Made by a program: the position numbers and the translations under genes. A stretch of 64,000 bases of DNA from an uncultured Actinomycetes bacterium. GTDB taxonomy: Bacteria > Actinomycetota > UBA4738 > HRBIN12. The stretch is taken from contig CAVYBY010000007.1 in the NCBI GenBank assembly GCA_963766935.1, positions 3,911-67,910 of the forward strand, written 5' to 3'. The notes beneath the pieces were generated by a model. That model searched no databases, had not been told where the DNA came from, and saw nothing but the letters and a program-made list of their open reading frames with translations. Positions 1 through 64,000 of this stretch are shown here, piece by piece; within the stretch, counting starts at the first letter, position 1, and every line of letters begins with the position of its first letter.

Positions 1-812
1 CACAGGATTCCCTCCTCGGCGGCGAGCCGCCGGGCGGTGTGCAGCGCGTCGGCGGTCGAGACCGTCACGATGCCGTCCATGACCGAGAGGTCGAGGTTCG
101 GCGCCACGATCCCGTCGCCGATCCCCGGCACGCCGTGGGTTCCCCACCGCTGCTCGGAGATGAGCGGGCACTCCGCGGGCTCGACGGCGAAGGCCATCAC
201 ACCCTCGCGGTGCGCCTTGAGCGATCGTGCGACGCCGGTGATCCAGCCGCCGGTCCCCTGCGCGCCGACGACCGCGTCGACGTCGCCGCCGGTCTGCTCC
301 CAGATCTCCTCGCCGGAGGCCATCTGGGCGTCGGGGTTGTCGGGGTTCTGGAACTCTCCGGGGAAGTAGTACCGGTCGGGATCGGCGGCGACGATCTCCT
401 TCATGCGGGCGAGCGCCAGGTCGATGTCGGTTCCGGAGCCCGGCGTCTCCACGAGCTCGGCGCCGTAGCTTCGGATCATCGCCTTGCGCTCCGGGCTCAT
501 GCCCTCGGGCATCACGATCATGCACGCGTAGCCCTTGATCGCCGCGGTCGCCGAGCACGCGATGCCGGCGTTGCCGGTCGAGCACTCGATGATCGTCATC
601 CCCGGCCGGAGCTCGCCGCGCTCCTCGGCCCGGGCCAGCATGTGGGGGTAGATCCGGTCCTTGACCGACCCGGTCGGGCCGTACCACTCGATCTTCGCGA
701 GCACCTCGATCCCGGGCGGCGTGACCCGTGACAACCGAACGAGCGGTGTGCGCCCGATGACGTCGAGGAGCGTGTCCGCCGGACGCCGGTTGGCATCCCA
801 GTCGATGGTCAC
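1..812 (-). CDS. PLP-dependent cysteine synthase / cystathionine beta-synthase family protein (3' end runs off the window)
   Basis: Not in the ORF track, so I translated it by hand. It contains IGRTPLVRL, KIEWYGPTGSVKDR (PLP lysine motif), IECSTGNAG, GAQGTGG and GVPGIGDG. GTG start at 812 follows an AGGAGG RBS. Confidence 0.88.
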   Translation of the reverse strand, partial: MTIDWDANRRPADTLLDVIGRTPLVRLSRVTPPGIEVLAKIEWYGPTGSVKDRIYPHMLARAEERGELRPGMTIIECSTGNAGIACSATAAIKGYACMIVMPEGMSPERKAMIRSYGAELVETPGSGTDIDLALARMKEIVAADPDRYYFPGEFQNPDNPDAQMASGEEIWEQTGGDVDAVVGAQGTGGWITGVARSLKAHREGVMAFAVEPAECPLISEQRWGTHGVPGIGDGIVAPNLDLSVMDGIVTVSTADALHTARRLAAEEGIL

Positions 813-825
813 GTCCGCCTCCTGT

Positions 826-1609
826 TCACGCGGTCGCGGATCGCCCATGATCCACGTAGCCGAGCCGCCGCGAGATGGTGTGTCGCCGCTTCGACGACCT
901 GCCTTGCCAATCGCGGCACGTCCGCAGGCCCCATACGAAACGCCGGGCCCGACACGCTGAGCGCCGCAATCACCCGGTCGTCGGCTTGGCGGATCGGCGC
1001 CGCCACCGCGTTCAGACCCTCCTCCAGCTCCTCCATCGTCTGTGCGTACCCACGCGCGCGAACCTCCTGGAGCTGGGCGCGCAGGACATCCGGGTCGACG
1101 ATGGTTGCATCGGTCAGCTTGGCAAGAGGCTCGGAGATCACGGCATCCAACGTGTCGGCGTCGAGCCAGGCGAGGAGGACCTTGCCGTTGGACGTGCAAT
1201 GCAGCGGCGTCCGGCGGCCCACCCAGCTGACCACCACGACCGATTGCGCCCCGGTCACCTGGTCGACGTAGACGACCTCACCGGCCGAGATGACGCCGAG
1301 GTTCACCGTCTCGTGGGTTCGCTCCGCCAACTCCTCCAGCACCGGGTGTCCCGCCCGAACGAGGTCCAGGCCCGCGATCGCCGCGCCGGCGAGGCGGACC
1401 AGGCCGAGGCCGAGCCGGTAGCGTTCCGAGGTGGCGTCTCGCTCGACGAGCCCGCGCTCGGCGAGCGTCGAGATCAACCGGGACGCGGTCGCCTTGTGGA
1501 CGCCCAGACGGCGACCGAGCTCGCTGACGCCCAGCTCACCGGCGTCCGCGATCAGCTCGAGCGCGCGGAGCGCCCGCGACACCGACTGCAGCTCCGCCCC
1601 GTTTGCCAT
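826..1609 (-). CDS. IclR family transcriptional regulator (apparent +1 frameshift near 865-870)
   Basis: HTH region QSVSRALRALE...LGVHKATASRL, effector-domain motifs PLHCTSNGK and ALSVSGP. The canonical end TISRRLGY..., with stop at 826-828, is in the adjacent frame. ATG at 1609 has a GGGAG RBS. Confidence 0.9.
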
Positions 1610-1617
1610 CGGCTCCC

Positions 1618-1634
1618 GTTCCGCATCACGCAAC
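1618..1634. promoter_or_regulatory. Putative operator GTTCC-N7-GCAAC (copy 1, one mismatch), just upstream of iclR
   Basis: GTTCCGCATCACGCAAC. It matches the perfect palindromes at 12101 and 17353. Confidence 0.65.
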
Positions 1635-1658
1635 ATGGTCTGCCTCTCCGCAACGGCG

Positions 1659-1688
1659 ACGCTAGAGTGACCGGCCGGACCCTGTCAA
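1659..1688 (-). promoter_or_regulatory. Sigma-70-type promoter of iclR (TTGACA-N18-TAGCGT)
   Basis: The minus strand reads TTGACAgggtccggccggtcactcTAGCGT. A promoter with the same layout sits at 12140-12169. Confidence 0.65.
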
Positions 1689-1737
1689 TCGTGGCACTAG
1701 GCTGTGCGGTGGGGTCCGCCGGACCGATTGGCACCCA

Positions 1738-2947
1738 ATGAGTGAAGCGAACGAACGGTACTGGCGTGCGGCCGAGCCCAAGCCCGCGTACGACGTGCTG
1801 GTCGTGGGCGGCGGCGGTCACGGCCTGGCGACGGCCTACTACCTGGCAAAGAACCACGGCATCACCGACGTCGCGATCCTCGAGAAGGGCTGGCTCGGCG
1901 GCGGCAACATGGCCCGCAACACCACGGTCATCCGCTCGAACTATCTCTGGGACGAGTCCGCGGCCATCTACGAGCACTCCCTGAAGCTCTGGGAAGGGCT
2001 CGCCGACGAGCTCGGGGTCGGACCTCGAGTTCGACCAGAAGGGCGTGCTGAACCTCTCGCACGACCTCGGCGACATCCGATCGAGCATGCGACGGGTCAA
2101 CGCGAACCGGCTGAACGGGGTGGACGCCGAGTGGCTCGAGCCCGCCGAGGTCAAGGCGTTCTGCCCGATCGTGAACGTCTCGTCCGACGTCCGCTATCCG
2201 GTGCTCGGGGGCACCCTGCAGCGGCGCGGGGGAACCGCCCGCCACGACAAGGTCGCATGGGCGTTCGCCGGGGGCGCAGACCGGGCGGGCGTCGACATCG
2301 TCGAGCACTGCGAGGTGACCGGGTTCCTTCGCGGCGCCGGCGGGCGCGTCGAAGGCGTCGAGACCTCGCGCGGTCCGATCCGCGCTCGAACGGTCGCGCT
2401 CTGCGCCGCCGGGCACACGAGCGTCCTTGCGTCGATGCTCGGCATCCGCCTCCCACTGCAATCGCATCCGCTCCAGGCCCTGGTGTCGGTGCTGCTCGAA
2501 CCGGTGCTCGACTGCGTCGTGATGTCGAACGCGGTGCACGTCTACGTGAGCCAGGCCGACAAGGGCGAGCTGGTCATGGGGGCGGGGATCGACCCGTACA
2601 ACGGCTACGCGCAGCGCGGCTCGTTCCACGTGATCGAGCACCAGATGGCCGCGGCCGTCGAGCTGTTCCCGATCTTCGCTCACGCAGCGTTGCTCCGGAC
2701 CTGGGGCGGCATCGTCGACGTCAGCCCCGACGCGTCCCCGATCATCGGCCCATCGCCCGTCGACGGCGTCTTCCTCAACTGCGGATGGGGAACCGGCGGG
2801 TTCAAGGCGACGCCGGGCGCGGGATGGGCGTACGCGGAGACCGTCGCGCAGGGTGAGGCGAGCGAGCTCGCGCGCCCGTTCGCGCTGGAACGCTTCACGA
2901 CCGGCGCCCTCATCGACGAACACGGCGCGGCGGCGGTCGCGCACTGA
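1738..2947 (+). CDS. soxB: Sarcosine oxidase subunit beta (apparent +1 frameshift near 2015-2022)
   Basis: [36 protein letters not shown] and the C-terminus [12 protein letters not shown]. It is split over ORFs 1738+ and 2045+ and rejoins as ...[12 protein letters not shown]. Confidence 0.94.
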
Positions 2948-2976
2948 TGCGCGCGATGATGAATGCGCACTGATGC
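2939..2976 (+). repeat. 12-bp direct repeat GCGCACTGATGC at the soxB/yjbR junction
   Basis: Copies at 2939-2950 and 2965-2976, separated by 14 nt. Confidence 0.75.
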
Positions 2977-2980
2977 CTCC

Positions 2981-3322
2981 ATGCAGGCGAGGACCGTCCG
3001 CAAGCTGGCTCTCTCCCTCCCGGGAGCGGAGGAACTGGAGACCTGGGACACCCCGACCTTCCGCGTCCGGAACAAGATCTTCGCGATGTTCGCCGGCGGG
3101 GGACGCGAGGTGTGGGTCAAGTCGATGCACGACGAGCAGCAGGCGCTGATCGCGATGGACCCGGACACGTTCTTCCGCCCGCCGTACGTCGGTCCGAGCG
3201 GCTGGGTCGGCGTGCGGTTCGCAACGGCCGACCGCGACGAGATGCGCGAGCTGATCGTCGAGGCCTGGCGGATGACGGCGACCAAGCAGGCCGTACGGGC
3301 CTTCGACGAGGAGCAGGGCTGA
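2981..3322 (+). CDS. MmcQ/YjbR family putative DNA-binding protein
   Basis: LALSLPGAEE...PTFRVRNKIFA...FFRPPYVGPSGWVGV...LIVEAWRMTA is the typical YjbR signature. The stop overlaps the soxD start (TGATG). Confidence 0.85.
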   Translation: MQARTVRKLALSLPGAEELETWDTPTFRVRNKIFAMFAGGGREVWVKSMHDEQQALIAMDPDTFFRPPYVGPSGWVGVRFATADRDEMRELIVEAWRMTATKQAVRAFDEEQG

Positions 3323-3600
3323 TGCTCCTGATCCGATGTCCGTGGTGCGGTCCGCGCGAGGAGATCGAGTTCCGCTACGGCGGACAGGCGCACCTCGCGT
3401 ATCCGGCCGACCCGGACGCGCTGACCGACGAACAGTGGGCCGATTTCCTATTCATGCGCGAGAACCCGAGGGGCCCGTTCGCCGAACGTTGGATGCATAC
3501 GGCGGGGTGCCGGCGGTGGTTCAACGCGATCCGCGACACCACGACACACCGGATCCTCGTCACGTACCGCATGGGCGAGCCACGGCCGGAGACGGGCTGA
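3322..3600 (+). CDS. soxD: Sarcosine oxidase subunit delta
   Basis: MLLIRCPWCGPREEIEFRYGG...HTAGCRRWFNAIRDT (zinc-binding Cys/His). Confidence 0.95.
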   Translation: MLLIRCPWCGPREEIEFRYGGQAHLAYPADPDALTDEQWADFLFMRENPRGPFAERWMHTAGCRRWFNAIRDTTTHRILVTYRMGEPRPETG

Positions 3601-6344
3601 TGTCCGGGCGGCGTCTGGAGACCGGCGGACGATGGATCGACCGGACCACGCCGGTCGGGTTTGCCTTCGACGGACATGCGTACGAAGGGTTCGCCGGCGA
3701 CACGCTCGCGTCGGCGCTGCTGGCGAGCGGTATGGACGCGCCGTTCCGCAGCCCGATCCGCGGACGGCCGCGGGGCGTGTTCTCCGCCGGCGTGGAGGAG
3801 CCGAACGCCTTCGCCGAGGTGTCGGCGCCACGGTTCGACCTCATCGCGCCGGCGACGATGGTGGAGCTGGTCCCCGGGCTCGTGACCGAGTCTCGGAGCG
3901 GTATCGGGCGGCTTCCCGAGGATCCGGCCGGCGCGCCGGTGGCCCGGTCGGAGCACCGTCACGCGCACGTCGAGACCCTCGTGGTGGGCGCTGGCGTCGC
4001 CGGTTTGCGAGCCGCGCTCGAGGCCGTCCGCCGTGGCGACCGCGTGCTGCTCGTCGACGAACACCACCGCTTCGGCGGGTCCGCCACCTCGCTCGACAAG
4101 ATCGAGGGAGAGCCCGCATACGGATGGATCGAGCGCGCGGTCGCGGAGCTCGACGGAGCAGCCGACGCGCACGTGCTCGTCCGGGCGACGGCGCTCGGCG
4201 TCTACGACGAGGGCTACGTCGTGCTGCACGAGCGATCGCAGCGGGTCGAACGTCTCTGGCACGTGCGAGCCGGGCACGTGGTGCTCGCCACCGGCGCACA
4301 CGAGCGACCGATCGTATTCGAGAACAACGACCGCCCCGGCGTGATGCTCGCCTCGGCCGCACATCTGTATCTCGACCGGTTCGGCGTTCTTCCCGGCGAG
4401 CGCGCCGTCGTCTTTACGACCAACGACGCCGCCTACCGAAGCGCGTTCGCCCTCGCCGACGCCGGCCTGGAGATCGTGGCGATCGCCGATCCGCGCGACG
4501 GGCGCCCGATCCACGACGAGGCACGCAGCCGGGGTCTCGACGTGCGACCCGGAGTGGTGACCGGCGTCGACGGCGAACTCCGTGTCGAGTCGGTCCACAT
4601 CCGGTCGTCGGAACGATCCGGTGTGTCCTTCGCCGATCTGCTGCTCGTCTCCGGAGGCTGGAACCCGGTCGCCCAGCTGTGGAGAGCGGCCGGGGGTGGA
4701 CTTCACTACGACGAGGAGCGCGCGGCGTTCGTGCCCGCTCTTGCCGCCGGGCCGCCGTGGCTCTCGGTCGTCGGTCACGCGTCCGGCGACGGGTTGCCCG
4801 CCTCGAAAGAGGTGCCGTTCGTCCTCAACGGTCTGCTCGACGACCATTTCGTCGATCTGCAGCGCGACGCCTCCCTGTTCGCCGTCCAAGAGGCGGTTCT
4901 CGCTGGTCTGCGTTCGGTCGAGCACGTCAAGCGAGCCACCTACATCGGCACGGCCGTCGATCAGGGCCGGACGTCGGGCGTCGTCACCGCGTCGATCGTG
5001 AGCGCCTTCCTCGCGCATCCGCTCGAGGACCTGATTCGTGTGGGTCTGCCATCGGCCTCTCCGGAAGTGGAGCCGACCAGCGCGCGTCCGCCGTATGCGC
5101 CGGTGTCCTACTCGGTGCTCGCGGGGCCGGATCGCGGCCCGGTGCTCCTCGACCCGGTGCGCACGACGCCGATCAACGAATGGCACGCCGAGCGCGGCGC
5201 CGTCTTCGAGAACGTCGGTCAGTGGAAGCGGCCGCGCTACTTCCCCACCGGCGGCGAGGATCTGGACGCCGCGGTCGGGCGCGAGTGTCTGGCGGTGAGA
5301 ACCGGCGCCGGCGTGCTCGACGCGTCGACGCTGGGCAAGATCGACGTCGTCGGACCGGACGCCGGCGTCTTTCTCGACCGGATGTACACGAACCGGATGA
5401 GCAGCCTGCGAACCGGCCGTATCCGGTACGGACTGATGCTCGGGCTCGACGGCATGGCGATGGACGACGGCGTCGCGATGCGCCTCGCCGACGACCACTT
5501 CTTCGTCACGACGACGACCGGCGGCGCCGCGGCCGTCCTCGACCGGTTCGAGGAATGGCTCCAGACCGAGTGGCCCGATCTGCGCGTCTACTGCACGTCG
5601 GTGACCGAGCAATGGGCCGACGTCGCCGTGGGCGGACCCCGGGCGCGTGACGTGCTCGAGTCGGCCGGCACCGACCTCGACCTCGATCCCGCGGCCTTCC
5701 CGTTCATGACCGTGCGCGAAGGAACCGTCGCCGGCGTCCCGGCCCGGGTCGCGCGCGTCAGCTTCACCGGCGAGCTGTCGTACGAGATCAACGTCGAGGC
5801 ATGGCACGGGCGCCACGTCTGGGACGCGGTGATGGAGGCCGGTGCCTCGCTCGGCATCACGCCGTACGGAACCGAGACGATGCACGTCCTTCGCGCCGAG
5901 AAGGGCTTCCCGATCGTCGGCCAGGACACGGACGGCACGGTCACGCCCGACGACCTCGGGATGTCGTGGATCGTCGACATGGACAAGGGGGACTTCGTCG
6001 GGCGGCGCTCGCTCCGGCGGCCCGACACCATGCGGGCCGGACGCAAGCAGCTCGTCGGCCTCCTGCCGGCCGACCGCGACGTCCTCATCCCGGAGGGAGC
6101 GCAACTCGTCCTCGAAGAGACGGAACGAATCCCGATGCCGATGGCCGGACACGTCACCTCGAGCTACCGGAGCGCGGCGCTCGGCCGCACCTTCGCGCTG
6201 GCGATGCTGAACGACGGCCGCGCGCTCCACGGGTCGACGGTGTTCGCCTCGCACCCCGGCGGGACGGTCGCCGCCGAGGTCACGTCGCCGGTGTTCTGGG
6301 ATCCGGACGGACGCAGGCGCGACGGCGATCCGGAGGGTGGCTGA
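3600..6344 (+). CDS. soxA: Sarcosine oxidase subunit alpha
   Basis: GDTLASALLA, FAD/NAD motif VVGAGVAG, HVKRATYIGTAVDQGRTS and a GcvT-like C-terminal half (LDASTLGKI, RVSFTGELSYE, LRAEKG). TGATG coupling on both sides. Confidence 0.95.
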   Translation: MSGRRLETGGRWIDRTTPVGFAFDGHAYEGFAGDTLASALLASGMDAPFRSPIRGRPRGVFSAGVEEPNAFAEVSAPRFDLIAPATMVELVPGLVTESRSGIGRLPEDPAGAPVARSEHRHAHVETLVVGAGVAGLRAALEAVRRGDRVLLVDEHHRFGGSATSLDKIEGEPAYGWIERAVAELDGAADAHVLVRATALGVYDEGYVVLHERSQRVERLWHVRAGHVVLATGAHERPIVFENNDRPGVMLASAAHLYLDRFGVLPGERAVVFTTNDAAYRSAFALADAGLEIVAIADPRDGRPIHDEARSRGLDVRPGVVTGVDGELRVESVHIRSSERSGVSFADLLLVSGGWNPVAQLWRAAGGGLHYDEERAAFVPALAAGPPWLSVVGHASGDGLPASKEVPFVLNGLLDDHFVDLQRDASLFAVQEAVLAGLRSVEHVKRATYIGTAVDQGRTSGVVTASIVSAFLAHPLEDLIRVGLPSASPEVEPTSARPPYAPVSYSVLAGPDRGPVLLDPVRTTPINEWHAERGAVFENVGQWKRPRYFPTGGEDLDAAVGRECLAVRTGAGVLDASTLGKIDVVGPDAGVFLDRMYTNRMSSLRTGRIRYGLMLGLDGMAMDDGVAMRLADDHFFVTTTTGGAAAVLDRFEEWLQTEWPDLRVYCTSVTEQWADVAVGGPRARDVLESAGTDLDLDPAAFPFMTVREGTVAGVPARVARVSFTGELSYEINVEAWHGRHVWDAVMEAGASLGITPYGTETMHVLRAEKGFPIVGQDTDGTVTPDDLGMSWIVDMDKGDFVGRRSLRRPDTMRAGRKQLVGLLPADRDVLIPEGAQLVLEETERIPMPMAGHVTSSYRSAALGRTFALAMLNDGRALHGSTVFASHPGGTVAAEVTSPVFWDPDGRRRDGDPEGG

Positions 6345-6907
6345 TGGAATCGCCCGCGCTGGATCCCATCGCCCGACGGGCCCGCGACCTCATCGACCTG
6401 CCGCGGGCGACCGGCGGCGGCGTCGACTGCCGGACGATTCCTTTCTTCGCCCAGGTCGACCTCCGCCTGGACCCCGCCCATGCGGGACGCTCGCCCATCC
6501 CGCTGCCGCTCGAAGCCAACACGGCGCAGGAGGCGGGACCGCGCGCGGCGCTCTGGCTCGGTCCCGACAAGTGGCTCGTCCTCGGCCCCGCGGACAGCGC
6601 GGCAGGGATCGCCGCCGACCTCGACCGGGCGCTCGACGGACTCCATCGCTCGATCGTCGACGTCTCGGCCAACCGGGTGGTCCTGGAGCTGTCGGGTCCG
6701 GAGCGGCTGGATCTGCTCTCGACGGGATGCCCGATCGATCTGCATCCGAGGGCGTGGGGCCCCGGCCGGTGCGCCCAGACGCTCTTCGGCCGGGCGCCGG
6801 TCATCCTGCACGAACGATCGGACGCCACCGCCGTGCTCGTGCGGCCGTCGTTCGCCGACTACGTGATCGACCGGCTTCTGGCCCAGGTTTCCCCGCCGGG
6901 CGATTGA
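6344..6907 (+). CDS. soxG: Sarcosine oxidase subunit gamma
   Basis: LWLGPDKWL, VDVSANR, GCPIDLHPRAW...CAQT, RPSFADY. Confidence 0.92.
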   Translation: MESPALDPIARRARDLIDLPRATGGGVDCRTIPFFAQVDLRLDPAHAGRSPIPLPLEANTAQEAGPRAALWLGPDKWLVLGPADSAAGIAADLDRALDGLHRSIVDVSANRVVLELSGPERLDLLSTGCPIDLHPRAWGPGRCAQTLFGRAPVILHERSDATAVLVRPSFADYVIDRLLAQVSPPGD

Positions 6908-6976
6908 CAGCGGCAGGGCCGCACTGGACGATTCTTGCCGGTTCCACTTGACCGGTTCGACTTGGGAGGCAATCAC

Positions 6977-7474
6977 ATGTGGTCCTGGTTCACGTTCTGG
7001 CTGCTTCTTCACATCCTGGGCGCGATCGTCGCCTTCGGCCCGACCTTCACGTTCGGGTTGATCGGCGCGCAATCGGCGAAGGAGCCGATGCACGCCGAGT
7101 TCGCCACACGCCTCGTCCACATGATCTCGAAGAACGTCGTCATCCCGGTTGCGCTGTCGATGGCCGTCACCGGTGTCGGCCTGATCTTCGCCGGCCACGT
7201 CGACCTGTGGGGCTCCGAATGGCTGATCATCGCGATCGTCGTCTACGTCGGCGCGGTGGGCTTCTCGATCGCGGTCCAGGCGCCGACGGCCGAGAAGCTG
7301 ATCGGCGTCCTTCAGTCGATGCCGCCCGGTCCGCCGCCCGAGGGAGCAACCGGACCACCCCCGGCGATCGCGGCGCTGACGAAGAGGCTCACGATCGGCG
7401 GGATCTACCTGACCGTCAGCGTGCTGGTCATCGTGCTGCTGATGATCTGGCGCCCGGGAGCGGCCTTCTCGTAG
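6977..7474 (+). CDS. DUF2269-like integral membrane protein
   Basis: About 4 hydrophobic helices, LHILGAIVAFGPTF near the N-terminus and LMIWRP at the C-terminus. GGAGG RBS. Confidence 0.75.
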   Translation: MWSWFTFWLLLHILGAIVAFGPTFTFGLIGAQSAKEPMHAEFATRLVHMISKNVVIPVALSMAVTGVGLIFAGHVDLWGSEWLIIAIVVYVGAVGFSIAVQAPTAEKLIGVLQSMPPGPPPEGATGPPPAIAALTKRLTIGGIYLTVSVLVIVLLMIWRPGAAFS

Positions 7475-7486
7475 CCGGTCCGGCGA

Positions 7487-9937
7487 TCAGGCCCTGAGCC
7501 GCTCGCCGGCGGGGTCGACCAGCGGATCGGCGGCGACGGTCGCGGGAAGGCGCTCGTCGAAGTACTCGATCTCCACCGGCGTCCCCGCGGCCGCAAACTC
7601 GGCCGGCAGGTAGCCGTAGACGATCCCGCGCCCGATCGAGTAGCCGTACGCGGCGCTCGTCACGTAGGCCACCACATTCCCGCCGGCCCGGATCGGCTCC
7701 TTCCCCATGACCACGGCCGACGGATCGTCGAGCGTGATGCAGCTGAGCTTGTGGGCCGACCCTCGCTCGCGGATCGCCTCCAGGGCTTCCCGGCCCTGGA
7801 AGTCGCCCTTGTCCATGCGCACGGCGAAGCCGAGTCCCGCCTCGAACGGGTCGTGCTCGGTGCCGATGTCCTGGCCCCACAGCCGGTAGCCCTTCTCCAG
7901 GCGAAGCGAGTCGAACGCGCCGAGGCCGGCCGCCACCATCCCCAGATCGTGCCCGGCCTCCCACAACAGGTCCCAGACGCGCCCGCCCATCGCGAACGGT
8001 CCGTAGATCTCCCAGCCGAGCTCGCCGACATAGCTGATGCGAGCCGCCAGACAGTCGGCCTCGCCGACGTTGATCCGCTGCGCCCGCAGGTACGGGAACG
8101 CCTCGTTCGAGACGTCGGCGTCGGTCACCTGTTCCAGCACGTCGCGCGCGCGGGGACCCCACAGACCCAGCGCGAACAGCGACCCGGTCCGCTCGGTGAT
8201 CGAGACGCGCTCCCCCTCCCGGATCTGGAACCGAAGCCACGCGAGGTCGTGCTGCCCCGACCCGCCGCCGGTCACCACGCGGAACCGGTCGGCCAGGCGC
8301 ATGACGGTCAGGTCGCATCGGATGCCGCCCTTCGGGGTCAGCATCTGGGTGTAGACGATCGTTCCGACCGGGCGGTCGATGCGGTTGGCCGAGATCCGCT
8401 CGAGGAACCCGAGCGCGTCGGGCCCGGTCACGTCGAACTTCGCGTACGCCGTGATGTCGAGGACCCCGACACCGGATCGAACGGCGAGGTGCTCGGCGCC
8501 GACGCACGGCGACCAGTTCGCCGCCGCCCATCCATCCCTTCGCTCCCACGGCTCGCCGCGCAGCAGCGGCCGGTTCGCCTCGAACCACTGCGGCCGCTCC
8601 CAGCCCGCCCCGACGAAGAACTCGGCGCCGAGCTCGGCCTGCGCGCCGGAGAACGGCGTCAGCCGAAGCCCGCGCGGGTGCGACATCTGCTGGAGCGGAT
8701 GGATGACGTCGTAGACCTCCCGATACTGCTGCGCGCCGCGCGCTCGCACGTACGGCGGCGTCGTCATGAACGGGTAGAAGCGGTTCGCGTCGGCCTCGGC
8801 CAGATCCAAGCTTGGCTCCCCCGCGACCATCCACTCGGCCACCTGCCGGCCCATCCCGCCGCCGTGGGTGACCCAGACCGCCTCGCAGATCCAGACGCCG
8901 CGAACCTTTGCCGACTCGCCGACGATCGAGCCCATGTCCGGCGTGAACGAGAACATCCCGTTGATGGCGGTCGAGGGATCCATCCGCCCCTCGATCGGGG
9001 GAAGGAGCCTGACGCTCGCCTCCTCGGCCACCTCGAAGTCCTTCGGCGTGAAGGGCTCGATCGAGGGCATCCGGTCGCCACCGGGTCGCCGCAGGTCGGC
9101 GGGGTCGAACAAGATCGGCTCGTGCCGGTAGTTGCCGACACCGTAGCGGTCCTGCTGCTGCCGGTAGTACAGCGACATGTCCTGATGCCGCAGGATCGGG
9201 TGGACCACCTCGCGTGTCTCGCCGGCGAGCTCCGGCAGCGGGAGCGTCCACATCAGCTGGTGCTGGACGACCGCCAGCGGGATGGGAACGCCGGCCATCG
9301 CGCCGATCCGCGGCCCCCAGATGCCCGCGCACACGAGCACCGTTTCGCATTCGACGTTTCCGCGATCGGTCTGAACGCCTCGGACGCGGCCGTCGCGGAT
9401 GTCGAACCCGGTGACGGTCACGCCGCCTTCGAACCCGACGCCGCGTGCTTCGGCCGCGCGGGCGAGGGCGGCTGCGGCCCGCACGCCCTTGGCGATCCCG
9501 TCGCTCGGGACGAGATACGAGCCGAGGATCTCCGAGGGGTCCAGCAGCGGGATCCGCGCCGCGGTGTCCTGGGGCGAGAGCAGGGTGGCGCCCTCGATCC
9601 CGTAGGACCGTGCGAACCCCATCCGGCGCTTCAGCTCCTGCATCCGCTCGGGGGTCGTGGCCACCTCGATGCCGCCGACGCCGTACCAGCAGGGCTCGCC
9701 GTCGAGCTCGAGCGAGGCGTACAGCTCGACGGTCTGCTGCGCGATCCGGCACATCGTTCGCGAACCGTTGGTCTGGAAAACGAGGCCGGGGGCGTGCGAC
9801 GTCGAGCCGCCGGTCTCGAACAGCGGCCCCTGGTCCAGGACCAGCACGTCGGTGAGCCCGAGCTCGGCAAGGTGATGGGCGGCGCTCGTGCCGACGATCC
9901 CGGCCCCGATGACGACGACCTGGGCTCGATCGCGCAT
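7487..9937 (-). CDS. Dimethylglycine oxidase/dehydrogenase-like FAD oxidoreductase with a GcvT (THF-binding) domain
   Basis: Starts MRDRAQVVVIGAGIVG, then GGSTSHAPGLVFQ, FSFTPD, EAVWVTHGGG, ERPQWF, RISYVGELGWE and SLRLEKGY. 816 aa. Confidence 0.9.
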   Translation of the reverse strand: MRDRAQVVVIGAGIVGTSAAHHLAELGLTDVLVLDQGPLFETGGSTSHAPGLVFQTNGSRTMCRIAQQTVELYASLELDGEPCWYGVGGIEVATTPERMQELKRRMGFARSYGIEGATLLSPQDTAARIPLLDPSEILGSYLVPSDGIAKGVRAAAALARAAEARGVGFEGGVTVTGFDIRDGRVRGVQTDRGNVECETVLVCAGIWGPRIGAMAGVPIPLAVVQHQLMWTLPLPELAGETREVVHPILRHQDMSLYYRQQQDRYGVGNYRHEPILFDPADLRRPGGDRMPSIEPFTPKDFEVAEEASVRLLPPIEGRMDPSTAINGMFSFTPDMGSIVGESAKVRGVWICEAVWVTHGGGMGRQVAEWMVAGEPSLDLAEADANRFYPFMTTPPYVRARGAQQYREVYDVIHPLQQMSHPRGLRLTPFSGAQAELGAEFFVGAGWERPQWFEANRPLLRGEPWERRDGWAAANWSPCVGAEHLAVRSGVGVLDITAYAKFDVTGPDALGFLERISANRIDRPVGTIVYTQMLTPKGGIRCDLTVMRLADRFRVVTGGGSGQHDLAWLRFQIREGERVSITERTGSLFALGLWGPRARDVLEQVTDADVSNEAFPYLRAQRINVGEADCLAARISYVGELGWEIYGPFAMGGRVWDLLWEAGHDLGMVAAGLGAFDSLRLEKGYRLWGQDIGTEHDPFEAGLGFAVRMDKGDFQGREALEAIRERGSAHKLSCITLDDPSAVVMGKEPIRAGGNVVAYVTSAAYGYSIGRGIVYGYLPAEFAAAGTPVEIEYFDERLPATVAADPLVDPAGERLRA

Positions 9938-9951
9938 GCCGGTCCGCCGCC

Positions 9952-10866
9952 CTACGAGGCGGTGCCTTCCTCCTCGGAGACCCCGTCGGAGGAGACGGGG
10001 CGGGCGGCCCGGCCGTAGGACTCGACGAGCTGCCGCCGCCAGTCCTGGGTGCTCTTGACCTGGTTGAAGGTGTAGATGTGGAACCCGGCGATGCCGTAGC
10101 CGGGGTTGGCAACGAACGGCGCGACGTTGGCGACGAACGCGTCGGGCCGGTAGCCGCCCCGTTTCATCAGCCGGGCGACGAGACCGCCGTACTTGCTCAC
10201 GTACTTCACCGACGGGCCCACGCCGACCCGCAGGGACACCTCGATCAGCCGCCGCCGGTTGACCGCCCCCGCCATGCCGATCACGACCGGGAGCTCGATG
10301 CCCCGATCGCGGATCCGCGCGATCCAGGCGGCCACGACGCGAGGCTCGAAGCAGATCTGGGTGGCGACGTGCGAGGCGACCTGCGCCTTGTCGGCGAGCG
10401 CCTCGAGCAGGACTTCCTCGTCGATCAGCGGATGGCCCTCCGGATACCCGCCCACGCCGATCTCGGAGGGCCGCGGACCGGCGTCGGCGATCGCGGCCAG
10501 CAGCTCGCCCGCCGATGCATACGGCCCGAGCGGGTCGTGCCCGTCGCCGCCGATGACGAAGAGCCGGGAGATCCGGGCGGCGTCGAGGCGGCCGAGGATC
10601 TCCTGGAGGTGCTCGCGGCTGCGAACGGTCCGGGCGGACACGTGCGGCATGACCTCGTACCCGTCCATGTGGAGGCGTTCCGCGAGATCGAGCGTCGGAT
10701 CGGGGCCCCTGTGCGGCGAGCACGTGACGGTGACGACCGAGCCCTTCGGCAGCGCCTCGGTCACCTTGGACTCGATGCCGCCCATGGGGATGACTTCGAA
10801 CCGAGCCCGGGCCAGCAGCTCGCCCAGACCCGGCCGCATCGAGCCGAAACCGGCCTGCCTGCTCAC
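9952..10866 (-). CDS. metF: Methylenetetrahydrofolate reductase (MetF family)
   Basis: VTVTCSP, MPHVSARTV, LFVIGGD, GGYPEGHP, ATQICF, HIYTFNQ. Confidence 0.85.
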   Translation of the reverse strand: MSRQAGFGSMRPGLGELLARARFEVIPMGGIESKVTEALPKGSVVTVTCSPHRGPDPTLDLAERLHMDGYEVMPHVSARTVRSREHLQEILGRLDAARISRLFVIGGDGHDPLGPYASAGELLAAIADAGPRPSEIGVGGYPEGHPLIDEEVLLEALADKAQVASHVATQICFEPRVVAAWIARIRDRGIELPVVIGMAGAVNRRRLIEVSLRVGVGPSVKYVSKYGGLVARLMKRGGYRPDAFVANVAPFVANPGYGIAGFHIYTFNQVKSTQDWRRQLVESYGRAARPVSSDGVSEEEGTAS

Positions 10867-10890
10867 AGCTCTTGTCTCATGATTTTGGGC

Positions 10891-12066
10891 TCACGACTTC
10901 GGGATCTCCTTCTTCGGATCCCAGTGCGGCATCTCGACGACGGTGGCATCCACACGTCCGGACGCCGGGGTCTCCGTCTGCAACGCGGTCCCGAGCTCCG
11001 CGAACTCGATCGGCACCATCGCCAGGCCGATGTTCTTCTCCAGACGCGGCGAGTGGCAGGCGCTCGTCACGCGGCCGACCTGCCGGCCGTCGGCGAACAC
11101 CGGGAAGAAGTCGACCATCTCGTTGTCGATGTAGCTGCCGACCGGGTCGCCGCCGATGTCCACGCCCACCAGCTTCTGGGTCACGCCCTCGTCGCGGATG
11201 CGCCGGAGCGCTTCCTTGCCGACGAAGTCGGCCTCCTGATCGAGGTCGACCATCCACGTGTAGTGGTACCCGACCTCGTAGGGGTTGTTCTCGTACCACA
11301 TGTCCGCTCCGAAGGCGAGAATGCCACCCTCGATGCGCCGGATGTGACACGGCCCGATGACGCGCAGGTCGACCGGTTTGCCGGCCTCGAGAACGGTGTC
11401 CCACAACTTCTGCCCGTTCTGGCTCGCGTCGTGCAGGTAGATCTCGTATCCGACCTCCCCCGTGTAGCCGGTGCGCGAGATGACGACGTCCATCCCCTCC
11501 AGCGTCGTCTGCATGAGGCCGTAATACGGCACGTCGAGAATCTTCTCGCCGAACAGGTTCGTCAGCACCTGCTTCGCGTTCGGTCCCTGGATCTGCAACG
11601 GCGCGACGTCGATCTCCTTCACCGTCACGTCCATGCCCTTCGCGTGCGCGATGCCCAGCGCGTACAGATTCACGTCGCTGTCGGCGAGCGAGAGCCAGAA
11701 CTCGTCCTCGGCCACGCGCAGGAGAACCGGGTCGTTGAGGATGCCGCCGTCGGGCGCGGTGATGAACACGTACTTCGCCTGGTCGACGGCGCACTTGTGC
11801 AGGTCGCGCGGCACGATCATGTTCGTCAGGTCGAACGCGTCGGGCCCCTTGATCTGGATCTGCTTTTCCACTCCCACGTCCCAGAGCGTCACGTTGTTCA
11901 CGAGCGACCAGTACTCGCTCACCGGGTCCCCGTAGTGACGCGGGTGGTAGGTGTGGTTGTAGACGCTGTAGCGGTGCACGCCGTGCTGGCGCGAGGCGTA
12001 GAAGTAGGGCGACTTGCGGATCCGCGTGTACAGCAGGATCCCGGGGTTCTCGATCACCTCAGGCAC
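10891..12066 (-). CDS. GcvT-family THF-dependent demethylase, DmdA-like
   Basis: RIRKSPY...YSVYNH, LWDVGVEKQIQIKGPDA, GGILNDPV (NDP as in DmdA, not the DD of GcvT), WLSLADSD, SRTGYTGEVGYE, RRIEGGIL. Confidence 0.85.
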   Translation of the reverse strand: MPEVIENPGILLYTRIRKSPYFYASRQHGVHRYSVYNHTYHPRHYGDPVSEYWSLVNNVTLWDVGVEKQIQIKGPDAFDLTNMIVPRDLHKCAVDQAKYVFITAPDGGILNDPVLLRVAEDEFWLSLADSDVNLYALGIAHAKGMDVTVKEIDVAPLQIQGPNAKQVLTNLFGEKILDVPYYGLMQTTLEGMDVVISRTGYTGEVGYEIYLHDASQNGQKLWDTVLEAGKPVDLRVIGPCHIRRIEGGILAFGADMWYENNPYEVGYHYTWMVDLDQEADFVGKEALRRIRDEGVTQKLVGVDIGGDPVGSYIDNEMVDFFPVFADGRQVGRVTSACHSPRLEKNIGLAMVPIEFAELGTALQTETPASGRVDATVVEMPHWDPKKEIPKS

Positions 12067-12100
12067 GGGACAGGCTCCTTTCTCCGTGGCCGGGGGCTGC

Positions 12101-12117
12101 GTTGCTCAAGGCGCAAC
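12101..12117. promoter_or_regulatory. Putative operator GTTGC-N7-GCAAC (copy 2), upstream of the dmdA-like gene
   Basis: Perfect inverted arms GTTGCTCAAGGCGCAAC, between the promoter and the start codon. Confidence 0.72.
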
Positions 12118-12139
12118 AACAGTGGGCTCTCCGCAACCG

Positions 12140-12169
12140 ACGCTATGACCGGCGGCGATGCCCTGTCAA
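12140..12169 (-). promoter_or_regulatory. Sigma-70-type promoter (TTGACA-N18-TAGCGT) for dmdA-like/metF/dmg
   Basis: The minus strand reads TTGACAgggcatcgccgccggtcaTAGCGT followed by GTTGCGGAGAG, the same layout as the iclR promoter. Confidence 0.68.
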
Positions 12170-12189
12170 GACGGACGGCGGACGCCCGG

Positions 12190-13185
12190 TCAGCCCGAGG
12201 TGTGCTGGTAGGCGACCAGATCGCCGCCGCGCAGAGCGACGATCCATCCCTCGAGCGTTCCCTGCACGTACTCGCTGCCGGGGTTGAAGCACTGGGTCCG
12301 GCGGATCCGGAAGCGGCCGGCCGACTCGTGGATGTGGCCGTGCAATGAGACGGCCGGCTGATAGGCCGTCACGGCCTCGCGGACCGCGACGCTTCCACCC
12401 CCCGTGGTCACGAACCGGCCGGCTTCCCTCACCGGGACCGGGAACCCGCCCGGTTCCTTCGGAGGACCGAGCTTGAGGCAGGTGTCGATGGGGGTGTTCT
12501 TCGGCGGGCAGTGGAAGTTGAAGACGCACCGGCCGACATCGGGGACGCGGGCCACCTCGCGCCGGATCGCTTCCGCGATCTCGCCCTCGCTCGCCTCCCG
12601 CGGGGTGTCCCAGGGCGTGAAGGTGGAGAGACCGACCGTGATCATCGTGTGCTGGTCGTCCAGCTCGACGAGGCGGCCCTCACAGCCGACGACCCGGTCG
12701 CCGTGGTGCCGGTCCAGCGTCTCGAGCACCGACGGCTCGTCGTCGTTCCCGCCGGTCAGGAACATCCGAGCGGGGGTTCCGGCGAGGGTCTCCTCGGCCA
12801 GCTGGATCCACTCGGCGAGGCGCGCGCTGGCGGTCTCGTGGAAGAGGCCCTTGACGGCGAGTGCGTCCGATCTCAGCTCCGCGTACCTGTCCGGTTCCAC
12901 GACGACCCAGTAGAAGCCGGTCCGCTCGATGCTCGCGCGAAACGCCAGGAGCTCGTCCTCGCCTTCGAGGGAGTGCTCCGTGCCCTGGAAGTGAGCGCGA
13001 TAGCCGCCGCTCTTCCTGACGATCGGCACGAGCGCCTTGCCCATCAGGTCCCCACCGAACACCAGCGCGTCGACGCCGTAGAACTTCGCCGCGTTCAGGA
13101 ACTTCCGAAACGCGACCTGCGAACCGTGGATGTCGGCGGCAAAGAAGATGCGGGTTGGCCGAGGTCGCCGACGCCCGAGCGGCAT
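12190..13185 (-). CDS. Icc-related calcineurin-like metallophosphoesterase, paralog 1
   Basis: AADIHGS, GGDLMGK, GGNDDE, FHCPP, HGHIHES, NPGSEY. ATG at 13185. Confidence 0.85.
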   Translation of the reverse strand: MPLGRRRPRPTRIFFAADIHGSQVAFRKFLNAAKFYGVDALVFGGDLMGKALVPIVRKSGGYRAHFQGTEHSLEGEDELLAFRASIERTGFYWVVVEPDRYAELRSDALAVKGLFHETASARLAEWIQLAEETLAGTPARMFLTGGNDDEPSVLETLDRHHGDRVVGCEGRLVELDDQHTMITVGLSTFTPWDTPREASEGEIAEAIRREVARVPDVGRCVFNFHCPPKNTPIDTCLKLGPPKEPGGFPVPVREAGRFVTTGGGSVAVREAVTAYQPAVSLHGHIHESAGRFRIRRTQCFNPGSEYVQGTLEGWIVALRGGDLVAYQHTSG

Positions 13186-13189
13186 GGCC

Positions 13190-14644
13190 TCACCCCAGGT
13201 CGATGACGATCGTCTTGAGCTCGGTGAGCCGCTCCATCGAGAAGCGGCCGCCGACGCGGCCGACGCCGCTTTGCGATCCGGACGCGCCGCCAAAGGGAAG
13301 GTGGGACTCCCAGTAGTTCGTTCCCTCGTTCACGTTGACCCAGCCGGTCCGGACCGCCTCGGCATACCGAAGGCCGCGCCGGAGATCGCGCGTGAACACG
13401 GCCGAAAGCAGCCCGTAGGACGAACGATTGACGAGCTCGATCGCCTCCTGCTCGGACCGGATCGTCGTGATCGGGGCGACCGGCCCGAACGTCTCCTCGC
13501 GCGCGATCTCCATGTCCTCGGTGACCCCGTCGAGCACCGTCGCCTCGAAGAAGAGGTCGCTGCCGTGTTCGGCCGCGCGGTGGCCGCCCGACACGAGCGT
13601 GGCGCCGGCGCCGACGGCCTGCTCGACGTGACGCTGGCTCTTGGCAGCCGTCGGCTCGTTGTTGAGCGGGCCCATCGTGGTGGCCGCATCGAACGGATCG
13701 CCGAGGCGAATCTGCTCGACGGCGGCCGTCAGGGCGGCCAGATAGTCGTCCTTCACGTCCTCGTGCACCAGGATCCGCTCCCCGGCGGTGCAGCTCTGGC
13801 CGGCGTTGAGGAAGCAGGCGACGAGGGTGGCTCCGACGGCGGCGTCCAGGTCGGCGTCCTCGAGCACGACGAGCGGCCCGTTGCCGCCCATCTCGAGCAG
13901 CAGCTCCTTTCCCGCCGCCCGCGCGGCAACCGCGTGGCCGGTGGCGATCGAGCCGATGAACCCGATCGCCTGCGTGCCCGGGTTCGCGGCGATCTCGTCG
14001 CCGACGACCGGGCCGTGACCGGTCACGAGGTTCACGACGCCGGCAGGAAGATCCGCCGCCTCGAGGCACTCGGCGAAGCGGACGGCGCAGACCGCGGTCG
14101 TCGGCGCGGGGACCCACACCACCGCGTTTCCGTATGCGATCGCCGGCGCGAGGATCTCGCCCGGCATTGTGTACGGCCAGTTCCACGGGCTGATGATCGA
14201 GACGATGCCGCGGGGGACGCGCTGCAGCAGCACCCGCTTGTTCGCGTCGATGGACGGCGGAAGGAGTCCCTCCATGCGGGTCGCATCGGCGGCGGCCATG
14301 TCGAAGTAGGCGATCAGCTCCTGGACCTCGTCGCGAGCCTCCGCTTCGAGCGGCTTGCCCTGGTCGAGTGCGAGCGTCGCCGCCAGGTCCTCGCGGCGCG
14401 CGTCGATCGCCTCGGCGATCCGGCGCATCGCGGCGGCCCGGTCGAACGCCGAGCGACTCGCCCAGCCCGGCTGGGCGTCGGCGGCGGCGGCGATCGCCCG
14501 GTGCGCGTCCGCCCGGGAGCCCTGGGCGACGGTCCCGATGACCGCGCCGGTCGAGGGCGAGAACGCCTCGAACGTGGCGCCGTCTTCCGCCGGCACCCAC
14601 GCCCCACCGATCCACAGCCGATGCTCGTCCGCCACGTCGCTCAC
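13190..14644 (-). CDS. NAD(P)-dependent aldehyde dehydrogenase
   Basis: SPWNWP, FIGSIATG, LEMGGNGP (catalytic Glu), NAGQSCTA (catalytic Cys), EETFGPV, PFGGASGSQSG. GTG start at 14644. Confidence 0.93.
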   Translation of the reverse strand: MSDVADEHRLWIGGAWVPAEDGATFEAFSPSTGAVIGTVAQGSRADAHRAIAAAADAQPGWASRSAFDRAAAMRRIAEAIDARREDLAATLALDQGKPLEAEARDEVQELIAYFDMAAADATRMEGLLPPSIDANKRVLLQRVPRGIVSIISPWNWPYTMPGEILAPAIAYGNAVVWVPAPTTAVCAVRFAECLEAADLPAGVVNLVTGHGPVVGDEIAANPGTQAIGFIGSIATGHAVAARAAGKELLLEMGGNGPLVVLEDADLDAAVGATLVACFLNAGQSCTAGERILVHEDVKDDYLAALTAAVEQIRLGDPFDAATTMGPLNNEPTAAKSQRHVEQAVGAGATLVSGGHRAAEHGSDLFFEATVLDGVTEDMEIAREETFGPVAPITTIRSEQEAIELVNRSSYGLLSAVFTRDLRRGLRYAEAVRTGWVNVNEGTNYWESHLPFGGASGSQSGVGRVGGRFSMERLTELKTIVIDLG

Positions 14645-14663
14645 CTTAGGCCGAAACGGCCGA

Positions 14664-14685
14664 GGGGCGGCCCGGAGGCCGCCCC
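14664..14685 (-). terminator. Intra-operon GC stem-loop after the APC permease gene (terminator or mRNA stabiliser)
   Basis: GGGGCGGCC-cgga-GGCCGCCCC, a perfect 9-bp stem. There is no U-tract. Confidence 0.5.
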
Positions 14686-14712
14686 GTCGAACCCGTCGCG
14701 CCGAACCGCGTG

Positions 14713-16326
14713 TTACTCGACCGGGATCTCCTGATAGATGGCTTTCAGGTCGATCCCCTGGCTCTTGCGGTAGATCTTCGCGACCACATAGACGACCACC
14801 GCCAGCAGGTACATCGAGCCCATGAACCACAGCGACGTGGAGTTGTTGACGTAGTACACGTCGTTGGTGAACCACTCGTACAGGTTGAAGCCCAGGAACA
14901 GGGCGCTGATGGTCCCCGTCACCGTGATCAACGGGATCCCGGCGATCTTGTATCGCGCGATCGCGGAGTTCTCGTACAGGTGCTTCTTCCGCCACGGCAG
15001 GATGATCGCCGCGATGGACGTCCCGAAGAACGTCACCGCGATCACGAGCGTCGCATCCAGGATGTACGTGGCGAAGTTGTCCGTGTAGGCGTAGAGCAAA
15101 CCGACGATGAGCGACGGCACCAGCATCAGGATCAGCGCCCAGACCGGGACGTGGCGCTTCTCGGTCACGTCGGCCACCTTCTCCGGCAGGATCCGGTCGA
15201 ACGCCGCGGCGAAGATGACCCGCGTCGACGACAGGAACAGCGTGCCGGCCCACCCGAGGAACCAGGCGCCGAACATCAGCACGAGGATCGCCTGGACCAA
15301 CGCGTTGTGGAAGAAGAAGCTCACGAGGAGCGGCGGATACGACCAGACCGGGACCGTGCCGGTGCCGTTCCAGTAGTCGAGGTTGGCCGCGTTGAAGAAG
15401 TCCCAGCCGAAGAACTTGGACGAGAGCAGCAGGAAGGCGACCGCGACGGCGATCGTGACCCACAGGCCCCACATCATGCCGCTCATGACGCGCTTGAAGT
15501 CGCTCGCGCCGCGGACCTCGCCGTAGAGCGTGGCGCCCCAGTTCGGCCAGAGGATCCAGAAGCACAGGAACGGGATCAGCAGGAGCGAGTCCCCGAGGAA
15601 CGGCGAGAACCCGAGCTTTGCCGGCAACGCTCCGCCGGCCCCGTCGATGATGCCCTGATAGGCGTTGTCGACGCCGAACAGCTTCGAGGACTCCGTGTTG
15701 AAGGCGCTCTCGAAGCCGCTGCGCGACCCGAACAGCATCACGAGGAAGACGATGCCGAGCGCGATCATCCCGACGTAGAAGCAGTACTTCTGGATCTTCG
15801 CGTACCCCTCCATGCCGAGCGAGACGAGCGCGCCGGCCAGAACGACGACCAGGACGATCACCGTGAACAGGCCGATGTCCTTGCCGAGGAAGTCGAGCGC
15901 GCCCTGCCACTTGAGGATGGCGGCGAGAGGCTGCAGCACCTCGACGTTGAAGATGCCGCCGTAGACGGGCGCCCAGTACCACAGGATGAACCACCACCCG
16001 GTGACGGCCAGGACGAACCCGATCCCGCCGCCCAGGATGCGGCTCTGCCAGACGTAGTCGCCTCCGGCGCGCGGCATCACGGAGATGAGACCGGCGTAGG
16101 TGACGACGAGGAAGGACACGAACACGCCGGAGATCAGCAGCGCGGGAAGGACCTGCCCGGTCGTGACGAAGCCGAGCACCGACAGGGCATAGAACAGCCC
16201 GAGCGTCACGAAGTTGATCGACATGAACGAGTAGAGGAACGAGTCGAACTTCGACCAGCCCTTGACCAAGCCGGTCGCCTTGCGCAGGAACAACGTGGGA
16301 GCCTCGCCTACCGCTGCCATCTGCAC
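14713..16326 (-). CDS. APC superfamily amino acid/amine permease
   Basis: FLRKATGLVK at the N-terminus, MPRAGGDYVWQSR, YGEVRGA, RVIFAAAFDRILP, AIYQEIPVE at the C-terminus. About 12 hydrophobic helices. Confidence 0.9.
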   Translation of the reverse strand: MQMAAVGEAPTLFLRKATGLVKGWSKFDSFLYSFMSINFVTLGLFYALSVLGFVTTGQVLPALLISGVFVSFLVVTYAGLISVMPRAGGDYVWQSRILGGGIGFVLAVTGWWFILWYWAPVYGGIFNVEVLQPLAAILKWQGALDFLGKDIGLFTVIVLVVVLAGALVSLGMEGYAKIQKYCFYVGMIALGIVFLVMLFGSRSGFESAFNTESSKLFGVDNAYQGIIDGAGGALPAKLGFSPFLGDSLLLIPFLCFWILWPNWGATLYGEVRGASDFKRVMSGMMWGLWVTIAVAVAFLLLSSKFFGWDFFNAANLDYWNGTGTVPVWSYPPLLVSFFFHNALVQAILVLMFGAWFLGWAGTLFLSSTRVIFAAAFDRILPEKVADVTEKRHVPVWALILMLVPSLIVGLLYAYTDNFATYILDATLVIAVTFFGTSIAAIILPWRKKHLYENSAIARYKIAGIPLITVTGTISALFLGFNLYEWFTNDVYYVNNSTSLWFMGSMYLLAVVVYVVAKIYRKSQGIDLKAIYQEIPVE

Positions 16327-16348
16327 CCCCTCCCGGGTCGGAACGGCC

Positions 16349-17296
16349 TCAGCCGTTCACCAGTTGGTAGTTCTTGATCTTCCCCTTCTTCGGATCGATG
16401 TTCACGATCGCGGCTTGCAGGATGCCCTCTTCGTAGGAGCTGCCGGGGTTGAGCGCGAGGGTCGTCCCGATCCGCGCGGCCCCCTTGCTCTCGTGGATGT
16501 GCCCGTGCAGCGACAACACCGGCTGGAACCGCTGGACGGCTTCCAACACCGACGTCGATCCGACCGGGCCGAGCGCCTGCCCGCCCGACTTGTACGTCAG
16601 GTCGTCGTTGAGCGCCGGCGCGTTGTCGAGCTTCGAGCCGTACGGCGGCGCGTGGAAGTTGAGGATCGTGGTCGCCGGATCGGACGCGTGCTCGAGCGCG
16701 TGCTCGATCCGGGTCGCGATCTCCGGCTCTTCCGCCTCACGGAACGTGTGCCAGGGCGTCGGATTGGTCCAGCCCATCGAGATCATCGTGTAGCCGCCGA
16801 GATCGATCGGGTGGTCCTCGTCGCCGGTCTCAACGACGTTCGCGTGCGTTAGCAGGTCGTCGATCTCGAACATGTCGTCGTTTGCGGGGCAGGCGATCAC
16901 GCGAATCCCGGTGCCGGCCAGCTTGTCCTCGGCCATCGCGATCCACCGCTCGGTCCCCTCGAGCATGACTTCCTTGAAACGCTTGTCGACGAGGTCGGCG
17001 TCCTCCTGCATGGCGCGGTACTCCTCCTCGGAGACCCGGATCGGGTAGTAGCCGCGGTTCATGACGCGTTTTTCGAACTCCGTGATCTCTTCTGAGGTCT
17101 CGAGCGTCTCGCGGAAGTCCTGCAGGGAGGCCTCCCAGGTGCCGTCGGCCCTCTGCACGATGGGCACCATGGCCTTGCCGGTCACGTCGCCGCCCAGGAT
17201 GACCGCGTCTGCCTTGTAGAAGGCCCCCGCGTTGAGGAACTTCCTCCAGCAGATCTCGGACCCGTGCAGGTCCGTCACGAAGAAGAGTTTCAGCAC
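16349..17296 (-). CDS. Icc-related calcineurin-like metallophosphoesterase, paralog 2
   Basis: VTDLHGS, GGDVTGK, PANDD, FHAPP, HGHIHES, NPGSSY. GTG start at 17296. Confidence 0.85.
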   Translation of the reverse strand: MLKLFFVTDLHGSEICWRKFLNAGAFYKADAVILGGDVTGKAMVPIVQRADGTWEASLQDFRETLETSEEITEFEKRVMNRGYYPIRVSEEEYRAMQEDADLVDKRFKEVMLEGTERWIAMAEDKLAGTGIRVIACPANDDMFEIDDLLTHANVVETGDEDHPIDLGGYTMISMGWTNPTPWHTFREAEEPEIATRIEHALEHASDPATTILNFHAPPYGSKLDNAPALNDDLTYKSGGQALGPVGSTSVLEAVQRFQPVLSLHGHIHESKGAARIGTTLALNPGSSYEEGILQAAIVNIDPKKGKIKNYQLVNG

Positions 17297-17352
17297 TCCA
17301 TCCCCACTCGAGGAGCGATGATCGCCCTCACGCCACACGCGCGCAAGGAACG

Positions 17353-17369
17353 GTTGCAGGATCCGCAAC
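17353..17369. promoter_or_regulatory. Putative operator GTTGC-N7-GCAAC (copy 3), between phosphoesterase 2 and betA
   Basis: Perfect inverted arms GTTGCAGGATCCGCAAC in the divergent intergenic region. Confidence 0.72.
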
Positions 17370-17433
17370 ACCGATGCGGCAGTAGCGCCGGGGACGCTCC
17401 CCACGGCGGCCCGCGGTGGTGCAGACTCCGGGC

Positions 17434-19083
17434 GTGAGCGATTCCTACGACGTCGTGATCGTCGGCGGAGGCTCCGCCGGAAGCGTCCTGGCCAACCGAC
17501 TCTCCGCCGACCCGTCGACCACGGTCCTCGTGCTCGAGGCGGGGCGCCCGGACCGGTTGTGGGACGTCTTCATCCACATGCCCGCCGCGCTGACGTTCCC
17601 GATCGGCAGCCGGTTCTACGACTGGAAGTACGAATCCGAGCCCGAGCCGAACATGGGCGGCCGCCGGATCTACCACGCCCGGGGCAAGGTCCTCGGCGGA
17701 TCGAGCAGCATCAACGGGATGATCTTCCAGAGAGGCAATCCGCTCGACTACGAGCGGTGGGCGTCGGCGCCGGGTATGCAGACGTGGGACTACGCCCACT
17801 GCCTGCCGTACTTCAAACGCATGGAGACCTGTCTGGCGGCCGCGCTCGACGATCCGTTCCGCGGCCACTCGGGCCCGCTCGTCCTCGAGCGTGGTCCGGC
17901 GACGAGCCCGTTGTTCGGCGCGTTCTTCGAAGCCGTACAGCAGGCCGGCTTCCGCCTGACCGACGACGTCAACGGCTACCGGCAGGAGGGGTTCGCGCCC
18001 TTCGACCGCAACATCCACCGGGGGCGGCGCCTCTCGGCCGCCCGGGCGTACCTGCACCCCGTCCAATCCCGCCCGAACCTTCACGTGAAGACGCGCGCGT
18101 TCGTCGGCAAGATTCTCTTCCGCGGCAACCGTGCGACGGGCGTCGAGTTCACCCACGGCGGCTCGGAGCACCGGGTCGAGGCCGGCGAGGTCATCCTGTG
18201 CGGCGGAGCGATCAACTCACCCCAGCTGCTTCAGCTCTCGGGCATCGGGAAGGCAGCCGATCTCGAAGCGCTCGGGATCGACGTGGTCGAGAATCTGCCG
18301 GGCGTGGGGGCCAACCTCCAGGACCATCTCGAGGTCTACGTCCAGTACGCGAGCACGCAGCCGGTGTCGGTCGCGCCGTACCTCAAGTGGCGGTACCGGC
18401 CGTGGGTCGGCTTCCGCTGGCTGTTCTTCCGGTCGGGACCGGGCGCGACGAACCACTTCGAGGGCGGCGGGTTCGCGCGCAGCAACGACGAGGTCGCGTA
18501 TCCGAACCTGATGTTCCACTTCCTTCCGATCGCCATCCGCTACGACGGCTCCGCGCCGGCCGGCGACCACGGCTACCAGGTCCACATCGGTCCGATGAAC
18601 TCCGACGCCCGTGGCAGCGTCAAGACCGTCAGCACCGACCCGCACGTGCACCCGGAGCTTCGCTTCAACTACCTCTCGACCGATCAGGATCTTCGCGAGT
18701 GGGTCGAGGCCATCCGGACCGCACGGCTGATCCTCGGTCAGCCGGCATTCGAGCCGTTCAACGGCGGCGAGCTGTCTCCGGGAACCGAGGTCGAAACCGA
18801 CGAGCAGATCCTCGACTGGGTCCGCGCCCAGGGCGAGACGGCGCTGCACCCGTCGTGCACGTGCGCGATGGGGACGGGCCCGGATGCCGTGACCGACCCC
18901 ACCAGCCTTCGCGTGCTCGGCACCGAGGGCCTGCGCGTCGTCGACGCGTCCGCGATGCCGCTGATCACCAACGGCAACATCTACGCGCCGGTGATGATGC
19001 TTGCGGAGAAGGCGGCCGATCTCATCGCCGGCACGACGCCGCTTCCCGTCGAGCCGATCGAGTTCTACCGCCACACCGGCTGA
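17434..19083 (+). CDS. betA: Choline dehydrogenase (GMC oxidoreductase)
   Basis: [81 protein letters not shown]. Confidence 0.9.
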
Positions 19084-19102
19084 CGCGGCCGCGGTCGTCG
19101 GC

Positions 19103-19855
19103 CTAGTGGCCGACCTCTTCGGGCAGCTCGTACCACTTCACGCGGTCGCCGACCTTGGCGCGCAGCTTCCACCTGACCGTCTTCGGCACGGCGTCGCAAT
19201 GCTCGCGGATCGTCTGGATCTGCGCGATCGGATCGTGGCGCCTCGCCTCCGGCACCAGGTCGCGATGCTCGCCGTCGGCGAGCGCCGCCAGCTTGTCCAG
19301 GTTGCCGGTGACGGTTCGCCACCATCCCCAGTCCTCGGCGACGATCCCACCGATACGACCGAGCCCGATCGTCCCGGGCTCGTCGCCGTGCTTCACCTCG
19401 TGCGCCGAGAGCAGGTGGAGCATGTCGTGCACGTCCTTGCGGTTGAGCTCGACGATCTGGAGCTTGGAGAGCAGCAGGTCGGCGACATCGAGGGTGTGGG
19501 GCAGCCGGTCGATCCGGTCCTTGAAGTCGAGGACGTGACACATGTTGAGGCGGTCCATGATGACGTCGACGCTCGTCGCGCCGTCGGCCGTCGTGAAGTA
19601 CATCTGCCGGTCGCCGTGGAGCAGGTTGAACCGCTGGTCGCCGAGGAATCCCTTCTCCCCCAGGAAGTCCATCACGGGCCTCTTCGCCGACGAGACCGAC
19701 GCGAAGTCCATGTCCTGATCGTCGCGGGCGCGGTGCGGGAACAGGGGGCACAGCAGCCGCACCGCCTGGCCGCCGACGAGCTTCAGCGGGATCCCGCGCT
19801 CGTTCGCCTCGCGGACGGTACCTACCGAGGCTTCGAACGCATCGTCGCCGTCCAT
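19103..19855 (-). CDS. Uncharacterised Pol-beta-superfamily nucleotidyltransferase-like protein
   Basis: LVGGQAV-x13-DMDF fits the hG[GS]...DhD pattern, with a likely third Asp in SVDV. Also LLLSKLQIVELNRKD and WYELPEEV. Strong GAGGAG RBS before ATG at 19855. Confidence 0.7.
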   Translation of the reverse strand: MDGDDAFEASVGTVREANERGIPLKLVGGQAVRLLCPLFPHRARDDQDMDFASVSSAKRPVMDFLGEKGFLGDQRFNLLHGDRQMYFTTADGATSVDVIMDRLNMCHVLDFKDRIDRLPHTLDVADLLLSKLQIVELNRKDVHDMLHLLSAHEVKHGDEPGTIGLGRIGGIVAEDWGWWRTVTGNLDKLAALADGEHRDLVPEARRHDPIAQIQTIREHCDAVPKTVRWKLRAKVGDRVKWYELPEEVGH

Positions 19856-19898
19856 CCCGCTCCTCTCCTGCGCCGCGCCGAGCAACCTTACCCCCACC

Positions 19899-21998
19899 TC
19901 AGACGAGCCGCGCCTCCGCCAGCGCGTCGACGGCGACGGCGCCGCGGGCCCCGACGAGCAGGGGGTTTGCCTCGAGCGAGGTCAGCCGGCCGCGAAGGTC
20001 GTGCGCTGCGCGCGAGATGGCGACCACGGCCGACGCGGCGGCCCTCAAGTCGTGACGTCCGGCATCGAGGCCCGCCGACCCGGCCTGCGACTCGACGAGC
20101 TCGAGACCCTGCCGCGGCGACATGGGGCAGGCGACGAACACGGCTTCCCCCTGCTCGGCGAGGGCTCCGCCCGCGCGGATCGTCACGCAGGCGCCGAACC
20201 GCTCGTCGACGACCGCGCCGACCAGCACCTCGTGTCCGCTCGCCATCCGCTGGACCAGAACGCGGGGGCGGGCCGCACCGGCCCGCCTTGCCGCCGCGAG
20301 CACCTCGGCCGCCGCAACCTCGACGTCGGTGGGGGTGCCCAGGTGCAAGCGAACGCCGCCCAGCTTGGCTTTGTGCGGCATCTCCGGCGCCAGCGCCTTG
20401 ACGGCCACCGGGAAGCCGAGCCGCCTGGATGCCTCGGCGGCGGCGGCCGGCGTCGAGGCGATCGCTTCCTTCGGCCGCCGGACTCCGTACAGCTCGAGGA
20501 GCTTCGCCGCGCGGATCTCGTCGACGGGTCCGGATTGCCCGGCGATCAGACGCAGCGCCGCCGGCCGGTTCGGATGCGGCCCGACCGCCGGAACGGCTCG
20601 CGCACGCACACCCTGATAGCGCACGAGCGCGGCGATCGCACCGGTGGCCGCGCGATGCCCCTGGAGAAACGGCAACCGCTCGGCTTTCGTGAACGCCTTG
20701 GCGGCGGGGATGTACGCGAGCGGGCTCATGGCCACACTGGCGAATTGCACGCCCGTTTCGCGGCGCAGCCGCCGGACCGCCTCCAACACCTTGCCGGCCC
20801 ACGGCTGCTCGCCGGCAAGACGCGGCGGGAAGGCGTCGAAGGCCACGAATCCGATCGCCGGGTCTCTCGCCAGGGCGTCGAGCGCCCCCACGAACATCTC
20901 CGTCTCGACCGCGGCCTGACCGGTGACATCGAGCGGGTTGTTCTGCGACGCGAAGTGCGGCAGCACGCGCCGGAGCTTTCGCTTGGTCGCGGCCGAGAAC
21001 TCGGGAAGCCGCAGCCCCTGAGCGCCTGCCGCCTCCGCGAACAGGGTGCAGGCGCCGCCGGATTGCAGCGCCGCGGCGACGCCGTCGGAGCGAACGCGCC
21101 GCGTGAACGAGAGCAGCAGCGCGGCCTCGAACATCGTGACCGGATCCTCGACGAGCACCACACCGCGGCCGCGGAGCCACGCGTCGCGCAGCGCGGTGTT
21201 CCCCGCCAGCGCGCCGGTGTGGGCGACGATCGAACGAAGGGCGGCCTCGCTCCGGCCCTCGGGCGCGCAGATGAGCACGGGCTTGCCCGCCGCCCGGAGC
21301 GCATCCAGTCCCTCACCGATCCGCCCGACATCGCGCATCGTCTCGACGTAGCTCGTGACGACCTTCGTATGGGGGTCGCTCGCCGCCCAGACGAACAGGT
21401 CGCCCAGCCCGAGCACGGCCTCGTTGCCGACGCCGAGGATGATCCGCAGACCGACGCCCCGGTCGGACGCCATCTGGTTCATCGTCCAGGCCACCGTTCC
21501 GCTCTGGGAGATCACGCTGATCGAGCCGGCGACCGGCTCGGGCGGCGGCGTCGTCCCGTACGGCGCGACGTGGTCCACGTAGTTGACGAAGCCCTCGACG
21601 TTCGGGCCGAGCACCGGGATGCGGTTGCGGAGCGCCGCCTGCCGCAGCTCCTCCTGGAGCGCGCGCCCCTCGTCGCCGGCCTCGGCGAACCCCGAGGACA
21701 CGACCATGATCCCCCGGACCTTCCGCGCGCCGCAGTCGTCGATCGACCCCGCGACGACGCGGGCCGGCACCACGAACACGACGAGGTCGACGCCCGGCGG
21801 CAGCTCGCGGATCGAGTGAAGGCACGGGCGGCCCCACACGGTCTCGTACTTCGGGTTGATCGGGTAGAGCTGTCCGGTGAACCCGACGTGGCGAAGCGAC
21901 CGCTCGATCTCCGGCGCCCACGAGTCGGGCGACTCCGACGCGCCGACGACCGCGATCGAGCGCGGCGCGAGGAGGGGTTCGAGGTTCCAGGCCTTCAT
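19899..21998 (-). CDS. NDP-forming acyl-CoA synthetase (acetate-CoA ligase family, fused alpha-beta)
   Basis: APRSIAVVGAS, YPINPK, GPNVEG, SQSG, GVGNEA, AHTGALAG (phospho-His), SQNNPLDVT, PHKAKLGGV. Starts at MKAWNLEP. Confidence 0.88.
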   Translation of the reverse strand: MKAWNLEPLLAPRSIAVVGASESPDSWAPEIERSLRHVGFTGQLYPINPKYETVWGRPCLHSIRELPPGVDLVVFVVPARVVAGSIDDCGARKVRGIMVVSSGFAEAGDEGRALQEELRQAALRNRIPVLGPNVEGFVNYVDHVAPYGTTPPPEPVAGSISVISQSGTVAWTMNQMASDRGVGLRIILGVGNEAVLGLGDLFVWAASDPHTKVVTSYVETMRDVGRIGEGLDALRAAGKPVLICAPEGRSEAALRSIVAHTGALAGNTALRDAWLRGRGVVLVEDPVTMFEAALLLSFTRRVRSDGVAAALQSGGACTLFAEAAGAQGLRLPEFSAATKRKLRRVLPHFASQNNPLDVTGQAAVETEMFVGALDALARDPAIGFVAFDAFPPRLAGEQPWAGKVLEAVRRLRRETGVQFASVAMSPLAYIPAAKAFTKAERLPFLQGHRAATGAIAALVRYQGVRARAVPAVGPHPNRPAALRLIAGQSGPVDEIRAAKLLELYGVRRPKEAIASTPAAAAEASRRLGFPVAVKALAPEMPHKAKLGGVRLHLGTPTDVEVAAAEVLAAARRAGAARPRVLVQRMASGHEVLVGAVVDERFGACVTIRAGGALAEQGEAVFVACPMSPRQGLELVESQAGSAGLDAGRHDLRAAASAVVAISRAAHDLRGRLTSLEANPLLVGARGAVAVDALAEARLV

Positions 21999-22828
21999 GC
22001 GCGGTCGCCGCGGAACTGCGCGTCCCGCCATGCGATCGCCTCTTTCAGCCCGCGCTCCAGCGTGATGCGGCGGAACTCGTCGCGCGCCGGGAGGTTCGCC
22101 GTCTCGATCATGACGTCGAGCTCGATGTTGGCCTCCATCGCCGCGCGGAAGCCGGCCACGTCCCAGGCCCGGTTGAGCGACCGCTTCATCGTCTGGATGA
22201 CGAACGGCTCGTTCTTGGCGATCTCCTCGGCGAGCGCCATGGTCGCCGCATCGAGGTCGTCCCGCGGGACCACCCGGTTGACGAGGCCGAGCCGCAGCGC
22301 CTCGTCGGCGGGAACCCGGTCCTCGCCGGTGAAGATGAGCTCCTTCGCCGAGCGGACCCCGACGACCCACGGTAGGAACATCGAGACCACGCCGGAGCCG
22401 AAGCGCACGTCCACGTAGCCGAACTTCGCGTCGTCGGCCGCGACCGCCAGGTCGCAGGCGAGCATCAGGTCCGTCCCGCCGGCCAGGCAGTAGGAATGGA
22501 CGCTGGCGATCACCGGCTTCGGGTGATCGAGGATCGAGAGCAGCTGCAGGGTGGACGCGCGGAGCCCGGCATGCCACGCGGCCGCATCCAGCACGCCCTC
22601 GCGGGCGTCCTCGTTCAAGTCGTATCCGGCGCAGAACGCCCGGCCCGCACCCCGGAGAATCAGCACGCGGACGCCGTCGTCTCTTGCCGCGTCGTCGAGC
22701 GCCGACCCGAGCTGCCGCATCAGCTCGCTCGAGAGAGCGTTGACCGCGTCGGGCCGGTTGAGCGTGAGCCTGCGGACATACCCGACGTCCTCGACGAGCA
22801 CGACCGGATCGCCGGCTGCCTCACTCAC
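21995..22828 (-). CDS. Enoyl-CoA hydratase/isomerase (crotonase) family protein
   Basis: LTLNRPDAVNALS, FCAGYDL, KPVIASVHSYCLAGG, EALRLGLVNRVVP. The stop overlaps the ligase start (ATGA). Confidence 0.9.
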   Translation of the reverse strand: MSEAAGDPVVLVEDVGYVRRLTLNRPDAVNALSSELMRQLGSALDDAARDDGVRVLILRGAGRAFCAGYDLNEDAREGVLDAAAWHAGLRASTLQLLSILDHPKPVIASVHSYCLAGGTDLMLACDLAVAADDAKFGYVDVRFGSGVVSMFLPWVVGVRSAKELIFTGEDRVPADEALRLGLVNRVVPRDDLDAATMALAEEIAKNEPFVIQTMKRSLNRAWDVAGFRAAMEANIELDVMIETANLPARDEFRRITLERGLKEAIAWRDAQFRGDRA

Positions 22829-22879
22829 GCGCGCTCCCTTCGTTCACGGTGCCCGGAGTGCGGATGCTAGCAACGACCG

Positions 22880-24127
22880 TCACGGCCCGGACTCGAGGAT
22901 CCCCAGCACCTGCCCCGCCGCACGCCGGCCGCTTCGAAGCGCTCCTTCCATCGTGCCGTGGAAGCCGTCGGGGGCCGTGTGCTCGCCGGCGAACGCGATC
23001 CGGCCGGCGGGCTCGCGAAGCCGCTCGGTCCGGCCGATCGAGGCCGCATCCCAGGCCGAGTAGGCACCCAGGGCATGGGGATCCTCGCCCCAGGACGCCA
23101 CGAGCGGCGCCCCCTCGAGGATCACCTCGGGAACCAGGCCGGCGAGCGCCCCCAGCCAGGCGGACCCGCCCTCGCCGCCGGGTCGCACCCGCGCGAGCGC
23201 CCGCGGCGAGCCGGCGAACGACGTCAGGCACGAGCGTGGGACGCCGCCTTCGCCCAGCGCCGTCCAGCACCAGAACGGCGCGTCCGAGGATTGGACGGCG
23301 AGCGGCTCAACCGGTCCGGCGGTCGCCACGACGAGCTTTGCCGCGACCCCCATCGGGAGCTCGCGCAGCGCCTCGTCCTGGGGAGGCGGAAGCGCCGGCA
23401 AGAAGGTGAGGCCGGCCGCGACCGGCGCCGGCACCGCCACCACGGCGGCGTGGGCCCGGGCACGCTCGGACCCTGCGAGGACCTCGACCCCGGCCGCGTC
23501 CCATTCGATCGAGTCCACCCGCACCCCGAGACGAACCACCGGCAGCGCCGCGGCCATCGCAAAGGCGAGTCGGTCGTTCCCGCCCTCGACGCGGACCGAC
23601 GGCCCCGCTCCGCCCTCGCGCAGCATTCCGTCCATGAGCGCCGTCCGAAGCGCGATCTCGTCGATGTCGAACGCGCACGTCCCCTGGAACCGTGCCCGGA
23701 CGGTCGCGCGCGCCGGCGACGGACCCGGTGTCTCGGCAAGGAGCCGGCCGAGGCTCCACCCGTCGACCTCGCCGGGCGGGAGGCGCTCGGCGAGAGCGCG
23801 CGCCGCCCGGATCAACTCGTCCTGCTCGGCGAGGCGGGATCCCGCCGAGCCACGCCCGTCTCGCCGCGCAAAGTCGACGCCCATCGGCAGGAGGCGGAGC
23901 CCAAAGCGCTCGCAGAGCCCCGTGAACAGCCGGGCGTCGTCGAAGATCCACTCGCCGCCCATCTCGGCCACGGCGCCGTTGGCCAGGTGCGCCGAGCGCA
24001 CGCGGCCGCCGACCCGATCCCGCGACTCGATCACCTCCACGGCGACCCCGGCGTCCCTCAGGACGAGCGCGGCCGAGAGGCCGGCAAGGCCGGCGCCAAT
24101 CACGGTCACGGTGGGAGACGTATTCAT
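22880..24127 (-). CDS. Flavin monoamine oxidase family protein
   Basis: VIGAGLAGLSAA, ESRDRVGGRV, EMGGEW, FAGEHT...GTMEGALRSGRRAA. Confidence 0.88.
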   Translation of the reverse strand: MNTSPTVTVIGAGLAGLSAALVLRDAGVAVEVIESRDRVGGRVRSAHLANGAVAEMGGEWIFDDARLFTGLCERFGLRLLPMGVDFARRDGRGSAGSRLAEQDELIRAARALAERLPPGEVDGWSLGRLLAETPGPSPARATVRARFQGTCAFDIDEIALRTALMDGMLREGGAGPSVRVEGGNDRLAFAMAAALPVVRLGVRVDSIEWDAAGVEVLAGSERARAHAAVVAVPAPVAAGLTFLPALPPPQDEALRELPMGVAAKLVVATAGPVEPLAVQSSDAPFWCWTALGEGGVPRSCLTSFAGSPRALARVRPGGEGGSAWLGALAGLVPEVILEGAPLVASWGEDPHALGAYSAWDAASIGRTERLREPAGRIAFAGEHTAPDGFHGTMEGALRSGRRAAGQVLGILESGP

Positions 24128-24196
24128 GGGCAGAGGACCCTCGCGCCGCCCGCCCTTGCACCGCGCGGGCGACCTATGGTACGCAGCGGTATCGGA

Positions 24197-24212
24197 TTGA
24201 ACGGCCGGTCAA
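24197..24212. promoter_or_regulatory. Near-perfect 16-bp palindrome between the divergent amine oxidase and potD genes (putative operator)
   Basis: TTGAACGGCCGGTCAA compared with its reverse complement TTGACCGGCCGTTCAA. Confidence 0.45.
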
Positions 24213-24251
24213 GCGTATGGTGCGTCGATCGGCAGTGAGGAGTTGGTGGAC

Positions 24252-25533
24252 ATGGCAATGGAACGTCAGCGTTCGGGGATGTCACGCCGAGCCTTCCTCC
24301 AGCGTGCGGGCGGTGTCGCCGTATCGCTTCCGAGCATGGCTGCGATCCTTGCCGCCTGCACCAAGCCGGGGACCACGACGGGCGGTCCGTCCGGAGGACC
24401 CAGCGCAAGCGGTCCGGCCGAGCGTCCACTCGCTCGCCCCGACGCCCCCGTGACGCTGCCGCTCACCCGCGAGCCGATCCCGACCGAGACGCCCATCGAG
24501 AGCGGCGCGACCCTGCAGGTCTACAACTGGGCCGACTACTTCTACAAGAAGGTCCTGCGCAACTTCGAGGCCGAGTTCAACTGCAAGATCGAGTACACGA
24601 CGTTCGACAACATGGAGGAGGGCATCCAGAAGATGCTCTCCGGCCAGGTGGAGGCCGACGTCTTCTTCCCGACGGTGGACTACATCAGCCGCCTCCAGGC
24701 CCGCGACCTGATCCAGCCGCTCAACCACGAGTTGATCCCGAACCTGGCCGCGCAACGTCTGGCCGGTCTTCTCGGATCCGGGGCCCTGGTACGACCTCGG
24801 CGCCCAGTACTCGGTCCCCTACACGATCTACACGACGGGCATCGCGTACCGGCGGGATCGCGTCGACGACGACGTCATCTCGAACGCCGGCTACGAGTCG
24901 TTCTTCGATTCCCAGTTCAAGGACTCGATCAGCTACTACAACTCCTATCGCGACGCGCTGGGCATGATGATGCTCCGCAACGGCGCCGACCCCAACTCCG
25001 GCGATCCCGCGGACATCGACGCGGCCAAGGAAGCGATCCTTCAGATGATCCACGACGAGGGCGCACGCCTCACGATCAACGGTGCGTACGACAAGCTGCC
25101 GGGAGGCGTCTTCACGCTGGCGCAGTCTTGGTCGGGCGACATCGTGGGTGGCTCGATCAGCTACCTCGAACCGGGCGTGCCGGCGTCGGTGCTCGGATAC
25201 TGGTATCCGCCGGACAAGAAGGGCCTCGTCGGCAACGACACGATCGCGATCCCGACGACCGCCAAGAGCCCGCGGCTGGCCCACGAGTTCCTGAACTGGC
25301 TGCTCGACGAGGAGCAGGGATATCTCAACTTCGTCGACTACAACGGCTACCAGCCGCCGTTCAACTCGATCGTTCCGAGCAAGCTCGTCTCCGACGGCAT
25401 CGTCCCGAAGTCGCTGTCAACCGCCGTCGTCGACGAGGAGAACTTCACCACCGGCCTGCAGCAGGGCGAGCTGGATCCCGCCGTGGACACGCTGTGGGGC
25501 AACGCGTGGAGCGAGATCAAGGCCGGTGGCTAG
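24252..25533 (+). CDS. potD: Spermidine/putrescine ABC transporter substrate-binding protein (Tat lipoprotein; apparent +1 frameshift near 24750)
   Basis: SRRAFL twin-arginine motif and LAAC lipobox, LQVYNWADY, then YSVPYTIYTTGIAY and AQSWSGD in the next frame. Confidence 0.85.
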
Positions 25534-26497
25534 CGAGGCCACCGGCATCGCGCCGGGCCAGGATCTTCCCGATCCCGGCTCCGGCTCCGGCTCCGGCTCG
25601 GACAAACGTGAGGGCGCCCAGCTTCCCCGCTGGTACTGGCCGTCGTTCACCGCACCGGGGCTCATCTGGCTGCTCGTCATGTTCGTGCTCCCCTTCTACG
25701 TCGTGGTCTCGGTCGCGTTCGGCACGGTCGATCCGCTGTTCCGGACGCCGCTCCCCGTCTATCAACCGTGGTGGTGGAGCTTCTCCACCTTCTCCACGAC
25801 GCTGCAGAAGTTCTATGTGGGCCACCACATCTATCTGGGTCCGTTCGTGCGCACGCTCGAGTACGTGGCGCTGTCCAGCCTGCTCTGCCTGGTGATCGGG
25901 TACTCCGTCGCCTACTACACGGCCAGGTACGCGGGAAAGCGCAAAGGGCTGATCCTGATCCTGCTGGTCTCGCCGTTTTGGATCAGCTACCTGATGCGCA
26001 TCTACGCGTGGCAGGGCCTCCTGCAGCCCGACGGCTACATCAACACCATCTTCCACTGGCTCCACATGTCCCCGGTGGACTGGCTGGCCGGCAAGCCGGT
26101 AACCATGGTCCTCGGCCTCGTGTACGGGTACATCCCGTTCATGATCCTGCCGCTGTTCGGGTCGCTCGACCGGATCAACCAGAGCCTGCTCGAGGCGGGA
26201 CGAGACCTGGGCGCGGGTCCGTTCGACACGTTCCGGCGCGTCACCCTCCCGTTGTCCAAGCCCGCGATCCTGTCCGGACTCGTCATCGTCTCGCTGCCGA
26301 TGTTCGGCGACTACTACACGAACGACCTGCTGGGCTCGCAGAGCACCTCCATGTTCGGCAACCTCGTCGACGGTGCCATCAACCAGCCGAACCAGGGGCC
26401 GGAAGCGGGTTCGCTCGTCCTCATCCTGATGGTGCTCGTCCTCCTCCCGATGATCTACTACCTGCGCGCCACCTCACGAGAGACGGCCAGAACATGA
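25526..26497 (+). CDS. potB: Polyamine ABC transporter permease (PotB-like)
   Basis: LIGYSVAY, PFWISYLMRIYAW, YIPFMILPL, EAGRDLGA (EAA motif). Confidence 0.88.
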   Translation: MASEATGIAPGQDLPDPGSGSGSGSDKREGAQLPRWYWPSFTAPGLIWLLVMFVLPFYVVVSVAFGTVDPLFRTPLPVYQPWWWSFSTFSTTLQKFYVGHHIYLGPFVRTLEYVALSSLLCLVIGYSVAYYTARYAGKRKGLILILLVSPFWISYLMRIYAWQGLLQPDGYINTIFHWLHMSPVDWLAGKPVTMVLGLVYGYIPFMILPLFGSLDRINQSLLEAGRDLGAGPFDTFRRVTLPLSKPAILSGLVIVSLPMFGDYYTNDLLGSQSTSMFGNLVDGAINQPNQGPEAGSLVLILMVLVLLPMIYYLRATSRETART

Positions 26498-27405
26498 GCG
26501 AGCTCGTCCTTCAGCCCGAGTCCCAGGCCGCGAGTGGATCCGGCATCACGCGGTGGTTGCGCAATCCGTGGCGCAAACCCCGGTTCCTCGAGGCGACGAC
26601 GTGGGCCTATCTCCTGTGGTCGACGCTCCCCGTCATCATCGCCATCGTCTTCTCGTTCAACGCCGGCCGGTCGCGCAGCACGTGGCAGGGCTTCTCGCTG
26701 CGCTGGTGGTACAAGGACCCCTTCGACTCGCTCTGGCACGAGCCGTCGCTTCACGCAGCGATGATCCAGACGTTCAAGCTCTCGATCATCACCGTGTTCC
26801 TGGCCGTCCCGATCGGAACCGCGTTCGCCATCGGGATCGACCGGTGGCGCGGCCGCCCCGCGGCGTCGGCGAACTTCGTCATGTTGCTGTCGTTCGTCGT
26901 GCCCGAGATCATCCTGGGCGTCTCGCTGTTCCTGCTCTTTACCAACCTGGTAAAGGGCATCCTGCCGCTCGGCACGTCGGCCCAGATCCTCGGGCTCGTG
27001 ACCTTCCAGCTGTCCTACCCGTTCATCGTGGTCCGGGCGCGATTACTGTCGATCGGGCCGGAGTTCGAAGAGGCCGCGATGGATCTGGGCGCCAAGCCGA
27101 ACCAGGCGCTTCGTCGCGTCCTGCTGCCGCTGCTGTGGCCGGCGATCCTCGCAAGCGTGGCGCTTGTGTTCGCCGACACGGTCGACGACTTCGTGACGGT
27201 TCGGTATCTGTCGAGCGTCGCGTCGACGGAGCCGCTGTCGGTGAAGATCTACTCCGCCTCGAAGGCGTCGCCGACGCCGGCCGTGAACGCCGCCGCGACC
27301 GTCATGCTCGTGGCCACGTTGATCGCCGTCGGTCTCGGACTGCTGCTGTTCCGGCGATTCAGCCGTGGACAGGGTGACGACGTGTCCACCTTCGCCCAGA
27401 TCTAG
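26494..27405 (+). CDS. potC: Polyamine ABC transporter permease (PotC-like)
   Basis: FSFNAGRS...GFSLRWW, VPEIILG, EEAAMDLGA. ATGA overlap with potB. Confidence 0.88.
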   Translation: MSELVLQPESQAASGSGITRWLRNPWRKPRFLEATTWAYLLWSTLPVIIAIVFSFNAGRSRSTWQGFSLRWWYKDPFDSLWHEPSLHAAMIQTFKLSIITVFLAVPIGTAFAIGIDRWRGRPAASANFVMLLSFVVPEIILGVSLFLLFTNLVKGILPLGTSAQILGLVTFQLSYPFIVVRARLLSIGPEFEEAAMDLGAKPNQALRRVLLPLLWPAILASVALVFADTVDDFVTVRYLSSVASTEPLSVKIYSASKASPTPAVNAAATVMLVATLIAVGLGLLLFRRFSRGQGDDVSTFAQI

Positions 27406-28523
27406 CCGGGCGCTTCCTCGATCTCCGACGCCAGGAGCACGGGCGTCCCCGCCTCGGGAAGGACCCGCAGCGCCTCGGGCGGGAAGTGGACGCTGATGGC
27501 TTCGCCGGAGTGGTAGGGAAGCGCGCCCCCTTCGTTCTGGACCCAGGCCTGGATCCGGCTGCCGGGCGCAAGATTGAGGAACACCTGGAGCACCGAGCCG
27601 ACGTAGACCACGCGCTCCACCATGCCGGGGATCCGGTTGTCGCCCGAGGACCCCTGCGGCTGGAGCCCGACCCGCTCGGGACGGATCGTGATCTTCGCCT
27701 CGCCCACCGTGTCCATGTCCCCGACCCCGGCAAGCAGCTCGAACTCGCCGAGCGTCACCCGGCAGCCACCGGTCGTGCGCCCGCCGGCGCGCGCTTCCAT
27801 CAGGTTCGACACCCCGAGGAAGTCGGCGACGTAGGCCGTGGCCGGCTCCTCGTAGATCTCCTTGGGCGGCCCCACCTGCTCGACGCGGCCCTGGGACATC
27901 ACCGCGATACGGTCGGACATCGTCAGGGCCTCTTCCTGGTCGTGCGTCACGTAGATGAACGTGATGCCGACCTCCTCCTGTAGGGCTTTCAGCTCGATCT
28001 GCAGCCGCTTGCGGAGCTTGGCGTCGAGCGCCCCCAGCGGCTCGTCCAGGAGCAGCACCGAGGGGTTCAGGATCAGAGCACGGGCGAGCGCCACGCGCTG
28101 CTGCTGCCCGCCCGAGAGCTGGTTCGGCCTGCGGTTCTCGAACCCGTTCAGCTGGACCAACTCGAGCGAGCGGCCGACCCGCTCGTTCGCGTCCTGCTTC
28201 GAGACGTCCTGATAGCGAAGCCCGAACCCCACGTTCTCGGCGACCGTCAGATGGGGGAAGAGGGCGTAGCTCTGGAACACCGTGTTGACGTTTCGCTTGT
28301 GGGGCGGCGTCTGGGCCACATCGACGCCGTCGAGCAGGATCTGCCCCTCGCTCGGGCGCTCGAAGCCGGCGATCATCCGCAGCGTCGTGGTCTTGCCGCA
28401 GCCCGAGGGCCCCAGCAGCGAGAAGAACTCGCCCGGGGGCATCTCGAGGTTGATGCCCGCCACCGCCGTGAACTCGCCGAACCGCTTTACGAGGTCGACG
28501 AGCCGAACCTGCCCTCCAGCCAT
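27402..28523 (-). CDS. potA: Polyamine ABC transporter ATP-binding protein (PotA-like)
   Basis: Walker [51 protein letters not shown] and a TOBE-like C-terminus. ATG at 28523. Confidence 0.92.
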
Positions 28524-28585
28524 GTTCGCGAAGTCTATCCGCACCCCGCCCGAGCCGGTCAAGGTGCGATCTCGCGGAACGCCCC

Positions 28586-30037
28586 TCAGTCGGCCAGGTT
28601 CACGTAGACCGACTTGCGCTCGAGGAAGTCCTCGACGCCCTCCTTGCCCAGCTCCCGGCCGATCCCGGACTGCTTGTAGCCGCCCCAGGGCATCTCGGTC
28701 GGCGCCGGCTGCGTGTCGTTGATCCACACGATGCCGGACCGCAGGGCCCGGGCCGTCGTGAGCGCCTTCTTGATGTCGTTGGTCCACACCGCCGCCGCGA
28801 GGCCGTACTCGTTGTCGTTCGACATCGCGACGACGTCCTCGACGGTCGTGAAGGGGATGACGGACATGACCGGGCCGAAGATCTCCTCGCGCGCGATCGT
28901 CGCCGAGTTGTCGACGTCGGCGAAGACGGTCGGCGGCACGAAGTAGCCGTTGGCCAGCTTCGGGTCCGACGGCAGCTCGCCCTGCGCGGCGAGCTTCGCC
29001 TCTGTTTCGCCGATCTCGATGTACCGGGCGACGCGCTCCTGCTGCTCGCGGGAGACGAGCGGGCCCATGGTCGTCGACTCGTCGAGGCCGGCGCCGAGCT
29101 TCACGGACCGGGCGCGCTCGACGATCGCACCGAGCGCGTCGTCGTAGATCGCGCGGTCGACGAAGACCCGCGACCCGGCCGAGCAGATCTCGCCCTGGTT
29201 CCAGAAGACCCCGTTGGCCGACCCCTCGACCGCGGCCTCGAAGTCGGCATCGGCGAAGACGATGTTCGGCGACTTCCCGCCGAGCTCGAGCGTCACGCGC
29301 TTCAGCGTGTCCGCCCCGCTCCGCATGATCATCTTCCCCACCTCGCGAGACCCGGTGAAGCTGACCTTGTCGACGCCGGGGTGCGCCACGAGCGGGGCCC
29401 CGGCCGTTTCGCCGAATCCCGTCAGCACGTGCAGGACGCCCTTGGGCAGACCCGCCTCTTCGAGAATCTTCGGAATCTCCAGACAGGTGAGCGGCGTCTG
29501 CTCCGGCGGCTTGAGGATGAAACAGCATCCCGCGGCGAGCGCGGCCGCGAGCTTCTGCGACGCCATCGCCATGGGGTAGTTCCACGGCGTGATCCCGACG
29601 GCGACTCCCATGGGCTCCTTCCAGACCATGAACATCGCGTCGGCCTCGCCCTGGTGGACGTCGCCGTCGATCTTCGTGGCCCAGCCCCCGTAGTACTCGT
29701 ACATGAAGGCGATCTCGATCAGGTCTTCGCGCGCCTCGCCGATGGGCTTGCCCGAGTCGCGCGACTCCAGCGTGGCAAGACGCTCCGACTCGCGACGGAC
29801 GATCTCGGCCGCACGAAGGAGGATCCGTCCGCGTTCGCGCGAGGGCATGCCGGGCCACCACGTCCCCTCGTCGAAGGTTCGCCGGGCGGCGGCGACCGCC
29901 GCGTCGACGTCGGCGGGCTTCGAGTCGGGCGCGGTCGCGATGACCTCACCGGTCGAAGGGTCGAAGACGTCGAAGCGCGACCCGTCGGCCGCGTCGACCC
30001 AGTTGCCGTCCACGTAGTTCTGCAGAGCGTCTGCCAT
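28586..30037 (-). CDS. Aldehyde dehydrogenase (betaine aldehyde / aminoaldehyde dehydrogenase-like)
   Basis: ITPWNYP, KPPEQTP, FTGSREVG, LELGGKSP, NQGEICSAG, EEIFGPV, WGGYKQSGIGRE. ATG at 30037. Confidence 0.92.
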   Translation of the reverse strand: MADALQNYVDGNWVDAADGSRFDVFDPSTGEVIATAPDSKPADVDAAVAAARRTFDEGTWWPGMPSRERGRILLRAAEIVRRESERLATLESRDSGKPIGEAREDLIEIAFMYEYYGGWATKIDGDVHQGEADAMFMVWKEPMGVAVGITPWNYPMAMASQKLAAALAAGCCFILKPPEQTPLTCLEIPKILEEAGLPKGVLHVLTGFGETAGAPLVAHPGVDKVSFTGSREVGKMIMRSGADTLKRVTLELGGKSPNIVFADADFEAAVEGSANGVFWNQGEICSAGSRVFVDRAIYDDALGAIVERARSVKLGAGLDESTTMGPLVSREQQERVARYIEIGETEAKLAAQGELPSDPKLANGYFVPPTVFADVDNSATIAREEIFGPVMSVIPFTTVEDVVAMSNDNEYGLAAAVWTNDIKKALTTARALRSGIVWINDTQPAPTEMPWGGYKQSGIGRELGKEGVEDFLERKSVYVNLAD

Positions 30038-30130
30038 GGGTTTCTCCTTCGAAAGCGGTTGGATCGGCCGGGTACTCCTGAAGCTCACAGGAAGATCTGA
30101 GGGTATCGCCCCGGCGCGCGGGGCGCACTG

Positions 30131-30943
30131 CTACGACCGAGCGGGCGGTCGCTGCGCGAGACCCCACGCATCGGCGCCACCGTCGACCACGACCGTGGTG
30201 CCGGTGATGTATCCGCCGCCGGCCGACGCGAGAAACGCGATGGTCGCGGCCACCTCATCCGCGGAGCCGGCGCGTCCGGCCGGGACCTCCGCGGCCAGCT
30301 CGCCGACGAGATCCGGACCGCCGTACTGCGCGAGCCCTTCGGTGTCGATCAGCCCGCACGAGACGCATACGGCCCGGATCCCGTACTTCGACCACTCCAG
30401 CGCGATCCCGGCTGCGAAGGTCTCGAGCGCGGAGCGCGCCATCGACGAGTGCACCATCCCCGGGATCCCGCGGCGTGGGCTCAGGCCGACGAACGCGACG
30501 AATCCGCCCCGGTTCGGGATCATCCACCGGGCCGCGACCTGCTGCGTGAGGTACCACGGCGCGTCGACGTTCAGGCGGTGGACGGCGCGCATCCCCTTCA
30601 GCGAGGTCTGCTCCAGCGGAGCCGAGAACTGCCCGCCCGCGTTGTTCACCAGCACGTCGACCGCGGGCCAGCGTCCGGAGACCGCGTCGAGAAAGGCGTC
30701 GACCTGCTCGGGCTCACGAACGTCGCACGGTGCCGCGAGCACGTCTCGCCCTGCCTCCTCCAGCTCGGCCCGCACCGCCTCCAGCGGCTCGGACCGCCGG
30801 CCGCAGATCGCGACGCTCGCTCCCGTCCGGGAGAGCTCGCGGGCCGTCGCTCGGCCGATGCCGGTGCCACCCCCCGTGACGATCGCCACGCGACCGGCAT
30901 TCGCGTCGTCTCGCAGCGGCGATCGGAACGGCTGCTCTACCAT
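30131..30943 (-). CDS. SDR family oxidoreductase
   Basis: VTGGGTGIG, LVNNAGGQF, HSSMAR, YITGTTVVVDGG. Confidence 0.88.
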   Translation of the reverse strand: MVEQPFRSPLRDDANAGRVAIVTGGGTGIGRATARELSRTGASVAICGRRSEPLEAVRAELEEAGRDVLAAPCDVREPEQVDAFLDAVSGRWPAVDVLVNNAGGQFSAPLEQTSLKGMRAVHRLNVDAPWYLTQQVAARWMIPNRGGFVAFVGLSPRRGIPGMVHSSMARSALETFAAGIALEWSKYGIRAVCVSCGLIDTEGLAQYGGPDLVGELAAEVPAGRAGSADEVAATIAFLASAGGGYITGTTVVVDGGADAWGLAQRPPARS

Positions 30944-30953
30944 GCGCCGCAGT

Positions 30954-31835
30954 ATGGCCGAGGAGCTGCTGCCCGGACATCGGCGAGACGTCGAGGGCGC
31001 CGGTGGCGTTCGCCTGTCGGTGAGGGATGTCGAGGGCCCGTCGCCCGGCGCGCCGGCGCTGCTGCTGCACCACGGGCTCGCCTCGTCGCAGCGGATCTGG
31101 GACCTCATGCTCGCGCCGCTGTCGGCTCGCTTTCGCATCGTCACCTATGACGCGCGCGGCCACGGGCTGAGCGAGAAGCCGGCGAGCGGCTTCGGATTCG
31201 ACCACGTCGTCGAGGACCTGCTCGCGGTCGTGCGCGCGACCCGGCTTCGGCGCCCGGTCGTGGTCGGGCACTCGTGGGGAGCGTCGGTGGCCCTCGCCGC
31301 CGTGGCCCGGCACCCCCGGTCGCTTGCCGGCGCCGTGCTCGTCGACGGTGGCCTCGTGTCGCTTGCCTCTGACGGCGCCACCTGGGCCGAGACGAAAGCG
31401 CGGCTCGCCCCGCCGCCGCTCGCGGGGATGCCGCTCGAGGAGTTCCTTGGGCACGTGCGCCGGCACCTCGGCGCCGACCTCGACGTCACGCCGGAGATCG
31501 AGGCGGTCACCCGGTCGCTCGTTCGGGTGGACGGGAGGGGGGGCATCCATCCGCGGCTGTCCCGCGCCAACCATTTCCGAATCCTGCATGCCATTTGGCG
31601 TCAGAACCCGGCCGCGCTCCTGCCCTCGCTCCGAACCCCGGCACTCGCGATCCTCGCAACCGGCGACGGCCCGCCCACCGCCTGGGCCCGCCGGATCGCC
31701 GCCGAGGCGAAGCGCGCCGCGCCGGACGGGCTGCTGCGCGTGTCGTTCATGCGAGGGATCCACGATCTCCCGCTGCAGCACCCGGCAGACCTGGCGCGAG
31801 GGATCGAACGTTTCGCGTCCGAGATCGTAGGCTGA
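30954..31835 (+). CDS. Alpha/beta fold hydrolase
   Basis: LHHGLAS, YDARGHGLS, GHSWG nucleophile elbow, GIHDLPL (His). Confidence 0.88.
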   Translation: MAEELLPGHRRDVEGAGGVRLSVRDVEGPSPGAPALLLHHGLASSQRIWDLMLAPLSARFRIVTYDARGHGLSEKPASGFGFDHVVEDLLAVVRATRLRRPVVVGHSWGASVALAAVARHPRSLAGAVLVDGGLVSLASDGATWAETKARLAPPPLAGMPLEEFLGHVRRHLGADLDVTPEIEAVTRSLVRVDGRGGIHPRLSRANHFRILHAIWRQNPAALLPSLRTPALAILATGDGPPTAWARRIAAEAKRAAPDGLLRVSFMRGIHDLPLQHPADLARGIERFASEIVG

Positions 31836-31840
31836 GACAG

Positions 31841-32047
31841 ATGGGCTGGTTCATCCTGATCCTGCTGCTGCTCGCCGCCGCATTCGGCATCCTCGCGGCG
31901 GTGGTGAAGGTGGTCGCGTTCATCGTGCTCACCATCCTGCTCACCATCGCCGTGCTGGTGGCGATTGCCTGGTACGTGCTCAAACACCAGATGCGGCGGA
32001 TCGGCAGCCAGCTGACGACGCCACCGGGTCGCGACGACCGCTACTGA
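31841..32047 (+). CDS. Small hydrophobic membrane protein (68 aa)
   Basis: A roughly 45-residue hydrophobic stretch followed by a basic tail. It fills the gap between co-directional genes. Confidence 0.6.
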   Translation: MGWFILILLLLAAAFGILAAVVKVVAFIVLTILLTIAVLVAIAWYVLKHQMRRIGSQLTTPPGRDDRY

Positions 32048-32114
32048 GCCGCCGGGCCTCGCCGCGGTCCTCGACGAGCTTCTCGCGGCCGCAGATTCCG
32101 CTCGCATCCCCGGG

Positions 32115-32780
32115 ATGGCACGCGTGGGGATCCGCGTCGAGCGCGCGCTGGGCGTGAGCCTCCCCTCGATCCGGAAGATCGCGCGGCGCCTCGGAACGGA
32201 TCACCGGCTGGCGCTCGGACTGTGGCGGTCCGGGGTGCACGAAGCGCGAATCCTCGCGACGCTCGTGGCCGATCCGGCAGCCATGACGGCGGCCGAGGCC
32301 GACCGGTGGGTTCGGGACATCGACTCCTGGGACGTGGGGGACGCCGCGGCGGACTTGTTCTGGGCGCTCCCGGGACGAGAGGAGCGGATCCGCGCCTGGG
32401 CGAGACGCCCGGAGGGATTCGTCCGGCGTGCGGCGTTCGCGATGATCGCGCGCCGCGCCGTCTCGGATCGTGATGCGTCCGACGCGGCCTTCCGCCGGTA
32501 CCTGCCGCTCATCGAACGCGGCGCACTCGACGACCGCAACGAGGTGAAGAAGGGCGTGAACTGGGCGCTGCGCCAGATCGGGAAACGGAACCGGGCGCTG
32601 AACGAGGCCGCGGCCGGGACGGCCGCCCGGCTCATCGAGCTCGACTCCCGAAGTGCTCGCTGGGTCGGACGCGACGCGCTTCGCGAACTGAAGAGCGAAG
32701 CGGTGCAAGAGCGGCTGCGTTCGTCTGCGCGTTCTGGAGCCGGGGCGGGCGGACACCCGCCCCGGCCGAGAACGAGGTAA
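32115..32780 (+). CDS. alkD: DNA alkylation repair protein (AlkD-like HEAT-repeat glycosylase)
   Basis: LGVSLPSIRKIA, LWRSGVHEARILA, IDSWDVGD, FVRRAAF, VKKGVNWALRQIGKRN. The true start may lie further upstream. Confidence 0.82.
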   Translation: MARVGIRVERALGVSLPSIRKIARRLGTDHRLALGLWRSGVHEARILATLVADPAAMTAAEADRWVRDIDSWDVGDAAADLFWALPGREERIRAWARRPEGFVRRAAFAMIARRAVSDRDASDAAFRRYLPLIERGALDDRNEVKKGVNWALRQIGKRNRALNEAAAGTAARLIELDSRSARWVGRDALRELKSEAVQERLRSSARSGAGAGGHPPRPRTR

Positions 32781-35084
32781 CTACTCCGATCCGTGCTCGC
32801 CGGCCTGAACGAGCTCGGCCGGCGTATCGGGGATGGAGACCATCTCCGGCTCGTGACCCTCGACGTTCAGCTTCGGGAGCCACTCGAGCCACGACGGCAG
32901 GTACCAGTTCCAGTCACCGAGCAGGCGCATCCCCGCCGGGACCAGCAGCGTCCGGACGATCGTCGCATCCATGAAGACGGCGACGGCCAGGCCGAAGCCC
33001 ATCTGCTGGAGCGGTCCCAGGCGTCCCGAGGCGAACCCGGTGAAGACCACCACCATGATCAGGGCCGCTCCGGTGATGATCCCGGCCGTTGTTCGCAGGC
33101 CGTAGGCGACGGCCTCGGTGTTGACGTGGGTCTTGTCGTACTCCTCCCGGATCCTCGACAGGAGGAACACGTGGTAGTCCATCGACAACCCGAACAGGAT
33201 CGAGAACAGGAACAACGGCAGCCACGCCTCGATCGCATCGCTTTGATGGAAGTCGAACCCGATCGCGTTGAAGAACCCGATCCCGACGCCCTTTTGGAAG
33301 ACGAGCGTCACGGCGCCGTAGGCCGCGCCCACGGAGAGCAGGTTCATCAGGATCGCCTTGATCGGCAGGATCAGCGAACGGAACACGACCAGCAACAGCA
33401 GGAACGACAGACCGAGCACGAAGGCGAGCACGATCCACTGGTACGTGTCCGTCTGGTGGATGAAGTCGAAGTAGATCGCCGTGTTCCCACCGACGAAGAC
33501 CTCCACGTTCGGAACCGAGCCGAACGCCGCGGGAACCGCCGTGGACCGCAGCTGGTCGATCGCGTTGAACGCAGCGTCGTCCTGCGTCTCTCCCTTGAAG
33601 AAGGTCGAGATCTCGACCGACTTCCCGTCGGCCGATGTCGTCACGGTGGATTTCGGCGAGAGCGCCGGCATCGACGCGATCTCGGTCTGCAACGCCGAGA
33701 TGGCCGCCGTGGCCTCGGAGCTCTGGACGTCGCCGGTCACGATGATCTGGGCCGGGTCGGTGAGCCCGCCGGCGAACTTCTGCTCGAGGGTGAGGAAGGC
33801 CGCCTTGGCGGGAACGTCGGGCAACTCGGCGATCGAGGTCGAGCTCCCCTTGTGCATCTGGAAGTAGAACGATCCCAGGACCCCCAGCACGAGCACGCTC
33901 GCGACCAGGAACACCCACGGGCGCGCCATCACGCGGCGCGCGAGACGGTCCCAGAACCCCCCCGGGACGTCGTGCGGCGTGTCGAGCCTGGCCCGCTTTG
34001 ACAGCCGCGGCCAGTTGATCCGGTCACCCAGCTTGGCCAGCAGGGCCGGCAGCAGCGTCATGGAACCCGCCAGCGACACCACGGTCACGAAGATGGCCCC
34101 GGCCGCGAGGGCCCGGAAGATCGTCGTGGGAATGATGAACATGCCGAGCAGCGCCAGCACCACCGTCATGCCGCTGAAGAAGACGGCGCGGTTCGCCGTC
34201 GCCCCCGCGGCCCCGATCGCCTCGAGGATCGCGAAGCCCTTCTTCCGCTCCTCCCGAACGCGGGAGACGATGAACAGGGAGTAGTCGATCCCGACCGCCA
34301 GCCCGATCATCGAGATGATGTTGGTGACGAACAGGTTGAACTCGACCAGCTGACCCACGAGCGCGACGATCCCGAGGGCGATTCCGATCGCGAGGATGGC
34401 CACGAGAATCGGAACCAGCGCGGCGATGACCGCGGCGAACACCACGACCAGCACGATGAGCGCGACGGCGATCCCGATTCCCTCGCCCTTGCGGGCGTCC
34501 TCCTCGGCGATCGTCGTGAAGTCGGCGTTCATCGCGGCCTGACCCGCCAGCTGGACCGTGTACCCGTCCTTCGCGTTGGCGGCCAGGAGGTCACGCAGAT
34601 CCTCGACGATCGGGGTCCCGTCGTCGGTGAGGGGGACCGTGATGAGGGTCGCGCTCTTGTCGGTCGAGACGAGCCCGGCGGCCTGATCGGGGGCATTGGC
34701 AACCGCGTCGTAGTACGTCGTGGGCGGCGCCGCGGCGATGACCGCGCCGTCGGCGTCCTTCGCCCCGGCGAGTGCGCCCTGGAGCTCCTGCACGTAGGCC
34801 TTGAAGTCGGCGTCCTCGACGGTCGCCGCGTCGGACTCGACGATGACGTACTCGGTGTCCTTGATGTCCTTGCCGCCCTGATCCGGCGTGAACTGCGCGT
34901 CGATCAGGTCCTGAGCCTTGATCGACTCGGGACGGTTCGTGAACCGGATGTCGTTCGTGAGGACGCCGCTCAGCAGCGTGCTGGACATGGCCCCCATGAA
35001 CACCAGCACCGCGACCCAGATCCCGATCGTGCGCCACGGGTGACGGCTGCTCGCGCGAGCGAGCGCTTCCGGATTCAGCTTCAT
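32781..35084 (-). CDS. MMPL family (RND superfamily) transporter
   Basis: IGLAVGIDYSLFIVSRVREE and LFGLSMDYHVFLLSRIREE; two repeats of 6 TM segments. Confidence 0.92.
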   Translation of the reverse strand: MKLNPEALARASSRHPWRTIGIWVAVLVFMGAMSSTLLSGVLTNDIRFTNRPESIKAQDLIDAQFTPDQGGKDIKDTEYVIVESDAATVEDADFKAYVQELQGALAGAKDADGAVIAAAPPTTYYDAVANAPDQAAGLVSTDKSATLITVPLTDDGTPIVEDLRDLLAANAKDGYTVQLAGQAAMNADFTTIAEEDARKGEGIGIAVALIVLVVVFAAVIAALVPILVAILAIGIALGIVALVGQLVEFNLFVTNIISMIGLAVGIDYSLFIVSRVREERKKGFAILEAIGAAGATANRAVFFSGMTVVLALLGMFIIPTTIFRALAAGAIFVTVVSLAGSMTLLPALLAKLGDRINWPRLSKRARLDTPHDVPGGFWDRLARRVMARPWVFLVASVLVLGVLGSFYFQMHKGSSTSIAELPDVPAKAAFLTLEQKFAGGLTDPAQIIVTGDVQSSEATAAISALQTEIASMPALSPKSTVTTSADGKSVEISTFFKGETQDDAAFNAIDQLRSTAVPAAFGSVPNVEVFVGGNTAIYFDFIHQTDTYQWIVLAFVLGLSFLLLLVVFRSLILPIKAILMNLLSVGAAYGAVTLVFQKGVGIGFFNAIGFDFHQSDAIEAWLPLFLFSILFGLSMDYHVFLLSRIREEYDKTHVNTEAVAYGLRTTAGIITGAALIMVVVFTGFASGRLGPLQQMGFGLAVAVFMDATIVRTLLVPAGMRLLGDWNWYLPSWLEWLPKLNVEGHEPEMVSIPDTPAELVQAGEHGSE

Positions 35085-35143
35085 CGATCCCTACCCCCCT
35101 TTGATCGAAGCCGCTGTGGCTCCGCGAAGACGTACGATGTATG

Positions 35144-35179
35144 TTTACAGCGTACGGCAGTGTACACGTACACCGTAAG
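35144..35179. promoter_or_regulatory. Paired TetR-type operators between the divergent mmpL and tetR genes
   Basis: TTTACAGCGTACG (35144-35156) and CGTACACCGTAAG (35167-35179). Both have a TAC-N3-GTA core and are inverted relative to each other. Confidence 0.65.
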
Positions 35180-35245
35180 GCGTCAACCCAAAGACGCCGG
35201 ATCCCGGGATCGCCGGGACCCATCGACGATACAAAAGGATCGACG

Positions 35246-35917
35246 ATGACCCAACGGAAATCCGCGGCGAGGGAGCGTCTGTCTCGTGAACGCATCGTGG
35301 CGGGTGCCCTGGCGATCATGGACCGGGAGGGTCTGGACGCCGTCTCGATGCGCCGGGTCGCACACGAGCTCGGTGTGGAGGCCATGTCCCTGTACAACCA
35401 CATCGGGGACAAGGACGACCTGCTCGACGGCATCTGCGACATGGTCATGAGCGAGTTCCAGTTCCCGGAGCCGTCGCAGGACTGGGAGGAAATGGTCCGG
35501 GCGGGAGCGCGAGCCTGGCGCGACCTGCTCCGCTCGCACCCAGCGACGATCCGGCTGTTCGCCGAGCGGAAGAGACCGACGAGCAATGCCCGGGCGTTGC
35601 GGCCGATGGAATTCGCGCTCGGCGTGCTTCGGCAGACCGGTCTGAACGACGACGACACCGTGCAGGCGTTCCAAGCGTTCGGCGGCTACATCCAGGGGTC
35701 GGTCATGATGGAGATGAACCCGCTGATCGGCGAGGACAAGACGGAGCACCGCAATGCACACCATCAGTTGGCGGACGAGCTCCCGCGCGAGGAGTTTCCC
35801 TGTCTCGTCGACGCGCTCCCCCGCCTCGACGCGTGCGACCCGGACGCGTTGTTCGAGTTCGGCCTCGATCTGATGATCGCCGGACTGCGCGCCCGGGCCG
35901 CGGCGCCGGCTTCCTAG
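35246..35917 (+). CDS. TetR/AcrR family regulator (TetR_C type)
   Basis: LSRERIVAGAL...GLDAVSMRRVAHELGVEAMSLYNHI; C-terminus FEFGLDLMIAGL. Confidence 0.93.
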   Translation: MTQRKSAARERLSRERIVAGALAIMDREGLDAVSMRRVAHELGVEAMSLYNHIGDKDDLLDGICDMVMSEFQFPEPSQDWEEMVRAGARAWRDLLRSHPATIRLFAERKRPTSNARALRPMEFALGVLRQTGLNDDDTVQAFQAFGGYIQGSVMMEMNPLIGEDKTEHRNAHHQLADELPREEFPCLVDALPRLDACDPDALFEFGLDLMIAGLRARAAAPAS

Positions 35918-37110
35918 CGGCGCCGGCGCGCGCGAAGCCCGCTGCGCTTTCCGCCGGCTCCCTTGCTGAAGACGATCCGCGGCGGGGCGACCTTCATGCC
36001 CTCTTCCTCGAACTCCTCGTTGAGGTCGAGCCGCGCAGCCAGCCGGCTGACGTCGCCTTGCTGCTGCGGCGTCACCAGCACGATGCTCGTCCCGGTGCGC
36101 CCGGCCCTGGCCGTGCGGCCTGCTCGGTGCACGTACCCCTTGTCGTCCTGCGGCGGGTCGTAGCTGACGACGAGCGTCACCGAATCGAGATCGAGGCCCC
36201 GCGCGGCGACGTCGGTCGCCACCAGCACGCCGACCTTCCCCGAGTCGAACCGCGACAGCGCCCGCTCGCGAGCCTGCTGGTTCATGTCGCCGTGCAGGGC
36301 GGCGACGGTCAGCCCCTCGCCTCGCAGCTGCCGGGCCAGCATGTCGACGGCACGCTTGGTGTTGACGAACACGAGCACGAGACCCTGCTCGGCCTGCACG
36401 AGCTGCATCAGCGTCGTGAGCTTGTCCTGAGCGGCCACCGGCAGGAAGCGGTGATCGGCCTCTTCGACGACCGAACGATCCTCGCCGGCCACCTCGTGCA
36501 GCACCGCGTCCTTCGTGTAGGCGGTGGCGATCCGGCCGACCGCGCCGTCCAGGGTCGCGGAGAAGAACATCGTCTGTCGCTCCTTCGGCAGGCGGCGGAC
36601 GATCCGGTCGACCTGGGGCTGGAACCCCATGTCGAGCATCCGGTCGGCCTCGTCGAGCACGAGAATCCGAATCCCGTCGAAACGAACGAGCCGCCGTTCG
36701 GCGAGGTCGTCCAGCCGCCCCGGCGTCGCGATCAGGACGTGCGCCTTGTCGACGCCCTCCGCCTGCTGGCGAACGTGCGTTCCGCCGTAGACCGCCTTGA
36801 CCCGCAGACCCTTGGCCTTGGCGATCTCGACGAAGTCGTCGCGAACCTGGACGCACAGCTCGCGCGTCGGCACGAGAACCAGCGCCCCAGGGCAGGGAGC
36901 TCCGGCATCGAGCCGCTCCACGATCGGGATCGCAAAGCCGAGGGTCTTGCCGGAGCCGGTCTTCGACCGGGCGAGCGTGTCCCTGCCGGAGCGGGCGTCG
37001 GCCATCACCATCGCCTGGATGGGGAACGGCATCACGATGCCGCGTTCGGCGAGCGCCTTCACGACCTCATCGGAGACACCCAGGTCGGTGAAGGTCGAAG
37101 GAGCATCCAC
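35914..37110 (-). CDS. DEAD-box RNA helicase
   Basis: Q motif FPIQ, GSGKT, PTREL, TPGRL, DEAD, FSAT, ATDVAARGLD, HRAGRTARAG. Confidence 0.95.
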   Translation of the reverse strand: MDAPSTFTDLGVSDEVVKALAERGIVMPFPIQAMVMADARSGRDTLARSKTGSGKTLGFAIPIVERLDAGAPCPGALVLVPTRELCVQVRDDFVEIAKAKGLRVKAVYGGTHVRQQAEGVDKAHVLIATPGRLDDLAERRLVRFDGIRILVLDEADRMLDMGFQPQVDRIVRRLPKERQTMFFSATLDGAVGRIATAYTKDAVLHEVAGEDRSVVEEADHRFLPVAAQDKLTTLMQLVQAEQGLVLVFVNTKRAVDMLARQLRGEGLTVAALHGDMNQQARERALSRFDSGKVGVLVATDVAARGLDLDSVTLVVSYDPPQDDKGYVHRAGRTARAGRTGTSIVLVTPQQQGDVSRLAARLDLNEEFEEEGMKVAPPRIVFSKGAGGKRSGLRARRRR

Positions 37111-37115
37111 GTCTC

Positions 37116-37167
37116 AGAGGCTACCGCCGAAACGCCTCTCGGAAAGCTCCCGCGGTGGGTAACCTCT
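37116..37167 (-). promoter_or_regulatory. Structured 5' leader of the DEAD-box helicase gene (putative)
   Basis: On the minus strand AGAGGTTACC pairs with GGTAGCCTCT (10 bp, one G-U). The stem ends 5 nt before the GTG start. Confidence 0.45.
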
Positions 37168-37201
37168 CAGTCCCGAACGAATCCAACCGACGGGAACGAG
37201 G

Positions 37202-39043
37202 ATGAGCGACCACACGCAGCTCTGGAACGAACTCGCCGCCCAGATCGCGATCGACAGCATCCGGGCGACCACCGCGGCGGGATCGGGCCACCCGACGTCC
37301 TCCATGTCGATGGCCCACCTGTTGTCGGTGCTGTATGCCGACCACCTCCAAACCGACATCTCGGATCCCAAGCGCCTCGAGGCCGACCGGTTCGTCTTGT
37401 CGAAGGGTCACGCCGCGCCGGCCCTCTACGCCGTGTTGAAAGCCGTCGGGGCGATCAGCGACAAGCAGCTCCTGTCGCTTCGCAAGATGGGGTCTCCGAT
37501 CCAAGGACACCCGGTGCCGCTGCCCGAGATGCCGTGGATCGACGTGGCGACCGGATCGCTCGGGCAAGGTCTCGCCGTCGGCCTCGGGATGGCGCTCGCA
37601 AAGCGCCTCGACGGCGCACCCGGCCGGATCTGGGTGCTGATGGGCGACTCGGAGGTAGCCGAGGGCTCGGTGTGGGAGGCGGCGGAGGCGGCGGCGTTTC
37701 ACGGCGCCTCGCAGCTGACGGCGATCCTCGACCTCAACCGTCTCGGCCAGCAGGGTCCGACGATGCACGGCTGGGCCTCCGACGTCTTCGCGCGCCGCGC
37801 CCATGCCTACGGCTGGGAGGCCCTCGAGATCGACGGGCACGACGTGTCGCAGATCCACGACGCGTATCTGGCCGCGGAACGAAACACCAGCCCGACGCTG
37901 ATCGTCGCCCGGACCGAGAAGGGCCACGGCGTCAGCTTTCTCGCCGACAAGGAGGGGTGGCACGGCAAGGCTCTCGACGACGAACAGGCCGAGAAGGCGA
38001 TCACGGAGCTCGGCGGCGAGCGCCATCTGTCCGTGACGCCGCCCTCTCCGCCGCCCTGGCAGCCGGTCGACCTGCGGCGCGCCGATCCCGCCCAGGCGCC
38101 CACCTACGACGGCCCGGTCGCGACCCGAAAGGCATTCGGCCAGGCCCTCGCCTGGCTGGCCGGACACCGCCCCGACCTCGTCGTCCTCGACGGAGAGGTG
38201 GGCAACTCGACGTACACCGAGGACGTGCGGGCCGTCGCCCCCGAGCACTTCATCCAGATGTACATCGCGGAACAATCGCTGCTGGGGGTTCAGACCGGTC
38301 TGCAGGCGATGGGCAAGACGGCGTTCGCCGCGACCTTCGGCGCGTTCTGGACCCGCGCTCACGATCAGGTGCGGATGGGGGCCATCTCGCGCGCGGACCT
38401 TCGCATCTCGGGGTCGCACGCCGGCGTCTCGATCGGCGAGGACGGCCCGTCCCAGATGGCGGTCGAGGACCTCGCCTCGTTCCGCGCGCTTGCCGGGTCG
38501 ACGGTCTTGTACCCGGCCGACGGGAACTCGACCGTGCAACTGGCCGCGACGATGGCCGACCTGGAGGGCATCTCGTACTTGCGCAGCACCCGCGAGGCGA
38601 CCCCGGCCCTCTACGACGCAGCCGAGACGTTCCCCGTTGGCGGGTCCAAGACCCTTCGAACGTCCGAGGACGACCGCGTGGCGCTCGTCGGAGCGGGGAT
38701 CACGCTGCACCAGTGCCTCGAAGCCGCAGACCGGCTGGGCGCCGACGGCATCGCCGCGCGCGTGATCGACGCGTACTCGGTGAAGCCGGTCGACGCCGAG
38801 ACGCTTCGCACTGCGCTCGCCGAGACCGGCCTCGTCGTGACGGTCGAGGATCACCGGCCCGAGGGCGGACTGGGCGACGCGGTCCTCGCGGCGCTTGCCG
38901 CCGGGGGTGAGCTGAGCGGCCGAGTCGTGATGCTCGCCGTCACCGAGCTCCCGGGGTCGGGCAGCGCGACCGAGCTCCGCGCATGGGCGGGGATCGACGC
39001 GGCCTCGATCGCGGCGCGGGTTCGCACCGAGCTGGAGAGCTGA
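37202..39043 (+). CDS. tkt: Transketolase (short ~610-aa type)
   Basis: SGHPTSSMS, LSKGHAAP, ATGSLGQG, GDSEVAEG (TPP motif), IAEQ, GEDGPSQM. Confidence 0.92.
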   Translation: MSDHTQLWNELAAQIAIDSIRATTAAGSGHPTSSMSMAHLLSVLYADHLQTDISDPKRLEADRFVLSKGHAAPALYAVLKAVGAISDKQLLSLRKMGSPIQGHPVPLPEMPWIDVATGSLGQGLAVGLGMALAKRLDGAPGRIWVLMGDSEVAEGSVWEAAEAAAFHGASQLTAILDLNRLGQQGPTMHGWASDVFARRAHAYGWEALEIDGHDVSQIHDAYLAAERNTSPTLIVARTEKGHGVSFLADKEGWHGKALDDEQAEKAITELGGERHLSVTPPSPPPWQPVDLRRADPAQAPTYDGPVATRKAFGQALAWLAGHRPDLVVLDGEVGNSTYTEDVRAVAPEHFIQMYIAEQSLLGVQTGLQAMGKTAFAATFGAFWTRAHDQVRMGAISRADLRISGSHAGVSIGEDGPSQMAVEDLASFRALAGSTVLYPADGNSTVQLAATMADLEGISYLRSTREATPALYDAAETFPVGGSKTLRTSEDDRVALVGAGITLHQCLEAADRLGADGIAARVIDAYSVKPVDAETLRTALAETGLVVTVEDHRPEGGLGDAVLAALAAGGELSGRVVMLAVTELPGSGSATELRAWAGIDAASIAARVRTELES

Positions 39044-39056
39044 GCCCCCCTGCGGG

Positions 39057-41336
39057 CTACGAGATCGCCAGCGCGCCCTTGGGAGTCGGCACACCGGCAA
39101 GCGCGAACGAGATGATCTCCTCCGGTGGAACCGGTCGCGAGAACAGGTACCCCTGCCCGAGCTTGCAGCCGCGCACCTTGAGGAACCGCAGCTCGTCCTC
39201 GGTCTCGATCCCCTCGGCAAGCGTCGTCATCCCGAGCCCATGGGCCAGCTGGAGGAATGCCGAGACGATGCTGGCGGCCTGCGGATCCGCGTGCACGTCC
39301 TGGACGAAGGAGCGGTCGATCTTGAGCAGACCGACCGGCATCTGCCGCAACCGTGACAGCGACGAGTAGCCGGTTCCGAAGTCGTCGATCGCGATCTGCA
39401 GGCCGCCGCGGCGCAGGCTCCACAGGATCTCCTGCGCCCGGTCGGGGTCCATCATCGCCGAGGACTCGGTGATCTCGACGATGAGACGCTCCGCGCTGAC
39501 CCCGGCGTCACGGATCCGGGAGAGGATCCGCTCGGCGAGATCGGGCTGCCAGAACTGACGCGCCGACAGGTTGAATCCGACATCGAGCTCGATCCCCAGG
39601 TCGCGCCAGGCCTGGACTTGGTAGAGGAGCTCGCGAACGACCCAGTCGCCGATCGACTCGATGAGCCCGAGCTCCTCGGCGATCGGGATGAACTCGGCCG
39701 GCGGAACCATCGTGCCGTCGGGCTCGACCCATCGGATGAGCGCTTCGACGCCGACCATCCGACTCGTCTCCAGCTCCACGACCGGCTGGTAGTGAAGGAT
39801 CCAGCGCTGGCTCTCGACCGCCTTGCGCAGCCGCGTGACGAACCGCAGCTTGGCCGTCGAGTCGTCGCTTCCACCCGACGCCACCGCGTAGGCGCGTCCG
39901 CCGCCCTTCTTTGCCTCGAACATGGCCGCCTCCGCGTTTCGCACGAGCGCGGGGGCATCCATCGCGTCCTGCGGGTAGAAGCTGACACCGATGCTGACGG
40001 GAACGAAGAGCTCGGTTCCCGAGACGATGAACGGCGCCATCATCGACTCGTGGATGCGCTGGGCGATCGACTCCACCCGGTACATCGCCGATTCCAGGTC
40101 GTCTCCGACCTCGCGCTCGAGATCGGCCAGCAGCAGGAGGAACTGGTCTCCGCCGCGGCGAGCGACCAGGTCGGTCTCGCGGGTCGCCTCTCGAAGGCGC
40201 TCGGCGACCATCCGCAACAGCACGTCGCCGTTCTGGTGGCCGAGCGAGTCGTTCACCAGCCGGAAGTCGTCCAGGTCCACACACACGACGGCGACCGAGC
40301 CCTCGTGCCGCTGCGCGCGCGAGATCGACAGCTCCAAGAGCTCCTCGAACATCGCGCGGCTCGGCAGTCCGGTCAGCTCGTCGTGGTAGGCGAGGAACGC
40401 CATTTGGTCCTCGCGGCGCTTGCGATTCGAGACGTCGAGCATCACGCCGTGTGAGTAGCGGGGCTGATCGTGCTGGTCGCGCACGATCGCGGCCTCGTCG
40501 TGGATCCATACGGTGTGGCCGTCCTTGTGGAAGAGGCGGTACTCCATCCAGAACGGCTCGCCGGTCTCGTTGTGACGGAGATTGTCGGCGATCGCGCGCT
40601 GGCGGTCGTCGGGGTGCAACAGCTTCGGCCAGAGCTCGGGGTCGGCGTACCACTCCTCGGGCGTGTACCCGAGAAGCTGCTCGATCTGCGGGCTGATGAA
40701 CAGCGACGAGGCCTGAGCGTCGACCGCGTCGATGTAGGTCACCGCCGGTCCGTGCTCGACCATCGCCCGGAACTTGTCGGACTCGTACTCGCGCCGTTCC
40801 TCTTCGCGTTCTTGCTGCAGCGCGGCGCCGAACGTACCCGCCGCGGAGCGCAGGATGGCGATCTCGACGCCCGTCCACAGCCGGTCGACGTGGGCGTCCT
40901 CGAAACCCATGAAGCCCCACCAGCCGTCGGTGTGATGGACCGGAACGAGGATCAGGGAGCGCGTGCCACCTCGCTCGAGGATCGTCCGCTCTTCGTCGGG
41001 AAACGTCGTCACGGGGCCGTGAATGACCTCGCCACGCGAGAGGTCGTTCAACCACCGGACGAAGGAGGGGTGATACGGGTTGAGCTCGCCGATCGAGTCC
41101 GAGGAGAAGGGGCGGGCGCCCTCGGCCAGCCAGTGGCCACGAAGACTCATCCACAATCGGCCGTCGGGACCCCGGACGTTCTCGAACAGCCAGACGCGAT
41201 CGGCGCCCACCGACGCACCCAGATTCCCGAGGGCCTCGTCCACTCGGGTCCGCCAGCCGGCGTCCTTCAACAGCCGCTCCGCTGCGAACCCAGCTGCGGC
41301 GAGCACGGCTTCACCACGTCCCGCGGGCACCCCCAT
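39057..41336 (-). CDS. GAF-PAS-GGDEF-EAL c-di-GMP signalling protein (GGDQF variant)
   Basis: GAF-like N-terminus, PAS (ISPQIEQLLGY...LHPDD), DELTGLP, DLDDFRLVNDSLGH, RRGGDQF, YQP, EAL, EITES, DDFGTGYSSL, AEGIET, GQGYLF. Confidence 0.93.
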   Translation of the reverse strand: MGVPAGRGEAVLAAAGFAAERLLKDAGWRTRVDEALGNLGASVGADRVWLFENVRGPDGRLWMSLRGHWLAEGARPFSSDSIGELNPYHPSFVRWLNDLSRGEVIHGPVTTFPDEERTILERGGTRSLILVPVHHTDGWWGFMGFEDAHVDRLWTGVEIAILRSAAGTFGAALQQEREEERREYESDKFRAMVEHGPAVTYIDAVDAQASSLFISPQIEQLLGYTPEEWYADPELWPKLLHPDDRQRAIADNLRHNETGEPFWMEYRLFHKDGHTVWIHDEAAIVRDQHDQPRYSHGVMLDVSNRKRREDQMAFLAYHDELTGLPSRAMFEELLELSISRAQRHEGSVAVVCVDLDDFRLVNDSLGHQNGDVLLRMVAERLREATRETDLVARRGGDQFLLLLADLEREVGDDLESAMYRVESIAQRIHESMMAPFIVSGTELFVPVSIGVSFYPQDAMDAPALVRNAEAAMFEAKKGGGRAYAVASGGSDDSTAKLRFVTRLRKAVESQRWILHYQPVVELETSRMVGVEALIRWVEPDGTMVPPAEFIPIAEELGLIESIGDWVVRELLYQVQAWRDLGIELDVGFNLSARQFWQPDLAERILSRIRDAGVSAERLIVEITESSAMMDPDRAQEILWSLRRGGLQIAIDDFGTGYSSLSRLRQMPVGLLKIDRSFVQDVHADPQAASIVSAFLQLAHGLGMTTLAEGIETEDELRFLKVRGCKLGQGYLFSRPVPPEEIISFALAGVPTPKGALAIS

Positions 41337-41497
41337 ACGCCTTCCTATCGGCCACCCGTTGGGGCCCCTGGAGTCAGCCGGCTGGGCGTCGACCGGCAGA
41401 GGGGGGTGCTCGGCAGCGGACCCGGGCCGCCCGGCCGGGTGGCGGCCGCCGAATCACCGACAGGGCGAGGCTCCCGCCCTGTTACCCTTCACCAGTC

Positions 41498-41785
41498 ATG
41501 GCGGACTATCGCGAGATCCTGCACGAGCGCCTCTACCTTCGGGAACCGGGAACGGACCGGCTCCGAAAGACGGCGGCGGCCCGGCTCAAGCACCTGGCAG
41601 CCGTCGGATGGCGGGAGGTCGAGCGCCAGCAGCTCGCCGACCACCTGATGCTCCGCTTCGAGCGGACCGGACACCCTCCGATGAAGGCTCGGATCCCCAA
41701 ACGCGGGCCCGAGGTCAAGATCGAACGCCGCCCGAGGCGCGACGGACCCGGCGGGTCCGGCGGTCGTGGGCGTGGGCGGCGCTAG
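41498..41785 (+). CDS. Hypothetical 95-aa basic protein with a Gly/Arg-rich tail
   Basis: ATG-initiated ORF with normal GC3 bias that fills the intergenic space. No family recognised. Confidence 0.6.
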   Translation: MADYREILHERLYLREPGTDRLRKTAAARLKHLAAVGWREVERQQLADHLMLRFERTGHPPMKARIPKRGPEVKIERRPRRDGPGGSGGRGRGRR

Positions 41786-41875
41786 GCCGGACGAACCGCG
41801 CCTGAAGGCCGACCGATCCGAATATCATCCGGTTGGGGCTAGCTTCCTCCGGACATCATGCGATACGCTCGTGGG

Positions 41876-43312
41876 ATGAGCGCTCAGGGATTCGACGGGC
41901 ACGACCGGCCGGCCCACCGCGAGCCACACGCCCATGCGGCACGGCAGCCGTTTCCCTATCCGCTTCGGCGCGAGTTCCGCGAGCCCGATTGGACCCGGCA
42001 TCCCCGGATACCGCGACGTCACCGAGGCGGAGTGGCTGTCGGCTCAGTGGCAGCGCGCCCACAGCGTGAAGAACCTGAAGCAGTTCGCCGACGCCCTCGG
42101 GGAAGCTTCTTCCCGAGGATCTCCTGGCCGACATCGATGCCGACCAGCGCGAGCGGGCCACGATGTCCATGCTCATCCCGCCGCAGATGATCAACACGAT
42201 GAACGAGGCGGACTTGTGGGCCGACCCGATCCGCCGCTACATGGCGCCGGCGCTCTCGGATCGCGAGGTCGAGTTCCCGTCGCACCCGCTTGTCCTCGCG
42301 CGACTCCCTGCACGAGGCGGACATGTGGGCGGTCGAGGGCCTCACCCATCGCTACCCGACCAAGGTCCTGGCCGAGCTCATCCCGACCTGTCCCCAGTAC
42401 TGCGGCCACTGCACGCGGATGGACCTGGTCGGCAACGACACGCTGCAGGTTCTCAAGTACAAGTTCGAGGTCAAGCAGAACGACCGGTGGACCCAGATGC
42501 TCGAGTACCTGCGAGAGAACGCCACAGGTGCGCGACGTGGTGGTCTCCGGCGGAGACATGGCCAACGTTCCCATCAAGCGCCTCGAGGACTTCGTGATGA
42601 AGCTGCTCGAGATCGAGAACATCCGCGACATCCGTCTGGCCACCAAGGGCCTCATGGGCATCCCGCAGCACTTCCTCCAGGACGACGTGCGGGCGGCGGC
42701 CGAGCGGATGGCGACGACGCGCGCGCGAGCGCGGCGTCGACATCGCGATCCACACGCACGTGAACGCGGCCCAGCAGGTGACGCCGCTCGTCGCGCGGGC
42801 GGCCGGGGTCTTCCTCGACGCCGGGTTCCGCGACGTGCGCAACCAGGGTGTGCTGCTTCGCGGCGTCAACACCACGGTCGACGAGCTTCTCGAGCTGTGC
42901 TTCATGCTGCTCGACCACGCCAAGGTGATGCCCTACTACTTCTACATGTGCGACATGATCCCCAACGCCGAGCACTGGCGTCTGTCCGTGGCGGAGGCCC
43001 AGGACCTGCAGTTCGGGATCATGGGCTACCTGCCCGGCTTCGCGACGCCGCGCGTCGTCTGCGACGTGCCGTTCGTCGGGAAGCGCTGGGTCCACCAGAT
43101 CGCTGTCGTACGACCGCACGACCGGCATCAGCCAGTGGCGCAAGAACTACCGGACCGGCATCGAGGACGGCGATGCCGAGGCGCTCACGCGCACGTACCA
43201 GTACTTCGATCCGATCTCGACCCTCCCCGAGGAGGGCAAGACCTGGTGGCGTGAGCAGGTGGCCCGCGGCGTCGACGAGCTGATCGCCGAGCTGAGTCCC
43301 GAGCGCGTGTGA
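41876..43312 (+). CDS. KamA family radical SAM protein (lysine 2,3-aminomutase-like); six apparent +1 frameshifts
   Basis: Reassembled from 5 ORF pieces: THRYPTKVL, CPQYCGHC (CxxxCxxC), VVSGGD, IRLATK, HTHVN, NQGVLLRGVN, PYYFYMCD, GYLPGFATP. Indels near 41997, 42100, 42289, 42518, 42720 and 43105. Start and stop are in the same net frame. Confidence 0.85.
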
Positions 43313-44160
43313 GCAGCCTGCTCCACGTCGTCTCGGCACAGGTGGCGCCCGTGCCCGGCGACCCGGTCGCGACCTTCGACGTCTTCGAGCAAACCTGCCG
43401 CACGATCCGGACCTCGATTCCCGAAGCGCAGCTGTATCTGTTTCCCGAGCTGTTCCTGACCGGCGACCATCCGTTTCATCGCTCGACCCCTCCCGAGAAC
43501 CTGGCGGAGCCCGTCCCGGGACCGCTGACCGAGCGGGTGGCGGCCGTCGCGCGGCGAACGAAGCGGTGGATCCTCGCCGGATCGATCTACGAGCGCGCCT
43601 CGGCAGGCCGCATCTACAACACGGCGATCGCGTTGTCGCCGGCCGGCGAGCTGGTCGCCGCCTACCGCAAGCTCTTCCCCTGGATGCCGTTCGAGCACAC
43701 GACGCCGGGAGATGCCCCACCGCCGGTCTTCGAGATTCCGCGTGTCGGCAAGGTCGGCGTGATGATCTGCTACGACGGCTGGTTCCCGGAGGTGCCCAGG
43801 GCGCTGGCGCTCCGCGGAGCCGAGGTGATCCTTCATCCGACGCTGACCTCCACGCCCGACCGGGAGGAGGAGCTCGTGCTCGCGCGCGCGAACGCGATCG
43901 CGAACCAGTGCTACGTCCTCAACGTGAACTCGTCGCTGACGGTCGGTGGCGGGCAGTCGATCGGCGTCGACCCTGAGGGCCGCGTTCTGTTCGAGGGCGG
44001 CTCGGGACAAGAGCTCTTCTCCGAAGTCCTCGACCTCGCCCGCGTCCGCACCGTCCGGGAGCACGGCACGCGCGGTCTCACGAGGCCGCTTCGGCAGTTC
44101 GAGCAGGACGCTCCTGCCGCGGTCTTCGAGGCCTACCGGGGACGCGGCCGGCGCAGGTAG
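43309..44160 (+). CDS. Carbon-nitrogen hydrolase (nitrilase superfamily)
   Basis: Catalytic triad FPE, YRK, ICYD. The GTG start overlaps the kamA stop (GTGA). Confidence 0.9.
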   Translation: MSSLLHVVSAQVAPVPGDPVATFDVFEQTCRTIRTSIPEAQLYLFPELFLTGDHPFHRSTPPENLAEPVPGPLTERVAAVARRTKRWILAGSIYERASAGRIYNTAIALSPAGELVAAYRKLFPWMPFEHTTPGDAPPPVFEIPRVGKVGVMICYDGWFPEVPRALALRGAEVILHPTLTSTPDREEELVLARANAIANQCYVLNVNSSLTVGGGQSIGVDPEGRVLFEGGSGQELFSEVLDLARVRTVREHGTRGLTRPLRQFEQDAPAAVFEAYRGRGRRR

Positions 44161-44879
44161 CTCGCGGCCCCGACTCCGATCGCCACGACCGCCGCCGCGC
44201 CTCCGATCAGCCCGATCCGGGACCACGGCGGCCCGTTCGAGCCGTCGCCGCCGGGCGGCTGCGACGGCGAGGCGGGAGTGATGCTCGCGCCCGGGGTCGC
44301 GGTCGGGGTCTCCGCCGCCGGGACCAGCGGATGCCGGGGCCTGCCGTTTCCGAGGACGTCGCACGTGTTCTCGTCGCGGACGACCACGGTCCAGTCGAGG
44401 GTCGAAAGACCCGGCGAGGCTCCGCTCGGGTCTTCCTCCTCGCTCAGGATCCGCCCGGGAACCTGGATCCGCATGGTGCGGCCGTCGATCCGCGGCGGCG
44501 AGAAGGAATCCGAGCCCGCCTCCGGGATCAGGATGATCTGGGTCTGCGCGTCGCGCACCGCGTCGTAGCGAACGATCCGGTTGACGTCGTGGTAGAAGCC
44601 GACGTTGAACGCGGGCACGTTCGGGTCGTGCAGCAAGATGTCGACCCGGAACGGACGGCCGACGCGGTCGGGCACCGTGAGCGGCTCGGCGAACCGCAGC
44701 GTCCACAGGGCCGACGTCCCCAGCTCGACGATGCTCCCGCTCGCGGAGACCAGATCCGGGGGGTTGCCGCGACCGGCCCCGGTTCCTCCGCACCGCGTGG
44801 AGTCCCCGGACGGATCGGCGGCCGCGACGAGCACCGGCACGAGGGCGATCAGAAGCGCCGCCCGGGCGCCCCGCCTCAG
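44133..44879 (-). CDS. Hypothetical exported protein with a signal peptide, P/T/S linker and C-terminal membrane anchor
   Basis: [21 protein letters not shown] signal-like start, [18 protein letters not shown] linker, [27 protein letters not shown] tail. The start codon is uncertain (CTG overlapping the plc stop). Confidence 0.6.
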
Positions 44880-46408
44880 GACGAGGGACAGTCGCGTTCC
44901 TTGAGGATCAGCGGGTCGAGCCTCGGCTCCTGCGTGAAGTCGAACGCGCCTTGGAGCGGGTTCGCCTGCGCGTCCCGATCGGTCATCGGGGCGAGCCCGT
45001 GGAGGTCCTCCATGAACCGGAGCACCGAGGAGAACTCGTACGTGGTCGAGTCGATGTAGCCGCCGTCGGCGTTGCTGCCTTGTCGCGTCCACGGCGAGAT
45101 GATGAGCGCCGGGGTGCGGGGGCCGAGCCCCATGACGTCGTAGTGGGGCGGCACGACGTGGTCGTACATGCCGCCGAAGTCGTCCCAGACCATCACGACG
45201 GCCGTCGAGGACCAGTACTTCGACTGCATGATCTCGTTGAGGTACTGGACGGTCCAGTTCTCGCCCTCACACACGTTCGTGCCCGAGCCCGGATGTTCGT
45301 TCGGGTTTCCCTCCGGCGGGACGAGCCACGAGACCGCGGGGAGCTGCCCGTTGTGGAGGTCGTCGAGAAAGACGGGCGACTCCTGCACCTTCTGCCACAT
45401 CGGCCCGAACCGCACGTGCCGGACGGCCTGGAGCGCGTTCATCCAGTGGTTCGGGGCGGAGTAGTACCGCCACGTGATGCCCGCCTGTTCGAGCTCGTCG
45501 GGCAGCACCTTGATATCGATGCACGTGGACGTGTCGACCCAGTAGTGCGCGATCGCGAACTGGTTCTCGGGGGCGACCGTGAAGTTGTCCTCCAGCTTCA
45601 TGATCCTTTTCACGTCGCTCTTGCTGAGGCTCTCGATCGGGAACCGGCGGGTGTGCTCGGTCGGGTCGTCGCAATAGTTGCCCGGGTGATCCGTCGTCGT
45701 CTTGTTGTCGACGATGCCGTAGGACTGCGCCGCCACCGTGTAGAGGTGCTCCGGGAACGTCGGACCGAACATCGACGTGAAGAAGTGGTCGGCCAGGACG
45801 AACCGGTCGGCGTAGGCCCAGTACGCGGGCAGCTGGTCGCGCGAGTACTCCGTGTACCCGCTCATGTCCTCGCCGTTGACCACGCAGTTGAAGCCGTCCA
45901 TCTTCCCGCCGTCGATCGAGATGAGGCCGGGGAAGAACGAGTGGCCGAGGTCGTGCGGCATGACGTACGGCGCGCGCGTCAGGGGGACGGTCGGACCCGG
46001 CTTCTTCGGGTAGTCGCTGTCGCACTGAAGGGTCTTGCCCTGCGTCGTGCCGTCCGCGCCCGGATACAGACCGAAGTACTGGTCGAAGGCCCGGTTCTCC
46101 TTGATCAGAAAGATGACGTGCTTGATCGGGTTCTGGCCGGGCACGATGACGCCCGCAGGGTTGCTCGGCGGCGGACCGGTGGCCGTGGACGTCGAAGCCG
46201 GTGGGGTGGTTCCGGTCGACTGGGCGGAGGGCGAGCCTGGTCCGGCGGCGGTGCCGGACCCGCCCGGAGAACCCCAGACCACCTGCCAGCCGACCAGCAG
46301 TCCCAGGACGACGACGAACGACACCACGGCGCGGAAGCGCGCGATCGCTTGGCGGGTCCGACGCCGATCGACCGACGCCGGGCGGACGACCGGGCGCTGG
46401 GGTTGCAC
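44876..46408 (-). CDS. Phospholipase C / acid phosphatase (phosphoesterase family, PlcH/AcpA-like), N-terminally membrane-anchored
   Basis: [75 protein letters not shown]. Confidence 0.88.
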
Positions 46409-46417
46409 GGCCGCAGT

Positions 46418-47683
46418 CTAGCTCCCGGCTCGGTCGAGCCAGCCACCCTCGCGAGCGTTTCGGGCGGCGACGACACCTGCCGCGATCGACAGCGCGATCT
46501 CCTGGGGCCGGCGGCCGCCGAGATCGAGCCCCAGGGGCGAACGGATCCGCGCGAGATCGGTCGGGTCGAAGCCGGCGTCGACCAGATCGGCGACGTAGGG
46601 ACCGACGTGGCGGCGGCTCCCCATCACGCCGATGAAGCTGACCGGGGACCGAAGCAGCGCGGCGAGGATGGCCGCCACTCCCGGCGCATCGTGGTCGGTG
46701 AGCACGGCCACGTCGTACGTGGCCAGCTCGAGGTCGTCCACCGAGGGGGCATGCGGTTCGTCCCCGGCCGTCAGGCGGTCGGGCCGGGACTCCACCATGA
46801 GCACGTCGAACCCGAGCCGTTCGAGCTCGCCGCGGAGCGACCTGGCCACGTCGGTCGCCGAGACCACGAGGGCCCGTGGCGGCCGGCGATGCGGCTCGAA
46901 GTACACCTCGACGTCACCCAGCTCGTGGTGCAGCGTTCGCGTCGTGGGCTCGTCGAGCGCCAGCACGTCGCCGGCCGCGGCGACCGCTCCGGCGTCGAAC
47001 TCCGCGCACCCGAGCGTCCCGTGCACCTCACCGCCGGGCACGATCGACATGCGGTTGCCGACGCGGCACGGTGGGGAGCCGTGCACCTTCACCGCGCGCG
47101 CCTCCACCCAGCCCGCACCGGGGGGCGGCTCCACCGGTCCCGCCGCCGGCGCGTCCTCGAGGTGGCCGGCCGCGTGATCGTGCCCGGTCGGGTGCTCGCC
47201 CGTTCGTCCGGCCAGCAGCTCGGTCGCATGCGGCAGGAGCGGTGCGATCGTGGCGAGCCCTTCCGTGACTCCCGCCAGACTTCCAGGCAGGTTCACGACG
47301 AGCGAGGAACCGAGGGTTCCCGCAACGCCGCGAGAAAGCGCGGCCATCGGCGTCTTGGCCAGACCCGCCGAGCGAAGCAGCTCCGCGATCCCGGGGGCCT
47401 CTCGCTCGATCACGGTTCGCGTCGCCTCGGGCGTGACATCGCGCGGACCGAAACCGGTCCCGCCGGTCGTGACGACGAGGCGATGGTCGCGGACGAGCGC
47501 TCGGAGCGCCGTCACGATCTCGTCGTGCTCGTCGGGGACCGTCGACCTGGACGTCACCGCGAAACCGGCCTCGCCCAGCAGCCGCTCCGCCTCGTCGCCC
47601 GACTCGTCCTTGCGGGTCCCCGCGGCGACCCCGTCGGAGACGGTGAGCACCGCCGCTCGCTCCGCCCCGTCCACGCTCGACAT
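46418..47683 (-). CDS. MogA/MoaB molybdopterin adenylyltransferase fused to XdhC/CoxI
   Basis: N-terminus: LTVSD...VPDE...TTGGTGFGPRDVTPEAT...NLPGS. His-rich linker. C-terminus: VHGSPP...GTLGC, FIGVMGSRR, RSPLGLDLGGRRPQEIALSI. Confidence 0.82.
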   Translation of the reverse strand: MSSVDGAERAAVLTVSDGVAAGTRKDESGDEAERLLGEAGFAVTSRSTVPDEHDEIVTALRALVRDHRLVVTTGGTGFGPRDVTPEATRTVIEREAPGIAELLRSAGLAKTPMAALSRGVAGTLGSSLVVNLPGSLAGVTEGLATIAPLLPHATELLAGRTGEHPTGHDHAAGHLEDAPAAGPVEPPPGAGWVEARAVKVHGSPPCRVGNRMSIVPGGEVHGTLGCAEFDAGAVAAAGDVLALDEPTTRTLHHELGDVEVYFEPHRRPPRALVVSATDVARSLRGELERLGFDVLMVESRPDRLTAGDEPHAPSVDDLELATYDVAVLTDHDAPGVAAILAALLRSPVSFIGVMGSRRHVGPYVADLVDAGFDPTDLARIRSPLGLDLGGRRPQEIALSIAAGVVAARNAREGGWLDRAGS

Positions 47684-47707
47684 CCTGGCAGACCTCAGTC
47701 CAAGAAC

Positions 47708-48175
47708 TCAACGAGCCGCCGGCCCGCGCGACGGCGCGGCAGGCGACCGGGATGCGGCGTCCTCCAAGACCGCGGTGGCGAACGCGTCGACGCCGGCGAA
47801 CCGGTTCCGGCGGCGCGACGCGTGGCCGGCGACCACCTCGGCGCCGCGGGCTCGCAGCGCCGCCGCAAGGACCGGCAGCGTCTGTTTCGGCTTGACGTCG
47901 TACGTGCAGAAGACGCCGGCGACCGTGCCGCCCAGCGCCGGCAGCGACTCGGCCCACTCTGAGGCGCCGGCCGACGGTCCGACGCCAACCACGATCAGCC
48001 CATGGACCCAGCAACCGAGGAACAGCACGTCGGCCGTCTCGGCCCGTCCGGGCCGGGTCTCGCGCACGGATCGGACCTCGACCCGCGGCGTCCATCCGAG
48101 CGCCACCCGGCCGATGCGTTCGGCCACCGCCCGGGTCGTTCCCCGGCGGCTGTCATAGACGATCAGCACTCTCAT
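47708..48175 (-). CDS. Flavodoxin-like domain protein
   Basis: VLIVYDSRRGTTRAVAERI (FMN phosphate loop), LFLGCW, GVFCT. Confidence 0.75.
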   Translation of the reverse strand: MRVLIVYDSRRGTTRAVAERIGRVALGWTPRVEVRSVRETRPGRAETADVLFLGCWVHGLIVVGVGPSAGASEWAESLPALGGTVAGVFCTYDVKPKQTLPVLAAALRARGAEVVAGHASRRRNRFAGVDAFATAVLEDAASRSPAAPSRGPAAR

Positions 48176-48273
48176 GGCAGCACCTTCATCGACATCGGCT
48201 CACCGGAGGGGCAGCCTATACGCGGGCCCGGCACCCGACCCGGCCCGAAGCGCTCACGACGGGAGGACGCCAC

Positions 48274-48537
48274 ATGACCTGGATCGATGACTACGCCGCA
48301 TCGCTCGAGCTCGAGCCGCTGTCGCCTGCCGAGACGACCGCCCTGCTCGACGCGGCGCGCGACGTCGCCCACCGCGTGGAGCGGCGGGTGACCCCCCTTT
48401 CGACGTTCCTGCTGGGTGTCGCGGTCGGGGCGGGAGGCGAATCCGATCGCGCCGGGGCCGTCGCCGGGGCCGTCGCGGCCCTGCGCTCGACGCTTCCCCC
48501 GGACCCGGCCGAGGACCCCGCCGAGAACCCGGGATAG
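48274..48537 (+). CDS. DUF6457-like protein (domain usually found at the C-terminus of actinobacterial MobA)
   Basis: LLDAARDVAHRVERRVTPLSTFLLGVAVG. GGAGG RBS. Lies directly upstream of moaA. Confidence 0.72.
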   Translation: MTWIDDYAASLELEPLSPAETTALLDAARDVAHRVERRVTPLSTFLLGVAVGAGGESDRAGAVAGAVAALRSTLPPDPAEDPAENPG

Positions 48538-48570
48538 GCGCCACGCGCGGCGAGGGGATACGCTGGGTCG

Positions 48571-49587
48571 ATGCCGATCCCACCGACCTCGCCCCCGAGC
48601 GAGGGTCCGCTCGTCGACTCGTTCGGACGGATCGCGAACGACCTGCGGATCTCGGTCACCGACCGGTGCAACTTCCGGTGCACGTACTGCATGCCGGCAG
48701 AGGGCCTCGCGTGGCTGCCGAAGTCCGAGATCCTGAGCTTCGAGGAGCTGACGCGCCTTCTCGCGCTCTTCGTTCGGCTCGGTGTCCGGTCGCTCAAGGT
48801 CACGGGCGGGGAGCCGCTGGTACGCGCCGACCTGCCGACCCTCGTCCGCATGTTCCGGTCGGTCGGCCCCGACCTCGACATCTCGATCACCACGAACGGC
48901 GTGCTGCTGCCGCGCCTGGCCCGGCCGCTGGCCGATGCCGGGGTGGACCGCGCCACCGTGTCGTGCGACTCCCTGCTCCGGCACCGCTTCCTGGAGATGA
49001 CGCGGCGCGACGCGCTTGACACCGTGCTCGAAGGATTGCGGGCAGCGGTCGACGCCGGGCTCACGCCGATCAAGATCAACTGCGTCGTGATCGGGGGAAC
49101 GAACGACGACGAGATCGTCGACTTCGCGAGATGGGCGCGCGAGACCGGGTACGAAGTGCGGTTCATCGAGTACATGCCGCTCGACGCCGAGCATCGCTGG
49201 GACCGCGACAAGGTGATCCCGGCGGCGTCCATCCTCGAAGCGATCGGCAACGCGTATCCGCTCGAACGGGCCGGCCATGCGAACGAACCGGCGACCACGT
49301 TCCGGTTCGCCGACGGAGCGCCCGGTGCGATCGGCGTGATCCCGAGCGTGACCGAGCCGTTCTGCGACACCTGCAACCGGATCCGCATCACGGCCGAGGG
49401 TCAGTTCCGGACGTGTCTGTTCGCGCTCGAGGAAACCGACCTGCGTGAGCCCTTGCGGTCCGGCGCGTCGGACGCCGAGCTCGAGCAGTTGATCCGCGCG
49501 TCGCTCTGGACGAAGTGGTCGGGGCACCGCATCGGGCAGCACGACTTCATCCAACCGGTTCGCAGCATGTCGATGATCGGCGGCTGA
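48571..49587 (+). CDS. moaA: GTP 3',8-cyclase MoaA
   Basis: LRISVTDRCNFRCTYC, TGGEPL, TTNG, RFIEYMP, FCDTCNRIRITAEG...C, C-terminal MSMIGG. Confidence 0.96.
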   Translation: MPIPPTSPPSEGPLVDSFGRIANDLRISVTDRCNFRCTYCMPAEGLAWLPKSEILSFEELTRLLALFVRLGVRSLKVTGGEPLVRADLPTLVRMFRSVGPDLDISITTNGVLLPRLARPLADAGVDRATVSCDSLLRHRFLEMTRRDALDTVLEGLRAAVDAGLTPIKINCVVIGGTNDDEIVDFARWARETGYEVRFIEYMPLDAEHRWDRDKVIPAASILEAIGNAYPLERAGHANEPATTFRFADGAPGAIGVIPSVTEPFCDTCNRIRITAEGQFRTCLFALEETDLREPLRSGASDAELEQLIRASLWTKWSGHRIGQHDFIQPVRSMSMIGG

Positions 49588-49771
49588 GACCGCTTTTCGG
49601 CCCGGCCGATCCTTTGCTTCGTTCATTCACCGGTGGGATCCCGGCCACGCTCCGTTCACATCCGGATGCGAGGCTGCAGCCACCGGGAGGTCGCGCCCCC
49701 TCTCCGGCGCGGGGGGCCGGGAACGCAATCCGGTCCCCCGCGACCCCCTCTTTCGACGGAACGGCCGAAGG

Positions 49772-50632
49772 TCAGGCCGGTCGGCGTCCGACGACGACGC
49801 GCGTCACCTTGAGCTCCCCGCCCTTGGTGCTGCGGACGTCGCGATATCCCGCCGCGCGAACGAGCCGGCTCACATCGCGCGCTCGGTCGGGGTCGACCTC
49901 GACGAGCAGCCAGCCGCTCTTCTTCAGCCAGGTGGGCGACTCGTCGACGGCTCGCGACACGAGCCCGAGCCCGTCGTCGCTGTGGTCGGTCAGCGTGTCG
50001 ACCGGCTCCCAGTGGCGGATCTCGTCGGGCAGGTCCTCCACCTCGTGGCTCGCCACGTACGGGGGATGCAGGGTGATCACGTCGACCGAACCCTGCAGGG
50101 AACGCGGGAGCGCGCCGAACAGATCGCCGCGGACGAACCGGATGTCGAGGCCCAGGCGTTTCGCGTTCTTCTTCGCAAGCTTGATCGCGTCGGCCGAGAG
50201 ATCCGTGCCGAAGACCCGCGCTTTCTCGACCTCGTTCGCGACGGCCAGCGCGACCGGGCCGCCGCCGGTCGCCAGGTCGACGTGGACCGGCCGCTTGCGT
50301 TTCCGGAGCCGTCGGATGGCCTGCTCGGCAAGGAACTCCGAAGAGTCCCGTGGGACGAAGACGCCCGGGCGGGCCAGCAGCTCGAGGTCTCGGAACTCCG
50401 TGTACCCCTTGATGTACGGGATGGGCTCTCCGGCCGCGCGGCGCGTGACCAATTCCTCGAACTTCCGGCGATCGGACACCGAGACCTTGTCGCGAGGATC
50501 GGGCTCTTCTCCGAGGATGTGGATCAGCAGGTCTTCGGACTCGATGCGTTCGCGACCCCGCTGCCAATGGTCGATTGCGGGCGACGCTTTGAGCTTCGTG
50601 ACCGCGCGATTGAGCAGCTTGCCCGCCTCCAT
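49772..50632 (-). CDS. HemK/PrmC family SAM-dependent methyltransferase (HPPY variant)
   Basis: RRAAGEPIPYIKG, FVPRDSSEFL, VDLATGGG, TDLS, VITLHPPYV, DGLG. Confidence 0.82.
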   Translation of the reverse strand: MEAGKLLNRAVTKLKASPAIDHWQRGRERIESEDLLIHILGEEPDPRDKVSVSDRRKFEELVTRRAAGEPIPYIKGYTEFRDLELLARPGVFVPRDSSEFLAEQAIRRLRKRKRPVHVDLATGGGPVALAVANEVEKARVFGTDLSADAIKLAKKNAKRLGLDIRFVRGDLFGALPRSLQGSVDVITLHPPYVASHEVEDLPDEIRHWEPVDTLTDHSDDGLGLVSRAVDESPTWLKKSGWLLVEVDPDRARDVSRLVRAAGYRDVRSTKGGELKVTRVVVGRRPA

Positions 50633-50674
50633 GGAGCGCTCATCCTACCCGTCGCGCTCGCTACACTCGCTGCC

Positions 50675-51094
50675 ATGGCGCCCCAAAAGCCGAGCCAAAC
50701 GCCGAGCCAGAAACCGAAGACGAACGCGACCGAATCGTCCAAGCGGGCGACGGCGCGTCGAAAACTGGCGCTGACGGCGCCGGGTGTCCGGCTCACGGGG
50801 GACCGCCTGATCGTCGAGCTTCCGGGCAACGGAGAGCGCAAGACGGCCGGCGGGCTGCTGATCCCGGCGACCGCGATGCCGGCGCCGAAACGCCTCGTCT
50901 GGGCCGACGTCCGGTTGGTTGGCCCCGACGTCCGCGCCGCCTCGACCGGCGACCGCGTCCTGTTCCTGCCCTCGTCCGGTCTCGAGGTTGAGCTCGACGG
51001 CGAGGATCTCATCCTGCTGCGCGAGCGCGACGTGCAGGCCGTCACACCGGCGGTCGAGGGCAGGAACGACCGGGTTCCCGGCCAGTACCTGTAG
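50675..51094 (+). CDS. Divergent GroES-family co-chaperonin
   Basis: GDRLIV, ERKTAGGLLIPATA (mobile loop), VGP, GDRVLF, LILLRERDVQAV, plus a basic N-terminal extension. Confidence 0.8.
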   Translation: MAPQKPSQTPSQKPKTNATESSKRATARRKLALTAPGVRLTGDRLIVELPGNGERKTAGGLLIPATAMPAPKRLVWADVRLVGPDVRAASTGDRVLFLPSSGLEVELDGEDLILLRERDVQAVTPAVEGRNDRVPGQYL

Positions 51095-51103
51095 CCGGGC
51101 TGC

Positions 51104-51508
51104 TCAGCCGCTCAGCAGGCTGAGGCGAACGTGGCGCCGGTTGTTGTCCCGGTTGGGGTCGACGATCACGACGCGCTGCCAGGTTCCGAGCTGGAGACGG
51201 CCGCCCAGCACCGGGATCACCAGGCTCGGGCCGACGAACGCGGGCAGCAGGTGGTCGCCTCCGTGACCGGTGGAGCCGTGCCGGTGGACGTAGCGGTCCT
51301 CGCGCGGCAACAGGCGACCGAGGACCTCGGCCAGATCCTCCTCGCTTCCCGATCCGGTCTCGATCAGCGCCACGCCCGCGGTCGCATGAGGCACGAACAC
51401 GTCGAGGAGCCCATCGCCCCCGGCCTCCGCACAGAACGCCGCGACCCGGTCGGTCACGTCGAAGACCAGCGCCCCGCTCGTGTCCAGCTCGAACACGGAC
51501 GAGCGCAT
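51104..51508 (-). CDS. yjbQ: YjbQ / UPF0047 family protein (secondary thiamine-phosphate synthase)
   Basis: FVPHATAG, YVHRH, GDHLL, LQLGTWQ...D. Confidence 0.88.
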   Translation of the reverse strand: MRSSVFELDTSGALVFDVTDRVAAFCAEAGGDGLLDVFVPHATAGVALIETGSGSEEDLAEVLGRLLPREDRYVHRHGSTGHGGDHLLPAFVGPSLVIPVLGGRLQLGTWQRVVIVDPNRDNNRRHVRLSLLSG

Positions 51509-52101
51509 CAGTCCGGATCGAGGGCCCCAGCGGCCCCGCCGGCAACGGGCGGCCTCAACACGCCGCGGACGAGCATCAGCGCGCCCACAAAGCCCACGAC
51601 CCCTCCCACGAAACAGAGCCAAACACCGAGCTCAGCATGACTCGATGCGATCCGGTCCACATCCCTCTTGGTGAATCCGAGGGCTCCGAGATCCCGCGCC
51701 AGCCGCTGGGCGAGAACGAACGCCGTCTCGTCGACCTGCCGGAGGTCGGTAAGCGCCCTCGCCGCACCCATGGCTCCCCCGAGCGCGATCAGCACCACCA
51801 CCGGCATGCGCCACCGGGGGACCAGGTAGGCGATCGTGGCTCCGATCAACACGAGGATCCCGGCAACGAGCGTGACCTTGCCGTCGGTGATGGCGATACC
51901 CGTCGCGGAGATGTGCGTCGGGATGTTCGCTCCGTGCAAGACCGAGACGTCGATGCCCAGCGTCGCGGCGAGCGCCCGCAGGCTGATCGAGGCCGAGATC
52001 CACGTCAGAAAGGATCCGAGTGCCAGCATTGCCCCTCCGAGGATCGCGACCAGCTCGGGGGCGGACGGACCTCGCCGAACGTCGCTTCGCGCGTGCGCCA
52101 T
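51508..52101 (-). CDS. Membrane protein (about 4 TM)
   Basis: GGAMLALGSFLTW, DGKVTLVAG, ELGVWLCFVGGVVGFVGA. TGATG overlap with yjbQ. Confidence 0.7.
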   Translation of the reverse strand: MAHARSDVRRGPSAPELVAILGGAMLALGSFLTWISASISLRALAATLGIDVSVLHGANIPTHISATGIAITDGKVTLVAGILVLIGATIAYLVPRWRMPVVVLIALGGAMGAARALTDLRQVDETAFVLAQRLARDLGALGFTKRDVDRIASSHAELGVWLCFVGGVVGFVGALMLVRGVLRPPVAGGAAGALDPD

Positions 52102-52128
52102 CTTCTTCCCTCGATCAATCTCGCTCGC

Positions 52129-53121
52129 TCAAGCGGCGGGGCCGCCCGGAAGCTCGGTGTGTTCGGCCTCGTGGAACTCGGCGAACGACATCGGCCAGAC
52201 GTAGCCCGGCCAGCGATAGTCGAGCCTGCCCTCGGCCAGGCGGAACACCGCCGTGTACAGAGTGCCAAACCCGCCGGCGTACTCGCGGCTGAGGAGCGGC
52301 TCCCGCAGGAACGCGTCCACGAAGCCCTCGGCGGTCATGGCGGGATCACCGAGCAGATCGAGCACGCATCGTTCCCGTTCGACGGTCCGGGTCGCGACCG
52401 CCTGCTCGAGCCATTCGACCTCGCCTTGGTGGTTGGTGGCCGCGGGGATGGGCCGGAACACCGGCGGGCGATCCGGGGACAAGTACGCCGTGAAGAACGC
52501 GCCCCGGCGATCGGCGACGGTCAGGTTGTGGCTGAGCGCGTACGGAAGCCGTCCCAGCACGCCCTGCGCCTCGGCCGCGGTCTCGCACACCTCCAACAGG
52601 TAGCGCACGACGATGGGGATGCCGAACCCTTCGCCGAGCACCCGGCGGCCGCCGAAGGTCAGCGAGACGGCGAGGCCGGCCTCGTTCATGCCGTCGAGCA
52701 GGCCCCACAGGCAGTCGCCCGTCCCGATGACCCGGCGGCTCACCATCCGCGTCGACCAGATCGTGCCCTCGAACCGCGACGGCGAGTAGTCGTAGTTGCG
52801 AACGAGCAGCGGGCCGGGTTCGCCGGTCCACACGCCCTGCGAGCACGCCGCCAGATACGGGGGCGGGCTGTAGAGCGCGAGCATCCTCGCGGCCAGATCG
52901 CCGCCGCCGGCAAGCTCCACCAGCCGCTCGTAGACGGGCACGAGCTCCGGCATGTGATCCTGCAGCATCTGCAGGCTCGTGACGTAACCGGGCCGGGCCC
53001 CGTCGCCCTCCTGGAGGAACCACTCCCGATAGGCGGGCCAGCGCCGCTCGAACTCCGCCTGCCACTTGGGCCCGAGCTCGAGCTCTTCGATGGCGCGGAA
53101 CGTGACCAGAACGGGCGGCAT
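52129..53121 (-). CDS. C45 family autoproteolytic acyltransferase/hydrolase (Ntn fold)
   Basis: HMPELVP, YLAA|CSQ (N-terminal nucleophile Cys), VRNYDY, LDGMNEAGL, ATNH. The start overlaps the ATP-grasp stop (TGATG). Confidence 0.82.
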   Translation of the reverse strand: MPPVLVTFRAIEELELGPKWQAEFERRWPAYREWFLQEGDGARPGYVTSLQMLQDHMPELVPVYERLVELAGGGDLAARMLALYSPPPYLAACSQGVWTGEPGPLLVRNYDYSPSRFEGTIWSTRMVSRRVIGTGDCLWGLLDGMNEAGLAVSLTFGGRRVLGEGFGIPIVVRYLLEVCETAAEAQGVLGRLPYALSHNLTVADRRGAFFTAYLSPDRPPVFRPIPAATNHQGEVEWLEQAVATRTVERERCVLDLLGDPAMTAEGFVDAFLREPLLSREYAGGFGTLYTAVFRLAEGRLDYRWPGYVWPMSFAEFHEAEHTELPGGPAA

Positions 53122-54779
53122 CAGAGCATCTTGAAGCCGAACGGCTCGGGCGCGACGGGCGGCGGCTGCTCGGTTGGGGCAACGCCGCGGAAGGCGCCCT
53201 TGATCCCCGTGATCCACGTTCGAGCCCGGTCCGACAGATCGTGCTCGTCGTTCATGAACCGGCCGCGCGTGACGAGGATCCCGAGGTCGGCGCCGGGGTA
53301 GCGGTACTGGCCCGCTCCGGCGATCCGCAGATAGAACGCCTCGCGCTCGTCGGAGACGGTGTGCCAGTCGGTGTCGGAGCGCGCATAGGCGATCCCGCCG
53401 GCGTCGTCCGCGCGCCAGATCCCGGATGCCGGCGCCTCCGTGATCAGCTCCACCGCATCGTCGGTCTGCTTCAGGATGAACTGCGTCCACTCGTCCAGAT
53501 CGGTCACCTGCGCCCATCGCTCGTTCAGCGCGTCGACGTCGATCTCGTAGTCGACGTCCATGAACTCGATCAGATGGAACAGGAACAGCGGCATGTCCCC
53601 GTAGGCCACGGCGGTGACGTTCGTGATGCTCGAGGCCCCGGTGACCCGCGGGTTGAGCTCGCCGAGGAAGAGCTCGCCGGTCGTCGCGTCGAGCAGGAAG
53701 TCCAGCTCGAAGTACCCACGGTAGCCCTCCTGCCGCAGACGCTCTCCCATCGCCTGCGTCCACCTCCGCGCGAGGGTTCGTTGCTCGTGGGTCAGAACGT
53801 TCGGGGATACGTCGTTGCCGCACCACCCGCCGTCGTAGGGCGTGAGCTCCGGGAATCCCGTCAGCTCCGCCATGAGCGGACCCACGAGCGTTCCGTGGCG
53901 CGTGATCACGCCTTCGATCGCGAGCTCGCGCGGCTCGATCCGCTTCATGACCTTGAGGTCGTGGCCGGCCATCTTCCGCTCACTGCGCGACCAGCCCGCC
54001 AGATCCGGCACGAAGAACGTCGTCTGGCCGGAGTCTCCGTACGGCGTCTGGACGACCAGGTCGTCGCCGAGCCCGGCGCTCGACGCGAGCGCGAGGAGTT
54101 CCGCGTACGAGGACGCGCGCCCCATCGTGTTGGGCACGCTCGGCACGCCGGCCTCGTTGCCGAGGCGCGTCGTCTCGATCTTCGAGTCGAGCCGGGTCCG
54201 CAGGGACGCCGGAGGGAACGAGACCTCGAGTCCCAGCGCATCGGCGAGCTGCTCGGTCTCTTCGTCGAACATCAGGAACGCGACCCGCCCGCCGGGACCA
54301 CGCCCGTGGACGAGGTCGACGACCTCTTTGTGGCCGAGCAGGTAGTTGCAGATCTCCTCGATCGAGGAGAACGCGCGCGGCGGGCGCTCCTTCGGAACGA
54401 ACACGTTCGGATGCCGGCCGTCGAACGAGTCGTAGTAGTTCACGAAGCGAAAGTTGCGAACCCAGCGGTCGATCCCGAGGAGGTTGAACGCGGTGGCGCT
54501 CACGAAGTAGACGGGAACCTCGTTCGAACGAAAGAAGCGGCGGATGGCCGGGATCCCGTCGAGCGGCGCCGTTCTCACCAGGTTCGCGGCCCCCACCTCC
54601 TCGCCGTCGCCGCGACCACCGTCCGCGCGCACATCGGAGCGCTCGAGGCCGTCCGAGCCGAACGGGTCGACCGGCAGTGGCGGCGCGGCGCGCAAGCGTC
54701 GCATGAGGAGCGCGAGCCCCGCAAGCAGCACGCCGAGCGGCACGAGAACGGCGATCAGGTGAAGGACAGACCGCACCAT
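53121..54779 (-). CDS. ATP-grasp amidoligase ('biotin carboxylase-like' orphan family), possibly with an N-terminal TM helix
   Basis: LDSKIETTRL...GVPSVP, VVQTPYGDSGQTTFF, KVMKRI, WCGND, YRGYFELDFL, ELNPRVTG. No biotin-carrier or carboxyltransferase gene nearby. Confidence 0.78.
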   Translation of the reverse strand: MVRSVLHLIAVLVPLGVLLAGLALLMRRLRAAPPLPVDPFGSDGLERSDVRADGGRGDGEEVGAANLVRTAPLDGIPAIRRFFRSNEVPVYFVSATAFNLLGIDRWVRNFRFVNYYDSFDGRHPNVFVPKERPPRAFSSIEEICNYLLGHKEVVDLVHGRGPGGRVAFLMFDEETEQLADALGLEVSFPPASLRTRLDSKIETTRLGNEAGVPSVPNTMGRASSYAELLALASSAGLGDDLVVQTPYGDSGQTTFFVPDLAGWSRSERKMAGHDLKVMKRIEPRELAIEGVITRHGTLVGPLMAELTGFPELTPYDGGWCGNDVSPNVLTHEQRTLARRWTQAMGERLRQEGYRGYFELDFLLDATTGELFLGELNPRVTGASSITNVTAVAYGDMPLFLFHLIEFMDVDYEIDVDALNERWAQVTDLDEWTQFILKQTDDAVELITEAPASGIWRADDAGGIAYARSDTDWHTVSDEREAFYLRIAGAGQYRYPGADLGILVTRGRFMNDEHDLSDRARTWITGIKGAFRGVAPTEQPPPVAPEPFGFKML

Positions 54780-56071
54780 GTGCGCACGAACGTCCCGAGA
54801 ACCTGCGCCGTCTGAACCACGCTCGGCAGGAACGTCCGCTCCTCCCCTCCGTGGGCGCCCTCCGCGAGTGGTCCGAGGCATACGGCCGGAACGCCTCCAT
54901 ACAGACCGAAGAGCCTGGCGTCCGTCGTGCCGGTCGTCGCCAGGAGCGAGGGCGGACCACCGCTCTGGCGGGCGAACGCGTCGGCGAGCGTGGTCACGAG
55001 CGGATGCGCCGGATCGATCGCATATCCCTCGCAGGCGAAGCCCCGGTACTCGACCTCCGGCGGACCGGCCGACGGTGTCACGAGCGCGGCCATCGCCGCC
55101 TCGATCCGGTCCTGAAGATCACGCACGCGCATCCCCGGGTACAGGGCGATCCGGAAGTCGACCAGGCACTCGCCCGGAACGGTGGACGCCCAGTCCCCCG
55201 CGTGGATGGCGCCGACGTTCAGCGCGATCGGATGCTCGTATTGGTCGTAGGGCGGGGGCGGGTTCGCGTTGAGCTCCTGCTCCAGAAGATGAAGCGCGCG
55301 GATCACCCCGTAGCTCCGCTCGATCGGGTTCTGCCCGGCATCGGCCTCCGCCCCGTGACCGGGCACGCCCCGGATGCGAGCGCGGAACCACAGAACCCCG
55401 ACCTGTGACGTCGTGATCCCGGCTCCGAACGGCTCGGCGATCACCGCCGCATCGGCCGTGTACCCCGCAAGCAGCGTCTGCAACGTGCCGTTGCCGGTGC
55501 ATTCCTCCTCGACGACCGATTCAACGTGGACCGGTCCGTGCGGTCGCAGACCGAGCGCGCGCAGGCCCTTGATCGCCCCGAGGATCGCCACGAGGCCGCC
55601 CTTCATGTCCGCGGAACCGCGCCCGACGAGCCATCCGTCCTCGACGCGAGGGACGAAGGGATCGCCGGTCCAGGCGAACCGTGGCTCCGGGCTGACGACG
55701 TCGATGTGGCCGTTGAGGATCAGGGACCGTCCGGCGGCACCGTCGAGCGGCTCCCAGGTCGCCACGACGTTCGACTTGCCGTCCACGTCCCAGTCGAAGG
55801 GCGAGTGGCCGGGATGGGAACGCAATGCGGCGGCGTCCATCGCGACGTCGACCGGGACCAGACCGATCTCTCGCAGGGCGTCGCGGACGACGATCTGGCC
55901 CGCCTCCTCGTTTCCGAGGGTCGTGTCGACGGAGACGAGCCGGGCCAGCAGATCGGTCATCCAATCGGTCTCGGACGCCACCGCCTGCGCGATGGCCTCG
56001 TCACTTGCAACTCCCGGCGCAACGCTTGGTGCGCCGCTTGCGCGTTCCGCGGCGTTCGGCAAGGGTTGCAT
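54755..56071 (-). CDS. M20 family ArgE/DapE-like deacylase
   Basis: LNGHIDVV, GRGSADMKGG, VEEE, GTTDARL, AHGGEE. Confidence 0.9.
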   Translation of the reverse strand: MQPLPNAAERASGAPSVAPGVASDEAIAQAVASETDWMTDLLARLVSVDTTLGNEEAGQIVVRDALREIGLVPVDVAMDAAALRSHPGHSPFDWDVDGKSNVVATWEPLDGAAGRSLILNGHIDVVSPEPRFAWTGDPFVPRVEDGWLVGRGSADMKGGLVAILGAIKGLRALGLRPHGPVHVESVVEEECTGNGTLQTLLAGYTADAAVIAEPFGAGITTSQVGVLWFRARIRGVPGHGAEADAGQNPIERSYGVIRALHLLEQELNANPPPPYDQYEHPIALNVGAIHAGDWASTVPGECLVDFRIALYPGMRVRDLQDRIEAAMAALVTPSAGPPEVEYRGFACEGYAIDPAHPLVTTLADAFARQSGGPPSLLATTGTTDARLFGLYGGVPAVCLGPLAEGAHGGEERTFLPSVVQTAQVLGTFVRTWCGLSFT

Positions 56072-56181
56072 CGCAGCCCAGCGTATCGGCCGGCGGAGAT
56101 GGCCGGCCGAGTCCGGCGGGCCTCAAGCAAGAGGCGCCACCTGCCGATGGAGCAGGTATGCGTCCGAGGGGTGGTCTAGGC

Positions 56182-57456
56182 ATGCGTGTCCGCGCACCAG
56201 GTTTGGTTGCCGCCACCACAGTCCTCCTGCTCCTCACGTCGTTCGGAGGTCGCGCGGCAGCTTCCGGCGGAACGGGCCGATCGGCCGGCGACGCCGGCTC
56301 GGGCCCTCCACCGCTGCCGCACGCCGGGAGCGTGGCGGTGACGGCGCAGTCGGCGATCACCTGGTCCGACCTCGACGCCGGCGACGCGTGGGCTCGCCCG
56401 GCCATCAATGCGGTCGCCGGAGCGGAGAAATGGATGCGCGACACCGCCCCCGATGCGCAGGGTGTCGCAAGGTTTCGCCCCGACTCGCTCGAACGACGAT
56501 CGTTGTTCGCCCGCGCGCTCGTCCGTGCGTTCGTGCCACCGTCCGAGCGAACCGTGGACCCGTCCATCCGCTTTCCGGACTTCAAGCGATCCCTGCCGTT
56601 GTCGCAGTGGGCGAACATCGCCGTCGGACTCGGATGGATGGGACGAACGGCTTCCGGCGGATTCAACCCGAACGGACCGGTCACGACCATCGTGGTCCAC
56701 CGGGCGCTGATCGACGTGCTCGGGCTGCGAGACGTCGCCAAGCAGTTGAATGCCTTGTCGACGACCAACGGCTATGTGTTCGCGAAGCCGGCCGGGTTCG
56801 GACCGCTGTTGCTCGGGATGCGCCTTGGTCTTCGGTTCGACAACGACGACGAGAGCCAGGACGTCGGGCCGAGGACGCCGCTCGTTCGCAAGCAGGTTGC
56901 GTACTCGCTGTGGCGGGCCGCCACGCTCGACGATGGGACGATCTCCTGGATCCGCGGCCAGTACGAACACGCCACGCTGCCGCGAATGGGACCGACGCGG
57001 CGCGCCATCGTCGAGTGGGGCCTTCGCTACGTCGGCTACCCGTACGTCTGGGGGGGCGAGTGGGGCTTCGACACGACTCCGCCCGGCGGGTTCGGCTCGC
57101 AGCCGGTGCCCGGCTTCGACTGCTCAGGTCTGACCTGGTGGACGCTCAAGGCCGATGACGGCGGGGCGTGGGACGTCGCGCCGCCGAGGCCCTACGCGGG
57201 CTGGAACATCGCCGAGCGAAGCTCGGCCCAGATGGCGACCAAGTCCAACTTCCGCCGGTTCGACGAGCTGCGCATCGGGGACATGGCGTTCTACGACGGC
57301 GACGGCGATGGCACGGTCGACCACGTGGATGTCTACGTGGGAAGCGGGTGGGCCCTGGACTCCTCCGGTGGTGCCGGCGGGGTCACGCTCATGTGGATCG
57401 GCGACGGCTGGTACCGGGACCACTTCGTCTCGGGCCGGCATCTCAGCGCGCACTAG
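56182..57456 (+). CDS. Secreted SLH-domain NlpC/P60 (C40) peptidoglycan hydrolase
   Basis: Signal peptide; SLH-like repeats (WSDL..DAWARPAI...FRPD, FPDF...WANIAVGLGWM...GFNPNGPVT); YVGYPYVWGG, FDCSGL, DHVDVY. Confidence 0.8.
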   Translation: MRVRAPGLVAATTVLLLLTSFGGRAAASGGTGRSAGDAGSGPPPLPHAGSVAVTAQSAITWSDLDAGDAWARPAINAVAGAEKWMRDTAPDAQGVARFRPDSLERRSLFARALVRAFVPPSERTVDPSIRFPDFKRSLPLSQWANIAVGLGWMGRTASGGFNPNGPVTTIVVHRALIDVLGLRDVAKQLNALSTTNGYVFAKPAGFGPLLLGMRLGLRFDNDDESQDVGPRTPLVRKQVAYSLWRAATLDDGTISWIRGQYEHATLPRMGPTRRAIVEWGLRYVGYPYVWGGEWGFDTTPPGGFGSQPVPGFDCSGLTWWTLKADDGGAWDVAPPRPYAGWNIAERSSAQMATKSNFRRFDELRIGDMAFYDGDGDGTVDHVDVYVGSGWALDSSGGAGGVTLMWIGDGWYRDHFVSGRHLSAH

Positions 57457-57466
57457 GCGCACCGGG

Positions 57467-57871
57467 TCAGCTCGGGCCCGGTCCCGCGGCGACCGCGGCC
57501 TCCAGAACGGTTCGTTCCACGTCCGTGAGCGGGCGGCTGCGGGCGGCCTTCGCATCCCGAGGCACCACGACCGACTCCGACTCGGCGGACAGCGTGCCGT
57601 CCGCCTTCTCGACGCGCTCCCAGGTTCGGATGCTGGACCTGCTGTAGCCCGAGACGCCGCAACGCACGACCACCTCGCGATCGTCCTGCGTCAGCTCTGC
57701 CCGGTAGTCGATCGCGACGCGAGCCAGCACGAAGTCCCAGGCTCGCTCGCCGAACAGCTGCTGGACCAGCCGGTCCCGGGCCTCCTCCAGGTAGCTGAGG
57801 TAGACGGCGTTGTTGACGTGACCGTAGGCGTCCACGTCGCGCCACCGGATGGGGAGCCGCACCTCGATCAC
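57467..57871 (-). CDS. Acyl-CoA thioesterase (4HBT/YbgC hot-dog family)
   Basis: IRWRDVDAYGHVNNAVYLSYLEEAR. Confidence 0.9.
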   Translation of the reverse strand: MIEVRLPIRWRDVDAYGHVNNAVYLSYLEEARDRLVQQLFGERAWDFVLARVAIDYRAELTQDDREVVVRCGVSGYSRSSIRTWERVEKADGTLSAESESVVVPRDAKAARSRPLTDVERTVLEAAVAAGPGPS

Positions 57872-57911
57872 GAACCCATCCTGCCACGCGCGCGACGGCC
57901 CAATGGCACGA

Positions 57912-57964
57912 GGGCCCCGGACCGGGGAGGGGTCCGGGGCCCCCGATATGGAGAGAGGGCTCCA
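57912..57964 (-). ncRNA. Tandem hairpins with pyrimidine-rich loops (candidate sRNA or terminator element)
   Basis: Minus strand: TGGAG-CCCTCT-CTCCA, then a 12-bp stem GGGCCCCGGACC-CCTCCCC-GGTCCGGGGCCC. Confidence 0.3.
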
Positions 57965-58042
57965 ACGAGGTTTTCGGCGGACTCAGCCCCGCGGTTCATC
58001 CGGATCGCGCCGGATTCGTTGCGATCGTGTTGCGAGACGCGA

Positions 58043-58066
58043 ACGGGACCCCCGAAGGGGTCCCGT
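58043..58066 (-). terminator. groEL terminator hairpin
   Basis: ACGGGACCCC-ttcg-GGGGTCCCGT, a 10-bp stem with a UUCG loop about 25 nt after the groEL stop. Confidence 0.75.
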
Positions 58067-58089
58067 CGACGAACCGTACCGCTGCCGGA

Positions 58090-61656
<3,567 letters not shown>

Positions 61657-61712
61657 ATGCGGGCCCGGGGATGCCTTTCGGTGTAAACTCCGCTTGTGGC
61701 TGAGGGAGTCGC

Positions 61713-63283
61713 TTGACGCCTGGGGCATCCGATCGGATCCGCGTCCTGGTGGTCGACGACGATGCGGCGATCCGCGATGCGCTCGCAGACGTCATCGGCG
61801 GAGCGCCCGACCTCGACCTCGTCGGCATCGCCGACGATGCGGACGAGGCGATCGCGGCTGCGACCGCGACGCGGCCGGACATCGCCCTCGTGGACGTCCA
61901 CATGCCCGGCGGTGGACCCGCCGTCGTCGAAGCGATCCGCCGGCAACATCCCGCATGCAGCATCCTCGCGCTCTCCGCATTCGAAGAACGGCAGATCGGT
62001 GCTCGAGATGCTTCTCGCCGGAGCCTCGGGCTACGTGGTGAAGGGCGTTTCGACCTCGGAGATCCTCGAGTCGATCCGGCGCACCACGCGCCGCCAGGCG
62101 AGCCTCTCGGTCGACATGCTCTCCGAGCTCGTCGGCCAGCTCGAGCCGGAGGTGCCGGATCTGAACCCGCCCGCGGTCGAGCCGCAGCGGAGCCAGAAGC
62201 CGGCCCTGGACCTGATCGAGTTCGCTCCCGACGCGGTCGTTGCCTCCGACGTCACCGGTCGGATCGTCCTGGTGAACGAGCAGACCGAGCGCATGTTCGG
62301 CATCGAGCGCAAGGATCTGCTGGGCCAACCGGTCGAGCAGTTGCTGTCGGAGCAATTTCGCCAGGCGTACGTGGGCCACCGCGATGCCTACCTTCAGAAG
62401 CGAACGAGGCAGCCGGTCGGACCGCCGCTGCAGTTGCAGGGCCGGCACGTCGACGGGACCGAGTTCCCCGTCGACATCAGTCTCGCGTCGCTCGACACCG
62501 AAGAGGGGCCACTGGTGGTTGCCTTCGTCCGGGACGTGATCGAGCGCGAGCGAGTCGCAGCGGAGGTCGCGCAAGCTCGAGGCCGCCATCCGCGAGGAGG
62601 AGGTCCAGCGCGAGCTGATCAAGCTGGTGGTGAAGGCGCAGGACGAAGAGCGAGTCAGGATCGCCGGAGAGGTTCATGACGACTCGGTCCAAGTGATGAC
62701 GGCGGCGCTGATGCGGCTGCAGCTGCTTCGCGAACAGATCTCGGATGCGGACCACCTCGTGATCCTGGGGCGGCTCGAAGGGACGATGCAGGAAGCGATC
62801 AAGCGGCTTCGACGCCTTCTGTTCGTCCTGCATCCCCGCGAGCTCGACACCGAGGGGCTGGTCTCGACCCTTCGGACCTACCTGCAAGATCTCGGGCACG
62901 ACTCGCTGATTCGCTCCCAGCTCAACGACCAGCTCGCTCGCGAACCGTCTCCGGATGTCCGGGCGATCCTCTACCGCATCGCGCTCGAAGGCGTGACCAA
63001 CGCGGTGAAGCACTCACGCGCGGACCACCTCGAGGTGACCCTCGAGTCGGAGCGAGAGGGCGTCCTGCTGCGCATTCGTGACGACGGCCGGGGCATGGAT
63101 GAGGCGGAGACCCTCTCGCCCGGCCACCTCGGCATCACGACGATGCGCGAGCGCGCAAAGATGGCCGGGGGTCAGCTTCGGATCGACAGCACGCCGGACG
63201 GGACGACGGTGGAAGCGTGGCTCCCGGACGCGGGAACCGACGTGGTCGACGTCTCCGACGGAACCCCCGTCGGCGCCGGCTGA
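61713..63283 (+). CDS. Hybrid sensor kinase REC-PAS-HisKA_3-HATPase (two apparent +1 frameshifts near 61990 and 62570)
   Basis: VLVVDDD...VDVHMPG...GYVVK (REC), PDAVV...VNEQTERMFG...DGTEFPVDISL (PAS), EERVRIAGEVHDD (HisKA_3), EGVTNAVKHS...DDGRG...GHLGI (HATPase). Confidence 0.8.
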
Positions 63284-63296
63284 GCGCCGGCCGGCG

Positions 63297-63719
63297 CTAG
63301 GAGCGGTCGAGTCCCCAGCTCGCGACGCGCTGCACCTGGATCTCGACCATCACCGAGGTCCGCTCCTCGATCGGCGAGTCCACCTCGTACTGGGCGTACT
63401 TGCGATACAGCAGGTCCCGGTTGCGCTGAAACTCGAAGCCGGTCTCGATCAGGAATGCGCGTCCGAAGACCACGACCTGCTTGAGGGCGCTCCAGACCTC
63501 CGTGTACTCGTCGAAGCAGACGGCCACGGCCGGGTTCGACCGGATGTTTCGCACCTTCTGGGTCTCCGTCTCGGTCGCGAAGACGAGCCGGTCGAGATCG
63601 AGCACCGGCGAGACCGGGATGACATGGGGAATGCCGTCGGGCCGCACCGTTGCGAGATGGGCGGTCCGCAGCCGCTCCACGAACATGGCCTCCGCGGCCG
63701 TGAACCTGGCGCCCTCCAC
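63297..63719 (-). CDS. Pyridoxamine 5'-phosphate oxidase-like (split-barrel flavin/F420-binding) protein
   Basis: AHLATVRPDGIPHVIPV, KVRNIRSNPAVAV. Confidence 0.85.
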   Translation of the reverse strand: MEGARFTAAEAMFVERLRTAHLATVRPDGIPHVIPVSPVLDLDRLVFATETETQKVRNIRSNPAVAVCFDEYTEVWSALKQVVVFGRAFLIETGFEFQRNRDLLYRKYAQYEVDSPIEERTSVMVEIQVQRVASWGLDRS

Positions 63720-63722
63720 CGG

Positions 63723-64000
63723 CTAGTCCTCCGTTCCGGCTCCGGCCTCGACCATGGACTCGATCTGATCGACGATCTCCGCATTCGCCAGCGTGGTGAC
63801 GTCGCCGAGCGGGCGGCCGCGCGCCACGTCGCGCAGGAGCCGGCGCATGATCTTGCCCGAGCGGGTCTTGGGAAGGTCGTTGGTGAAGATGATCCCGTGC
63901 GGACGCGCGATCTTCCCGATCACCTTGGCCACGTGATCCCGGAGCTCGGTCGCCATCCGATCGTCGCCCTCGTAGCCGCTCTTCAGCGTCACGAACGCGA
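63723..64000 (-). CDS. acsA: Acetyl-CoA synthetase, C-terminal fragment (5' part outside the window)
   Basis: FVTLKSG...IGKIARP...LPKTRSGKIMRRLLR...GDVTTLAN. Confidence 0.92.
   Translation of the reverse strand, partial: AFVTLKSGYEGDDRMATELRDHVAKVIGKIARPHGIIFTNDLPKTRSGKIMRRLLRDVARGRPLGDVTTLANAEIVDQIESMVEAGAGTED

Follow-up and report, generated by a model that had tools for sequence, protein, structure and literature searches.

A shared palindrome suggests an IclR-type regulator of choline/betaine catabolism in uncultured Actinomycetota

The question raised by this locus is whether a 17-bp palindrome, GTTGC-N7-GCAAC, found at three places in the 64,000-nucleotide stretch of DNA analysed here (the window), is the operator of the IclR-type regulator encoded within it and, if so, which of the surrounding catabolic operons (Table 1) that regulator controls and in which direction. 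Re-reading of the window gave the same letters for all three sites as an earlier, sequence-only reading (GTTCCGCATCACGCAAC at 1618-1634, GTTGCTCAAGGCGCAAC at 12101-12117 and GTTGCAGGATCCGCAAC at 17353-17369). The claim that all three are intergenic did not hold, as the first falls between two possible in-frame iclR starts (ATG 1636 and ATG 1609), and the gene call on record for the source genome begins at 1636 (275 aa). The iclR product carries an N-terminal winged helix-turn-helix (HTH_IclR PF09339, E 1.2e-13, residues 18-67 of the 275-aa form) and a C-terminal effector-binding domain (IclR_C PF01614, E 5.6e-49), fits the IclR-family length of ~250-280 aa at either 266 or 275 aa, and matches the PDB IclR-family chains 3r4k, 2ia2, 1mkm and 8eju at E 1e-26 to 1e-29. 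Its best NCBIfam models (BhcR, PcaR/PcaU and KdgR) all score under their cut-offs, so that no named IclR subfamily can be assigned, and at E<=1e-40 it is the sole close family member in its own genome.

Table 1. Genes, predicted promoters and candidate operator sites in the window
Feature	Position	Strand	Detail
iclR	809..1609	-	266 aa from ATG 1609; alternative in-frame ATG 1636 gives 275 aa
Operator site B, iclR promoter	1618..1634	-	minus strand GTTGCGTGATGCGGAAC, one mismatch
Operator site A, degenerate, iclR promoter	1638..1654	-	GTTGCGGAGAGGCAGAC; centre-to-centre 20 bp from site B
iclR promoter, predicted	1659..1688	-	-35 TTGACA 1683-1688, 18-nt spacer, -10 TAGCGT 1659-1664
soxB	1738..2947	+	split over two frames in assembly
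GcvT-like/MTHFR/DMGDH operon	7487..12066	-	Pfam and NCBIfam matches
DMG dehydrogenase/oxidase gene	7487-~9949	-	Pfam/NCBIfam
MTHFR-like gene	9952-10866	-	Pfam/NCBIfam
GcvT-like/DmdA-like gene	10891-12066	-	Pfam/NCBIfam
Operator site B, GcvT-like operon promoter	12101..12117	-	perfect palindrome; position and architecture match iclR promoter
Operator site A, degenerate, GcvT-like promoter	12121..12137	-	GTTGCGGAGAGCCCACT
GcvT-like promoter copy, predicted	12140..12169	-	-35 TTGACA 12164-12169, 18-nt spacer, -10 TAGCGT 12140-12145
MPE2-APC-betB-MPE1 operon	12190..17296	-	Pfam matches
MPE1	12190-~13200	-	Pfam
betB aldehyde dehydrogenase	13190-~14614	-	Pfam
APC permease	14713-16326	-	Pfam
MPE2	16349-17296	-	Pfam; start GTG 17296 gives VLKLFFVTDLHGS
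MPE2-operon promoter, predicted	17318..17347	-	-35 TTGCGC 17341-17346, 17-nt spacer, -10 GATCAT 17318-17323
Perfect palindrome, MPE2/betA divergent region	17353..17369	.	present before MPE2 / betA in relatives
betA choline dehydrogenase and -10-like element	17422..19083	+	start GTG 17434 or 17416; conserved -10-like CAGACT 17422-17427

Shuffling the window gives an expectation of 0.05 perfect copies of the palindrome, and two are present; copies with up to one mismatch number four against 1.39, so that the site at 1618-1634 is not significant alone; the fourth such match, at 62340, lies inside a PAS/histidine-kinase gene. Across the 2.59-Mb genome there are three perfect copies against ~2 expected when the window shuffles are scaled up (the third, C3:33745, is within an ORF) and 46 one-mismatch copies against roughly 56. 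Genome-wide frequency had been put forward as a check on the motif; the count proved close to chance, so that any enrichment depends on location rather than number. A near-expected count is what would be seen if the copies were chance palindromes, or hairpins in leader transcripts with no protein bound, and sites 1 and 2 would indeed be transcribed if the promoters inferred here are correct. Taken alone the window evidence is weak, and related clusters decide the matter.

The comparison set comprised 80 related gene clusters from uncultured Actinomycetota. In the 27 loci with an IclR ortholog in the genome there are 19 perfect sites where 0.34 would be expected (Poisson 9e-27), a roughly 50-fold excess that is always in promoters, whereas genomes without an ortholog hold one against 0.73. 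All perfect sites across the 80 loci (21/21) lie outside mapped genes, and they precede betA, OpuA-type transporter operons, DMGDH, betB or MPE2, with conservation before orthologous genes at 12 loci for betA, at least eight for DMGDH, five for MPE2 and more than 22 for iclR itself when variant sites are counted. Such an excess in promoters argues against chance, and hairpins fare no better: the target sites lie upstream of the -35 and are thus untranscribed in that direction, deviations from the consensus are uncompensated (GTTGC...GGAAC produces a G-G clash), and a search of positions 1-24000 against Rfam gave no family match. Chance or RNA structure is therefore already disfavoured and seems scarcely credible as an explanation of the motif.

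Regulator and motif also travel together. Both an IclR ortholog and a site were present in 16 relatives, an ortholog only in none, neither in 33 and a site only in one (Fisher 3e-12), a table that is not phylogenetically independent, as it reflects ~5 transitions on the GcvT-like tree, all concordant and only two on well-supported branches, too few for a sign test to reach significance. For eight of the nine site-bearing genomes without iclR in the fetched locus a homolog is encoded elsewhere in the genome, seven of these being orthologs at 65-72% identity and one (G002/L014), merely 51% identical, being tallied separately as 'weak'; none of 19 site-free genomes searched has an IclR homolog at E<=1e-40. 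The discordant cases are L014, with a perfect DMGDH site and only this 51%-identical homolog, and L009 and L056, which carry sites with IclR undetected and may be incomplete MAGs. These last two, together with the small number of independent transitions (~5) behind the co-occurrence, leave some room for a true regulatory site of another transcription factor that happens to share the phyletic distribution of IclR. Against such a factor stands the position of the motif at the regulator's own gene, since almost all IclR orthologs carry the site over their own start codon: 22 of ~25 orthologs (>=61% identity) have a site with up to two mismatches and ATG/GTG at its positions 9-11, the site-B variant GTTGC-N7-G(G/A/C)(A/G)AC overlying the start codon in most of them. 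Paralogs at <=55% identity lack this start-codon arrangement, and two 51% homologs have a similar palindrome ~60 nt upstream. YjbR and g19103, considered as binders and rejected as both also occur in site-free clusters, differ from the motif in distribution, and no other regulator gene was found among the mapped cluster genes of the relatives.

The form of the motif points the same way. IclR-family operators are most often 17-mers of the form GTT-11-AAC, with tandem sites spaced by 18-22 bp (PMC8222616); the outer GTT/AAC are present here, and the centres of paired sites lie 20 bp apart at the window promoters and ~21.5 bp apart at the DMGDH promoters of relatives. A spacing of 20 bp is typical of IclR tandem sites (PMC8222616), and the layout seen here is the tandem one published for IclR-family tetramers. 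The inner consensus YCRYW3RYGR of the group 1 operator GTTYCRYW3RYGRAAC (PMC8222616) is unmatched, with position 4 a G rather than a pyrimidine and the 7-bp spacer barely conserved. The half-sites do agree with those given for the ROP_14880 group, predicted as TGTTGCGCA-T-TGCGCAACA (Suvorova & Gelfand 2021, PMC8222616, Suppl. Table 1), so that the motif is nearly identical to the TGTTGC-N7-GCAACA predicted for related actinobacterial IclRs. In the ROP_14880 group, with members including Rubrobacter, Arthrobacter, Mycobacterium, Rhodococcus and Streptomyces, the sites precede the regulator gene and neighbouring operons, often as tandem pairs with a 19-nt spacing; the regulated genes among the entries listed are dipeptide-type ABC transporters, and no function is named for the group in that paper (PMC8222616). 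The GTTGC/GCAAC half-sites 7 bp apart are the same in both, and the likeness extends to the DNA-binding region (…QSVDRAL…GVHKSTASRL… in ROP_14880, …QSVSRAL…GVHKATASRL… in the window protein), with recognition helices VHKSTASRL and VHKATASRL, respectively; the spacer GCA-T-TGC is conserved in ROP_14880 sites but not in the motif of the window. The self-sites, together with a motif of the main IclR class that matches the prediction for related actinobacterial proteins, make another binding factor very unlikely. GTTGC-N7-GCAAC is thus probably a functional operator bound by the IclR of 809-1609, with co-occurrence, self-sites and motif class suggesting the binder, and a shared IclR operator with autoregulation, as first read from the window, is well supported by enrichment, co-occurrence and self-sites among relatives.

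Sites 1 and 2 belong to a duplicated promoter. The TTGACA-N18-TAGCGT element followed by GTTGCGGAGAG that had been noted at both is real, its orientation being that of the minus strand, with GTTGCGGAGAG at 1644-1654 after the iclR -10 and at 12127-12137 in the GcvT-like promoter. TTGACA-N16-19-TAGCGT occurs three times in the genome, twice as these two promoters, which are also the sole genomic locations of the composite GTTGC-N15-GTTGC-N7-G.AAC; at the iclR promoter, TTGAC-N17-19-TAGCGT/TAGGGT is conserved in ~12 relatives, and relatives also keep a GTTGCG repeat that lies 20 bp upstream of site B. A scan with the E. coli promoter consensus called none of the inferred promoters. In many relatives iclR lies directly upstream of the GcvT-like gene with a single promoter in front, whereas in the source genome iclR and a promoter copy adjoin sox instead; judged from the relatives, the two copies would stem from an iclR-GcvT-like arrangement behind one promoter.

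How the regulator acts may be read from the layout of these sites, which form composites of ~37 bp, a strong palindrome plus a weaker adjacent site or half-site. The centres lie 20-21.5 bp apart, a layout that would suit IclR bound as a dimer of dimers. At the iclR and GcvT-like promoters the composite lies immediately downstream of the -10 (at the GcvT-like operon it stands after the -10 but ahead of the first start codon) and in most relatives it overlies the iclR start codon, so that bound protein should block transcription, giving autorepression and repression of the GcvT-like operon. At the MPE2 operon the palindrome sits directly upstream of a predicted -35 that coincides with a third half-site (CTTGC, 17343-17347, overlapping the predicted hexamer), and bound IclR would occlude the -35. 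This layout, palindrome-N4-7-[C/G]TTGCG-N16-18-GAAGAT/GAACAT/TAGCAT, is repeated in at least 18 promoters of relatives. The -35 and -10 elements of the targets are weak, which is also compatible with activation. The repressor would be freed by an inducer from the pathway, perhaps choline, betaine, dimethylglycine, sarcosine or a compound related to these.

If the palindrome is an IclR operator, repression is somewhat favoured over activation, because two of the promoters have their operator downstream of the -10, and because clusters persist in many lineages without the regulator and without sites, a survival that is easier after loss of a repressor. The alternative is an activator or dual regulator at the MPE2, DMGDH, opuA and betA promoters, recruiting polymerase from a site near -50 that abuts the -35, with repression limited to its own promoter and the promoter copy. 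The IclR family does include activators (PobR, PcaU, PcaR), and the palindrome keeps a fixed distance of 4-7 bp from the weak -35 (TTGCGC) downstream of it, which is paired with a weak -10 (GAAGAT, GAACAT or GATCAT). Three-box sites are also known for PcaU (PMC8222616). The third half-site, however, overlaps the -35 hexamer itself, the DMGDH -35 of relatives lies within a second palindrome (GTTGC-N4-GCAAC), the GcvT-like catabolic operon of the window has its operator downstream of the -10, and at least 33 site-free relatives retain clusters without the regulator, all of which leave activation an unlikely reading.

With repression as the preferred reading, the extent of the regulon can be compared with what was first proposed. 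The GcvT-like/MTHFR/DMGDH and MPE2-APC-betB-MPE1 operons, the latter with a gene order kept in >25 relatives, are well supported as members; the equivalent palindrome precedes MPE2 in L024, L034, L056 and L072, and this comparative support ties the MPE module, as had been proposed, to choline/betaine catabolism through the shared operator. For betA (NCBIfam betA equivalog, 806 bits against a cut-off of 732), which shares the divergent region with MPE2, control by the local IclR is probable and less certain: the palindrome stands before betA in 12 relatives and GGTGCAGACTCC upstream of the gene is conserved, but the distance from palindrome to start varies, being 39-48 bp in six relatives and 65-81 bp before GTG 17434 in the window. 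Control of sox, also proposed, was not upheld, since in the IclR-positive relatives with soxB apart from iclR (L017, L021) the soxB promoters have no site at <=2 mismatches, and in the window ~80-120 bp separate the sites from the soxB start downstream, which puts them on the iclR side of the region that the two genes share.

Escherichia coli IclR, AllR and TtgV, tetrameric repressors of the IclR family with tandem or long operators, resemble this system in their two domains, a palindromic operator with paired sites about two helical turns apart, overlap of operator and promoter elements and control of the regulator's own gene, and differ from it in half-site sequences and effectors; TtgV and IclR are known from experimental work. 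PcaU, PobR and PcaR, regulators with three-box operators, share a palindrome with an extra repeat (here GTTGC-N7-GCAAC-N4-7-[C/G]TTGC), control of catabolic operons and a regulator gene beside its targets, but are mainly activators of aromatic-compound catabolism with other repeat sequences. Genes of this pathway (betA, betB, those for DMG and sarcosine demethylation, and betaine transporters) are controlled elsewhere by BetI (TetR family), GbdR and SouR (AraC family, amidotransferase-like domain), GbsR and, in choline/betaine/sarcosine catabolism of Bacillus thuringiensis, SoxR (PMC4941409), all of other protein families and with other operators. Our search of the full-text literature found no IclR-type regulator described for choline/betaine/sarcosine catabolism.

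As a gene switch this is of a fairly ordinary bacterial kind, and the understanding of IclR regulators is unchanged. It is tentatively possible, though doubtful as a whole, that choline/glycine-betaine catabolism here has its first IclR-type regulator, with a regulon in which two non-canonical metallophosphoesterases and an APC permease are linked to betB and betA, which would point to an undescribed entry route, and with the regulator's own start codon at the operator dyad in most lineages. If true, a choline phosphoester, possibly the inducer, might for instance be taken up and dephosphorylated, and a single bound protein would span the early transcribed region of iclR as well as its translation start. 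For the conserved catabolic island for choline, betaine and dimethylglycine, found in a soil lineage of Actinomycetota that is widespread and uncultured, the analysis offers a testable regulatory map (three operators, four promoters). Besides conserved gene order, the shared operator is further evidence for placing the metallophosphoesterases and APC permease in quaternary-amine catabolism, and so limits the range of substrates to be considered for them. The regulator could be used as a sensor of a pathway intermediate, and regulon turnover is illustrated by sister lineages that have lost regulator and operators together.

The 17-bp palindrome GTTGC-N7-GCAAC, which the sequence-only reading had placed at three positions in the window, was present at each of them (site 1, 1618-1634, with one mismatch; site 2, 12101-12117; site 3, 17353-17369), and the window has two perfect copies where shuffles gave 0.05. 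Allowing up to one mismatch gave four palindromes where 1.39 would be expected, which leaves site 1 without significance of its own; the fourth match (62340) lies inside a PAS/histidine-kinase gene and was dropped. The genome containing the window (2.59 Mb, 70% G+C, 12 contigs) holds three perfect copies against roughly two expected when the window shuffles are scaled up, two of them being the window's sites, and its 46 one-mismatch copies are what chance would give. The single-genome case therefore depends on position, namely that two perfect copies lie in promoter regions 5 kb apart within one catabolic island. The third perfect copy (C3:33745, GTTGCCATGGTTGCAAC) falls within a long ORF, probably by chance; it was dropped, as were the suggestive hits C8:268037 and C9:38854, all in coding regions. 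An Rfam search of positions 1-24000 (E<=1) returned no match.

Features of the window (809-19083), and OpuA-type transporter sets in relatives' loci
Feature	Location	Coordinates	Strand	Remark
iclR	window	809-1609 (or -1636)	-	
soxB	window	1738-2947	+	split across two frames
YjbR-family gene	window	2963-3322	+	
soxA	window	3336-6344	+	
possible soxG	window	6337-6951	+	no family match
DUF2269 membrane protein	window	6935-7474	+	
DMG dehydrogenase/oxidase	window	7487-~9949	-	
MTHFR-like	window	9952-10866	-	
GcvT/DmdA-like	window	10891-12066	-	
MPE1	window	12190-~13200	-	
betB aldehyde dehydrogenase	window	13190-~14614	-	
APC permease	window	14713-16326	-	
MPE2	window	16349-17296	-	start GTG 17296, VLKLFFVTDLHGS
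betA	window	17434 (or 17416)-19083	+	NCBIfam equivalog, 806 bits vs cut-off 732
OpuA-type transporter set	L001	4443-8680		
OpuA-type transporter set	L021	3141-7375		
OpuA-type transporter set	L023	1286-5511		
OpuA-type transporter set	L033	925-4149		

A search with the GcvT-like protein retrieved 80 loci at 80-88% identity, every one of them from uncultured Actinomycetota. When the window proteins were mapped onto these loci (1.17 Mb in total), the choline/betaine/dimethylglycine island proved to be conserved, with a gene order that varies. The loci contain 21 perfect palindromes, none of which falls within a mapped gene, and they precede betA, betB, MPE2 (a metallophosphoesterase gene) and the dimethylglycine dehydrogenase gene (DMGDH). 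In several loci the palindrome lies between betA and an OpuA-type glycine-betaine ABC transporter operon identified by Pfam. This glycine-betaine/choline transporter (ATPase, permease and OpuAC binding protein) is divergent from betA in IclR-positive relatives, the palindrome being common to both, and the MPE2-APC-betB-MPE1 operon of the window occupies its position.

Presence of the sites follows presence of the regulator. IclR was sought in 79 whole genomes, which cover 78 of the 80 loci plus the window's own genome. Nine genomes had sites but no iclR within the retrieved locus; in eight of these a homolog was encoded elsewhere, seven being orthologs at 65-72% identity and one (locus L014) only 51% identical; none of 19 site-free genomes had an IclR homolog at E<=1e-40. 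Among assessable loci, with two that have only a weak homolog set aside, 16 had ortholog and site, none had the ortholog without a site, 33 had neither and one had a site without the ortholog (Fisher 3e-12), and IclR-positive loci held 19 perfect sites (0.34 expected) compared with one (0.73 expected) in IclR-negative loci, all of these numbers being inflated by the shared ancestry of the loci. On the GcvT-like tree IclR presence changes about five times and site presence changes along each time; with five concordant changes in all, only two of them on well-supported branches, a sign test cannot reach significance. The YjbR protein and a 264-aa protein encoded after betA (g19103; 19103-19897, minus strand; no Pfam or NCBIfam match) were ruled out as binders, as both also occur in site-free clusters. 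A good palindrome is kept at L009 7264 (perfect, plus a second element) and L056 1156 with no IclR ortholog found in the genome, and these are either orphan operators or products of incomplete MAGs. In the IclR-less clade (e.g. L035 3015-3752) g19103 is the first gene of the MPE2 operon, and the spacer to betA, only about 20-60 bp long, yielded no other usable motif in IclR-less genomes; in L034, L056 and L072 the predicted operator lies between g19103 and MPE2, which leaves g19103 outside the regulated unit. A protein homology search with the window's IclR matched only metagenomic near-orthologs (68-79% identity).

The duplicated promoter of the sequence-only reading was also borne out, with both copies on the minus strand ahead of iclR and the GcvT-like operon. 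Each reads TTGACA, 18 nt, TAGCGT, 2-4 nt, GTTGCGGAGAG and then the palindrome, with exactly 20 bp from the first GTTGC to that of the palindrome, and the composite GTTGC-N15-GTTGC-N7-G.AAC occurs genome-wide only at these two places. E. coli-type promoter and terminator scans of the three site regions found nothing; the -10 elements TAGCGT and GATCAT fall below the 4/6 matches that such a scan demands, so support for the predicted promoters comes wholly from conservation. Upstream of IclR orthologs the promoter is conserved as TTGAC, 17-19 nt, TAGCGT/TAGGGT, GTTGCG and, 20 bp on, GTTGCGYGATGMGRAAC. In many relatives, including the nearest (L001), a single promoter precedes iclR and the GcvT-like gene that immediately follows it, so the window's two copies appear to stem from a rearrangement in which iclR came to lie beside sox.

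Positions 9-11 of the iclR site are the ATG/GTG that opens the IclR frame (MRN…LQSV…) in 15 of 16 cases, and in a wider set of orthologs at >=61% identity this start-codon self-site is found in 22 of about 25, while paralogs at <=55% identity are without it. The 3' half of the self-site also encodes Arg-Asn or Arg-Asp, which explains why the iclR site deviates from a perfect palindrome; the perfect palindrome at the GcvT-like promoter, which is free of this coding constraint, agrees with that explanation. The window's own copy of this ATG (1624-1626) precedes the Q-S-V codons by 38 nt and does not share the iclR frame, whose possible starts are at 1609 and 1636. This may be due to a homopolymer error in the assembled sequence, or the start may truly have moved to one of these two codons. 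Lengthening the GGG run (1615-1617) by one G would bring the ATG into frame (MRNGEPMANGAELQSV). An earlier reading as a 17-nt duplication at the iclR 5' end was given up in favour of the simple frame offset. A distant homolog (51% identical) in two genomes (L089, L110) has GGTGC-N7-GCAAC about 60-65 nt upstream, and may form a sister subfamily whose operator resembles this one.

When aligned, the target promoters of the relatives share the palindrome, 4-7 bp (mostly 6), [C/G]TTGCG, 16-18 bp and GAAGAT/GAACAT/TAGCAT. The last hexamer keeps a constant distance to the TTGCG element and a variable one to the start codon, and so behaves as a -10 element; the TTGCG element would then serve as both -35 and third half-site. 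At DMGDH promoters this element lies within a second palindrome, GTTGC-N4-GCAAC, and the whole composite covers 37 bp, as at the iclR and GcvT-like promoters. The window's MPE2 promoter matches the layout (palindrome 17353-17369, CTTGCGC 17341-17347, GATCAT 17318-17323). The palindrome lies 39-48 bp before the betA start in six relatives, where it would overlap the betA -35, and 65-81 bp away in the window, so that IclR control of betA is probable but less secure here. A conserved GGTGCAGACTCC immediately before the likely betA start (GTG 17434) would be compatible with a transcript that is leaderless or has a short leader. The sox genes, which had also been assigned to the regulon, are not counted in it, since IclR-positive relatives whose soxB is not beside iclR (L017, L021) have no site at <=2 mismatches upstream of soxB, and the window sites, some 80-120 bp ahead of the soxB start, are in the iclR-proximal part of the region that the two genes share. 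The window's soxB shifts frame between about 1993 and 2043 (residues 13-109 of a relative's SoxB match frame 3, 93-409 frame 1); in relatives it is a single ORF of about 409 aa, and the split means either a pseudogene or an indel of the assembly.

The commonest motif class of IclR regulators is a 17-bp GTT-11-AAC palindrome, and over half of the orthologous groups pair their sites in tandem, the centres being 18-22 bp apart, which is read as tetramer binding; three-box sites are also known (Suvorova and Gelfand, PMC8222616). An actinobacterial group, ROP_14880, has predicted sites TGTTGCGCA-T-TGCGCAACA (PMC8222616, Supplementary Table 1), and its DNA-binding region is close to that of the window's IclR (recognition helix VHKSTASRL vs VHKATASRL), so the motif type is not new and IclR gains independent support as the binder. 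That paper assigns the group no function, and its gene-content table includes rows for SoxD, SoxG, MetF, FolD, PurU, GcvT, ProV/ProX and BetT, an indication that an IclR regulog containing such genes had been predicted there. No regulator of the IclR type came up in our full-text literature search for the catabolism of choline, betaine or sarcosine, a pathway whose known regulators belong to other protein families.

IclR would bind the composite sites as a tetramer and repress the target promoters until released by an inducer. Given IclR as the binder, repression is moderately probable, as at two promoters the operator is placed downstream of the -10 and ahead of the start codon, a half-site overlaps the -35 at the remaining ones, and many lineages retain the island after loss of regulator and sites; activation by IclR at weak target promoters is possible. 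Position, conservation and co-occurrence together uphold the core of the sequence-only reading, a canonical IclR-type predicted operator with an autoregulated local regulon. What appears new is the pathway under this predicted IclR control, including the MPE/APC module.

Follow-up and report, generated by a model that had tools for sequence, protein, structure and literature searches.

Few nitrogenous osmolytes of soil, plants and brines are as abundant as glycine betaine and choline, and actinobacteria are classical degraders of both. To our knowledge, most actinobacteria lack an assigned enzyme for the first demethylation of betaine. A stretch of 64,000 nucleotides from an uncultured Actinomycetes bacterium of soil (the window, carried on contig C7) combines genes for choline and betaine breakdown with a gene resembling DmdA, the DMSP demethylase of marine bacteria. 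This raises the question of whether the DmdA-like protein is a betaine demethylase that uses tetrahydrofolate (THF) as the methyl acceptor.

Gene content and operon structure

The features of the window that bear on this question are as follows.

809-1636, minus strand: IclR-family regulator
1738-2947, plus strand: soxB, split across two reading frames in the assembly (TIGR01373)
3336-6344, plus strand: soxA (TIGR01372, 1017 bits against a cut-off of 1164; Fer2_4, SO_alpha_A3, GCV_T and GCV_T_C domains)
7487-9937, minus strand: dimethylglycine oxidase (DMGO), 816 aa (DAO, FAO_M, GCV_T and GCV_T_C domains)
9952-10866, minus strand: MetF-like methylene/methyl-THF oxidoreductase, S6MTHFR-like (PF02219, 38 bits)
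10891-12066, minus strand: DmdA-like GcvT-family gene, 391 aa (GCV_T and GCV_T_C domains), candidate glycine betaine:THF methyltransferase
12067-12189, minus strand: predicted promoter/operator region of the dmdA-like/metF/dmg unit, 123 bp
12190-13185, minus strand: divergent metallophosphoesterase 1 (weak PF00149 match), kept beside the cluster in relatives
13190-14662, minus strand: aldehyde dehydrogenase (ALDH), candidate betaine-aldehyde dehydrogenase (PF00171, 495 bits)
14713-16326, minus strand: APC-family permease, candidate choline importer (PF13520 and PF00324)
16349-17269, minus strand: divergent metallophosphoesterase 2 (weak PF14582 match), kept in relatives
17353-17369: second exact copy of the palindrome GTTGC-N7-GCAAC, between the metallophosphoesterase operon and betA
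17416-19083, plus strand: choline dehydrogenase BetA (TIGR01810, 806 bits against a cut-off of 732)

Most elements described in the original prediction were found where it had placed them, including BetA and the dimethylglycine oxidase, which matches Arthrobacter globiformis DMGO (1PJ5) over its full length with 764 bits. The DmdA-like and MetF-like genes are separated by 24 bp, and the MetF-like gene and DMGO by 14 bp. The 123-bp region 5' of the DmdA-like gene contains a TTGACA-like box, a palindrome and the ribosome-binding site GAAAGGAG. On the basis of the gap sizes and these promoter-like features, the DmdA-like gene heads a three-gene unit, as had been proposed.

The aldehyde dehydrogenase is a generic one, scoring 350-378 bits with BADH models, under their cut-offs. 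For the predicted SoxBDAG, soxA was confirmed and carries about 100 additional N-terminal residues at the place expected for soxD, and soxB is present though split into fragments at 1738-~2020 and 2045-2947 (the frame of 1738-2856 covers TIGR01373 positions 19-105, and that of 2045-2947 covers 116-407). The genes soxD and soxG have no Pfam or NCBIfam support in the window and were assigned by position only.

The palindrome upstream of the DmdA-like gene is an exact IclR-type GTTGC-N7-GCAAC (GTTGCGCCTTGAGCAAC) at 12101-12117. Together with its second copy, it forms a putative operator common to the upstream regions of the DmdA-like unit and the betA and phosphoesterase units. Synteny places an IclR regulator gene directly upstream of the DmdA-like gene in many relatives. 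The whole choline/betaine gene set appears to be under a single IclR-type regulator.

Family assignment of the DmdA-like protein

The DmdA-like protein contains the motifs YSVYNH, GGILNDPV and WLSLADSD noted previously, with 'ND' where GcvT has 'DD'. Its closest PDB sequence match is Pelagibacter ubique DmdA (3TFH, E 2.8e-64), which is also the best match by fold to the AF2 model (pLDDT 86; TM 0.88/0.93). The protein could accordingly be read as a genuine DMSP demethylase (EC 2.1.1.269), DmdA being the top family by score as well as the top structure, with 35% identity to the Pelagibacter protein. However, with NF009133, the NCBIfam model for DmdA, the window protein reaches 336.9 bits, under the curated cut-off of 410. 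Its orthologues in four other genomes fall at 325-343, and a Pelagibacter DmdA (strain HTCC9565) reaches 623. In the phylogenetic tree, authentic DmdA forms its own clade (13 rows, SH-aLRT 100) without the window protein, which belongs to a separate clade (74-75 rows) nested in a 99-supported group that excludes DmdA. No member of this group scores well above the NF009133 cut-off. Assignment as authentic DmdA was rejected on the score and the tree together, in agreement with the original prediction. The clade extends over Actinomycetota, Halomonadaceae and Thermomicrobium.

The DMSP-contacting tryptophan W171 (PMC7487153) corresponds to W197 of chain 3TFH_A. The window clade has Y201 at this position, but tyrosine is also found in three of the highest-scoring alphaproteobacterial DmdAs (L251, L254 and L255), and the position is therefore non-diagnostic.

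Assignment as GcvT was also rejected (TIGR00528, 151.4 bits against a cut-off of 235.85; N-D motif, not D-D), as was assignment as LigM/DesA (NF047885 and NF047633, 58.6 and 76 bits against cut-offs of 580 and 800). The LigM/DesA model matches cover only the N-terminal half of the protein, and the fold comparison gives a TM of ~0.69.

The MetF-like partner

The original prediction had likened the MetF pairing to that of LigM, and the partner in the window is indeed S6MTHFR-like: its best PDB match is S6MTHFR (7XG9, E 8.7e-34), the next best has E 2.8e-07, and canonical MTHFRs give E values of about 1e-6. S6MTHFR oxidizes CH3-THF and is paired with THF-dependent demethylases such as LigM, and eight of its residues have been tied to NADH exclusion and CH3-THF oxidation (L48, P49, R78, F215, C219, P268, F269 and G270) (PMC11868366). 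In the MetF-like protein, P49 and F269 are kept and the other positions are changed (L48S, R78T, F215V, C219V, P268T and G270N). Because just two of the eight residues are kept, we can only infer that this enzyme runs in the oxidative direction.

The identity of the partner also bears on a quite improbable reading, in which the DmdA-like protein is an aminomethyl- or formaldehyde-trapping T-protein that forms 5,10-methylene-THF from the iminium or formaldehyde given off by a neighboring oxidase (BetA, MSOX or a Rieske oxygenase), in the manner of the GcvT domains found in DMGO, SoxA and Tdm. The window protein has its fold and THF-binding residues in common with GcvT, DMGDH and Tdm, and its second-best NCBIfam match is the Tdm C-terminal domain (222 bits). 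A conserved partner from a methyl-THF-oxidizing MTHFR lineage would nevertheless serve no purpose with methylene-THF as the product, DMGO and SoxA already have GcvT domains of their own, the motif is the 'ND' of DmdA and not the 'DD' of GcvT, and the nearest relative, DmdA, is a true methyltransferase.

Conservation of gene order across phyla

DMGO lies within 3 kb of the DmdA-like gene in 46 of 49 close orthologue loci. More distant orthologue loci (59-70% identity, flanks of 3 kb or more, n = 51) were scored for a MetF-like gene within 1.5 kb and a DMGO/DMGDH-like gene within 3 kb, and these were present in 35/51 and 36/51, respectively. Synteny of the clade with DMG-oxidizing enzymes crosses phyla, and the predicted co-occurrence of homologues with dmg and sox genes proved to be a tight linkage. 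The arrangement in S. spinosa comprises soxGADB, a GntR gene, and DMGO-like, DmdA-like, MTHFR and FTHFS genes. Halomonas has a GbdR-type AraC regulator and DMGDH-like, DmdA-like and MTHFR genes, and Brachybacterium and Nesterenkonia have DMGDH-like, IclR and DmdA-like genes followed by MTHFR or FTHFS. The Thermomicrobium operon encodes DMGO-like and DmdA-like proteins, an MSOX-like DAO, a GMC oxidoreductase, a metallophosphoesterase and an APC permease, and so repeats, next to a GMC oxidoreductase, the metallophosphoesterase-APC pair of the window. It has a single enzyme per step from choline to glycine, with the DmdA-like protein as the sole candidate for betaine to dimethylglycine (DMG).

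This gene order argues against the DMSP demethylase reading, since the dmg/sox/bet synteny is missing from SAR11 dmdA loci, where MetF-like and DMGO/DMGDH-like neighbors were found in 0 of 67. The hosts also belong to soil lineages: the closest 80 loci were all recovered in MAGs of soil or groundwater, habitats where DMSP would not be expected as a major substrate. We regard a genuine DMSP demethylase as very improbable.

Known betaine demethylases

As predicted, the window has no GbcAB, BHMT or MtgB; no Rieske, S-methyl_trans or MttB domain was found on contig C7. The proposed search of the rest of the genome did, however, recover a canonical betaine demethylase, an animal-type BHMT homologue at C3:10570-11604 (E 3e-70 to rat BHMT) beside an MSOX-like gene, and BHMT-like genes are commoner than the DmdA-like gene in the family of the window organism. 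The claimed pathway hole thus does not hold for the window genome. It is real in S. spinosa, Arthrobacter sp. VKM Ac-2550 and a Thermomicrobium MAG, none of which has GbcA above cut-off, BHMT or MttB, and in 16 of 34 clade-positive Actinomycetota, which lack BHMT-like and GbcA-like genes alike. Among 301 sampled Actinomycetota genomes, GbcA above cut-off was found in none, a BHMT-like gene in ~10% and the clade gene in about 11% (34 positive against 267 negative). BHMT-like genes are positively associated with the clade gene (13/34 clade-positive genomes against 16/267 others). Halomonas halodenitrificans carries the clade gene alongside both a true GbcA (818 bits) and a BHMT-like gene. Given this species and the BHMT homologue of the window genome, the clade gene is not always required to close the pathway. 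Arthrobacter sp. Rue61a grows on betaine, and its predicted pathway was listed as 'incomplete' (PMC3534580).

The canonical enzymes in Halomonas and the window genome lend some weight to an unlikely alternative, a THF-dependent methyltransferase for another onium compound (proline betaine, carnitine/gamma-butyrobetaine, choline, trigonelline, S-methylmethionine or another sulfonium), with dmg and sox adjacent only via the common THF C1 pool. The window genome has three more DmdA-like paralogues, four in total, and other GcvT-like genes elsewhere; with four paralogues in one genome, the DmdA-like family clearly acts on several substrates. Arthrobacter loci moreover have the DmdA-like gene without dmg or metF neighbors, beside only an MFS transporter and a LysR regulator. 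Yet the conserved neighbor is specifically of the DMG oxidase/dehydrogenase type, and betaine is the only source of DMG by demethylation. The Thermomicrobium and S. spinosa operons cover all choline/betaine to glycine steps but this one, and no genes for other products (N-methylproline, norcarnitine and the like) were found in the clusters.

Proposed route and significance

We conclude that the original interpretation is partly supported. Its core, a THF-dependent betaine demethylase distinct from DmdA, withstood all of the proposed tests that could be run computationally. From the gene order, the family assignment and the partner enzyme, the window protein probably converts betaine and THF to DMG and 5-methyl-THF; we infer betaine as the methyl donor and 5-methyl-THF as the product. 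The protein would be a cofactor-free GcvT-fold methyltransferase of the DmdA/LigM kind, transferring the intact methyl of glycine betaine to N5 of tetrahydrofolate. The co-transcribed MetF-like enzyme would oxidize 5-methyl-THF to 5,10-methylene-THF, which would go into making serine or into C1 oxidation (through FolD and FTHFS in relatives). DMGO, the third gene of the unit, would convert DMG to sarcosine and SoxBDAG sarcosine to glycine, while BetA and the ALDH would supply betaine from choline.

Chemical considerations count against betaine as the donor. A quaternary ammonium is a far poorer methyl donor than a sulfonium, and known betaine demethylases rely on Zn-thiolate, Co(I) or O2. Authentic DmdA reportedly did not use betaine in the 2008 work of Reisch et al. 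No earlier report of THF-dependent betaine demethylation by a DmdA-like enzyme was found in the literature.

On the sequence evidence, the balance tips slightly toward a broader proposal, that this widespread GcvT-fold clade represents a fourth betaine demethylation route, independent of O2, corrinoid and homocysteine, in which direct N-methyl transfer from a quaternary ammonium to THF is coupled to an S6MTHFR-like methyl-THF oxidase not classified before. Such a route would close the long-open first step in Arthrobacter-type soil bacteria. If true, betaine demethylation would be possible without oxygen or cobalamin, and a route needing only THF would keep the methyl as 5-methyl-THF, available for energy or for making methionine. 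Quaternary ammonium donors would be added to the sulfonium and aryl-ether donors of DmdA/LigM chemistry, and one further MTHFR type would be defined. Betaine turnover would also be read differently from genomes and metagenomes, in which such genes are now annotated 'glycine cleavage T protein' or 'DmdA'.

Comparison with known systems

The window protein resembles P. ubique DmdA in being a stand-alone GcvT-fold protein of ~370-390 aa with an 'ND' motif and conserved THF-binding residues, and, like it, would move a methyl group from an onium compound to N5 of THF in a redox-neutral reaction. It differs in the specific residues of its clade, which include H41, F101, C240-H241 and an insertion around D314-M317, and in its hosts, which are soil actinobacteria and halophiles and not marine Alphaproteobacteria. 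The clade is also syntenic with dmg, metF and sox, and would take the methyl from a quaternary ammonium instead of a sulfonium.

In Pelagibacter, SAR11_1265 is a DmdA-like aminomethyltransferase beside metF whose speculated substrate is MMPA, not betaine (Sun et al., 2011, PMC3160333). It is likewise a DmdA paralogue next to metF, but from its 47% identity and the motifs SRTGW and LVNL it is probably of the W-type paralogue kind and not a member of the window clade.

The LigM/DesA and S6MTHFR ('type 4' MTHFR) module of Sphingobium lignivorans SYK-6 pairs a THF-dependent demethylase that makes CH3-THF with an adjacent MetF that oxidizes it to CH2-THF (PMC11868366), as is proposed for the window, where the adjacent MTHFR, across the 24-bp gap, is closest to S6MTHFR. 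The window protein is, however, only a distant relative of LigM, the substrates of the Sphingobium system are aryl methyl ethers, and the MetF-like partner keeps only P49 and F269 among the S6MTHFR residues checked.

BHMT (EC 2.1.1.5), the Rieske monooxygenase GbcAB/BmoAB and MtgB carry out the net step proposed here, betaine to dimethylglycine, with folds and chemistry unrelated to the window protein. BHMT depends on homocysteine and Zn and MtgB on a corrinoid protein, whereas GbcAB, which releases formaldehyde, requires NADH and O2. Unlike these, the proposed route would need THF alone and would conserve the methyl as CH3-THF.

Organization of the locus

The window spans C7:3911-67910 of the source assembly (2.59 Mb in 12 contigs, 70% GC, 93% complete), which has only soil or groundwater Actinomycetota MAGs as its closest relatives. 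Because high GC yields many spurious ORFs, genes were called by third-position GC and then verified against Pfam and NCBIfam.

Genes in and around the three-gene unit (DmdA-like gene, MetF-like gene and DMGO), in window coordinates
809-1636, IclR regulator, on the other side of the unit from betA
1738-6951, sox genes, on the same side as the IclR regulator
7487-9937, minus strand, dimethylglycine oxidase (DMGO), 14-bp gap downstream of the MetF-like gene
9952-10866, minus strand, MetF-like gene, 24-bp gap downstream of the DmdA-like gene
10891-12066, minus strand, DmdA-like gene, GCV_T and GCV_T_C domains
12190-13185, minus strand, metallophosphoesterase 1, separated by a 123-bp gap from the DmdA-like gene
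13190-14662, minus strand, ALDH
14713-16326, minus strand, APC permease
16349-17269, minus strand, metallophosphoesterase 2, most upstream of the minus-strand series
17416-19083, plus strand, BetA, divergent from the minus-strand series

The original observation of this locus was confirmed. The 391-aa product of the DmdA-like gene (the window protein) contains all three motifs reported for it (YSVYNH, GGILNDPV and WLSLADSD), the proposed dimethylglycine oxidase matches A. globiformis DMGO over its full length (764 bits), and BetA scores above its equivalog cut-off. The SoxBDAG set stood only in part: sox genes do lie at 1738-6951, but soxD and soxG were matched by none of the Pfam or NCBIfam models run, and soxB (1738-2947) is split, with the N-terminal ~90 residues matching TIGR01373 in frame 1738-~2020 and residues 116-407 matching it in a second frame (2045-2947). 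Either the MAG contains a frameshift error here, or soxB is a pseudogene.

An exact 17-bp palindrome, GTTGC-N7-GCAAC, is located at 12101-12117, inside the 123-bp gap upstream of the DmdA-like gene, and a second exact copy is found at 17353-17369, between the phosphoesterase operon and the divergent betA. This arrangement suggests that the three-gene unit is transcribed from a regulated promoter of its own and belongs to a shared regulon. A scan of 7000-19500 for sigma-70 promoters and terminators was uninformative, as the 70% GC had led us to expect. A near-match to the palindrome occurs at 1618-1634, and in many relatives an IclR gene is immediately upstream of the DmdA-like gene.

The two divergent metallophosphoesterases (12190-13185 and 16349-17269) and the APC permease accompany the choline/betaine genes, and a GMC oxidoreductase, a metallophosphoesterase and an APC permease are likewise together in a Thermomicrobium MAG (L285:6328-10430). 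This suggests a phosphocholine/glycerophosphocholine esterase function and a choline permease. Elsewhere in the window, a PF04185 "phosphoesterase family" protein (PlcH/AcpA family; 44876-46408) may release phosphocholine from lipids.

Relationship of the window protein to DmdA

DmdA (NF009133) is the top NCBIfam model for the window protein, whose 336.9 bits fall short of the 410-bit cut-off; the GcvT, Tdm, SoxA and LigM/DesA models scored far lower, all under their own cut-offs. By sequence, the solved structure nearest to the window protein is that of P. ubique DmdA (3TFH; E 2.8e-64, 35% identity), which also gave the best superposition of the AlphaFold2 model (pLDDT 86; TM 0.88/0.93), compared with TM ~0.83 for GcvT and ~0.69 for LigM.

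A tree of 114 sequences was built. It contained the P. ubique DmdA of 3TFH and three SAR11 DmdAs, and a sample of 201 alphaproteobacterial genomes supplied a further 29 sequences, of which 11 reach the NF009133 cut-off and 18 do not. Orthologues of the window protein, three paralogues of the source genome and GcvT-like outgroups made up the rest. Authentic DmdA forms one clade (support 100). The window protein falls in another (the window clade; 74-75 rows, SH-aLRT 88-89), and this clade lies within a larger group with support 99 that leaves out DmdA. Orthologues in four clade genomes scored 325-343 bits against the DmdA model, compared with 623 for Pelagibacter DmdA (HTCC9565). Given the separate clade and the scores under the cut-off, the window protein does not group within authentic DmdA, and despite its best model and structural match it is very improbable that it is a true DmdA.

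Members of the window clade come from Thermoleophilia, Rubrobacteria and many cultured Actinomycetes (Saccharopolyspora, Brachybacterium, Nocardiopsis, Prauserella, Nesterenkonia, Arthrobacter and Actinopolyspora), as well as Halomonadaceae, Ectothiorhodospiraceae and MAGs of Steroidobacteraceae, an alphaproteobacterium and Thermomicrobium. Four loci assigned to a Natrialbaceae archaeon (L156), Ca. Velamenicoccus (L044), Flavobacteriaceae (L179) and Nitrosopumilaceae (L190) carry genes closely related to sequences from Halomonas, actinobacteria or SAR11, and their contigs appear to be misbinned in the public MAGs; the haloarchaeal (L156) and Omnitrophota (L044) "hosts" were excluded from the taxonomic breadth on this ground.

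The position of W171, a DMSP contact in DmdA (PMC7487153), is Tyr in the window clade and also in three top-scoring DmdAs, and was dropped as a discriminator. Candidate substrate determinants are the features that are invariant in the window clade and different in DmdA: H41, F101, Y201, C240-H241 and an insertion near D314-M317. Most clade-specific positions also differ from the paralogue clade. The 2.6-Mb source genome encodes three further DmdA-like proteins of this kind (45-51% identity), each of which scores under the DmdA cut-off and has Trp at the W171 position.

DmdA-like paralogues of the source genome, by contig
C2:~374060-375184, adjoining a CrtI-like FAD oxidoreductase
C11:14351-15529, in tandem with the next, beside amidohydrolase-like and proteasome/Pup genes
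C11:15619-16779

The paralogue neighbours were named by eye and, so judged, offer no clue to substrate.

Conservation of gene neighborhood

The close orthologues (80-88% identity) comprise 49 loci with 3 kb or more of flank. Of these, 46 have a DMGO-like gene no farther than 3 kb away, while 32 have BetA and 29 have soxA inside a 10-kb distance. In the distant set (51 loci at 59-70% identity, from other classes and phyla), 35 loci have a MetF-like gene within 1.5 kb, and 36 have a DMGO/DMGDH-like gene within 3 kb. Neither a MetF-like nor a DMGO/DMGDH-like gene was present in the control, SAR11 dmdA loci with 4-kb flanks (0/67 for each).

Gene order at selected loci (Pfam)
S. spinosa: soxG-A-D-B, GntR, then DMGO-like, DmdA-like, MTHFR, FTHFS
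Halomonas halodenitrificans: FTHFS, GbdR-type AraC regulator (DJ-1/PfpI + HTH_18), DMGDH-like, then DmdA-like, MTHFR
Brachybacterium, Nesterenkonia: DMGDH-like, IclR, DmdA-like, next MTHFR or FTHFS
Thermomicrobium MAG: DMGO-like, DmdA-like, MSOX-like DAO, GMC oxidoreductase, metallophosphoesterase, APC permease

In the Thermomicrobium operon each step from choline to glycine has one gene, and the DmdA-like gene is the sole candidate for betaine to dimethylglycine (DMG). Arthrobacter is the exception, with a clade gene accompanied only by an MFS transporter and a LysR regulator. Set beside the conserved neighborhoods and this exception, a methyltransferase for another onium substrate appears unlikely, if still the foremost alternative to betaine demethylation.

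Known types of betaine demethylase in carriers of the clade gene

The window protein had been proposed to fill a pathway hole. This does not strictly hold for the source genome, which has a BHMT homologue, and does hold for some other carriers. MttB is absent from the source genome, and its two Rieske oxygenases score far below the GbcA cut-off (178-186 bits against 670). The 344-aa product of C3:10570-11604 matches rat and human BHMT (E ~1e-69 to 1e-70; 3e-70 for rat), this animal-type homologue being under the bacterial NCBIfam BHMT cut-off. An MSOX/N-methyltryptophan-oxidase-like gene is directly downstream, and the pair (C3:9402-11604) may constitute a second, homocysteine-linked betaine route. 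The genes after the pair, named by eye, are purE/purK-like.

No above-cut-off GbcA, BHMT-like gene or MttB was found in S. spinosa, Arthrobacter sp. VKM Ac-2550 or the Thermomicrobium MAG; H. halodenitrificans has a true GbcA plus a BHMT-like gene. Across 301 evenly sampled Actinomycetota genomes, the clade gene (called at >= 57% identity) was present in 34, a BHMT-like gene in 29 and sub-cut-off GbcA-like genes in seven; GbcA above the cut-off was found in none of the 301. Among the 34 carriers, a BHMT-like gene occurs in 13 and a GbcA-like gene in five, whereas 16 lack both. Replacement of BHMT predicts an anticorrelation, but the association is positive (odds ratio 9.7, with no correction for phylogeny), so replacement is unsupported as a general rule. 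The pattern is consistent with the same organisms having two separate functions that use betaine.

The MetF-like partner

The match of the MetF-like protein to Pfam MTHFR is only weak. Its best hit among solved structures is S6MTHFR (7XG9/7XLF; E 8.7e-34), compared with ~1e-6 for ordinary MTHFRs. S6MTHFR is the "type 4" MTHFR of Sphingobium lignivorans SYK-6, which converts CH3-THF to CH2-THF and barely reacts with NADH; its gene adjoins that for the THF-dependent demethylase LigM, and homologues go with DesA, CmuAB and Dmt (PMC11868366). Such a partner is the strongest argument for 5-methyl-THF as the product of the DmdA-like enzyme. A T-protein role would form methylene-THF instead and, GcvT-like fold notwithstanding, is improbable.

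Of eight S6MTHFR residues tied to NADH exclusion and CH3-THF oxidation (PMC11868366), only P49 and F269 are kept in the MetF-like protein (L48S, R78T, F215V, C219V, P268T and G270N are substituted); it is therefore a relative of type 4 rather than a demonstrable member. We infer its reaction direction and electron acceptor, and it could belong to a further MTHFR type that uses another acceptor.

Proposed mechanism and comparison with known systems

In the proposed mechanism, betaine would sit near N5 of THF in the DmdA-like active site, and SN2 methyl transfer would yield DMG and 5-methyl-THF. The MetF-like enzyme would oxidize 5-methyl-THF to methylene-THF, and DMGO, then SoxBDAG, would complete the remaining demethylations. 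The main chemical objection is that a tertiary amine is a poor leaving group compared with a thioether. LigM places unreactive methyl donors within reach of a GcvT-type fold. We conclude that the window protein is probably a THF-dependent betaine demethylase, the best-supported reading of this locus.

No GcvT/DmdA-type THF-dependent betaine demethylase was found in a full-text literature search that covered few subscription journals, so prior publication is possible. Recent papers name just BHMT, GbcAB and MtgB for betaine demethylation (PMC9321204; PMC12093977). Arthrobacter sp. Rue61a grows on betaine though its predicted pathway is "incomplete" (PMC3534580). A SAR11 DmdA paralogue adjoining metF was described with its function left open (Sun et al., 2011; PMC3160333). 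The SAR11_1265-type Pelagibacter paralogue compared here (G001:C2:160119-161198) shares 47% identity with the window protein. Its DmdA-model score of 389 bits is slightly under the cut-off, and its motifs point to a different subgroup.

Follow-up and report, generated by a model that had tools for sequence, protein, structure and literature searches.

The window, a 64,000-nucleotide stretch of DNA from an uncultured Actinomycetes bacterium, contains a tightly spaced minus-strand run of four genes. These encode a divergent metallophosphoesterase of 315 residues with a GTG start (MPE2; 16349–17296), an APC permease of 537 residues (14713–16326), an ALDH of about 469 residues (13190 to approximately 14599, the start being approximate), and, at the operon end, a second metallophosphoesterase of 331 residues (MPE1; 12190–13185). 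The gaps are 22 nt (MPE2–APC), approximately 100 nt (APC–ALDH), and 4 nt (ALDH–MPE1). The choline dehydrogenase gene betA (17416–19083, plus strand) is divergent from MPE2 and convergent, at a distance of 19 nt, with a minus-strand gene encoding a nucleotidyltransferase-fold protein of 250 residues (NT; 19103–19855); here, betA thus sits between NT and MPE2. The starts of homologues place the NT start at the Met codon at 19855 rather than at the GTG codon at 19897. Immediately upstream of NT, in the same orientation, lies a gene for an ADP-forming acyl-CoA synthetase (19899–21980, minus strand), followed by genes for an enoyl-CoA hydratase (21995–22780) and a flavin amine oxidase (22880–24127), all assigned with Pfam and NCBIfam; this block is syntenic with NT, MPE, and permease genes in many relatives. 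The ORF list, the codon-position GC content (GC3 of 0.85–0.96, with 0.93 for NT), and the domain scans showed that all genes proposed in the initial annotation are real and correctly placed.

The 119-nt intergenic region between the divergent betA and MPE2 genes contains an exact palindrome, GTTGC-N7-GCAAC (17353–17369), which is a candidate operator. A pattern search of the window returned only one other exact copy, at 12101–12117, between MPE1 and a GcvT/DmdA-like gene. The surrounding island had been described as devoted to methylamine catabolism. Pfam and NCBIfam scans identified soxB, soxA, DMGDH, GcvT/DmdA-like, and MTHFR-like genes, which makes it an island of the choline/glycine betaine/dimethylglycine/sarcosine type and not, strictly, a methylamine island.

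The product of betA passes the choline dehydrogenase equivalog TIGR01810 (806 bits, cut-off 732.1). The ALDH is a clear member of its Pfam family (Aldedh, 492 bits) and scores below the cut-off of every NCBIfam equivalog, including the BADH model TIGR01804 (371 bits versus a cut-off of 668.6). Its nearest solved structure is a succinate-semialdehyde dehydrogenase (SSADH; 336 bits), with BADHs at approximately 270 to 284 bits. A second ALDH in the window (28586–30130) reaches 556.5 bits with TIGR01804, also below 668.6. The operon ALDH is thus a generic enzyme, and only its synteny with betA, seen in many loci, would suggest a BetB role.

The sequence of NT has no match in Pfam, NCBIfam, or the PDB. 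An AlphaFold2 model of high confidence (pLDDT 96.1) was compared with the PDB using Foldseek, and nucleotidyltransferases of the Pol-beta type account for the best 21 matches and for most of the first 40. The top matches are MenT1, 5uvd, ANT(2'')-Ia, and LnuA, with TM-scores that are low (0.36–0.58); there are also weak matches to FKRP, a LicD-like enzyme. In 81 representatives of the NT family, G28, D48, D50, K131, Q133, D141, and D144 are invariant, as is a K...KDxxD motif, whereas D97 (the third Asp) and G29 are each present in at least 90%. The Trp-rich C-terminal half contains the invariant residues W176, W229, and W241. NT thus combines the hG[GS] helix-turn motif, the DxD motif on the next strand, the third carboxylate, and the alpha-beta-alpha-beta-alpha-beta core of Pol-beta nucleotidyltransferases, as its initial description as nucleotidyltransferase-like had implied. 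The window NT does not match PF14907 (NTP_transf_5; cut-off 31.2 bits), whereas 54 of the 81 homologues have sub-threshold matches (best E-value 2.1e-8) and some carry a precomputed PF14907 match; the ANT(2'') Pfam model is matched by 4/81. NT is, hence, a distant sister group of PF14907 and not a member of it, and a distant relative of the minimal nucleotidyltransferases of the MenT/AbiEii and ANT(2'')/LnuA types. Some homologues have an N-terminal MarR/IclR-type HTH domain, and one relative, adjoining an MPE gene, is fused to two PRTase domains.

MPE1 and MPE2 share 37% identity over their full length. An alignment of 36 family members, both included, showed the invariant residues D9 and H11 (DxH), G36-D37-x-x-G40-K41 (GDxxGK), N139-D140-D141, H215, and H264-G265-H266-x-H268, in agreement with the motifs noted initially; in MPE2, the series reads DLH, GDVTGK, ANDD, H, and HGHIH. 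Both proteins retain the metal ligands of PF00149 motifs I, II, IV, and V/VI. Motif III of calcineurin-like enzymes, GNH[DE], provides a metal ligand (Asn) and a general acid (His); here, it reads GNDD in MPE1 and ANDD in MPE2, the Asn being kept and the His position being occupied by an Asp in all 36 sequences. The two proteins are very divergent members of the superfamily, since their scores with Pfam Metallophos only reach the threshold (21.0 and 21.5 bits for MPE1 and MPE2, respectively; cut-off 21.5). The AlphaFold2 model of MPE2 (pLDDT 93) gave 37 PDB matches with E-values of 1e-3 or lower, nearly all with the metallophosphoesterase fold, led by aq_1956 (2yvt) and TT1561 (1uf3) and followed by SbcD, MPPED2, and Rv0805. 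The nearest fold is that of Metallophos_3 (PF14582), yet the Pfam score with this family is only 19.1 bits (cut-off 28.2); many homologues have a precomputed PF14582 match. The MPEs are, thus, calcineurin-like by their two-layer beta-sandwich fold, with a variant active site. MPE2 has more than 7400 homologues, many of them more than 80% identical; between genera, identities are 78 to 84%, and conservation equals or exceeds that of betA. The NT active site appears intact, and the invariant NT residues, the NT model (pLDDT 96), its nucleotidyltransferase fold matches, and the invariant metal ligands of the MPEs together argue that NT and the MPEs are catalytically competent.

The permease belongs to the APC superfamily by its Pfam score (AA_permease_2, 60.3 bits; cut-off 27) and its canonical motifs, with P85, G88-G89-D90-Y91, E270, R369, and D377 all kept, whereas the TM1 G-S/T-G motif is not conserved. 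It comes from a subfamily that occurs only together with NT and MPE genes, its matches in the genome sample adjoining these genes.

Conserved co-localization had been set beforehand as the test of a link between these genes, and it was indeed found: NT, MPE, and permease genes lie side by side in Actinomycetota and Bathyarchaeia. In a sample of 301 genomes spread over the phylum Actinomycetota, a strong match to MPE was found in 41 genomes, NT in 42, and the permease subfamily in 40, and these are essentially the same genomes. NT is present in 41/41 genomes with MPE and in 39/40 genomes with the permease (Fisher p of about 6e-50 and 3e-44, uncorrected for phylogeny). Read from coordinates, 44 of 54 NT loci have a same-strand MPE gene within 200 bp, and seven more have one within 6 kb. 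Gene maps of approximately 100 loci show the order NT-MPE-APC or APC-MPE-NT, mostly with a single MPE gene, and several modules coexist in one genome. All three genes also occur in Bathyarchaeia MAGs (31% GC), where the MPE is 46% identical to MPE2, NT 35% identical, and the permease 42% identical; there, the trio adjoins genes for an MttB-family methyltransferase and a choline-kinase-fold protein, and stand-alone CBS proteins are encoded nearby. A choline-kinase/APH-fold small-molecule kinase gene also adjoins the module on contig C3 of genome G000 and at locus L018. Throughout the MPE2 clade, the neighbors are betA, which adjoins the trio in most loci, and ALDH; MttB, DMGDH-like, DAO, and GCV_T genes are also among the neighbors of the module. 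A few distant lineages have another hydrolase in place of the MPE, namely a PF04199 “cyclase” amidohydrolase, a Phospholipase-B-like Ntn hydrolase, or a CN-hydrolase adjoining NT.

The co-occurrence and adjacency define a conserved unit that comprises NT, a single MPE, and the APC permease. Because many Actinomycetota from soil, as well as an archaeon, inherit these three genes jointly, they almost certainly work together. We found no published description of such a module in the literature. The initial annotation had proposed an undescribed pathway of five genes; the functional link and its novelty stand, but the unit comprises three genes, with ALDH tracking betA and MPE1 being an addition of one lineage. 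The MPE tree places MPE1 in an “orphan” clade whose sister group (100/99) consists of MPEs accompanied by an NT and a permease of their own, and MPE1 is found only in loci of the type seen in the window; it is, hence, an extra copy outside the core module. An MPE1:MPE2 heterodimer cannot be general, since only one MPE is encoded at most loci. The suggestion that such MPEs eliminate a nucleotidylated amino alcohol to an aldehyde found no support, and this step is unnecessary because betA already yields the aldehyde.

Since the trio recurs next to genes of quaternary-amine metabolism (betA, MttB, and DMGDH-like), its solute is likely a choline-type cationic alcohol or a phosphoester thereof, and in the window, synteny with betA and ALDH suggests that the trio takes up and first processes the solute for the branch of the island that leads from choline to glycine betaine; choline itself is indicated only by this synteny. 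In line with the quaternary-amine theme, the genome encodes no BCCT transporter. Our tentative preference, which falls short of being probable, is that NT nucleotidylates the imported solute and that the phosphoesterase then releases it. After import by the permease, NT would move an NMP group from an NTP onto a hydroxyl (or phosphate) of the solute, which would thereby become a charged nucleotide ester and be captured in the cytoplasm. The MPE, in which the dinuclear metal site appears intact and Asp replaces the general-acid His, would then hydrolyze the phosphodiester or pyrophosphate, yielding choline for BetA and ALDH; MPE1, as an extra paralogue, could have a related esterase role. Nucleotidyltransferases make phosphodiesters, and the characterized fold neighbors of MPE2 are phosphodiesterases and nucleases (Rv0805, MPPED2, and SbcD). 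A small-molecule acceptor is supported by the ANT(2'')-Ia and LnuA fold matches, the recurrent kinase-fold neighbor, and the NT–PRTase fusion. On the other hand, the best single fold match of NT, MenT1, is a tRNA-modifying toxin, and the TM-scores are low. Oxidation by BetA already makes choline uptake irreversible, so that an ATP-costly capture is not obviously needed, and we know of no NMP-choline metabolite. The replacement hydrolases of distant lineages (cyclase-type, PLB-like, and CN-hydrolase) cannot cleave phosphodiesters; these swaps fit a solute-specific catabolic hydrolase, with NT as the partner of the permease, better than a strict sequence of NT and then MPE.

The same swaps, in which NT and the permease stay, would be expected if the module scavenges phosphoesters. 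According to this explanation, which corresponds to the first option of the initial annotation and which we consider rather unlikely, the permease imports a phosphorylated headgroup (for example, phosphocholine, glycerophosphocholine, or phosphoethanolamine). The two esterases, MPE2 and MPE1, would act in the cytoplasm on di- and monoesters and free choline for BetA and ALDH, whereas NT, as a constant partner of the permease, would have a separate, perhaps regulatory, role. The two paralogues fit such a division, and the operon MPE2-APC-ALDH-MPE1, divergent from betA, would suffice to convert phosphocholine to betaine. The variant motif III is compatible with this chemistry, as Asp can act as a general acid, for example in HAD and PTP phosphatases. 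However, the near-universal NT is left unexplained, most loci have only one MPE, the kinase-fold genes adjoining some modules would oppose a phosphatase, and, to our knowledge, no APC-family importer of phosphoesters has been described.

The enzymes might instead form a regulatory switch, the third option of the initial annotation, in which NT nucleotidylylates the permease or a bound protein and the MPE removes the group, thereby gating uptake. The strict co-inheritance of NT and MPE with one permease subfamily, irrespective of which catabolic genes surround them, speaks for such a switch, as do the modification of a macromolecule by MenT1, the HTH domains of some NT homologues, and the CBS proteins near the archaeal module. 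The permease, however, has no extra soluble domain, and beyond the canonical APC motifs, its only conserved cytoplasmic Ser/Thr/Tyr is the [ST] of an N-terminal R-x-x-[ST]-G-L motif, at a position where a conserved motif is usual among APC carriers. In addition, NT, with its 250 residues, has no evident sensor domain, and variants lacking MPE would have no eraser. We regard this switch as unlikely.

By analogy with the control of osmolyte transporters by c-di-AMP, NT might instead make, and the MPE degrade, a private signaling nucleotide that controls the transporter. The pairing of a nucleotidyltransferase with a phosphodiesterase matches synthase/PDE logic, the fold neighbors Rv0805 and MPPED2 are cyclic-nucleotide PDEs, and the CBS proteins near archaeal loci would fit. 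This idea is improbable, given that NT resembles minimal MenT/ANT-type enzymes and not cyclases of the cGAS/DncV type, that several modules per genome would cause cross-talk, and that the permease has no receptor domain. A toxin–antitoxin or anti-phage pair, with a MenT/AbiEii-like toxin and an MPE partner, is suggested by the top fold match of NT and by weak matches of the MPEs to the PADLOC candidate family PDC-S10 (34 and 22 bits), but is highly improbable because NT matches no PADLOC family and no curated Pfam family, including DUF1814/AbiEii (PF08843), and the genes form part of catabolic operons, where a dedicated permease gene adjoins them. Purifying selection on them is strong (between genera, MPE2 is 78–84% identical), and their phyletic pattern looks vertical and not patchy or mobile.

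Solute capture and release, our preferred reading, and carrier switching have in common that an APC carrier would depend on a dedicated nucleotidyltransferase and phosphoesterase, which would represent a new transport-coupled nucleotide chemistry. This broader claim is possible but somewhat doubtful. In its capture-and-release form, it would be the nucleotidylylation counterpart of group translocation, whereas in the other form, a permease would be turned on and off by reversible nucleotidylylation. Either way, the module would be sufficiently ancient for both Actinomycetota and Bathyarchaeia to carry it.

Several known systems resemble parts of this module. Like NT, ANT(2'')-Ia and LnuA consist of a minimal Pol-beta nucleotidyltransferase core and a helical C-terminal domain (TM-score for LnuA 0.58 on target), and the reaction proposed for NT is the one that they catalyze, the adenylylation of hydroxyl groups on small cationic molecules. 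They differ from NT in sequence (11–14% identity), in that the window NT has no Pfam match, and in their resistance context, which is missing here. The best Foldseek match is MenT1 (8an4; E-value 2.8e-4) of the MenT/AbiEii (DUF1814) group, and the K-L-Q-...-K-D-x-x-D motif of NT resembles the NTP-binding motifs of this group. However, TM-scores are 0.36 to 0.46, PADLOC gives no match, both the DUF1814 signature and an adjacent antitoxin are absent, and the neighbors are MPE and permease genes instead. For MPE2, the nearest folds, TT1561 and aq_1956 of the Metallophos_3 type (E-values 5.7e-11 and 1.5e-8; TM-scores 0.68–0.72 on target), are accompanied by faint Pfam and PDB sequence matches, below the Pfam cut-off. 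MPE2 is longer (315 versus 225–260 residues) and has additional secondary-structure elements, both strands and helices, between its motifs II and III, and since both relatives are structural-genomics proteins without assigned function, no function can be transferred to MPE2.

At the level of the whole module, GlnD/GlnK/AmtB and GlnE, which acts on glutamine synthetase, offer an analogy of logic only, namely the genetic link of a membrane carrier with a nucleotidyltransferase and a nucleotide-removing hydrolase; the module has no PII protein, and its eraser would be an MPE and not an HD or second nucleotidyltransferase domain. The lic system of pneumococcus and Haemophilus comprises the choline permease LicB, the kinase LicA, the cytidylyltransferase LicC, the nucleotidyltransferase-fold transferase LicD, and the esterase Pce. 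None of the module proteins matches the LicC or LicD Pfam families, the esterase fold is different, and the neighbors are catabolic genes (betA, MttB, and DMGDH) instead of genes for cell-surface decoration. Nevertheless, in both systems a single quaternary amine is the focus of a permease, a choline-kinase-fold enzyme (at some loci of the module), a metallo-esterase, and a protein with the nucleotidyltransferase fold.

The window contains a tightly spaced minus-strand run of four genes, encoding, in coordinate order, a divergent metallophosphoesterase (MPE1, 12190–13185), an aldehyde dehydrogenase (ALDH, 13190 to ~14599), an APC-family permease (14713–16326), and a second divergent metallophosphoesterase (MPE2, 16349–17296), with spacers of 4, ~100, and 22 nt. 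The plus-strand choline dehydrogenase gene betA (17416–19083; TIGR01810 score of 806 bits, cut-off 732) is separated by 119 nt from the divergently oriented MPE2 gene and converges, at a distance of 19 nt, with a minus-strand gene for a nucleotidyltransferase-fold protein (NT, 19103–19855), the start of which, at 19855, was set by homologues. The G+C content of the window (~70%) gives rise to many long spurious ORFs in an ORF listing; the real genes were picked out by codon-position GC and domain scans. Directly upstream of NT, minus-strand genes encode an ADP-forming acyl-CoA synthetase, an enoyl-CoA hydratase, and a flavin amine oxidase (19899–24127). According to gene maps of many relatives, the hydratase, with or without the synthetase and the oxidase, is syntenic with the module formed by NT, one MPE, and the permease, and for this block one option is a side pathway of the betaine or carnitine type that depends on CoA. 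Downstream of MPE1 are GcvT/DmdA-like, MTHFR-like, DMGDH-type dehydrogenase, and sarcosine oxidase genes and an IclR regulator gene (809–1684). The initial annotation spoke of a methylamine island, which is too loose a term for this gene content: it is that of a choline/glycine betaine/dimethylglycine/sarcosine island. A YjbR-family ORF (2963–3322, plus strand) is located between a sarcosine oxidase beta-like (DAO) gene and a long soxA-type gene.

The palindrome GTTGC-N7-GCAAC occurs in two exact copies in the window, one in the betA/MPE2 divergent region (17353–17369) and one between MPE1 and the GcvT/DmdA-like gene, in the promoter region of the latter (12101–12117). When one mismatch is allowed, the window contains four sites versus 1.4 expected, so that the argument depends on the exact intergenic pair alone. 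These two copies would suit a shared repressor and are a candidate operator at which the IclR regulator may act. A promoter and terminator scan found none.

NT has no sequence match in Pfam, NCBIfam, or the PDB, and every one of the 4,870 clusters (90% identity) in its family is labelled hypothetical; at 50% identity, the family comprises 1,946 representatives. Among 81 representatives, residues G28, D48, D50, K131, Q133, D141, D144, W176, W229, R232, G236, and W241 are invariant, and D97 is nearly so. The best PDB fold matches of the NT model (pLDDT 96.1) are all Pol-beta-type nucleotidyltransferases, with TM-scores of just 0.36–0.58, and include MenT1, the uncharacterised fungal NTase-like structure 5uvd, ANT(2'')-Ia, LnuA, JHP933, TUT7/Cid1, and FKRP. 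The nucleotidyltransferase fold assigned to this protein at the outset was therefore right. Sub-threshold matches to PF14907 (NTP_transf_5, itself uncharacterised) were obtained for 54 of the 81 family members and matches to the ANT(2'') family for four of them. NT looks catalytically intact, yet it forms a highly remote branch of the minimal nucleotidyltransferases.

MPE1 and MPE2 share 37% identity over their full length and lie at the very edge of the generic Pfam model (21 and 21.5 bits, respectively, versus a threshold of 21.5). Their family is large (>7,400 protein clusters at 90% identity), and in an alignment of 36 diverse members, the metal-ligand motifs D-x-H, G-D-x-x-G-K, N-D-D, H, and H-G-H-x-H-E are all invariant. 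In this alignment the His position of motif III, GNH[DE], is occupied by an invariant Asp; the residue preceding the motif-III Asn is Gly in MPE1 and Ala in MPE2. The initial reading of these motifs as GNDD and ANDD variants matches the alignment exactly, and calling the proteins "non-canonical" is fair yet does not make them unique, because the motif-III His is also missing in LpxH (GNRD) and in YfcE and MJ0936 (GNCD). The solved folds closest to the AlphaFold2 model of MPE2 (pLDDT 93) are aq_1956 and TT1561 (TM 0.68–0.72 on the target), which are structural-genomics proteins whose function is not known; the next matches are SbcD/Mre11, MPPED2, and Rv0805. At 315 aa, MPE2 is longer than aq_1956 and TT1561 (225–260 aa), and additional strands and helices lie between its motifs II and III. 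Both NT and the MPEs look catalytically competent.

Co-inheritance was assessed in a single set of 301 genomes, drawn evenly over the phylum and searched with MPE2, NT, and the permease, the permease subfamily being counted at E ≤ 1e-15 and MPE as a strong match. MPE was found in 41 genomes, NT in 42, and the permease subfamily in 40. NT was present in all 41 MPE genomes, and the sole additional NT genome carries a stop-containing remnant; likewise, 39 of the 40 permease genomes contain NT, the fortieth being an assembly of 57% completeness that carries a fragment at the end of a contig. The corresponding Fisher p values (~6e-50 and ~3e-44) overstate independence, since the genomes are related; the module-positive genomes span at least nine families. 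The permease matches adjoin MPE and NT, and essentially no lone member of this subfamily was seen in the set. Comparing MPE and NT coordinates by hand, we found an MPE on the same strand and within 200 bp in 44 of 54 NT loci and within 6 kb in a further seven, three of which, including that in the window, have betA inserted; the remaining three NT loci, which have no MPE nearby, are all fragments or remnants. The co-localisation proposed in the initial annotation for NT, MPE, and permease thus holds in this set, mostly as direct adjacency.

Related loci were searched for with a 12-sequence NT alignment, and loci for mapping were drawn from public assemblies and one representative genome per species. 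In the approximately 100 loci mapped, the gene order is NT-MPE-APC or, in one clade, APC-MPE-NT; the permease of this clade is too divergent for tblastn and was confirmed by Pfam. Through a distant NT homologue, the module was also reached in Bathyarchaeia MAGs with 31% G+C, in which an MPE (46% identical to MPE2), an NT (35%), and a permease (42%) occur together. One such archaeal locus (L112:2560–8431, MAG GCA_038856055.1) encodes a CBS protein, a choline-kinase-fold kinase, an MttB-family methyltransferase, MPE, NT, and the APC permease. The module's range extends beyond the bacteria.

In the MPE tree, MPE2 falls in a large clade with all the modules that lie beside betA and an operon-type ALDH, with members from Acidimicrobiales, Streptosporangiaceae, Nocardiopsis, Trebonia, and Thermoleophilia. 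MPE1 is placed in a separate clade of "orphan," operon-terminal MPEs, the sister group of which (100/99) comprises MPEs with an NT and a permease of their own, including a copy on contig C3 of the same genome (G000). It follows from this placement that the conserved unit consists of three genes and that MPE1 is a paralogue recruited in one lineage. Of the five-gene unit originally put forward, NT, one MPE, and the permease stand, while MPE1 and ALDH drop out. ALDH follows betA rather than the trio and is missing from many module loci. It was also suggested that MPE-catalysed elimination yields an aldehyde for ALDH; this idea has no support, given the loci without ALDH and the fact that betA already gives an aldehyde. 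The operon ALDH scores 371 bits against the curated betaine-aldehyde dehydrogenase (BADH) model, for which the cut-off is 668.6, and among solved structures a succinate-semialdehyde dehydrogenase comes closest to it. A second ALDH in the window (28586–30130), which adjoins an SDR and an alpha/beta hydrolase (28586–31835), fits the BADH model more closely (556 bits, still below the cut-off) and may be the real betaine-aldehyde dehydrogenase.

The copy on contig C3 (552630–555779; L009:7630–10779) contains a permease, an MPE sharing 50% identity with MPE1, and a remnant of NT. It keeps the adjacency of MPE and permease and has a choline-kinase/APH-fold kinase as a neighbour. Its NT lacks the catalytic N-terminal half and the flanking genes (DMGDH-like, DeoR, and ETF) are truncated, which rules out an independent intact module; the copy therefore appears to be a paralogous locus in decay, close to the contig end.

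The three proteins are functionally tied, and their context is quaternary-amine catabolism. Modules of the MPE2 clade are accompanied by betA and ALDH, often together with DMGDH, sarcosine oxidase, and MttB/corrinoid/RACo genes, and an MttB-family methyltransferase is a partner in Bathyarchaeia and in one metagenome contig. The MPE1-like clade is associated with DMGDH-like fusion dehydrogenases. A small-molecule kinase of the choline-kinase/APH fold, with GntI as its best curated match (below cut-off), recurs beside the module on contig C3, in locus L018, and in Bathyarchaeia. Around the most divergent modules, the 118 neighbouring genes tallied are otherwise heterogeneous and include amidohydrolases, DAO oxidases, SDRs, and dihydroxy-acid dehydratases. 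A search of the whole 2.59-Mb genome found no transporter of the BCCT family, and its only OpuAC-type binding proteins, one on contig C12 and one on contig C3, are encoded far from the island. Taken together, these neighbourhoods and the transporter inventory point to a quaternary or N-methylated amino alcohol of the choline type, or a phosphoester of it, as the most likely solute. In other clades of the module, specificity has probably shifted.

An MPE is present in ~90% of 80 representative loci, and variants of the module are few. In one lineage (L075, L080, L090, and L091), NT is translationally coupled to a PF04199 "cyclase" amidohydrolase, a permease is present as well, and no MPE is found; in L075 (7998–11002), there is an 8-nt overlap between the gene for the putative cyclase, of the kynurenine-formamidase type, and the stop of NT, and the permease belongs to the module's subfamily. 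A 307-aa protein upstream of NT in L075 was considered as a cryptic MPE and rejected (hhalign probability 0.2). Another locus (L117:3823–7852) combines a Phospholipase-B-like (PF04916) Ntn hydrolase with the permease and NT, again without MPE, and on one contig NT adjoins a CN-hydrolase and the permease is absent. These variants matter for the mechanism because C–N-cleaving hydrolases cannot replace a phosphodiesterase. Two further arrangements concern NT itself. A soil metagenome contig (L109:2–2205) carries an MPE and, after it, an NT to which two PRTase-type domains are fused; one of these domains has the PRPP motif VLLVDDISDTGKT. L110 (3548–5547) has two NT paralogues in succession downstream of a radical SAM gene, the first of them bearing a MarR/IclR-type HTH at its N-terminus.

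In the simplest chemical pairing of the two enzymes, NT would form a phosphodiester (NMP-O-R) or a pyrophosphate, which MPE would then hydrolyse. We tentatively take R to be the imported solute, so that capture and release would feed BetA, because NT resembles small-molecule nucleotidyltransferases, a small-molecule kinase recurs beside the module, and one NT is fused to PRTase domains. The variable hydrolases would be accounted for best by phosphoester scavenging, with the MPEs acting on imported phosphocholine or GPC and NT having a separate permease-linked role; this reading gives no explanation for NT, and we regard it as somewhat unlikely. Reversible nucleotidylylation of the carrier, which we likewise regard as somewhat unlikely, would explain the strict tie to a single permease subfamily. 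Scanning the permease for a conserved modifiable residue revealed, besides the canonical motifs of APC carriers, only R-x-x-[ST]-G-L near the N-terminus, and no obvious target site or sensor was seen in this conservation analysis. That the pair handles a private signalling nucleotide seems improbable. A lic-type decoration pathway was rejected, as LicC and LicD signatures are missing and the neighbours are catabolic. A toxin–antitoxin or defence pair is highly improbable in view of the strongly conserved catabolic operon and the PADLOC result, in which NT and the permease had no match and the MPEs matched a candidate family weakly.

In soil, choline and glycine betaine serve as major currencies of carbon, nitrogen, and osmolytes, and the carriers of the module are abundant, mostly uncultured soil Actinomycetota. 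In these carriers, choline would pass through a permease subfamily tied to two uncharacterised enzymes. Solving the module would give function to two large families of hypothetical proteins and would provide the first functional lead for the TT1561/aq_1956 branch of MPEs, the closest fold relatives. Possibly, it might also reveal a new coupling of nucleotide chemistry to secondary transport. If plain phosphocholine scavenging were true, the outcome would be a route of phosphoester uptake and a family of phosphocholine esterases that are both new. A literature search found no published description of the module or of the function of TT1561/aq_1956 or PF14907. We classify the module as a catabolic uptake operon assembled from known enzyme superfamilies; there is a substantial chance, though a less than even one, that it represents a new kind of transport-coupled nucleotide chemistry. 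A loose analogue, which the literature search did not retrieve, is provided by acetate permease operons that carry a DUF294 nucleotidyltransferase and an exonuclease.

What the first reader, a model, noticed from the sequence alone, without database searches (positions are those of the whole stretch)
52129..56071. M20 deacylase + orphan ATP-grasp ligase + C45 Ntn-hydrolase operon: putative amide/peptide synthesis-and-turnover system
Seen: three overlapping or coupled minus-strand genes, followed by a membrane protein and YjbQ. The ATP-grasp protein has no biotin-carboxylase partners nearby, and the C45 protein has an intact autoproteolytic Cys. Established: ATP-grasp amidoligases paired with peptidases typically make and recycle small peptides or acylated amino acids (e.g. 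compatible solutes or storage compounds). Inference: this is an uncharacterised ligase/hydrolase cycle whose product is unknown.
Basis: partly seen in the sequence, partly recalled or inferred. Interest (0 to 1): 0.62.

Follow-up and report, generated by a model that had tools for sequence, protein, structure and literature searches.

The report
Orphan ATP-grasp ligase with C45 amidase
The three genes are real, but the conserved unit is an uncharacterised ATP-using ligase (mislabelled "biotin carboxylase") and its self-cleaving cysteine amidase partner, which in other bacteria sit inside GABA and polyamine breakdown operons; what bond they make and break is still unknown.

Summary
On the minus strand, M20 deacylase (54755-56071), ATP-grasp (53121-54779) and C45 Ntn-hydrolase (52129-53121) are translationally coupled. 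A membrane protein and YjbQ follow.

The ATP-grasp belongs to NCBIfam NF005096 ("biotin carboxylase") and has a biotin-carboxylase-like fold. It lacks the carboxylation residues K238 and E296, and no BCCP or carboxyltransferase lies nearby, so it is not a true biotin carboxylase.

The invariant core is ATP-grasp plus C45:
- They are adjacent in 78 of 79 close loci and 48 of 57 distant metagenome loci.
- Their phyletic profiles match in 301 Actinomycetota genomes (p = 3e-22).
- M20 is optional (52 of 76). Elsewhere an amidase or a CN-hydrolase takes its place.
- In Mycobacterium a beta-lactamase-fold hydrolase replaces C45.

In other lineages the pair lies in GABA-centred catabolic operons. These hold an Rv2531c-type glutamate decarboxylase, GabT, aminobutyraldehyde and succinate-semialdehyde dehydrogenases, amine oxidase and agmatinase.

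The ligase also carries an almost invariant C-terminal tail, F-K-x-x-COOH (153 of 159 sequences), on a hypervariable linker.

My best reading is an ATP-dependent "mask and unmask" amide ligase/amidase module acting on GABA or a GABA-yielding amine, not a biosynthetic peptide system. No published characterisation was found.

The parts
54755..56071 (-). M20 (ArgE/DapE-family) metallo-deacylase, 438 aa. It is an optional accessory of the cassette.
   Evidence: PF01546 and PF07687. NF005306 at 435 bits against a cut-off of 376. Best PDB relative is 3pfo, a putative acetylornithine deacetylase, at 9e-76. Motifs HIDVV, SADMKG, VEEEC, AEPF and GAHGGEE are present. It lies directly upstream of the ATP-grasp in 52 of 76 related loci.
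53121..54779 (-). ATP-grasp enzyme, 552 aa, of NCBIfam NF005096/PRK06524 (database name 'biotin carboxylase'). It is the core ligase-type component.
   Evidence: NF005096 at 740 bits against a cut-off of 684; no Pfam hit. AF2 model pLDDT 86.9. The top 50 Foldseek hits are all biotin carboxylase, TM 0.5-0.65 at about 14% identity. The Mg/ATP motif E374-L-N376-P-R378 is kept, while the BC residues K238 and E296 are replaced by T297 and A382.
54702..54767 (-). N-terminal transmembrane helix of the ATP-grasp (VLHLIAVLVPLGVLLAGLALLM). RRLR follows, then a variable Pro/Gly/Asp-rich linker (54570-54701). The catalytic domain is predicted to be cytoplasmic.
   Evidence: Sequence. A helix plus variable linker is present in most close homologues. 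An in-frame hydrophobic 19-mer occurs in 41 of 92 loci and in none of the distant clades.
53124..53135 (-). C-terminal tail F-K-M-L-COOH of the ATP-grasp (Lys550 at position -3).
   Evidence: 153 of 159 distinct family C-termini end in [FY]-K-x-x. K at -3 has zero entropy and F at -4 occurs in 150 of 153, whereas the preceding linker has about 3 bits or more per position. The tail is disordered in the AF2 model, pLDDT below 50. It is lost in the Mycobacterium clade that lacks C45.
52129..53121 (-). C45-family (IAT/AAT-like) Ntn hydrolase or acyltransferase proenzyme, 330 aa. It is the obligate partner of the ATP-grasp.
   Evidence: PF03417 at 7.6e-26 and NF040521 at 154 bits against a cut-off of 85. 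AF2 pLDDT 88. Best fold match is isopenicillin-N acyltransferase 2x1c, TM 0.68, followed by bile-salt hydrolases, NAAA and acid ceramidase. Its start overlaps the ATP-grasp stop as TGATG.
52843..52845 (-). Codon of Cys93, the predicted autoproteolytic and catalytic N-terminal nucleophile (A-A|C-S-Q).
   Evidence: C93, S94 and Q95 are invariant in 11 orthologues at 52-69% identity. The residue sits at the start of the first core beta-strand in the model. Codon checked.
51508..52101 (-). Membrane protein of 197 aa with several hydrophobic segments. Lineage-specific passenger of the operon.
   Evidence: Only a sub-threshold Pfam hit, PF09534. Detectable in 18 of 80 related loci at 27-38% identity. 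Absent from distant contexts.
51104..51508 (-). YjbQ/UPF0047 protein, 134 aa. Its start overlaps the stop of the membrane-protein gene (TGATG).
   Evidence: PF01894 and TIGR00149 above their cut-offs. Present in 55 of 80 close loci, but not next to the pair in distant lineages.
56072..56184 (.). Divergent intergenic region between M20 and the NlpC/P60 gene. This is the probable promoter region of the operon.
   Evidence: Gene coordinates. No sigma-70 consensus match was found, so the promoter is inferred from geometry only.

Best explanation
The locus encodes an obligate two-enzyme module. One part is a membrane-tethered, biotin-carboxylase-fold ATP-grasp enzyme that uses ATP to form an amide bond through an acyl-phosphate. 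The other is a self-processing C45 cysteine Ntn-amidase that later cleaves or transfers that bond.

In this lineage an optional M20 deacylase accompanies the pair. It probably supplies or finishes the substrate.

The module most likely works as a "mask, process, unmask" step on GABA or on a GABA-yielding amine such as putrescine, agmatine or 4-guanidinobutyrate. This resembles the gamma-glutamylation (Puu/Pau) route, but the enzyme families are unrelated. It is not a biosynthetic peptide or solute system.

The two proteins probably act as a complex. The ligase's invariant C-terminal F-K-x-x-COOH tail would serve either as the docking element for C45 or as the point of attachment.

Shown: gene identities, folds, loss of the carboxylase residues, strict co-occurrence and adjacency, interchangeable hydrolases, GABA-centred neighbourhoods in other lineages, and the tail motif.

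Inferred: the chemistry (amide ligation and hydrolysis), the substrate class, and physical association.
For: 1. The ATP-grasp keeps the Mg/ATP core: K200, E358, and E374/N376/R378. Its fold is BC-like over the full length.
2. C45 has an intact Cys nucleophile and an IAT-like fold.
3. Adjacency holds in 78 of 79 close loci and 48 of 57 loci of a subfamily whose members are 38-47% identical to the subfamily representative used as query (itself about 41% identical to the window protein). It also holds where the genes are convergent and so not co-transcribed (L084, L092).
4. The phyletic profile is exact. 16 of 301 Actinomycetota genomes have the ATP-grasp. 14 have this C45 subfamily, all among those 16. 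The two without it are Mycobacterium, where a PF00144 hydrolase follows the ligase. Fisher p = 2.8e-22.
5. The upstream slot is filled by three unrelated amidohydrolase superfamilies: M20, amidase signature and CN-hydrolase.
6. Neighbourhoods elsewhere are GABA-centred:
   - Cu amine oxidase, agmatinase-type ureohydrolase, aminobutyraldehyde dehydrogenase (722 bits), 5-guanidino-2-oxopentanoate decarboxylase (783 bits) and SSADH-like ALDHs.
   - GabT at 805 bits.
   - A long-form OKR decarboxylase directly upstream in 34 of 46 loci. It is a full-length homologue of Rv2531c (PDB 9N0N, 820 bits), which has been shown to be a glutamate decarboxylase (PMC13506015).
7. The tail motif is present in 153 of 159 sequences and is lost where C45 is lost.
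Against: - No enzyme of this family has been assayed. Substrate, product and even the reaction class are inferred.
- In this window and its close relatives the cassette is not next to any GABA or amine-catabolic gene. The genome's GabT-like gene is on another contig, and it has no long-form decarboxylase.
- In decarboxylase-linked operons the only amine is GABA, which needs no masking. The Puu analogy therefore does not explain every context.
- The canonical second ATP-binding Lys (BC K159) aligns to an invariant Gln, which is unusual for a ligase. That alignment has only 44% hhalign probability.
- One close locus (L013) and 7 distant loci have no C45 within the DNA held.
- Physical association is untested.
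Confidence: 0.45

Rival explanations
1. Self-carrier pathway. The ATP-grasp ligates a carboxylate substrate, for example the gamma-carboxyl of glutamate, to the epsilon-amine of the invariant Lys at -3 of its own flexible C-terminal tail. Neighbouring enzymes act on the tethered substrate. C45, with M20, amidase or CN-hydrolase as alternatives, then releases the product. This would be a cis, reversed-polarity analogue of LysW/LysX/LysK amino-group carrier chemistry.
For: - Lys at -3 is invariant in 153 of 153 motif-bearing tails and sits on a hypervariable, disordered linker.
- Three atypical tails with a C45 partner still keep a Lys near the end (L145, L168, L174).
- More distant subfamilies show G/N-I-K motifs at variable distance from the C-terminus.
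- The fold is that of an enzyme whose natural substrate is a lysine-borne swinging arm.
- M20 enzymes include the LysW-lysine hydrolase LysK (weak hit; established knowledge).
Against: - The fixed distance to the free C-terminus and the conserved Phe and hydrophobic residues look more like a docking motif.
- The Mycobacterium clade and several distant subfamilies lack the Lys tail yet keep the catalytic core, so the basic chemistry cannot require it.
- A stoichiometric enzyme-bound substrate is a poor fit for bulk catabolism.
- There is no mass-spectrometric evidence.
Confidence: 0.17
2. The genes form a biosynthetic ligase/hydrolase cycle that makes and recycles a small peptide, acylated amino acid, compatible solute or storage compound, with M20 and C45 as the turnover enzymes.
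For: - ATP-grasp ligases make such compounds, for example carnosine/homocarnosine synthase CARNS1. M20 carnosinases and the C45 enzyme Tan hydrolyse beta-alanyl and GABA amides (established knowledge).
- In this lineage the cassette stands alone beside housekeeping genes: GroEL/GroES, PrmC-like and MoaA.
- The ligase is membrane-anchored.
Against: - No exporter, regulator or precursor-supply gene is conserved with it.
- M20 is dispensable.
- In every lineage where the neighbourhood is informative it is catabolic.
- A ligase strictly coupled to its own hydrolase would be a futile cycle unless regulated.
Confidence: 0.15
3. A two-subunit amidotransferase or biotin-independent carboxylase of the CPS/PurK type. 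C45 would act as the amide-hydrolysing (ammonia- or amine-delivering) subunit. The BC-fold ATP-grasp would activate bicarbonate or a small acid and couple it to that nitrogen, giving N-carboxylation or amide formation on a nitrogen compound.
For: - BC/CPS-like fold, with weak PF02786 hits on some homologues.
- The E-x-N-x-R motif with the Arg that binds carboxyphosphate in BC is conserved.
- An obligate Cys-hydrolase partner recalls CarA/CarB (established knowledge).
- Amidase-signature and agmatinase/ureohydrolase neighbours recall urea carboxylase with allophanate hydrolase.
Against: - The BC residues that handle bicarbonate, K238 and E296, are replaced by invariant Thr and Ala.
- C45 relatives are acyl-amide hydrolases or transferases, not glutaminases.
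- No second phosphorylation domain is present.
Confidence: 0.1
4. ATP-dependent handling of the GABA lactam (2-pyrrolidone) or a similar omega-lactam or omega-amide. This would be metabolite repair or catabolism analogous to 5-oxoprolinase and caprolactamase, with the hydrolases acting as omega-amidases.
For: - The contexts are GABA-centred.
- The interchangeable partners belong to the same superfamilies as the nylon-oligomer and omega-amide hydrolases: amidase signature like NylA, PF00144 like NylB, and CN-hydrolase like DavA (established knowledge).
Against: Known ATP-dependent lactamases are not ATP-grasp enzymes. This model gives no specific role for the tail and rests on analogy alone.
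Confidence: 0.06
5. The database annotation is right and the protein is a genuine biotin carboxylase subunit.
For: The NCBIfam equivalog model NF005096 is named 'biotin carboxylase' and is passed at 740 bits. Biotin carboxylases are the best structural matches.
Against: - K238 and E296 are replaced.
- Identity to BC is only about 14%, and no Pfam BC domains reach threshold.
- No BCCP or carboxyltransferase gene lies in the window or in about 90 related loci.
- The constant partner is an amidase.
Confidence: 0.03

Closest known systems
NCBIfam NF005096 / CDD PRK06524 ('biotin carboxylase', equivalog model)
   Same: The window protein passes the curated cut-off (740 against 684 bits). It is a bona fide member of this sequence family, which also includes Mycobacterium, Mycolicibacter and Mycolicibacterium proteins.
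   Different: The family name is an untested transfer of annotation. Members lack BC residues K238 and E296 and lack BCCP and CT partners.
Biotin carboxylase AccC (E. coli; PDB 2v58, 3rv4, 3g8c)
   Same: Same three-domain fold over about 470 aligned columns (TM 0.58-0.65). The ATP/Mg residues K116, E276, E288, N290 and R292 are conserved.
   Different: Identity is about 14%. K238 becomes Thr, E296 becomes Ala and K159 becomes Gln. The window protein adds an N-terminal TM helix and a C-terminal F-K-x-x tail, has no biotin carrier, and pairs with an Ntn amidase.
Puu/Pau gamma-glutamylation pathway of putrescine catabolism (PuuA ligase, PuuB oxidase, PuuC ALDH, PuuD hydrolase, PuuE GABA transaminase)
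   Same: The logic fits: an ATP-dependent amide ligase plus a Cys amidase bracketing amine oxidation. The same companion enzymes (amine oxidase, aminobutyraldehyde DH, GabT, SSADH) occur in homologous loci.
   Different: PuuA is glutamine-synthetase-type and PuuD is a class-I amidotransferase-type hydrolase, so neither family is shared. In this window none of the companion genes is adjacent.
Isopenicillin-N acyltransferase (IAT, MEROPS C45; PDB 2x1c/2x1d) and Drosophila Tan
   Same: This is the best fold match for the C45 protein (TM 0.68). The C45 protein likewise has a pro-region followed by a nucleophilic Cys. IAT cleaves a delta-(alpha-aminoadipoyl) amide and Tan cleaves beta-alanyl amides. 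Both are omega-linked amino-acyl amides (established knowledge).
   Different: Identity is only about 15%. There is no beta-lactam or CoA context. The partner is an ATP-grasp, not an NRPS-like synthetase (Ebony).
LysW/LysX/LysK amino-group carrier system
   Same: An ATP-grasp ligase, a flexible C-terminal tail as attachment point, and an M20 hydrolase for release (established knowledge). This matches the gene content M20 plus ATP-grasp plus tail.
   Different: There the carrier is a separate small protein ending in Glu and the ligase is RimK-type. Here the tail is on the ligase itself and offers a Lys. Nothing has been demonstrated.
Glutathionylspermidine synthetase/amidase (GspSA)
   Same: An ATP-grasp amide ligase acting on a polyamine is combined with a Cys amidase that reverses the reaction (established knowledge).
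   Different: GspSA is a single fused protein with a CHAP amidase. There is no sequence relationship beyond the ATP-grasp superfamily.

Membership tests
Biotin carboxylase (AccC, EC 6.3.4.14) | ATP-grasp three-domain BC fold | tested here: met
   The Foldseek top 50 are all BC or BC domains, TM 0.5-0.65 over about 470-490 columns.
Biotin carboxylase (AccC, EC 6.3.4.14) | Mg/ATP ligands K116, E276, E288, N290 and R292 | tested here: met
   They align to K143, E301, E317, N319 and R321 of the 495-aa query (add 57 for the full protein). All are invariant in 34 sequences.
Biotin carboxylase (AccC, EC 6.3.4.14) | Carboxylation residues K238 (bicarbonate/phosphate) and E296 (catalytic base) | tested here: not met
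   K238 aligns to the invariant T240 and E296 to A325. The motif is NPRVTGAS instead of NTRIQVEH. The same replacement is seen in distant subfamilies.
Biotin carboxylase (AccC, EC 6.3.4.14) | R338 (biotin enolate stabilisation) | tested here: inconclusive
   hhalign did not align the C-terminal domain.
Biotin carboxylase (AccC, EC 6.3.4.14) | Works with BCCP and a carboxyltransferase, usually encoded nearby or fused | tested here: not met
   tblastn with E. coli AccB and AccC found nothing at E below 0.01 in the window or about 90 loci. The neighbours are hydrolases.
NCBIfam NF005096 (PRK06524) | Whole-protein score above the curated cut-off | tested here: met
   740.5 bits against 684.
MEROPS C45 / Pfam AAT (PF03417) Ntn proenzymes | Profile match above the curated cut-offs | tested here: met
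   PF03417 at 91.6 bits against 23.2; NF040521 at 153.7 against 85.
MEROPS C45 / Pfam AAT (PF03417) Ntn proenzymes | Nucleophilic Cys after a pro-segment, and an alpha-beta-beta-alpha Ntn fold | tested here: met
   Cys93 is invariant. The model's top match is IAT precursor 2x1c, TM 0.68.
MEROPS C45 / Pfam AAT (PF03417) Ntn proenzymes | Autoproteolytic maturation | not testable with these tools
   Needs expression followed by SDS-PAGE or MS.
M20 ArgE/DapE deacylases | Catalytic and dimerisation domains, and a subfamily score above cut-off | tested here: met
   PF01546, PF07687, and NF005306 at 434.6 bits against 376.
M20 ArgE/DapE deacylases | Di-metal ligands and catalytic Glu | tested here: inconclusive
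   Motifs H122-I-D, D155 (SADMKG), E188-E189, E213 and H407 are present. They were assigned from memory of the family motifs, not by a structural alignment.
Puu/Pau gamma-glutamylation pathway | GS-type ligase PuuA and class-I GATase-type hydrolase PuuD | tested here: not met
   The ligase is an ATP-grasp and the hydrolase is a C45 Ntn enzyme. The analogy is one of logic only.
Puu/Pau gamma-glutamylation pathway | Co-location with amine oxidase or transaminase, aminoaldehyde DH, GabT and SSADH | tested here: inconclusive
   Met in homologous loci of other lineages. Not met in this window or its close relatives.
LysW-type amino-group carrier systems | A separate small carrier protein with a C-terminal acidic residue, and a RimK/LysX-type ligase | tested here: not met
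   No such gene is in the operon. The ligase is BC-like. The only tail is the ligase's own F-K-M-L.

The most novel reading that the evidence does not exclude
The BC-fold ATP-grasp is its own substrate carrier. The invariant Lys three residues from the C-terminus, on a disordered and hypervariable linker, would swing into the active site and be acylated with ATP, for example by glutamate or GABA. Neighbouring enzymes would work on the protein-tethered intermediate, and the C45 Ntn enzyme would release or transfer it. This would be a previously unknown, protein-tethered branch of GABA and amine metabolism: a cis, reversed-polarity counterpart of LysW chemistry and an evolutionary echo of the biotinyl-lysine arm of carboxylases.
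Probability: 0.15. Interest if true: 0.9.

Novelty: new variant of a known kind. Interest (0 to 1): 0.6.

Why it matters
Thousands of database proteins in this family carry the name "biotin carboxylase": more than 7,000 clusters at 90% identity and about 380 at 50% identity. The evidence here says that name is wrong.

The ligase and its C45 partner co-occur in exactly the same genomes. In many bacteria they sit between GABA-forming and GABA-consuming enzymes, including the newly recognised Rv2531c-type glutamate decarboxylase. An ATP-consuming, amide-forming step in or beside the GABA shunt is not part of any textbook pathway.

Working out the reaction would:
- fill a hole in amine and GABA metabolism of soil and marine bacteria and of environmental mycobacteria;
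- correct a large annotation error;
- possibly reveal a new use of a lysine-bearing tail.

For this genome specifically, the finding is one more instance of that family. It is notable for the stand-alone, membrane-anchored, M20-linked form.

Tried and rejected
- Sequence search of the PDB with C45, alone and as a profile, gave no usable hit. A fold search was needed.
- Single-sequence PDB search with the ATP-grasp gave only marginal BC hits. The profile search reached E = 7e-9.
- hhalign against E. coli AccC aligned only the central domain (probability 44%), so R338 could not be mapped.
- The promoter and terminator scan found nothing above the shuffled expectation.
- Literature searches for the family, for the ATP-grasp/C45 pairing and for PRK06524 returned nothing relevant. 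The two Rv2531c papers do not mention an ATP-grasp neighbour.
- An early neighbourhood table used out-of-frame C45 and YjbQ queries. It was redone.
- The idea that YjbQ, the membrane protein, the NlpC/P60 gene or the thioesterase belong to the system was rejected. They are syntenic only within the close clade.
- The idea that loci lacking C45 carry a replacement hydrolase held only for Mycobacterium. In 7 metagenome loci the downstream genes are unrelated.
- A true-BC reading was rejected on residues and partners.
- Trans-docking of the tail into C45 could not be modelled.

Full report
**Anatomy**

The minus strand between 51104 and 56071 carries five co-directional genes.
- The M20 gene is 54755-56071.
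- The ATP-grasp ORF runs from 54881. Gene callers and homologues use the ATG at 54779, giving 552 aa. That start overlaps the M20 stop by 25 nt.
- The C45 gene (52129-53121) starts with an ATG that shares one base with the ATP-grasp stop (TGATG).
- A 197-aa membrane protein (51508-52101) follows after 27 nt.
- A YjbQ gene (51104-51508) again overlaps by TGATG.
- Upstream, an NlpC/P60 gene is divergent. Downstream, a GroES-like gene is convergent.

**Identities**

The M20 protein passes Pfam PF01546 and PF07687 and the NCBIfam subfamily NF005306, ArgE/DapE deacylase. Its closest solved relative is the uncharacterised 3pfo.

The C45 protein passes PF03417 and NF040521. In an alignment of 11 orthologues at 52-69% identity, Cys93-Ser-Gln is invariant after a conserved helical pro-region. 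An AlphaFold model (pLDDT 88) matches isopenicillin-N acyltransferase best (TM 0.68). Bile-salt hydrolases, NAAA and acid ceramidase come next.

The ATP-grasp has no Pfam hit but passes NCBIfam NF005096/PRK06524, whose name is "biotin carboxylase" (740 against 684 bits).

**Is it a biotin carboxylase?**

The fold says "BC-like". The model (pLDDT 86.9) has biotin carboxylases as all of its top 50 Foldseek hits, over nearly the full length, at about 14% identity.

The residues say "not a carboxylase". I aligned the family profile to E. coli AccC, taken from NC_000913.3.
- The ATP/Mg residues K116, E276, E288, N290 and R292 are conserved.
- K238 aligns to an invariant Thr.
- The catalytic base E296 aligns to Ala: NPRVTGAS instead of NTRIQVEH.
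- K159 aligns to an invariant Gln.

The same replacements are seen in subfamilies down to about 30% identity. No BCCP or BC gene lies in the window or in about 90 related loci.

**What is conserved together?**

In 80 loci from species-representative genomes (69-81% identity):
- C45 lies directly downstream on the same strand in 78 of 79 informative loci.
- M20 lies directly upstream in 52 of 76.

On a tree of the ligase, presence of M20 needs at least 11 changes, so M20 is an accessory. YjbQ (55 of 80), NlpC/P60 (55), the thioesterase (54) and the membrane protein (18) reflect local synteny only.

In more distant Actinomycetota the pair persists while everything else changes.
- In two families C45 is convergent with the ligase, so the link does not depend on co-transcription. 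An amidase-signature enzyme sits where M20 sits here.
- In another family a CN-hydrolase occupies that slot.
- In Mycobacterium, Mycolicibacter and Mycolicibacterium (named) C45 is absent. A PF00144 beta-lactamase-fold hydrolase follows the ligase instead.

So the second slot is always an amide hydrolase, and the first slot is an amide hydrolase of three unrelated superfamilies or is empty.

**Phyletic profile**

In one evenly drawn sample of 301 Actinomycetota genomes:
- the ligase family is present in 16;
- this C45 subfamily is present in 14;
- the 14 are exactly the 16 minus the two Mycobacterium genomes, and no genome has this C45 alone (Fisher p = 2.8e-22).

The family is sparse. It occurs in 4 of 151 and 6 of 104 genomes in two other orders. 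It is nevertheless large overall: more than 7,000 clusters at 90% identity and 377 clusters at 50% identity with E of 1e-30 or better.

**What the neighbours say elsewhere**

In one actinobacterial family (five genomes, four genera) the pair lies in a long operon containing:
- a copper amine oxidase;
- an agmatinase-type ureohydrolase;
- aminobutyraldehyde dehydrogenase (NF010000, 722 bits);
- 5-guanidino-2-oxopentanoate decarboxylase (NF005712, 783 bits);
- a solute symporter and a CN-hydrolase;
- two further SSADH-like aldehyde dehydrogenases and an amino-acid permease.

Other lineages show further variants.
- In Thermoleophilia the pair follows an ALDH, two class-III aminotransferases and a Rieske oxygenase.
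- In another lineage it follows a saccharopine-dehydrogenase-like enzyme, GabT (NF004714, 805 bits) and an amidase.

I then took a distant subfamily (representatives 31-50% identical to the window protein) and fetched 80 metagenome loci.
- C45 is directly downstream in 48 of 57.
- A roughly 930-aa OKR-family decarboxylase is directly upstream in 34 of 46.
- A CN-hydrolase is present in 29 of 37.
- A class-III aminotransferase is present in 22 of 37.

That decarboxylase is a full-length homologue of Rv2531c (PDB 9N0N/9N0O, 820 bits). Rv2531c was recently shown to be a glutamate decarboxylase feeding the GABA shunt (PMC13506015).

The common denominator of all informative contexts is GABA: enzymes that make it from glutamate, putrescine, agmatine or arginine, and enzymes that consume it.

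In the window's own genome the cassette is not linked to such genes. A GabT-like gene lies on another contig, and there is no long-form decarboxylase.

First, the N-terminus is a transmembrane helix followed by RRLR and a variable linker. An equivalent in-frame hydrophobic segment exists in 41 of 92 loci, all in the close clade. The positive-inside rule places the catalytic domain in the cytoplasm.

Second, the C-terminus is F-K-M-L. Among 159 distinct family C-termini, 153 end in [FY]-K-x-x-COOH.
- Lys at -3 is invariant.
- Phe at -4 occurs in 150 of 153.
- Positions -2 and -1 are hydrophobic.
- The preceding 10-15 residues are hypervariable, at about 3 bits or more of entropy.

The tail is disordered in the model. 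The Mycobacterium clade that lost C45 also lost the tail. This ties the tail to C45 functionally, though it rests on one evolutionary event.

**Mechanism**

The best-supported reading is an obligate ligase/amidase pair. The ATP-grasp forms an amide through an acyl-phosphate. The C45 cysteine amidase later cleaves or transfers it. The bond is made on GABA or on an amine that is being converted to GABA.

This is the logic of the Puu/Pau gamma-glutamylation pathway, carried out by unrelated enzyme families. The interchangeable upstream hydrolase (M20 here) would deliver or finish the substrate. The tail would hold the two proteins together or carry the substrate. I put this at about 0.45.

Rivals are:
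- the self-carrier model (0.17);
- a CPS/PurK-like amidotransferase or carboxylase (0.10);
- lactam handling (0.06);
- a true biotin carboxylase (0.03).

None can be settled without an assay.

**Earlier notes from this scan**

After reaching the GABA/Puu reading, I consulted the scan's earlier notes. Several agents had met the same pair in other genomes. They linked it to GABA operons and to the long-form decarboxylase, and one proposed the tail lysine as a carrier. I treated these as leads.

The decarboxylase link and the tail were then tested on independently fetched loci and hold. The claimed spread over seven or more phyla was not tested, because metagenome contigs carry no taxonomy here.

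**Novelty**

I found no paper on the family. It is a real, widespread, mis-annotated enzyme pair of unknown chemistry. In kind it resembles known ligase/amidase systems, so I class it as a new variant of a known kind.

The instance in this window is the stand-alone, membrane-anchored, M20-linked form.

**Limits**

- The residue mapping to BC rests on a 44%-probability profile alignment.
- Neighbourhood counts use tblastn with queries from a few loci.
- Physical association, substrate and reaction class are inferences.

Noticed in passing
window 53124-53135 (and the C-termini of L001-L176): The ATP-grasp family has an almost invariant C-terminal [FY]-K-x-x-COOH tail on a hypervariable, disordered linker (153 of 159 sequences). 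It superficially recalls the M-K-M biotinylation motif of BCCP.
   Followed up: yes
window 54702-54767: The ATP-grasp has an N-terminal transmembrane helix, which is unusual for this superfamily. It is present in about half of the close relatives and in none of the distant clades.
   Followed up: partly
L081 4493-8283; L082 9212-10621: In Mycobacterium-group genomes a PF00144 beta-lactamase-fold hydrolase follows the ligase instead of C45. In L081 an enolase-superfamily (MR_MLE) gene comes next.
   Followed up: partly
L096 7900-12259; also G116, G222, G154, G258: Some genomes carry a second C45 paralogue. In L096 the two copies flank the CN-hydrolase and ATP-grasp genes.
   Followed up: no
L086 7917-9390; L096 9882-11329; G464: The ATP-grasp gene is split by frameshifts in several MAGs. 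These are either long-read consensus errors or pseudogenes.
   Followed up: no
L034 (contig JBLMXP010000166.1): A contig binned as Planctomycetaceae carries the cassette at 77% identity. Its flanking genes (YjbQ, PrmC-like, MoaA) match those of the Actinomycetota loci, and its ligase nests inside that clade on the tree. It is probably mis-binned.
   Followed up: no
window 50672-51094 (+) and 58090-59712 (-): A GroES-like gene with an N-terminal extension of about 40 residues rich in Pro/Gln/Ser/Lys lies 7 kb from GroEL, on the opposite strand. The two are not in the usual groES-groEL operon.
   Followed up: no
window 43360-44100 (+): A CN-hydrolase 42% identical to the one that precedes the ATP-grasp in L083 lies about 8 kb from the cassette. 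It is not adjacent.
   Followed up: no
family-wide (A2 column Q187; A3 column Q181): The position of the canonical ATP-binding Lys (BC K159), in the strand before the Gly-rich loop, holds an invariant Gln (motif V-Q-x-P-Y-G-D-S-G) across all subfamilies sampled.
   Followed up: partly
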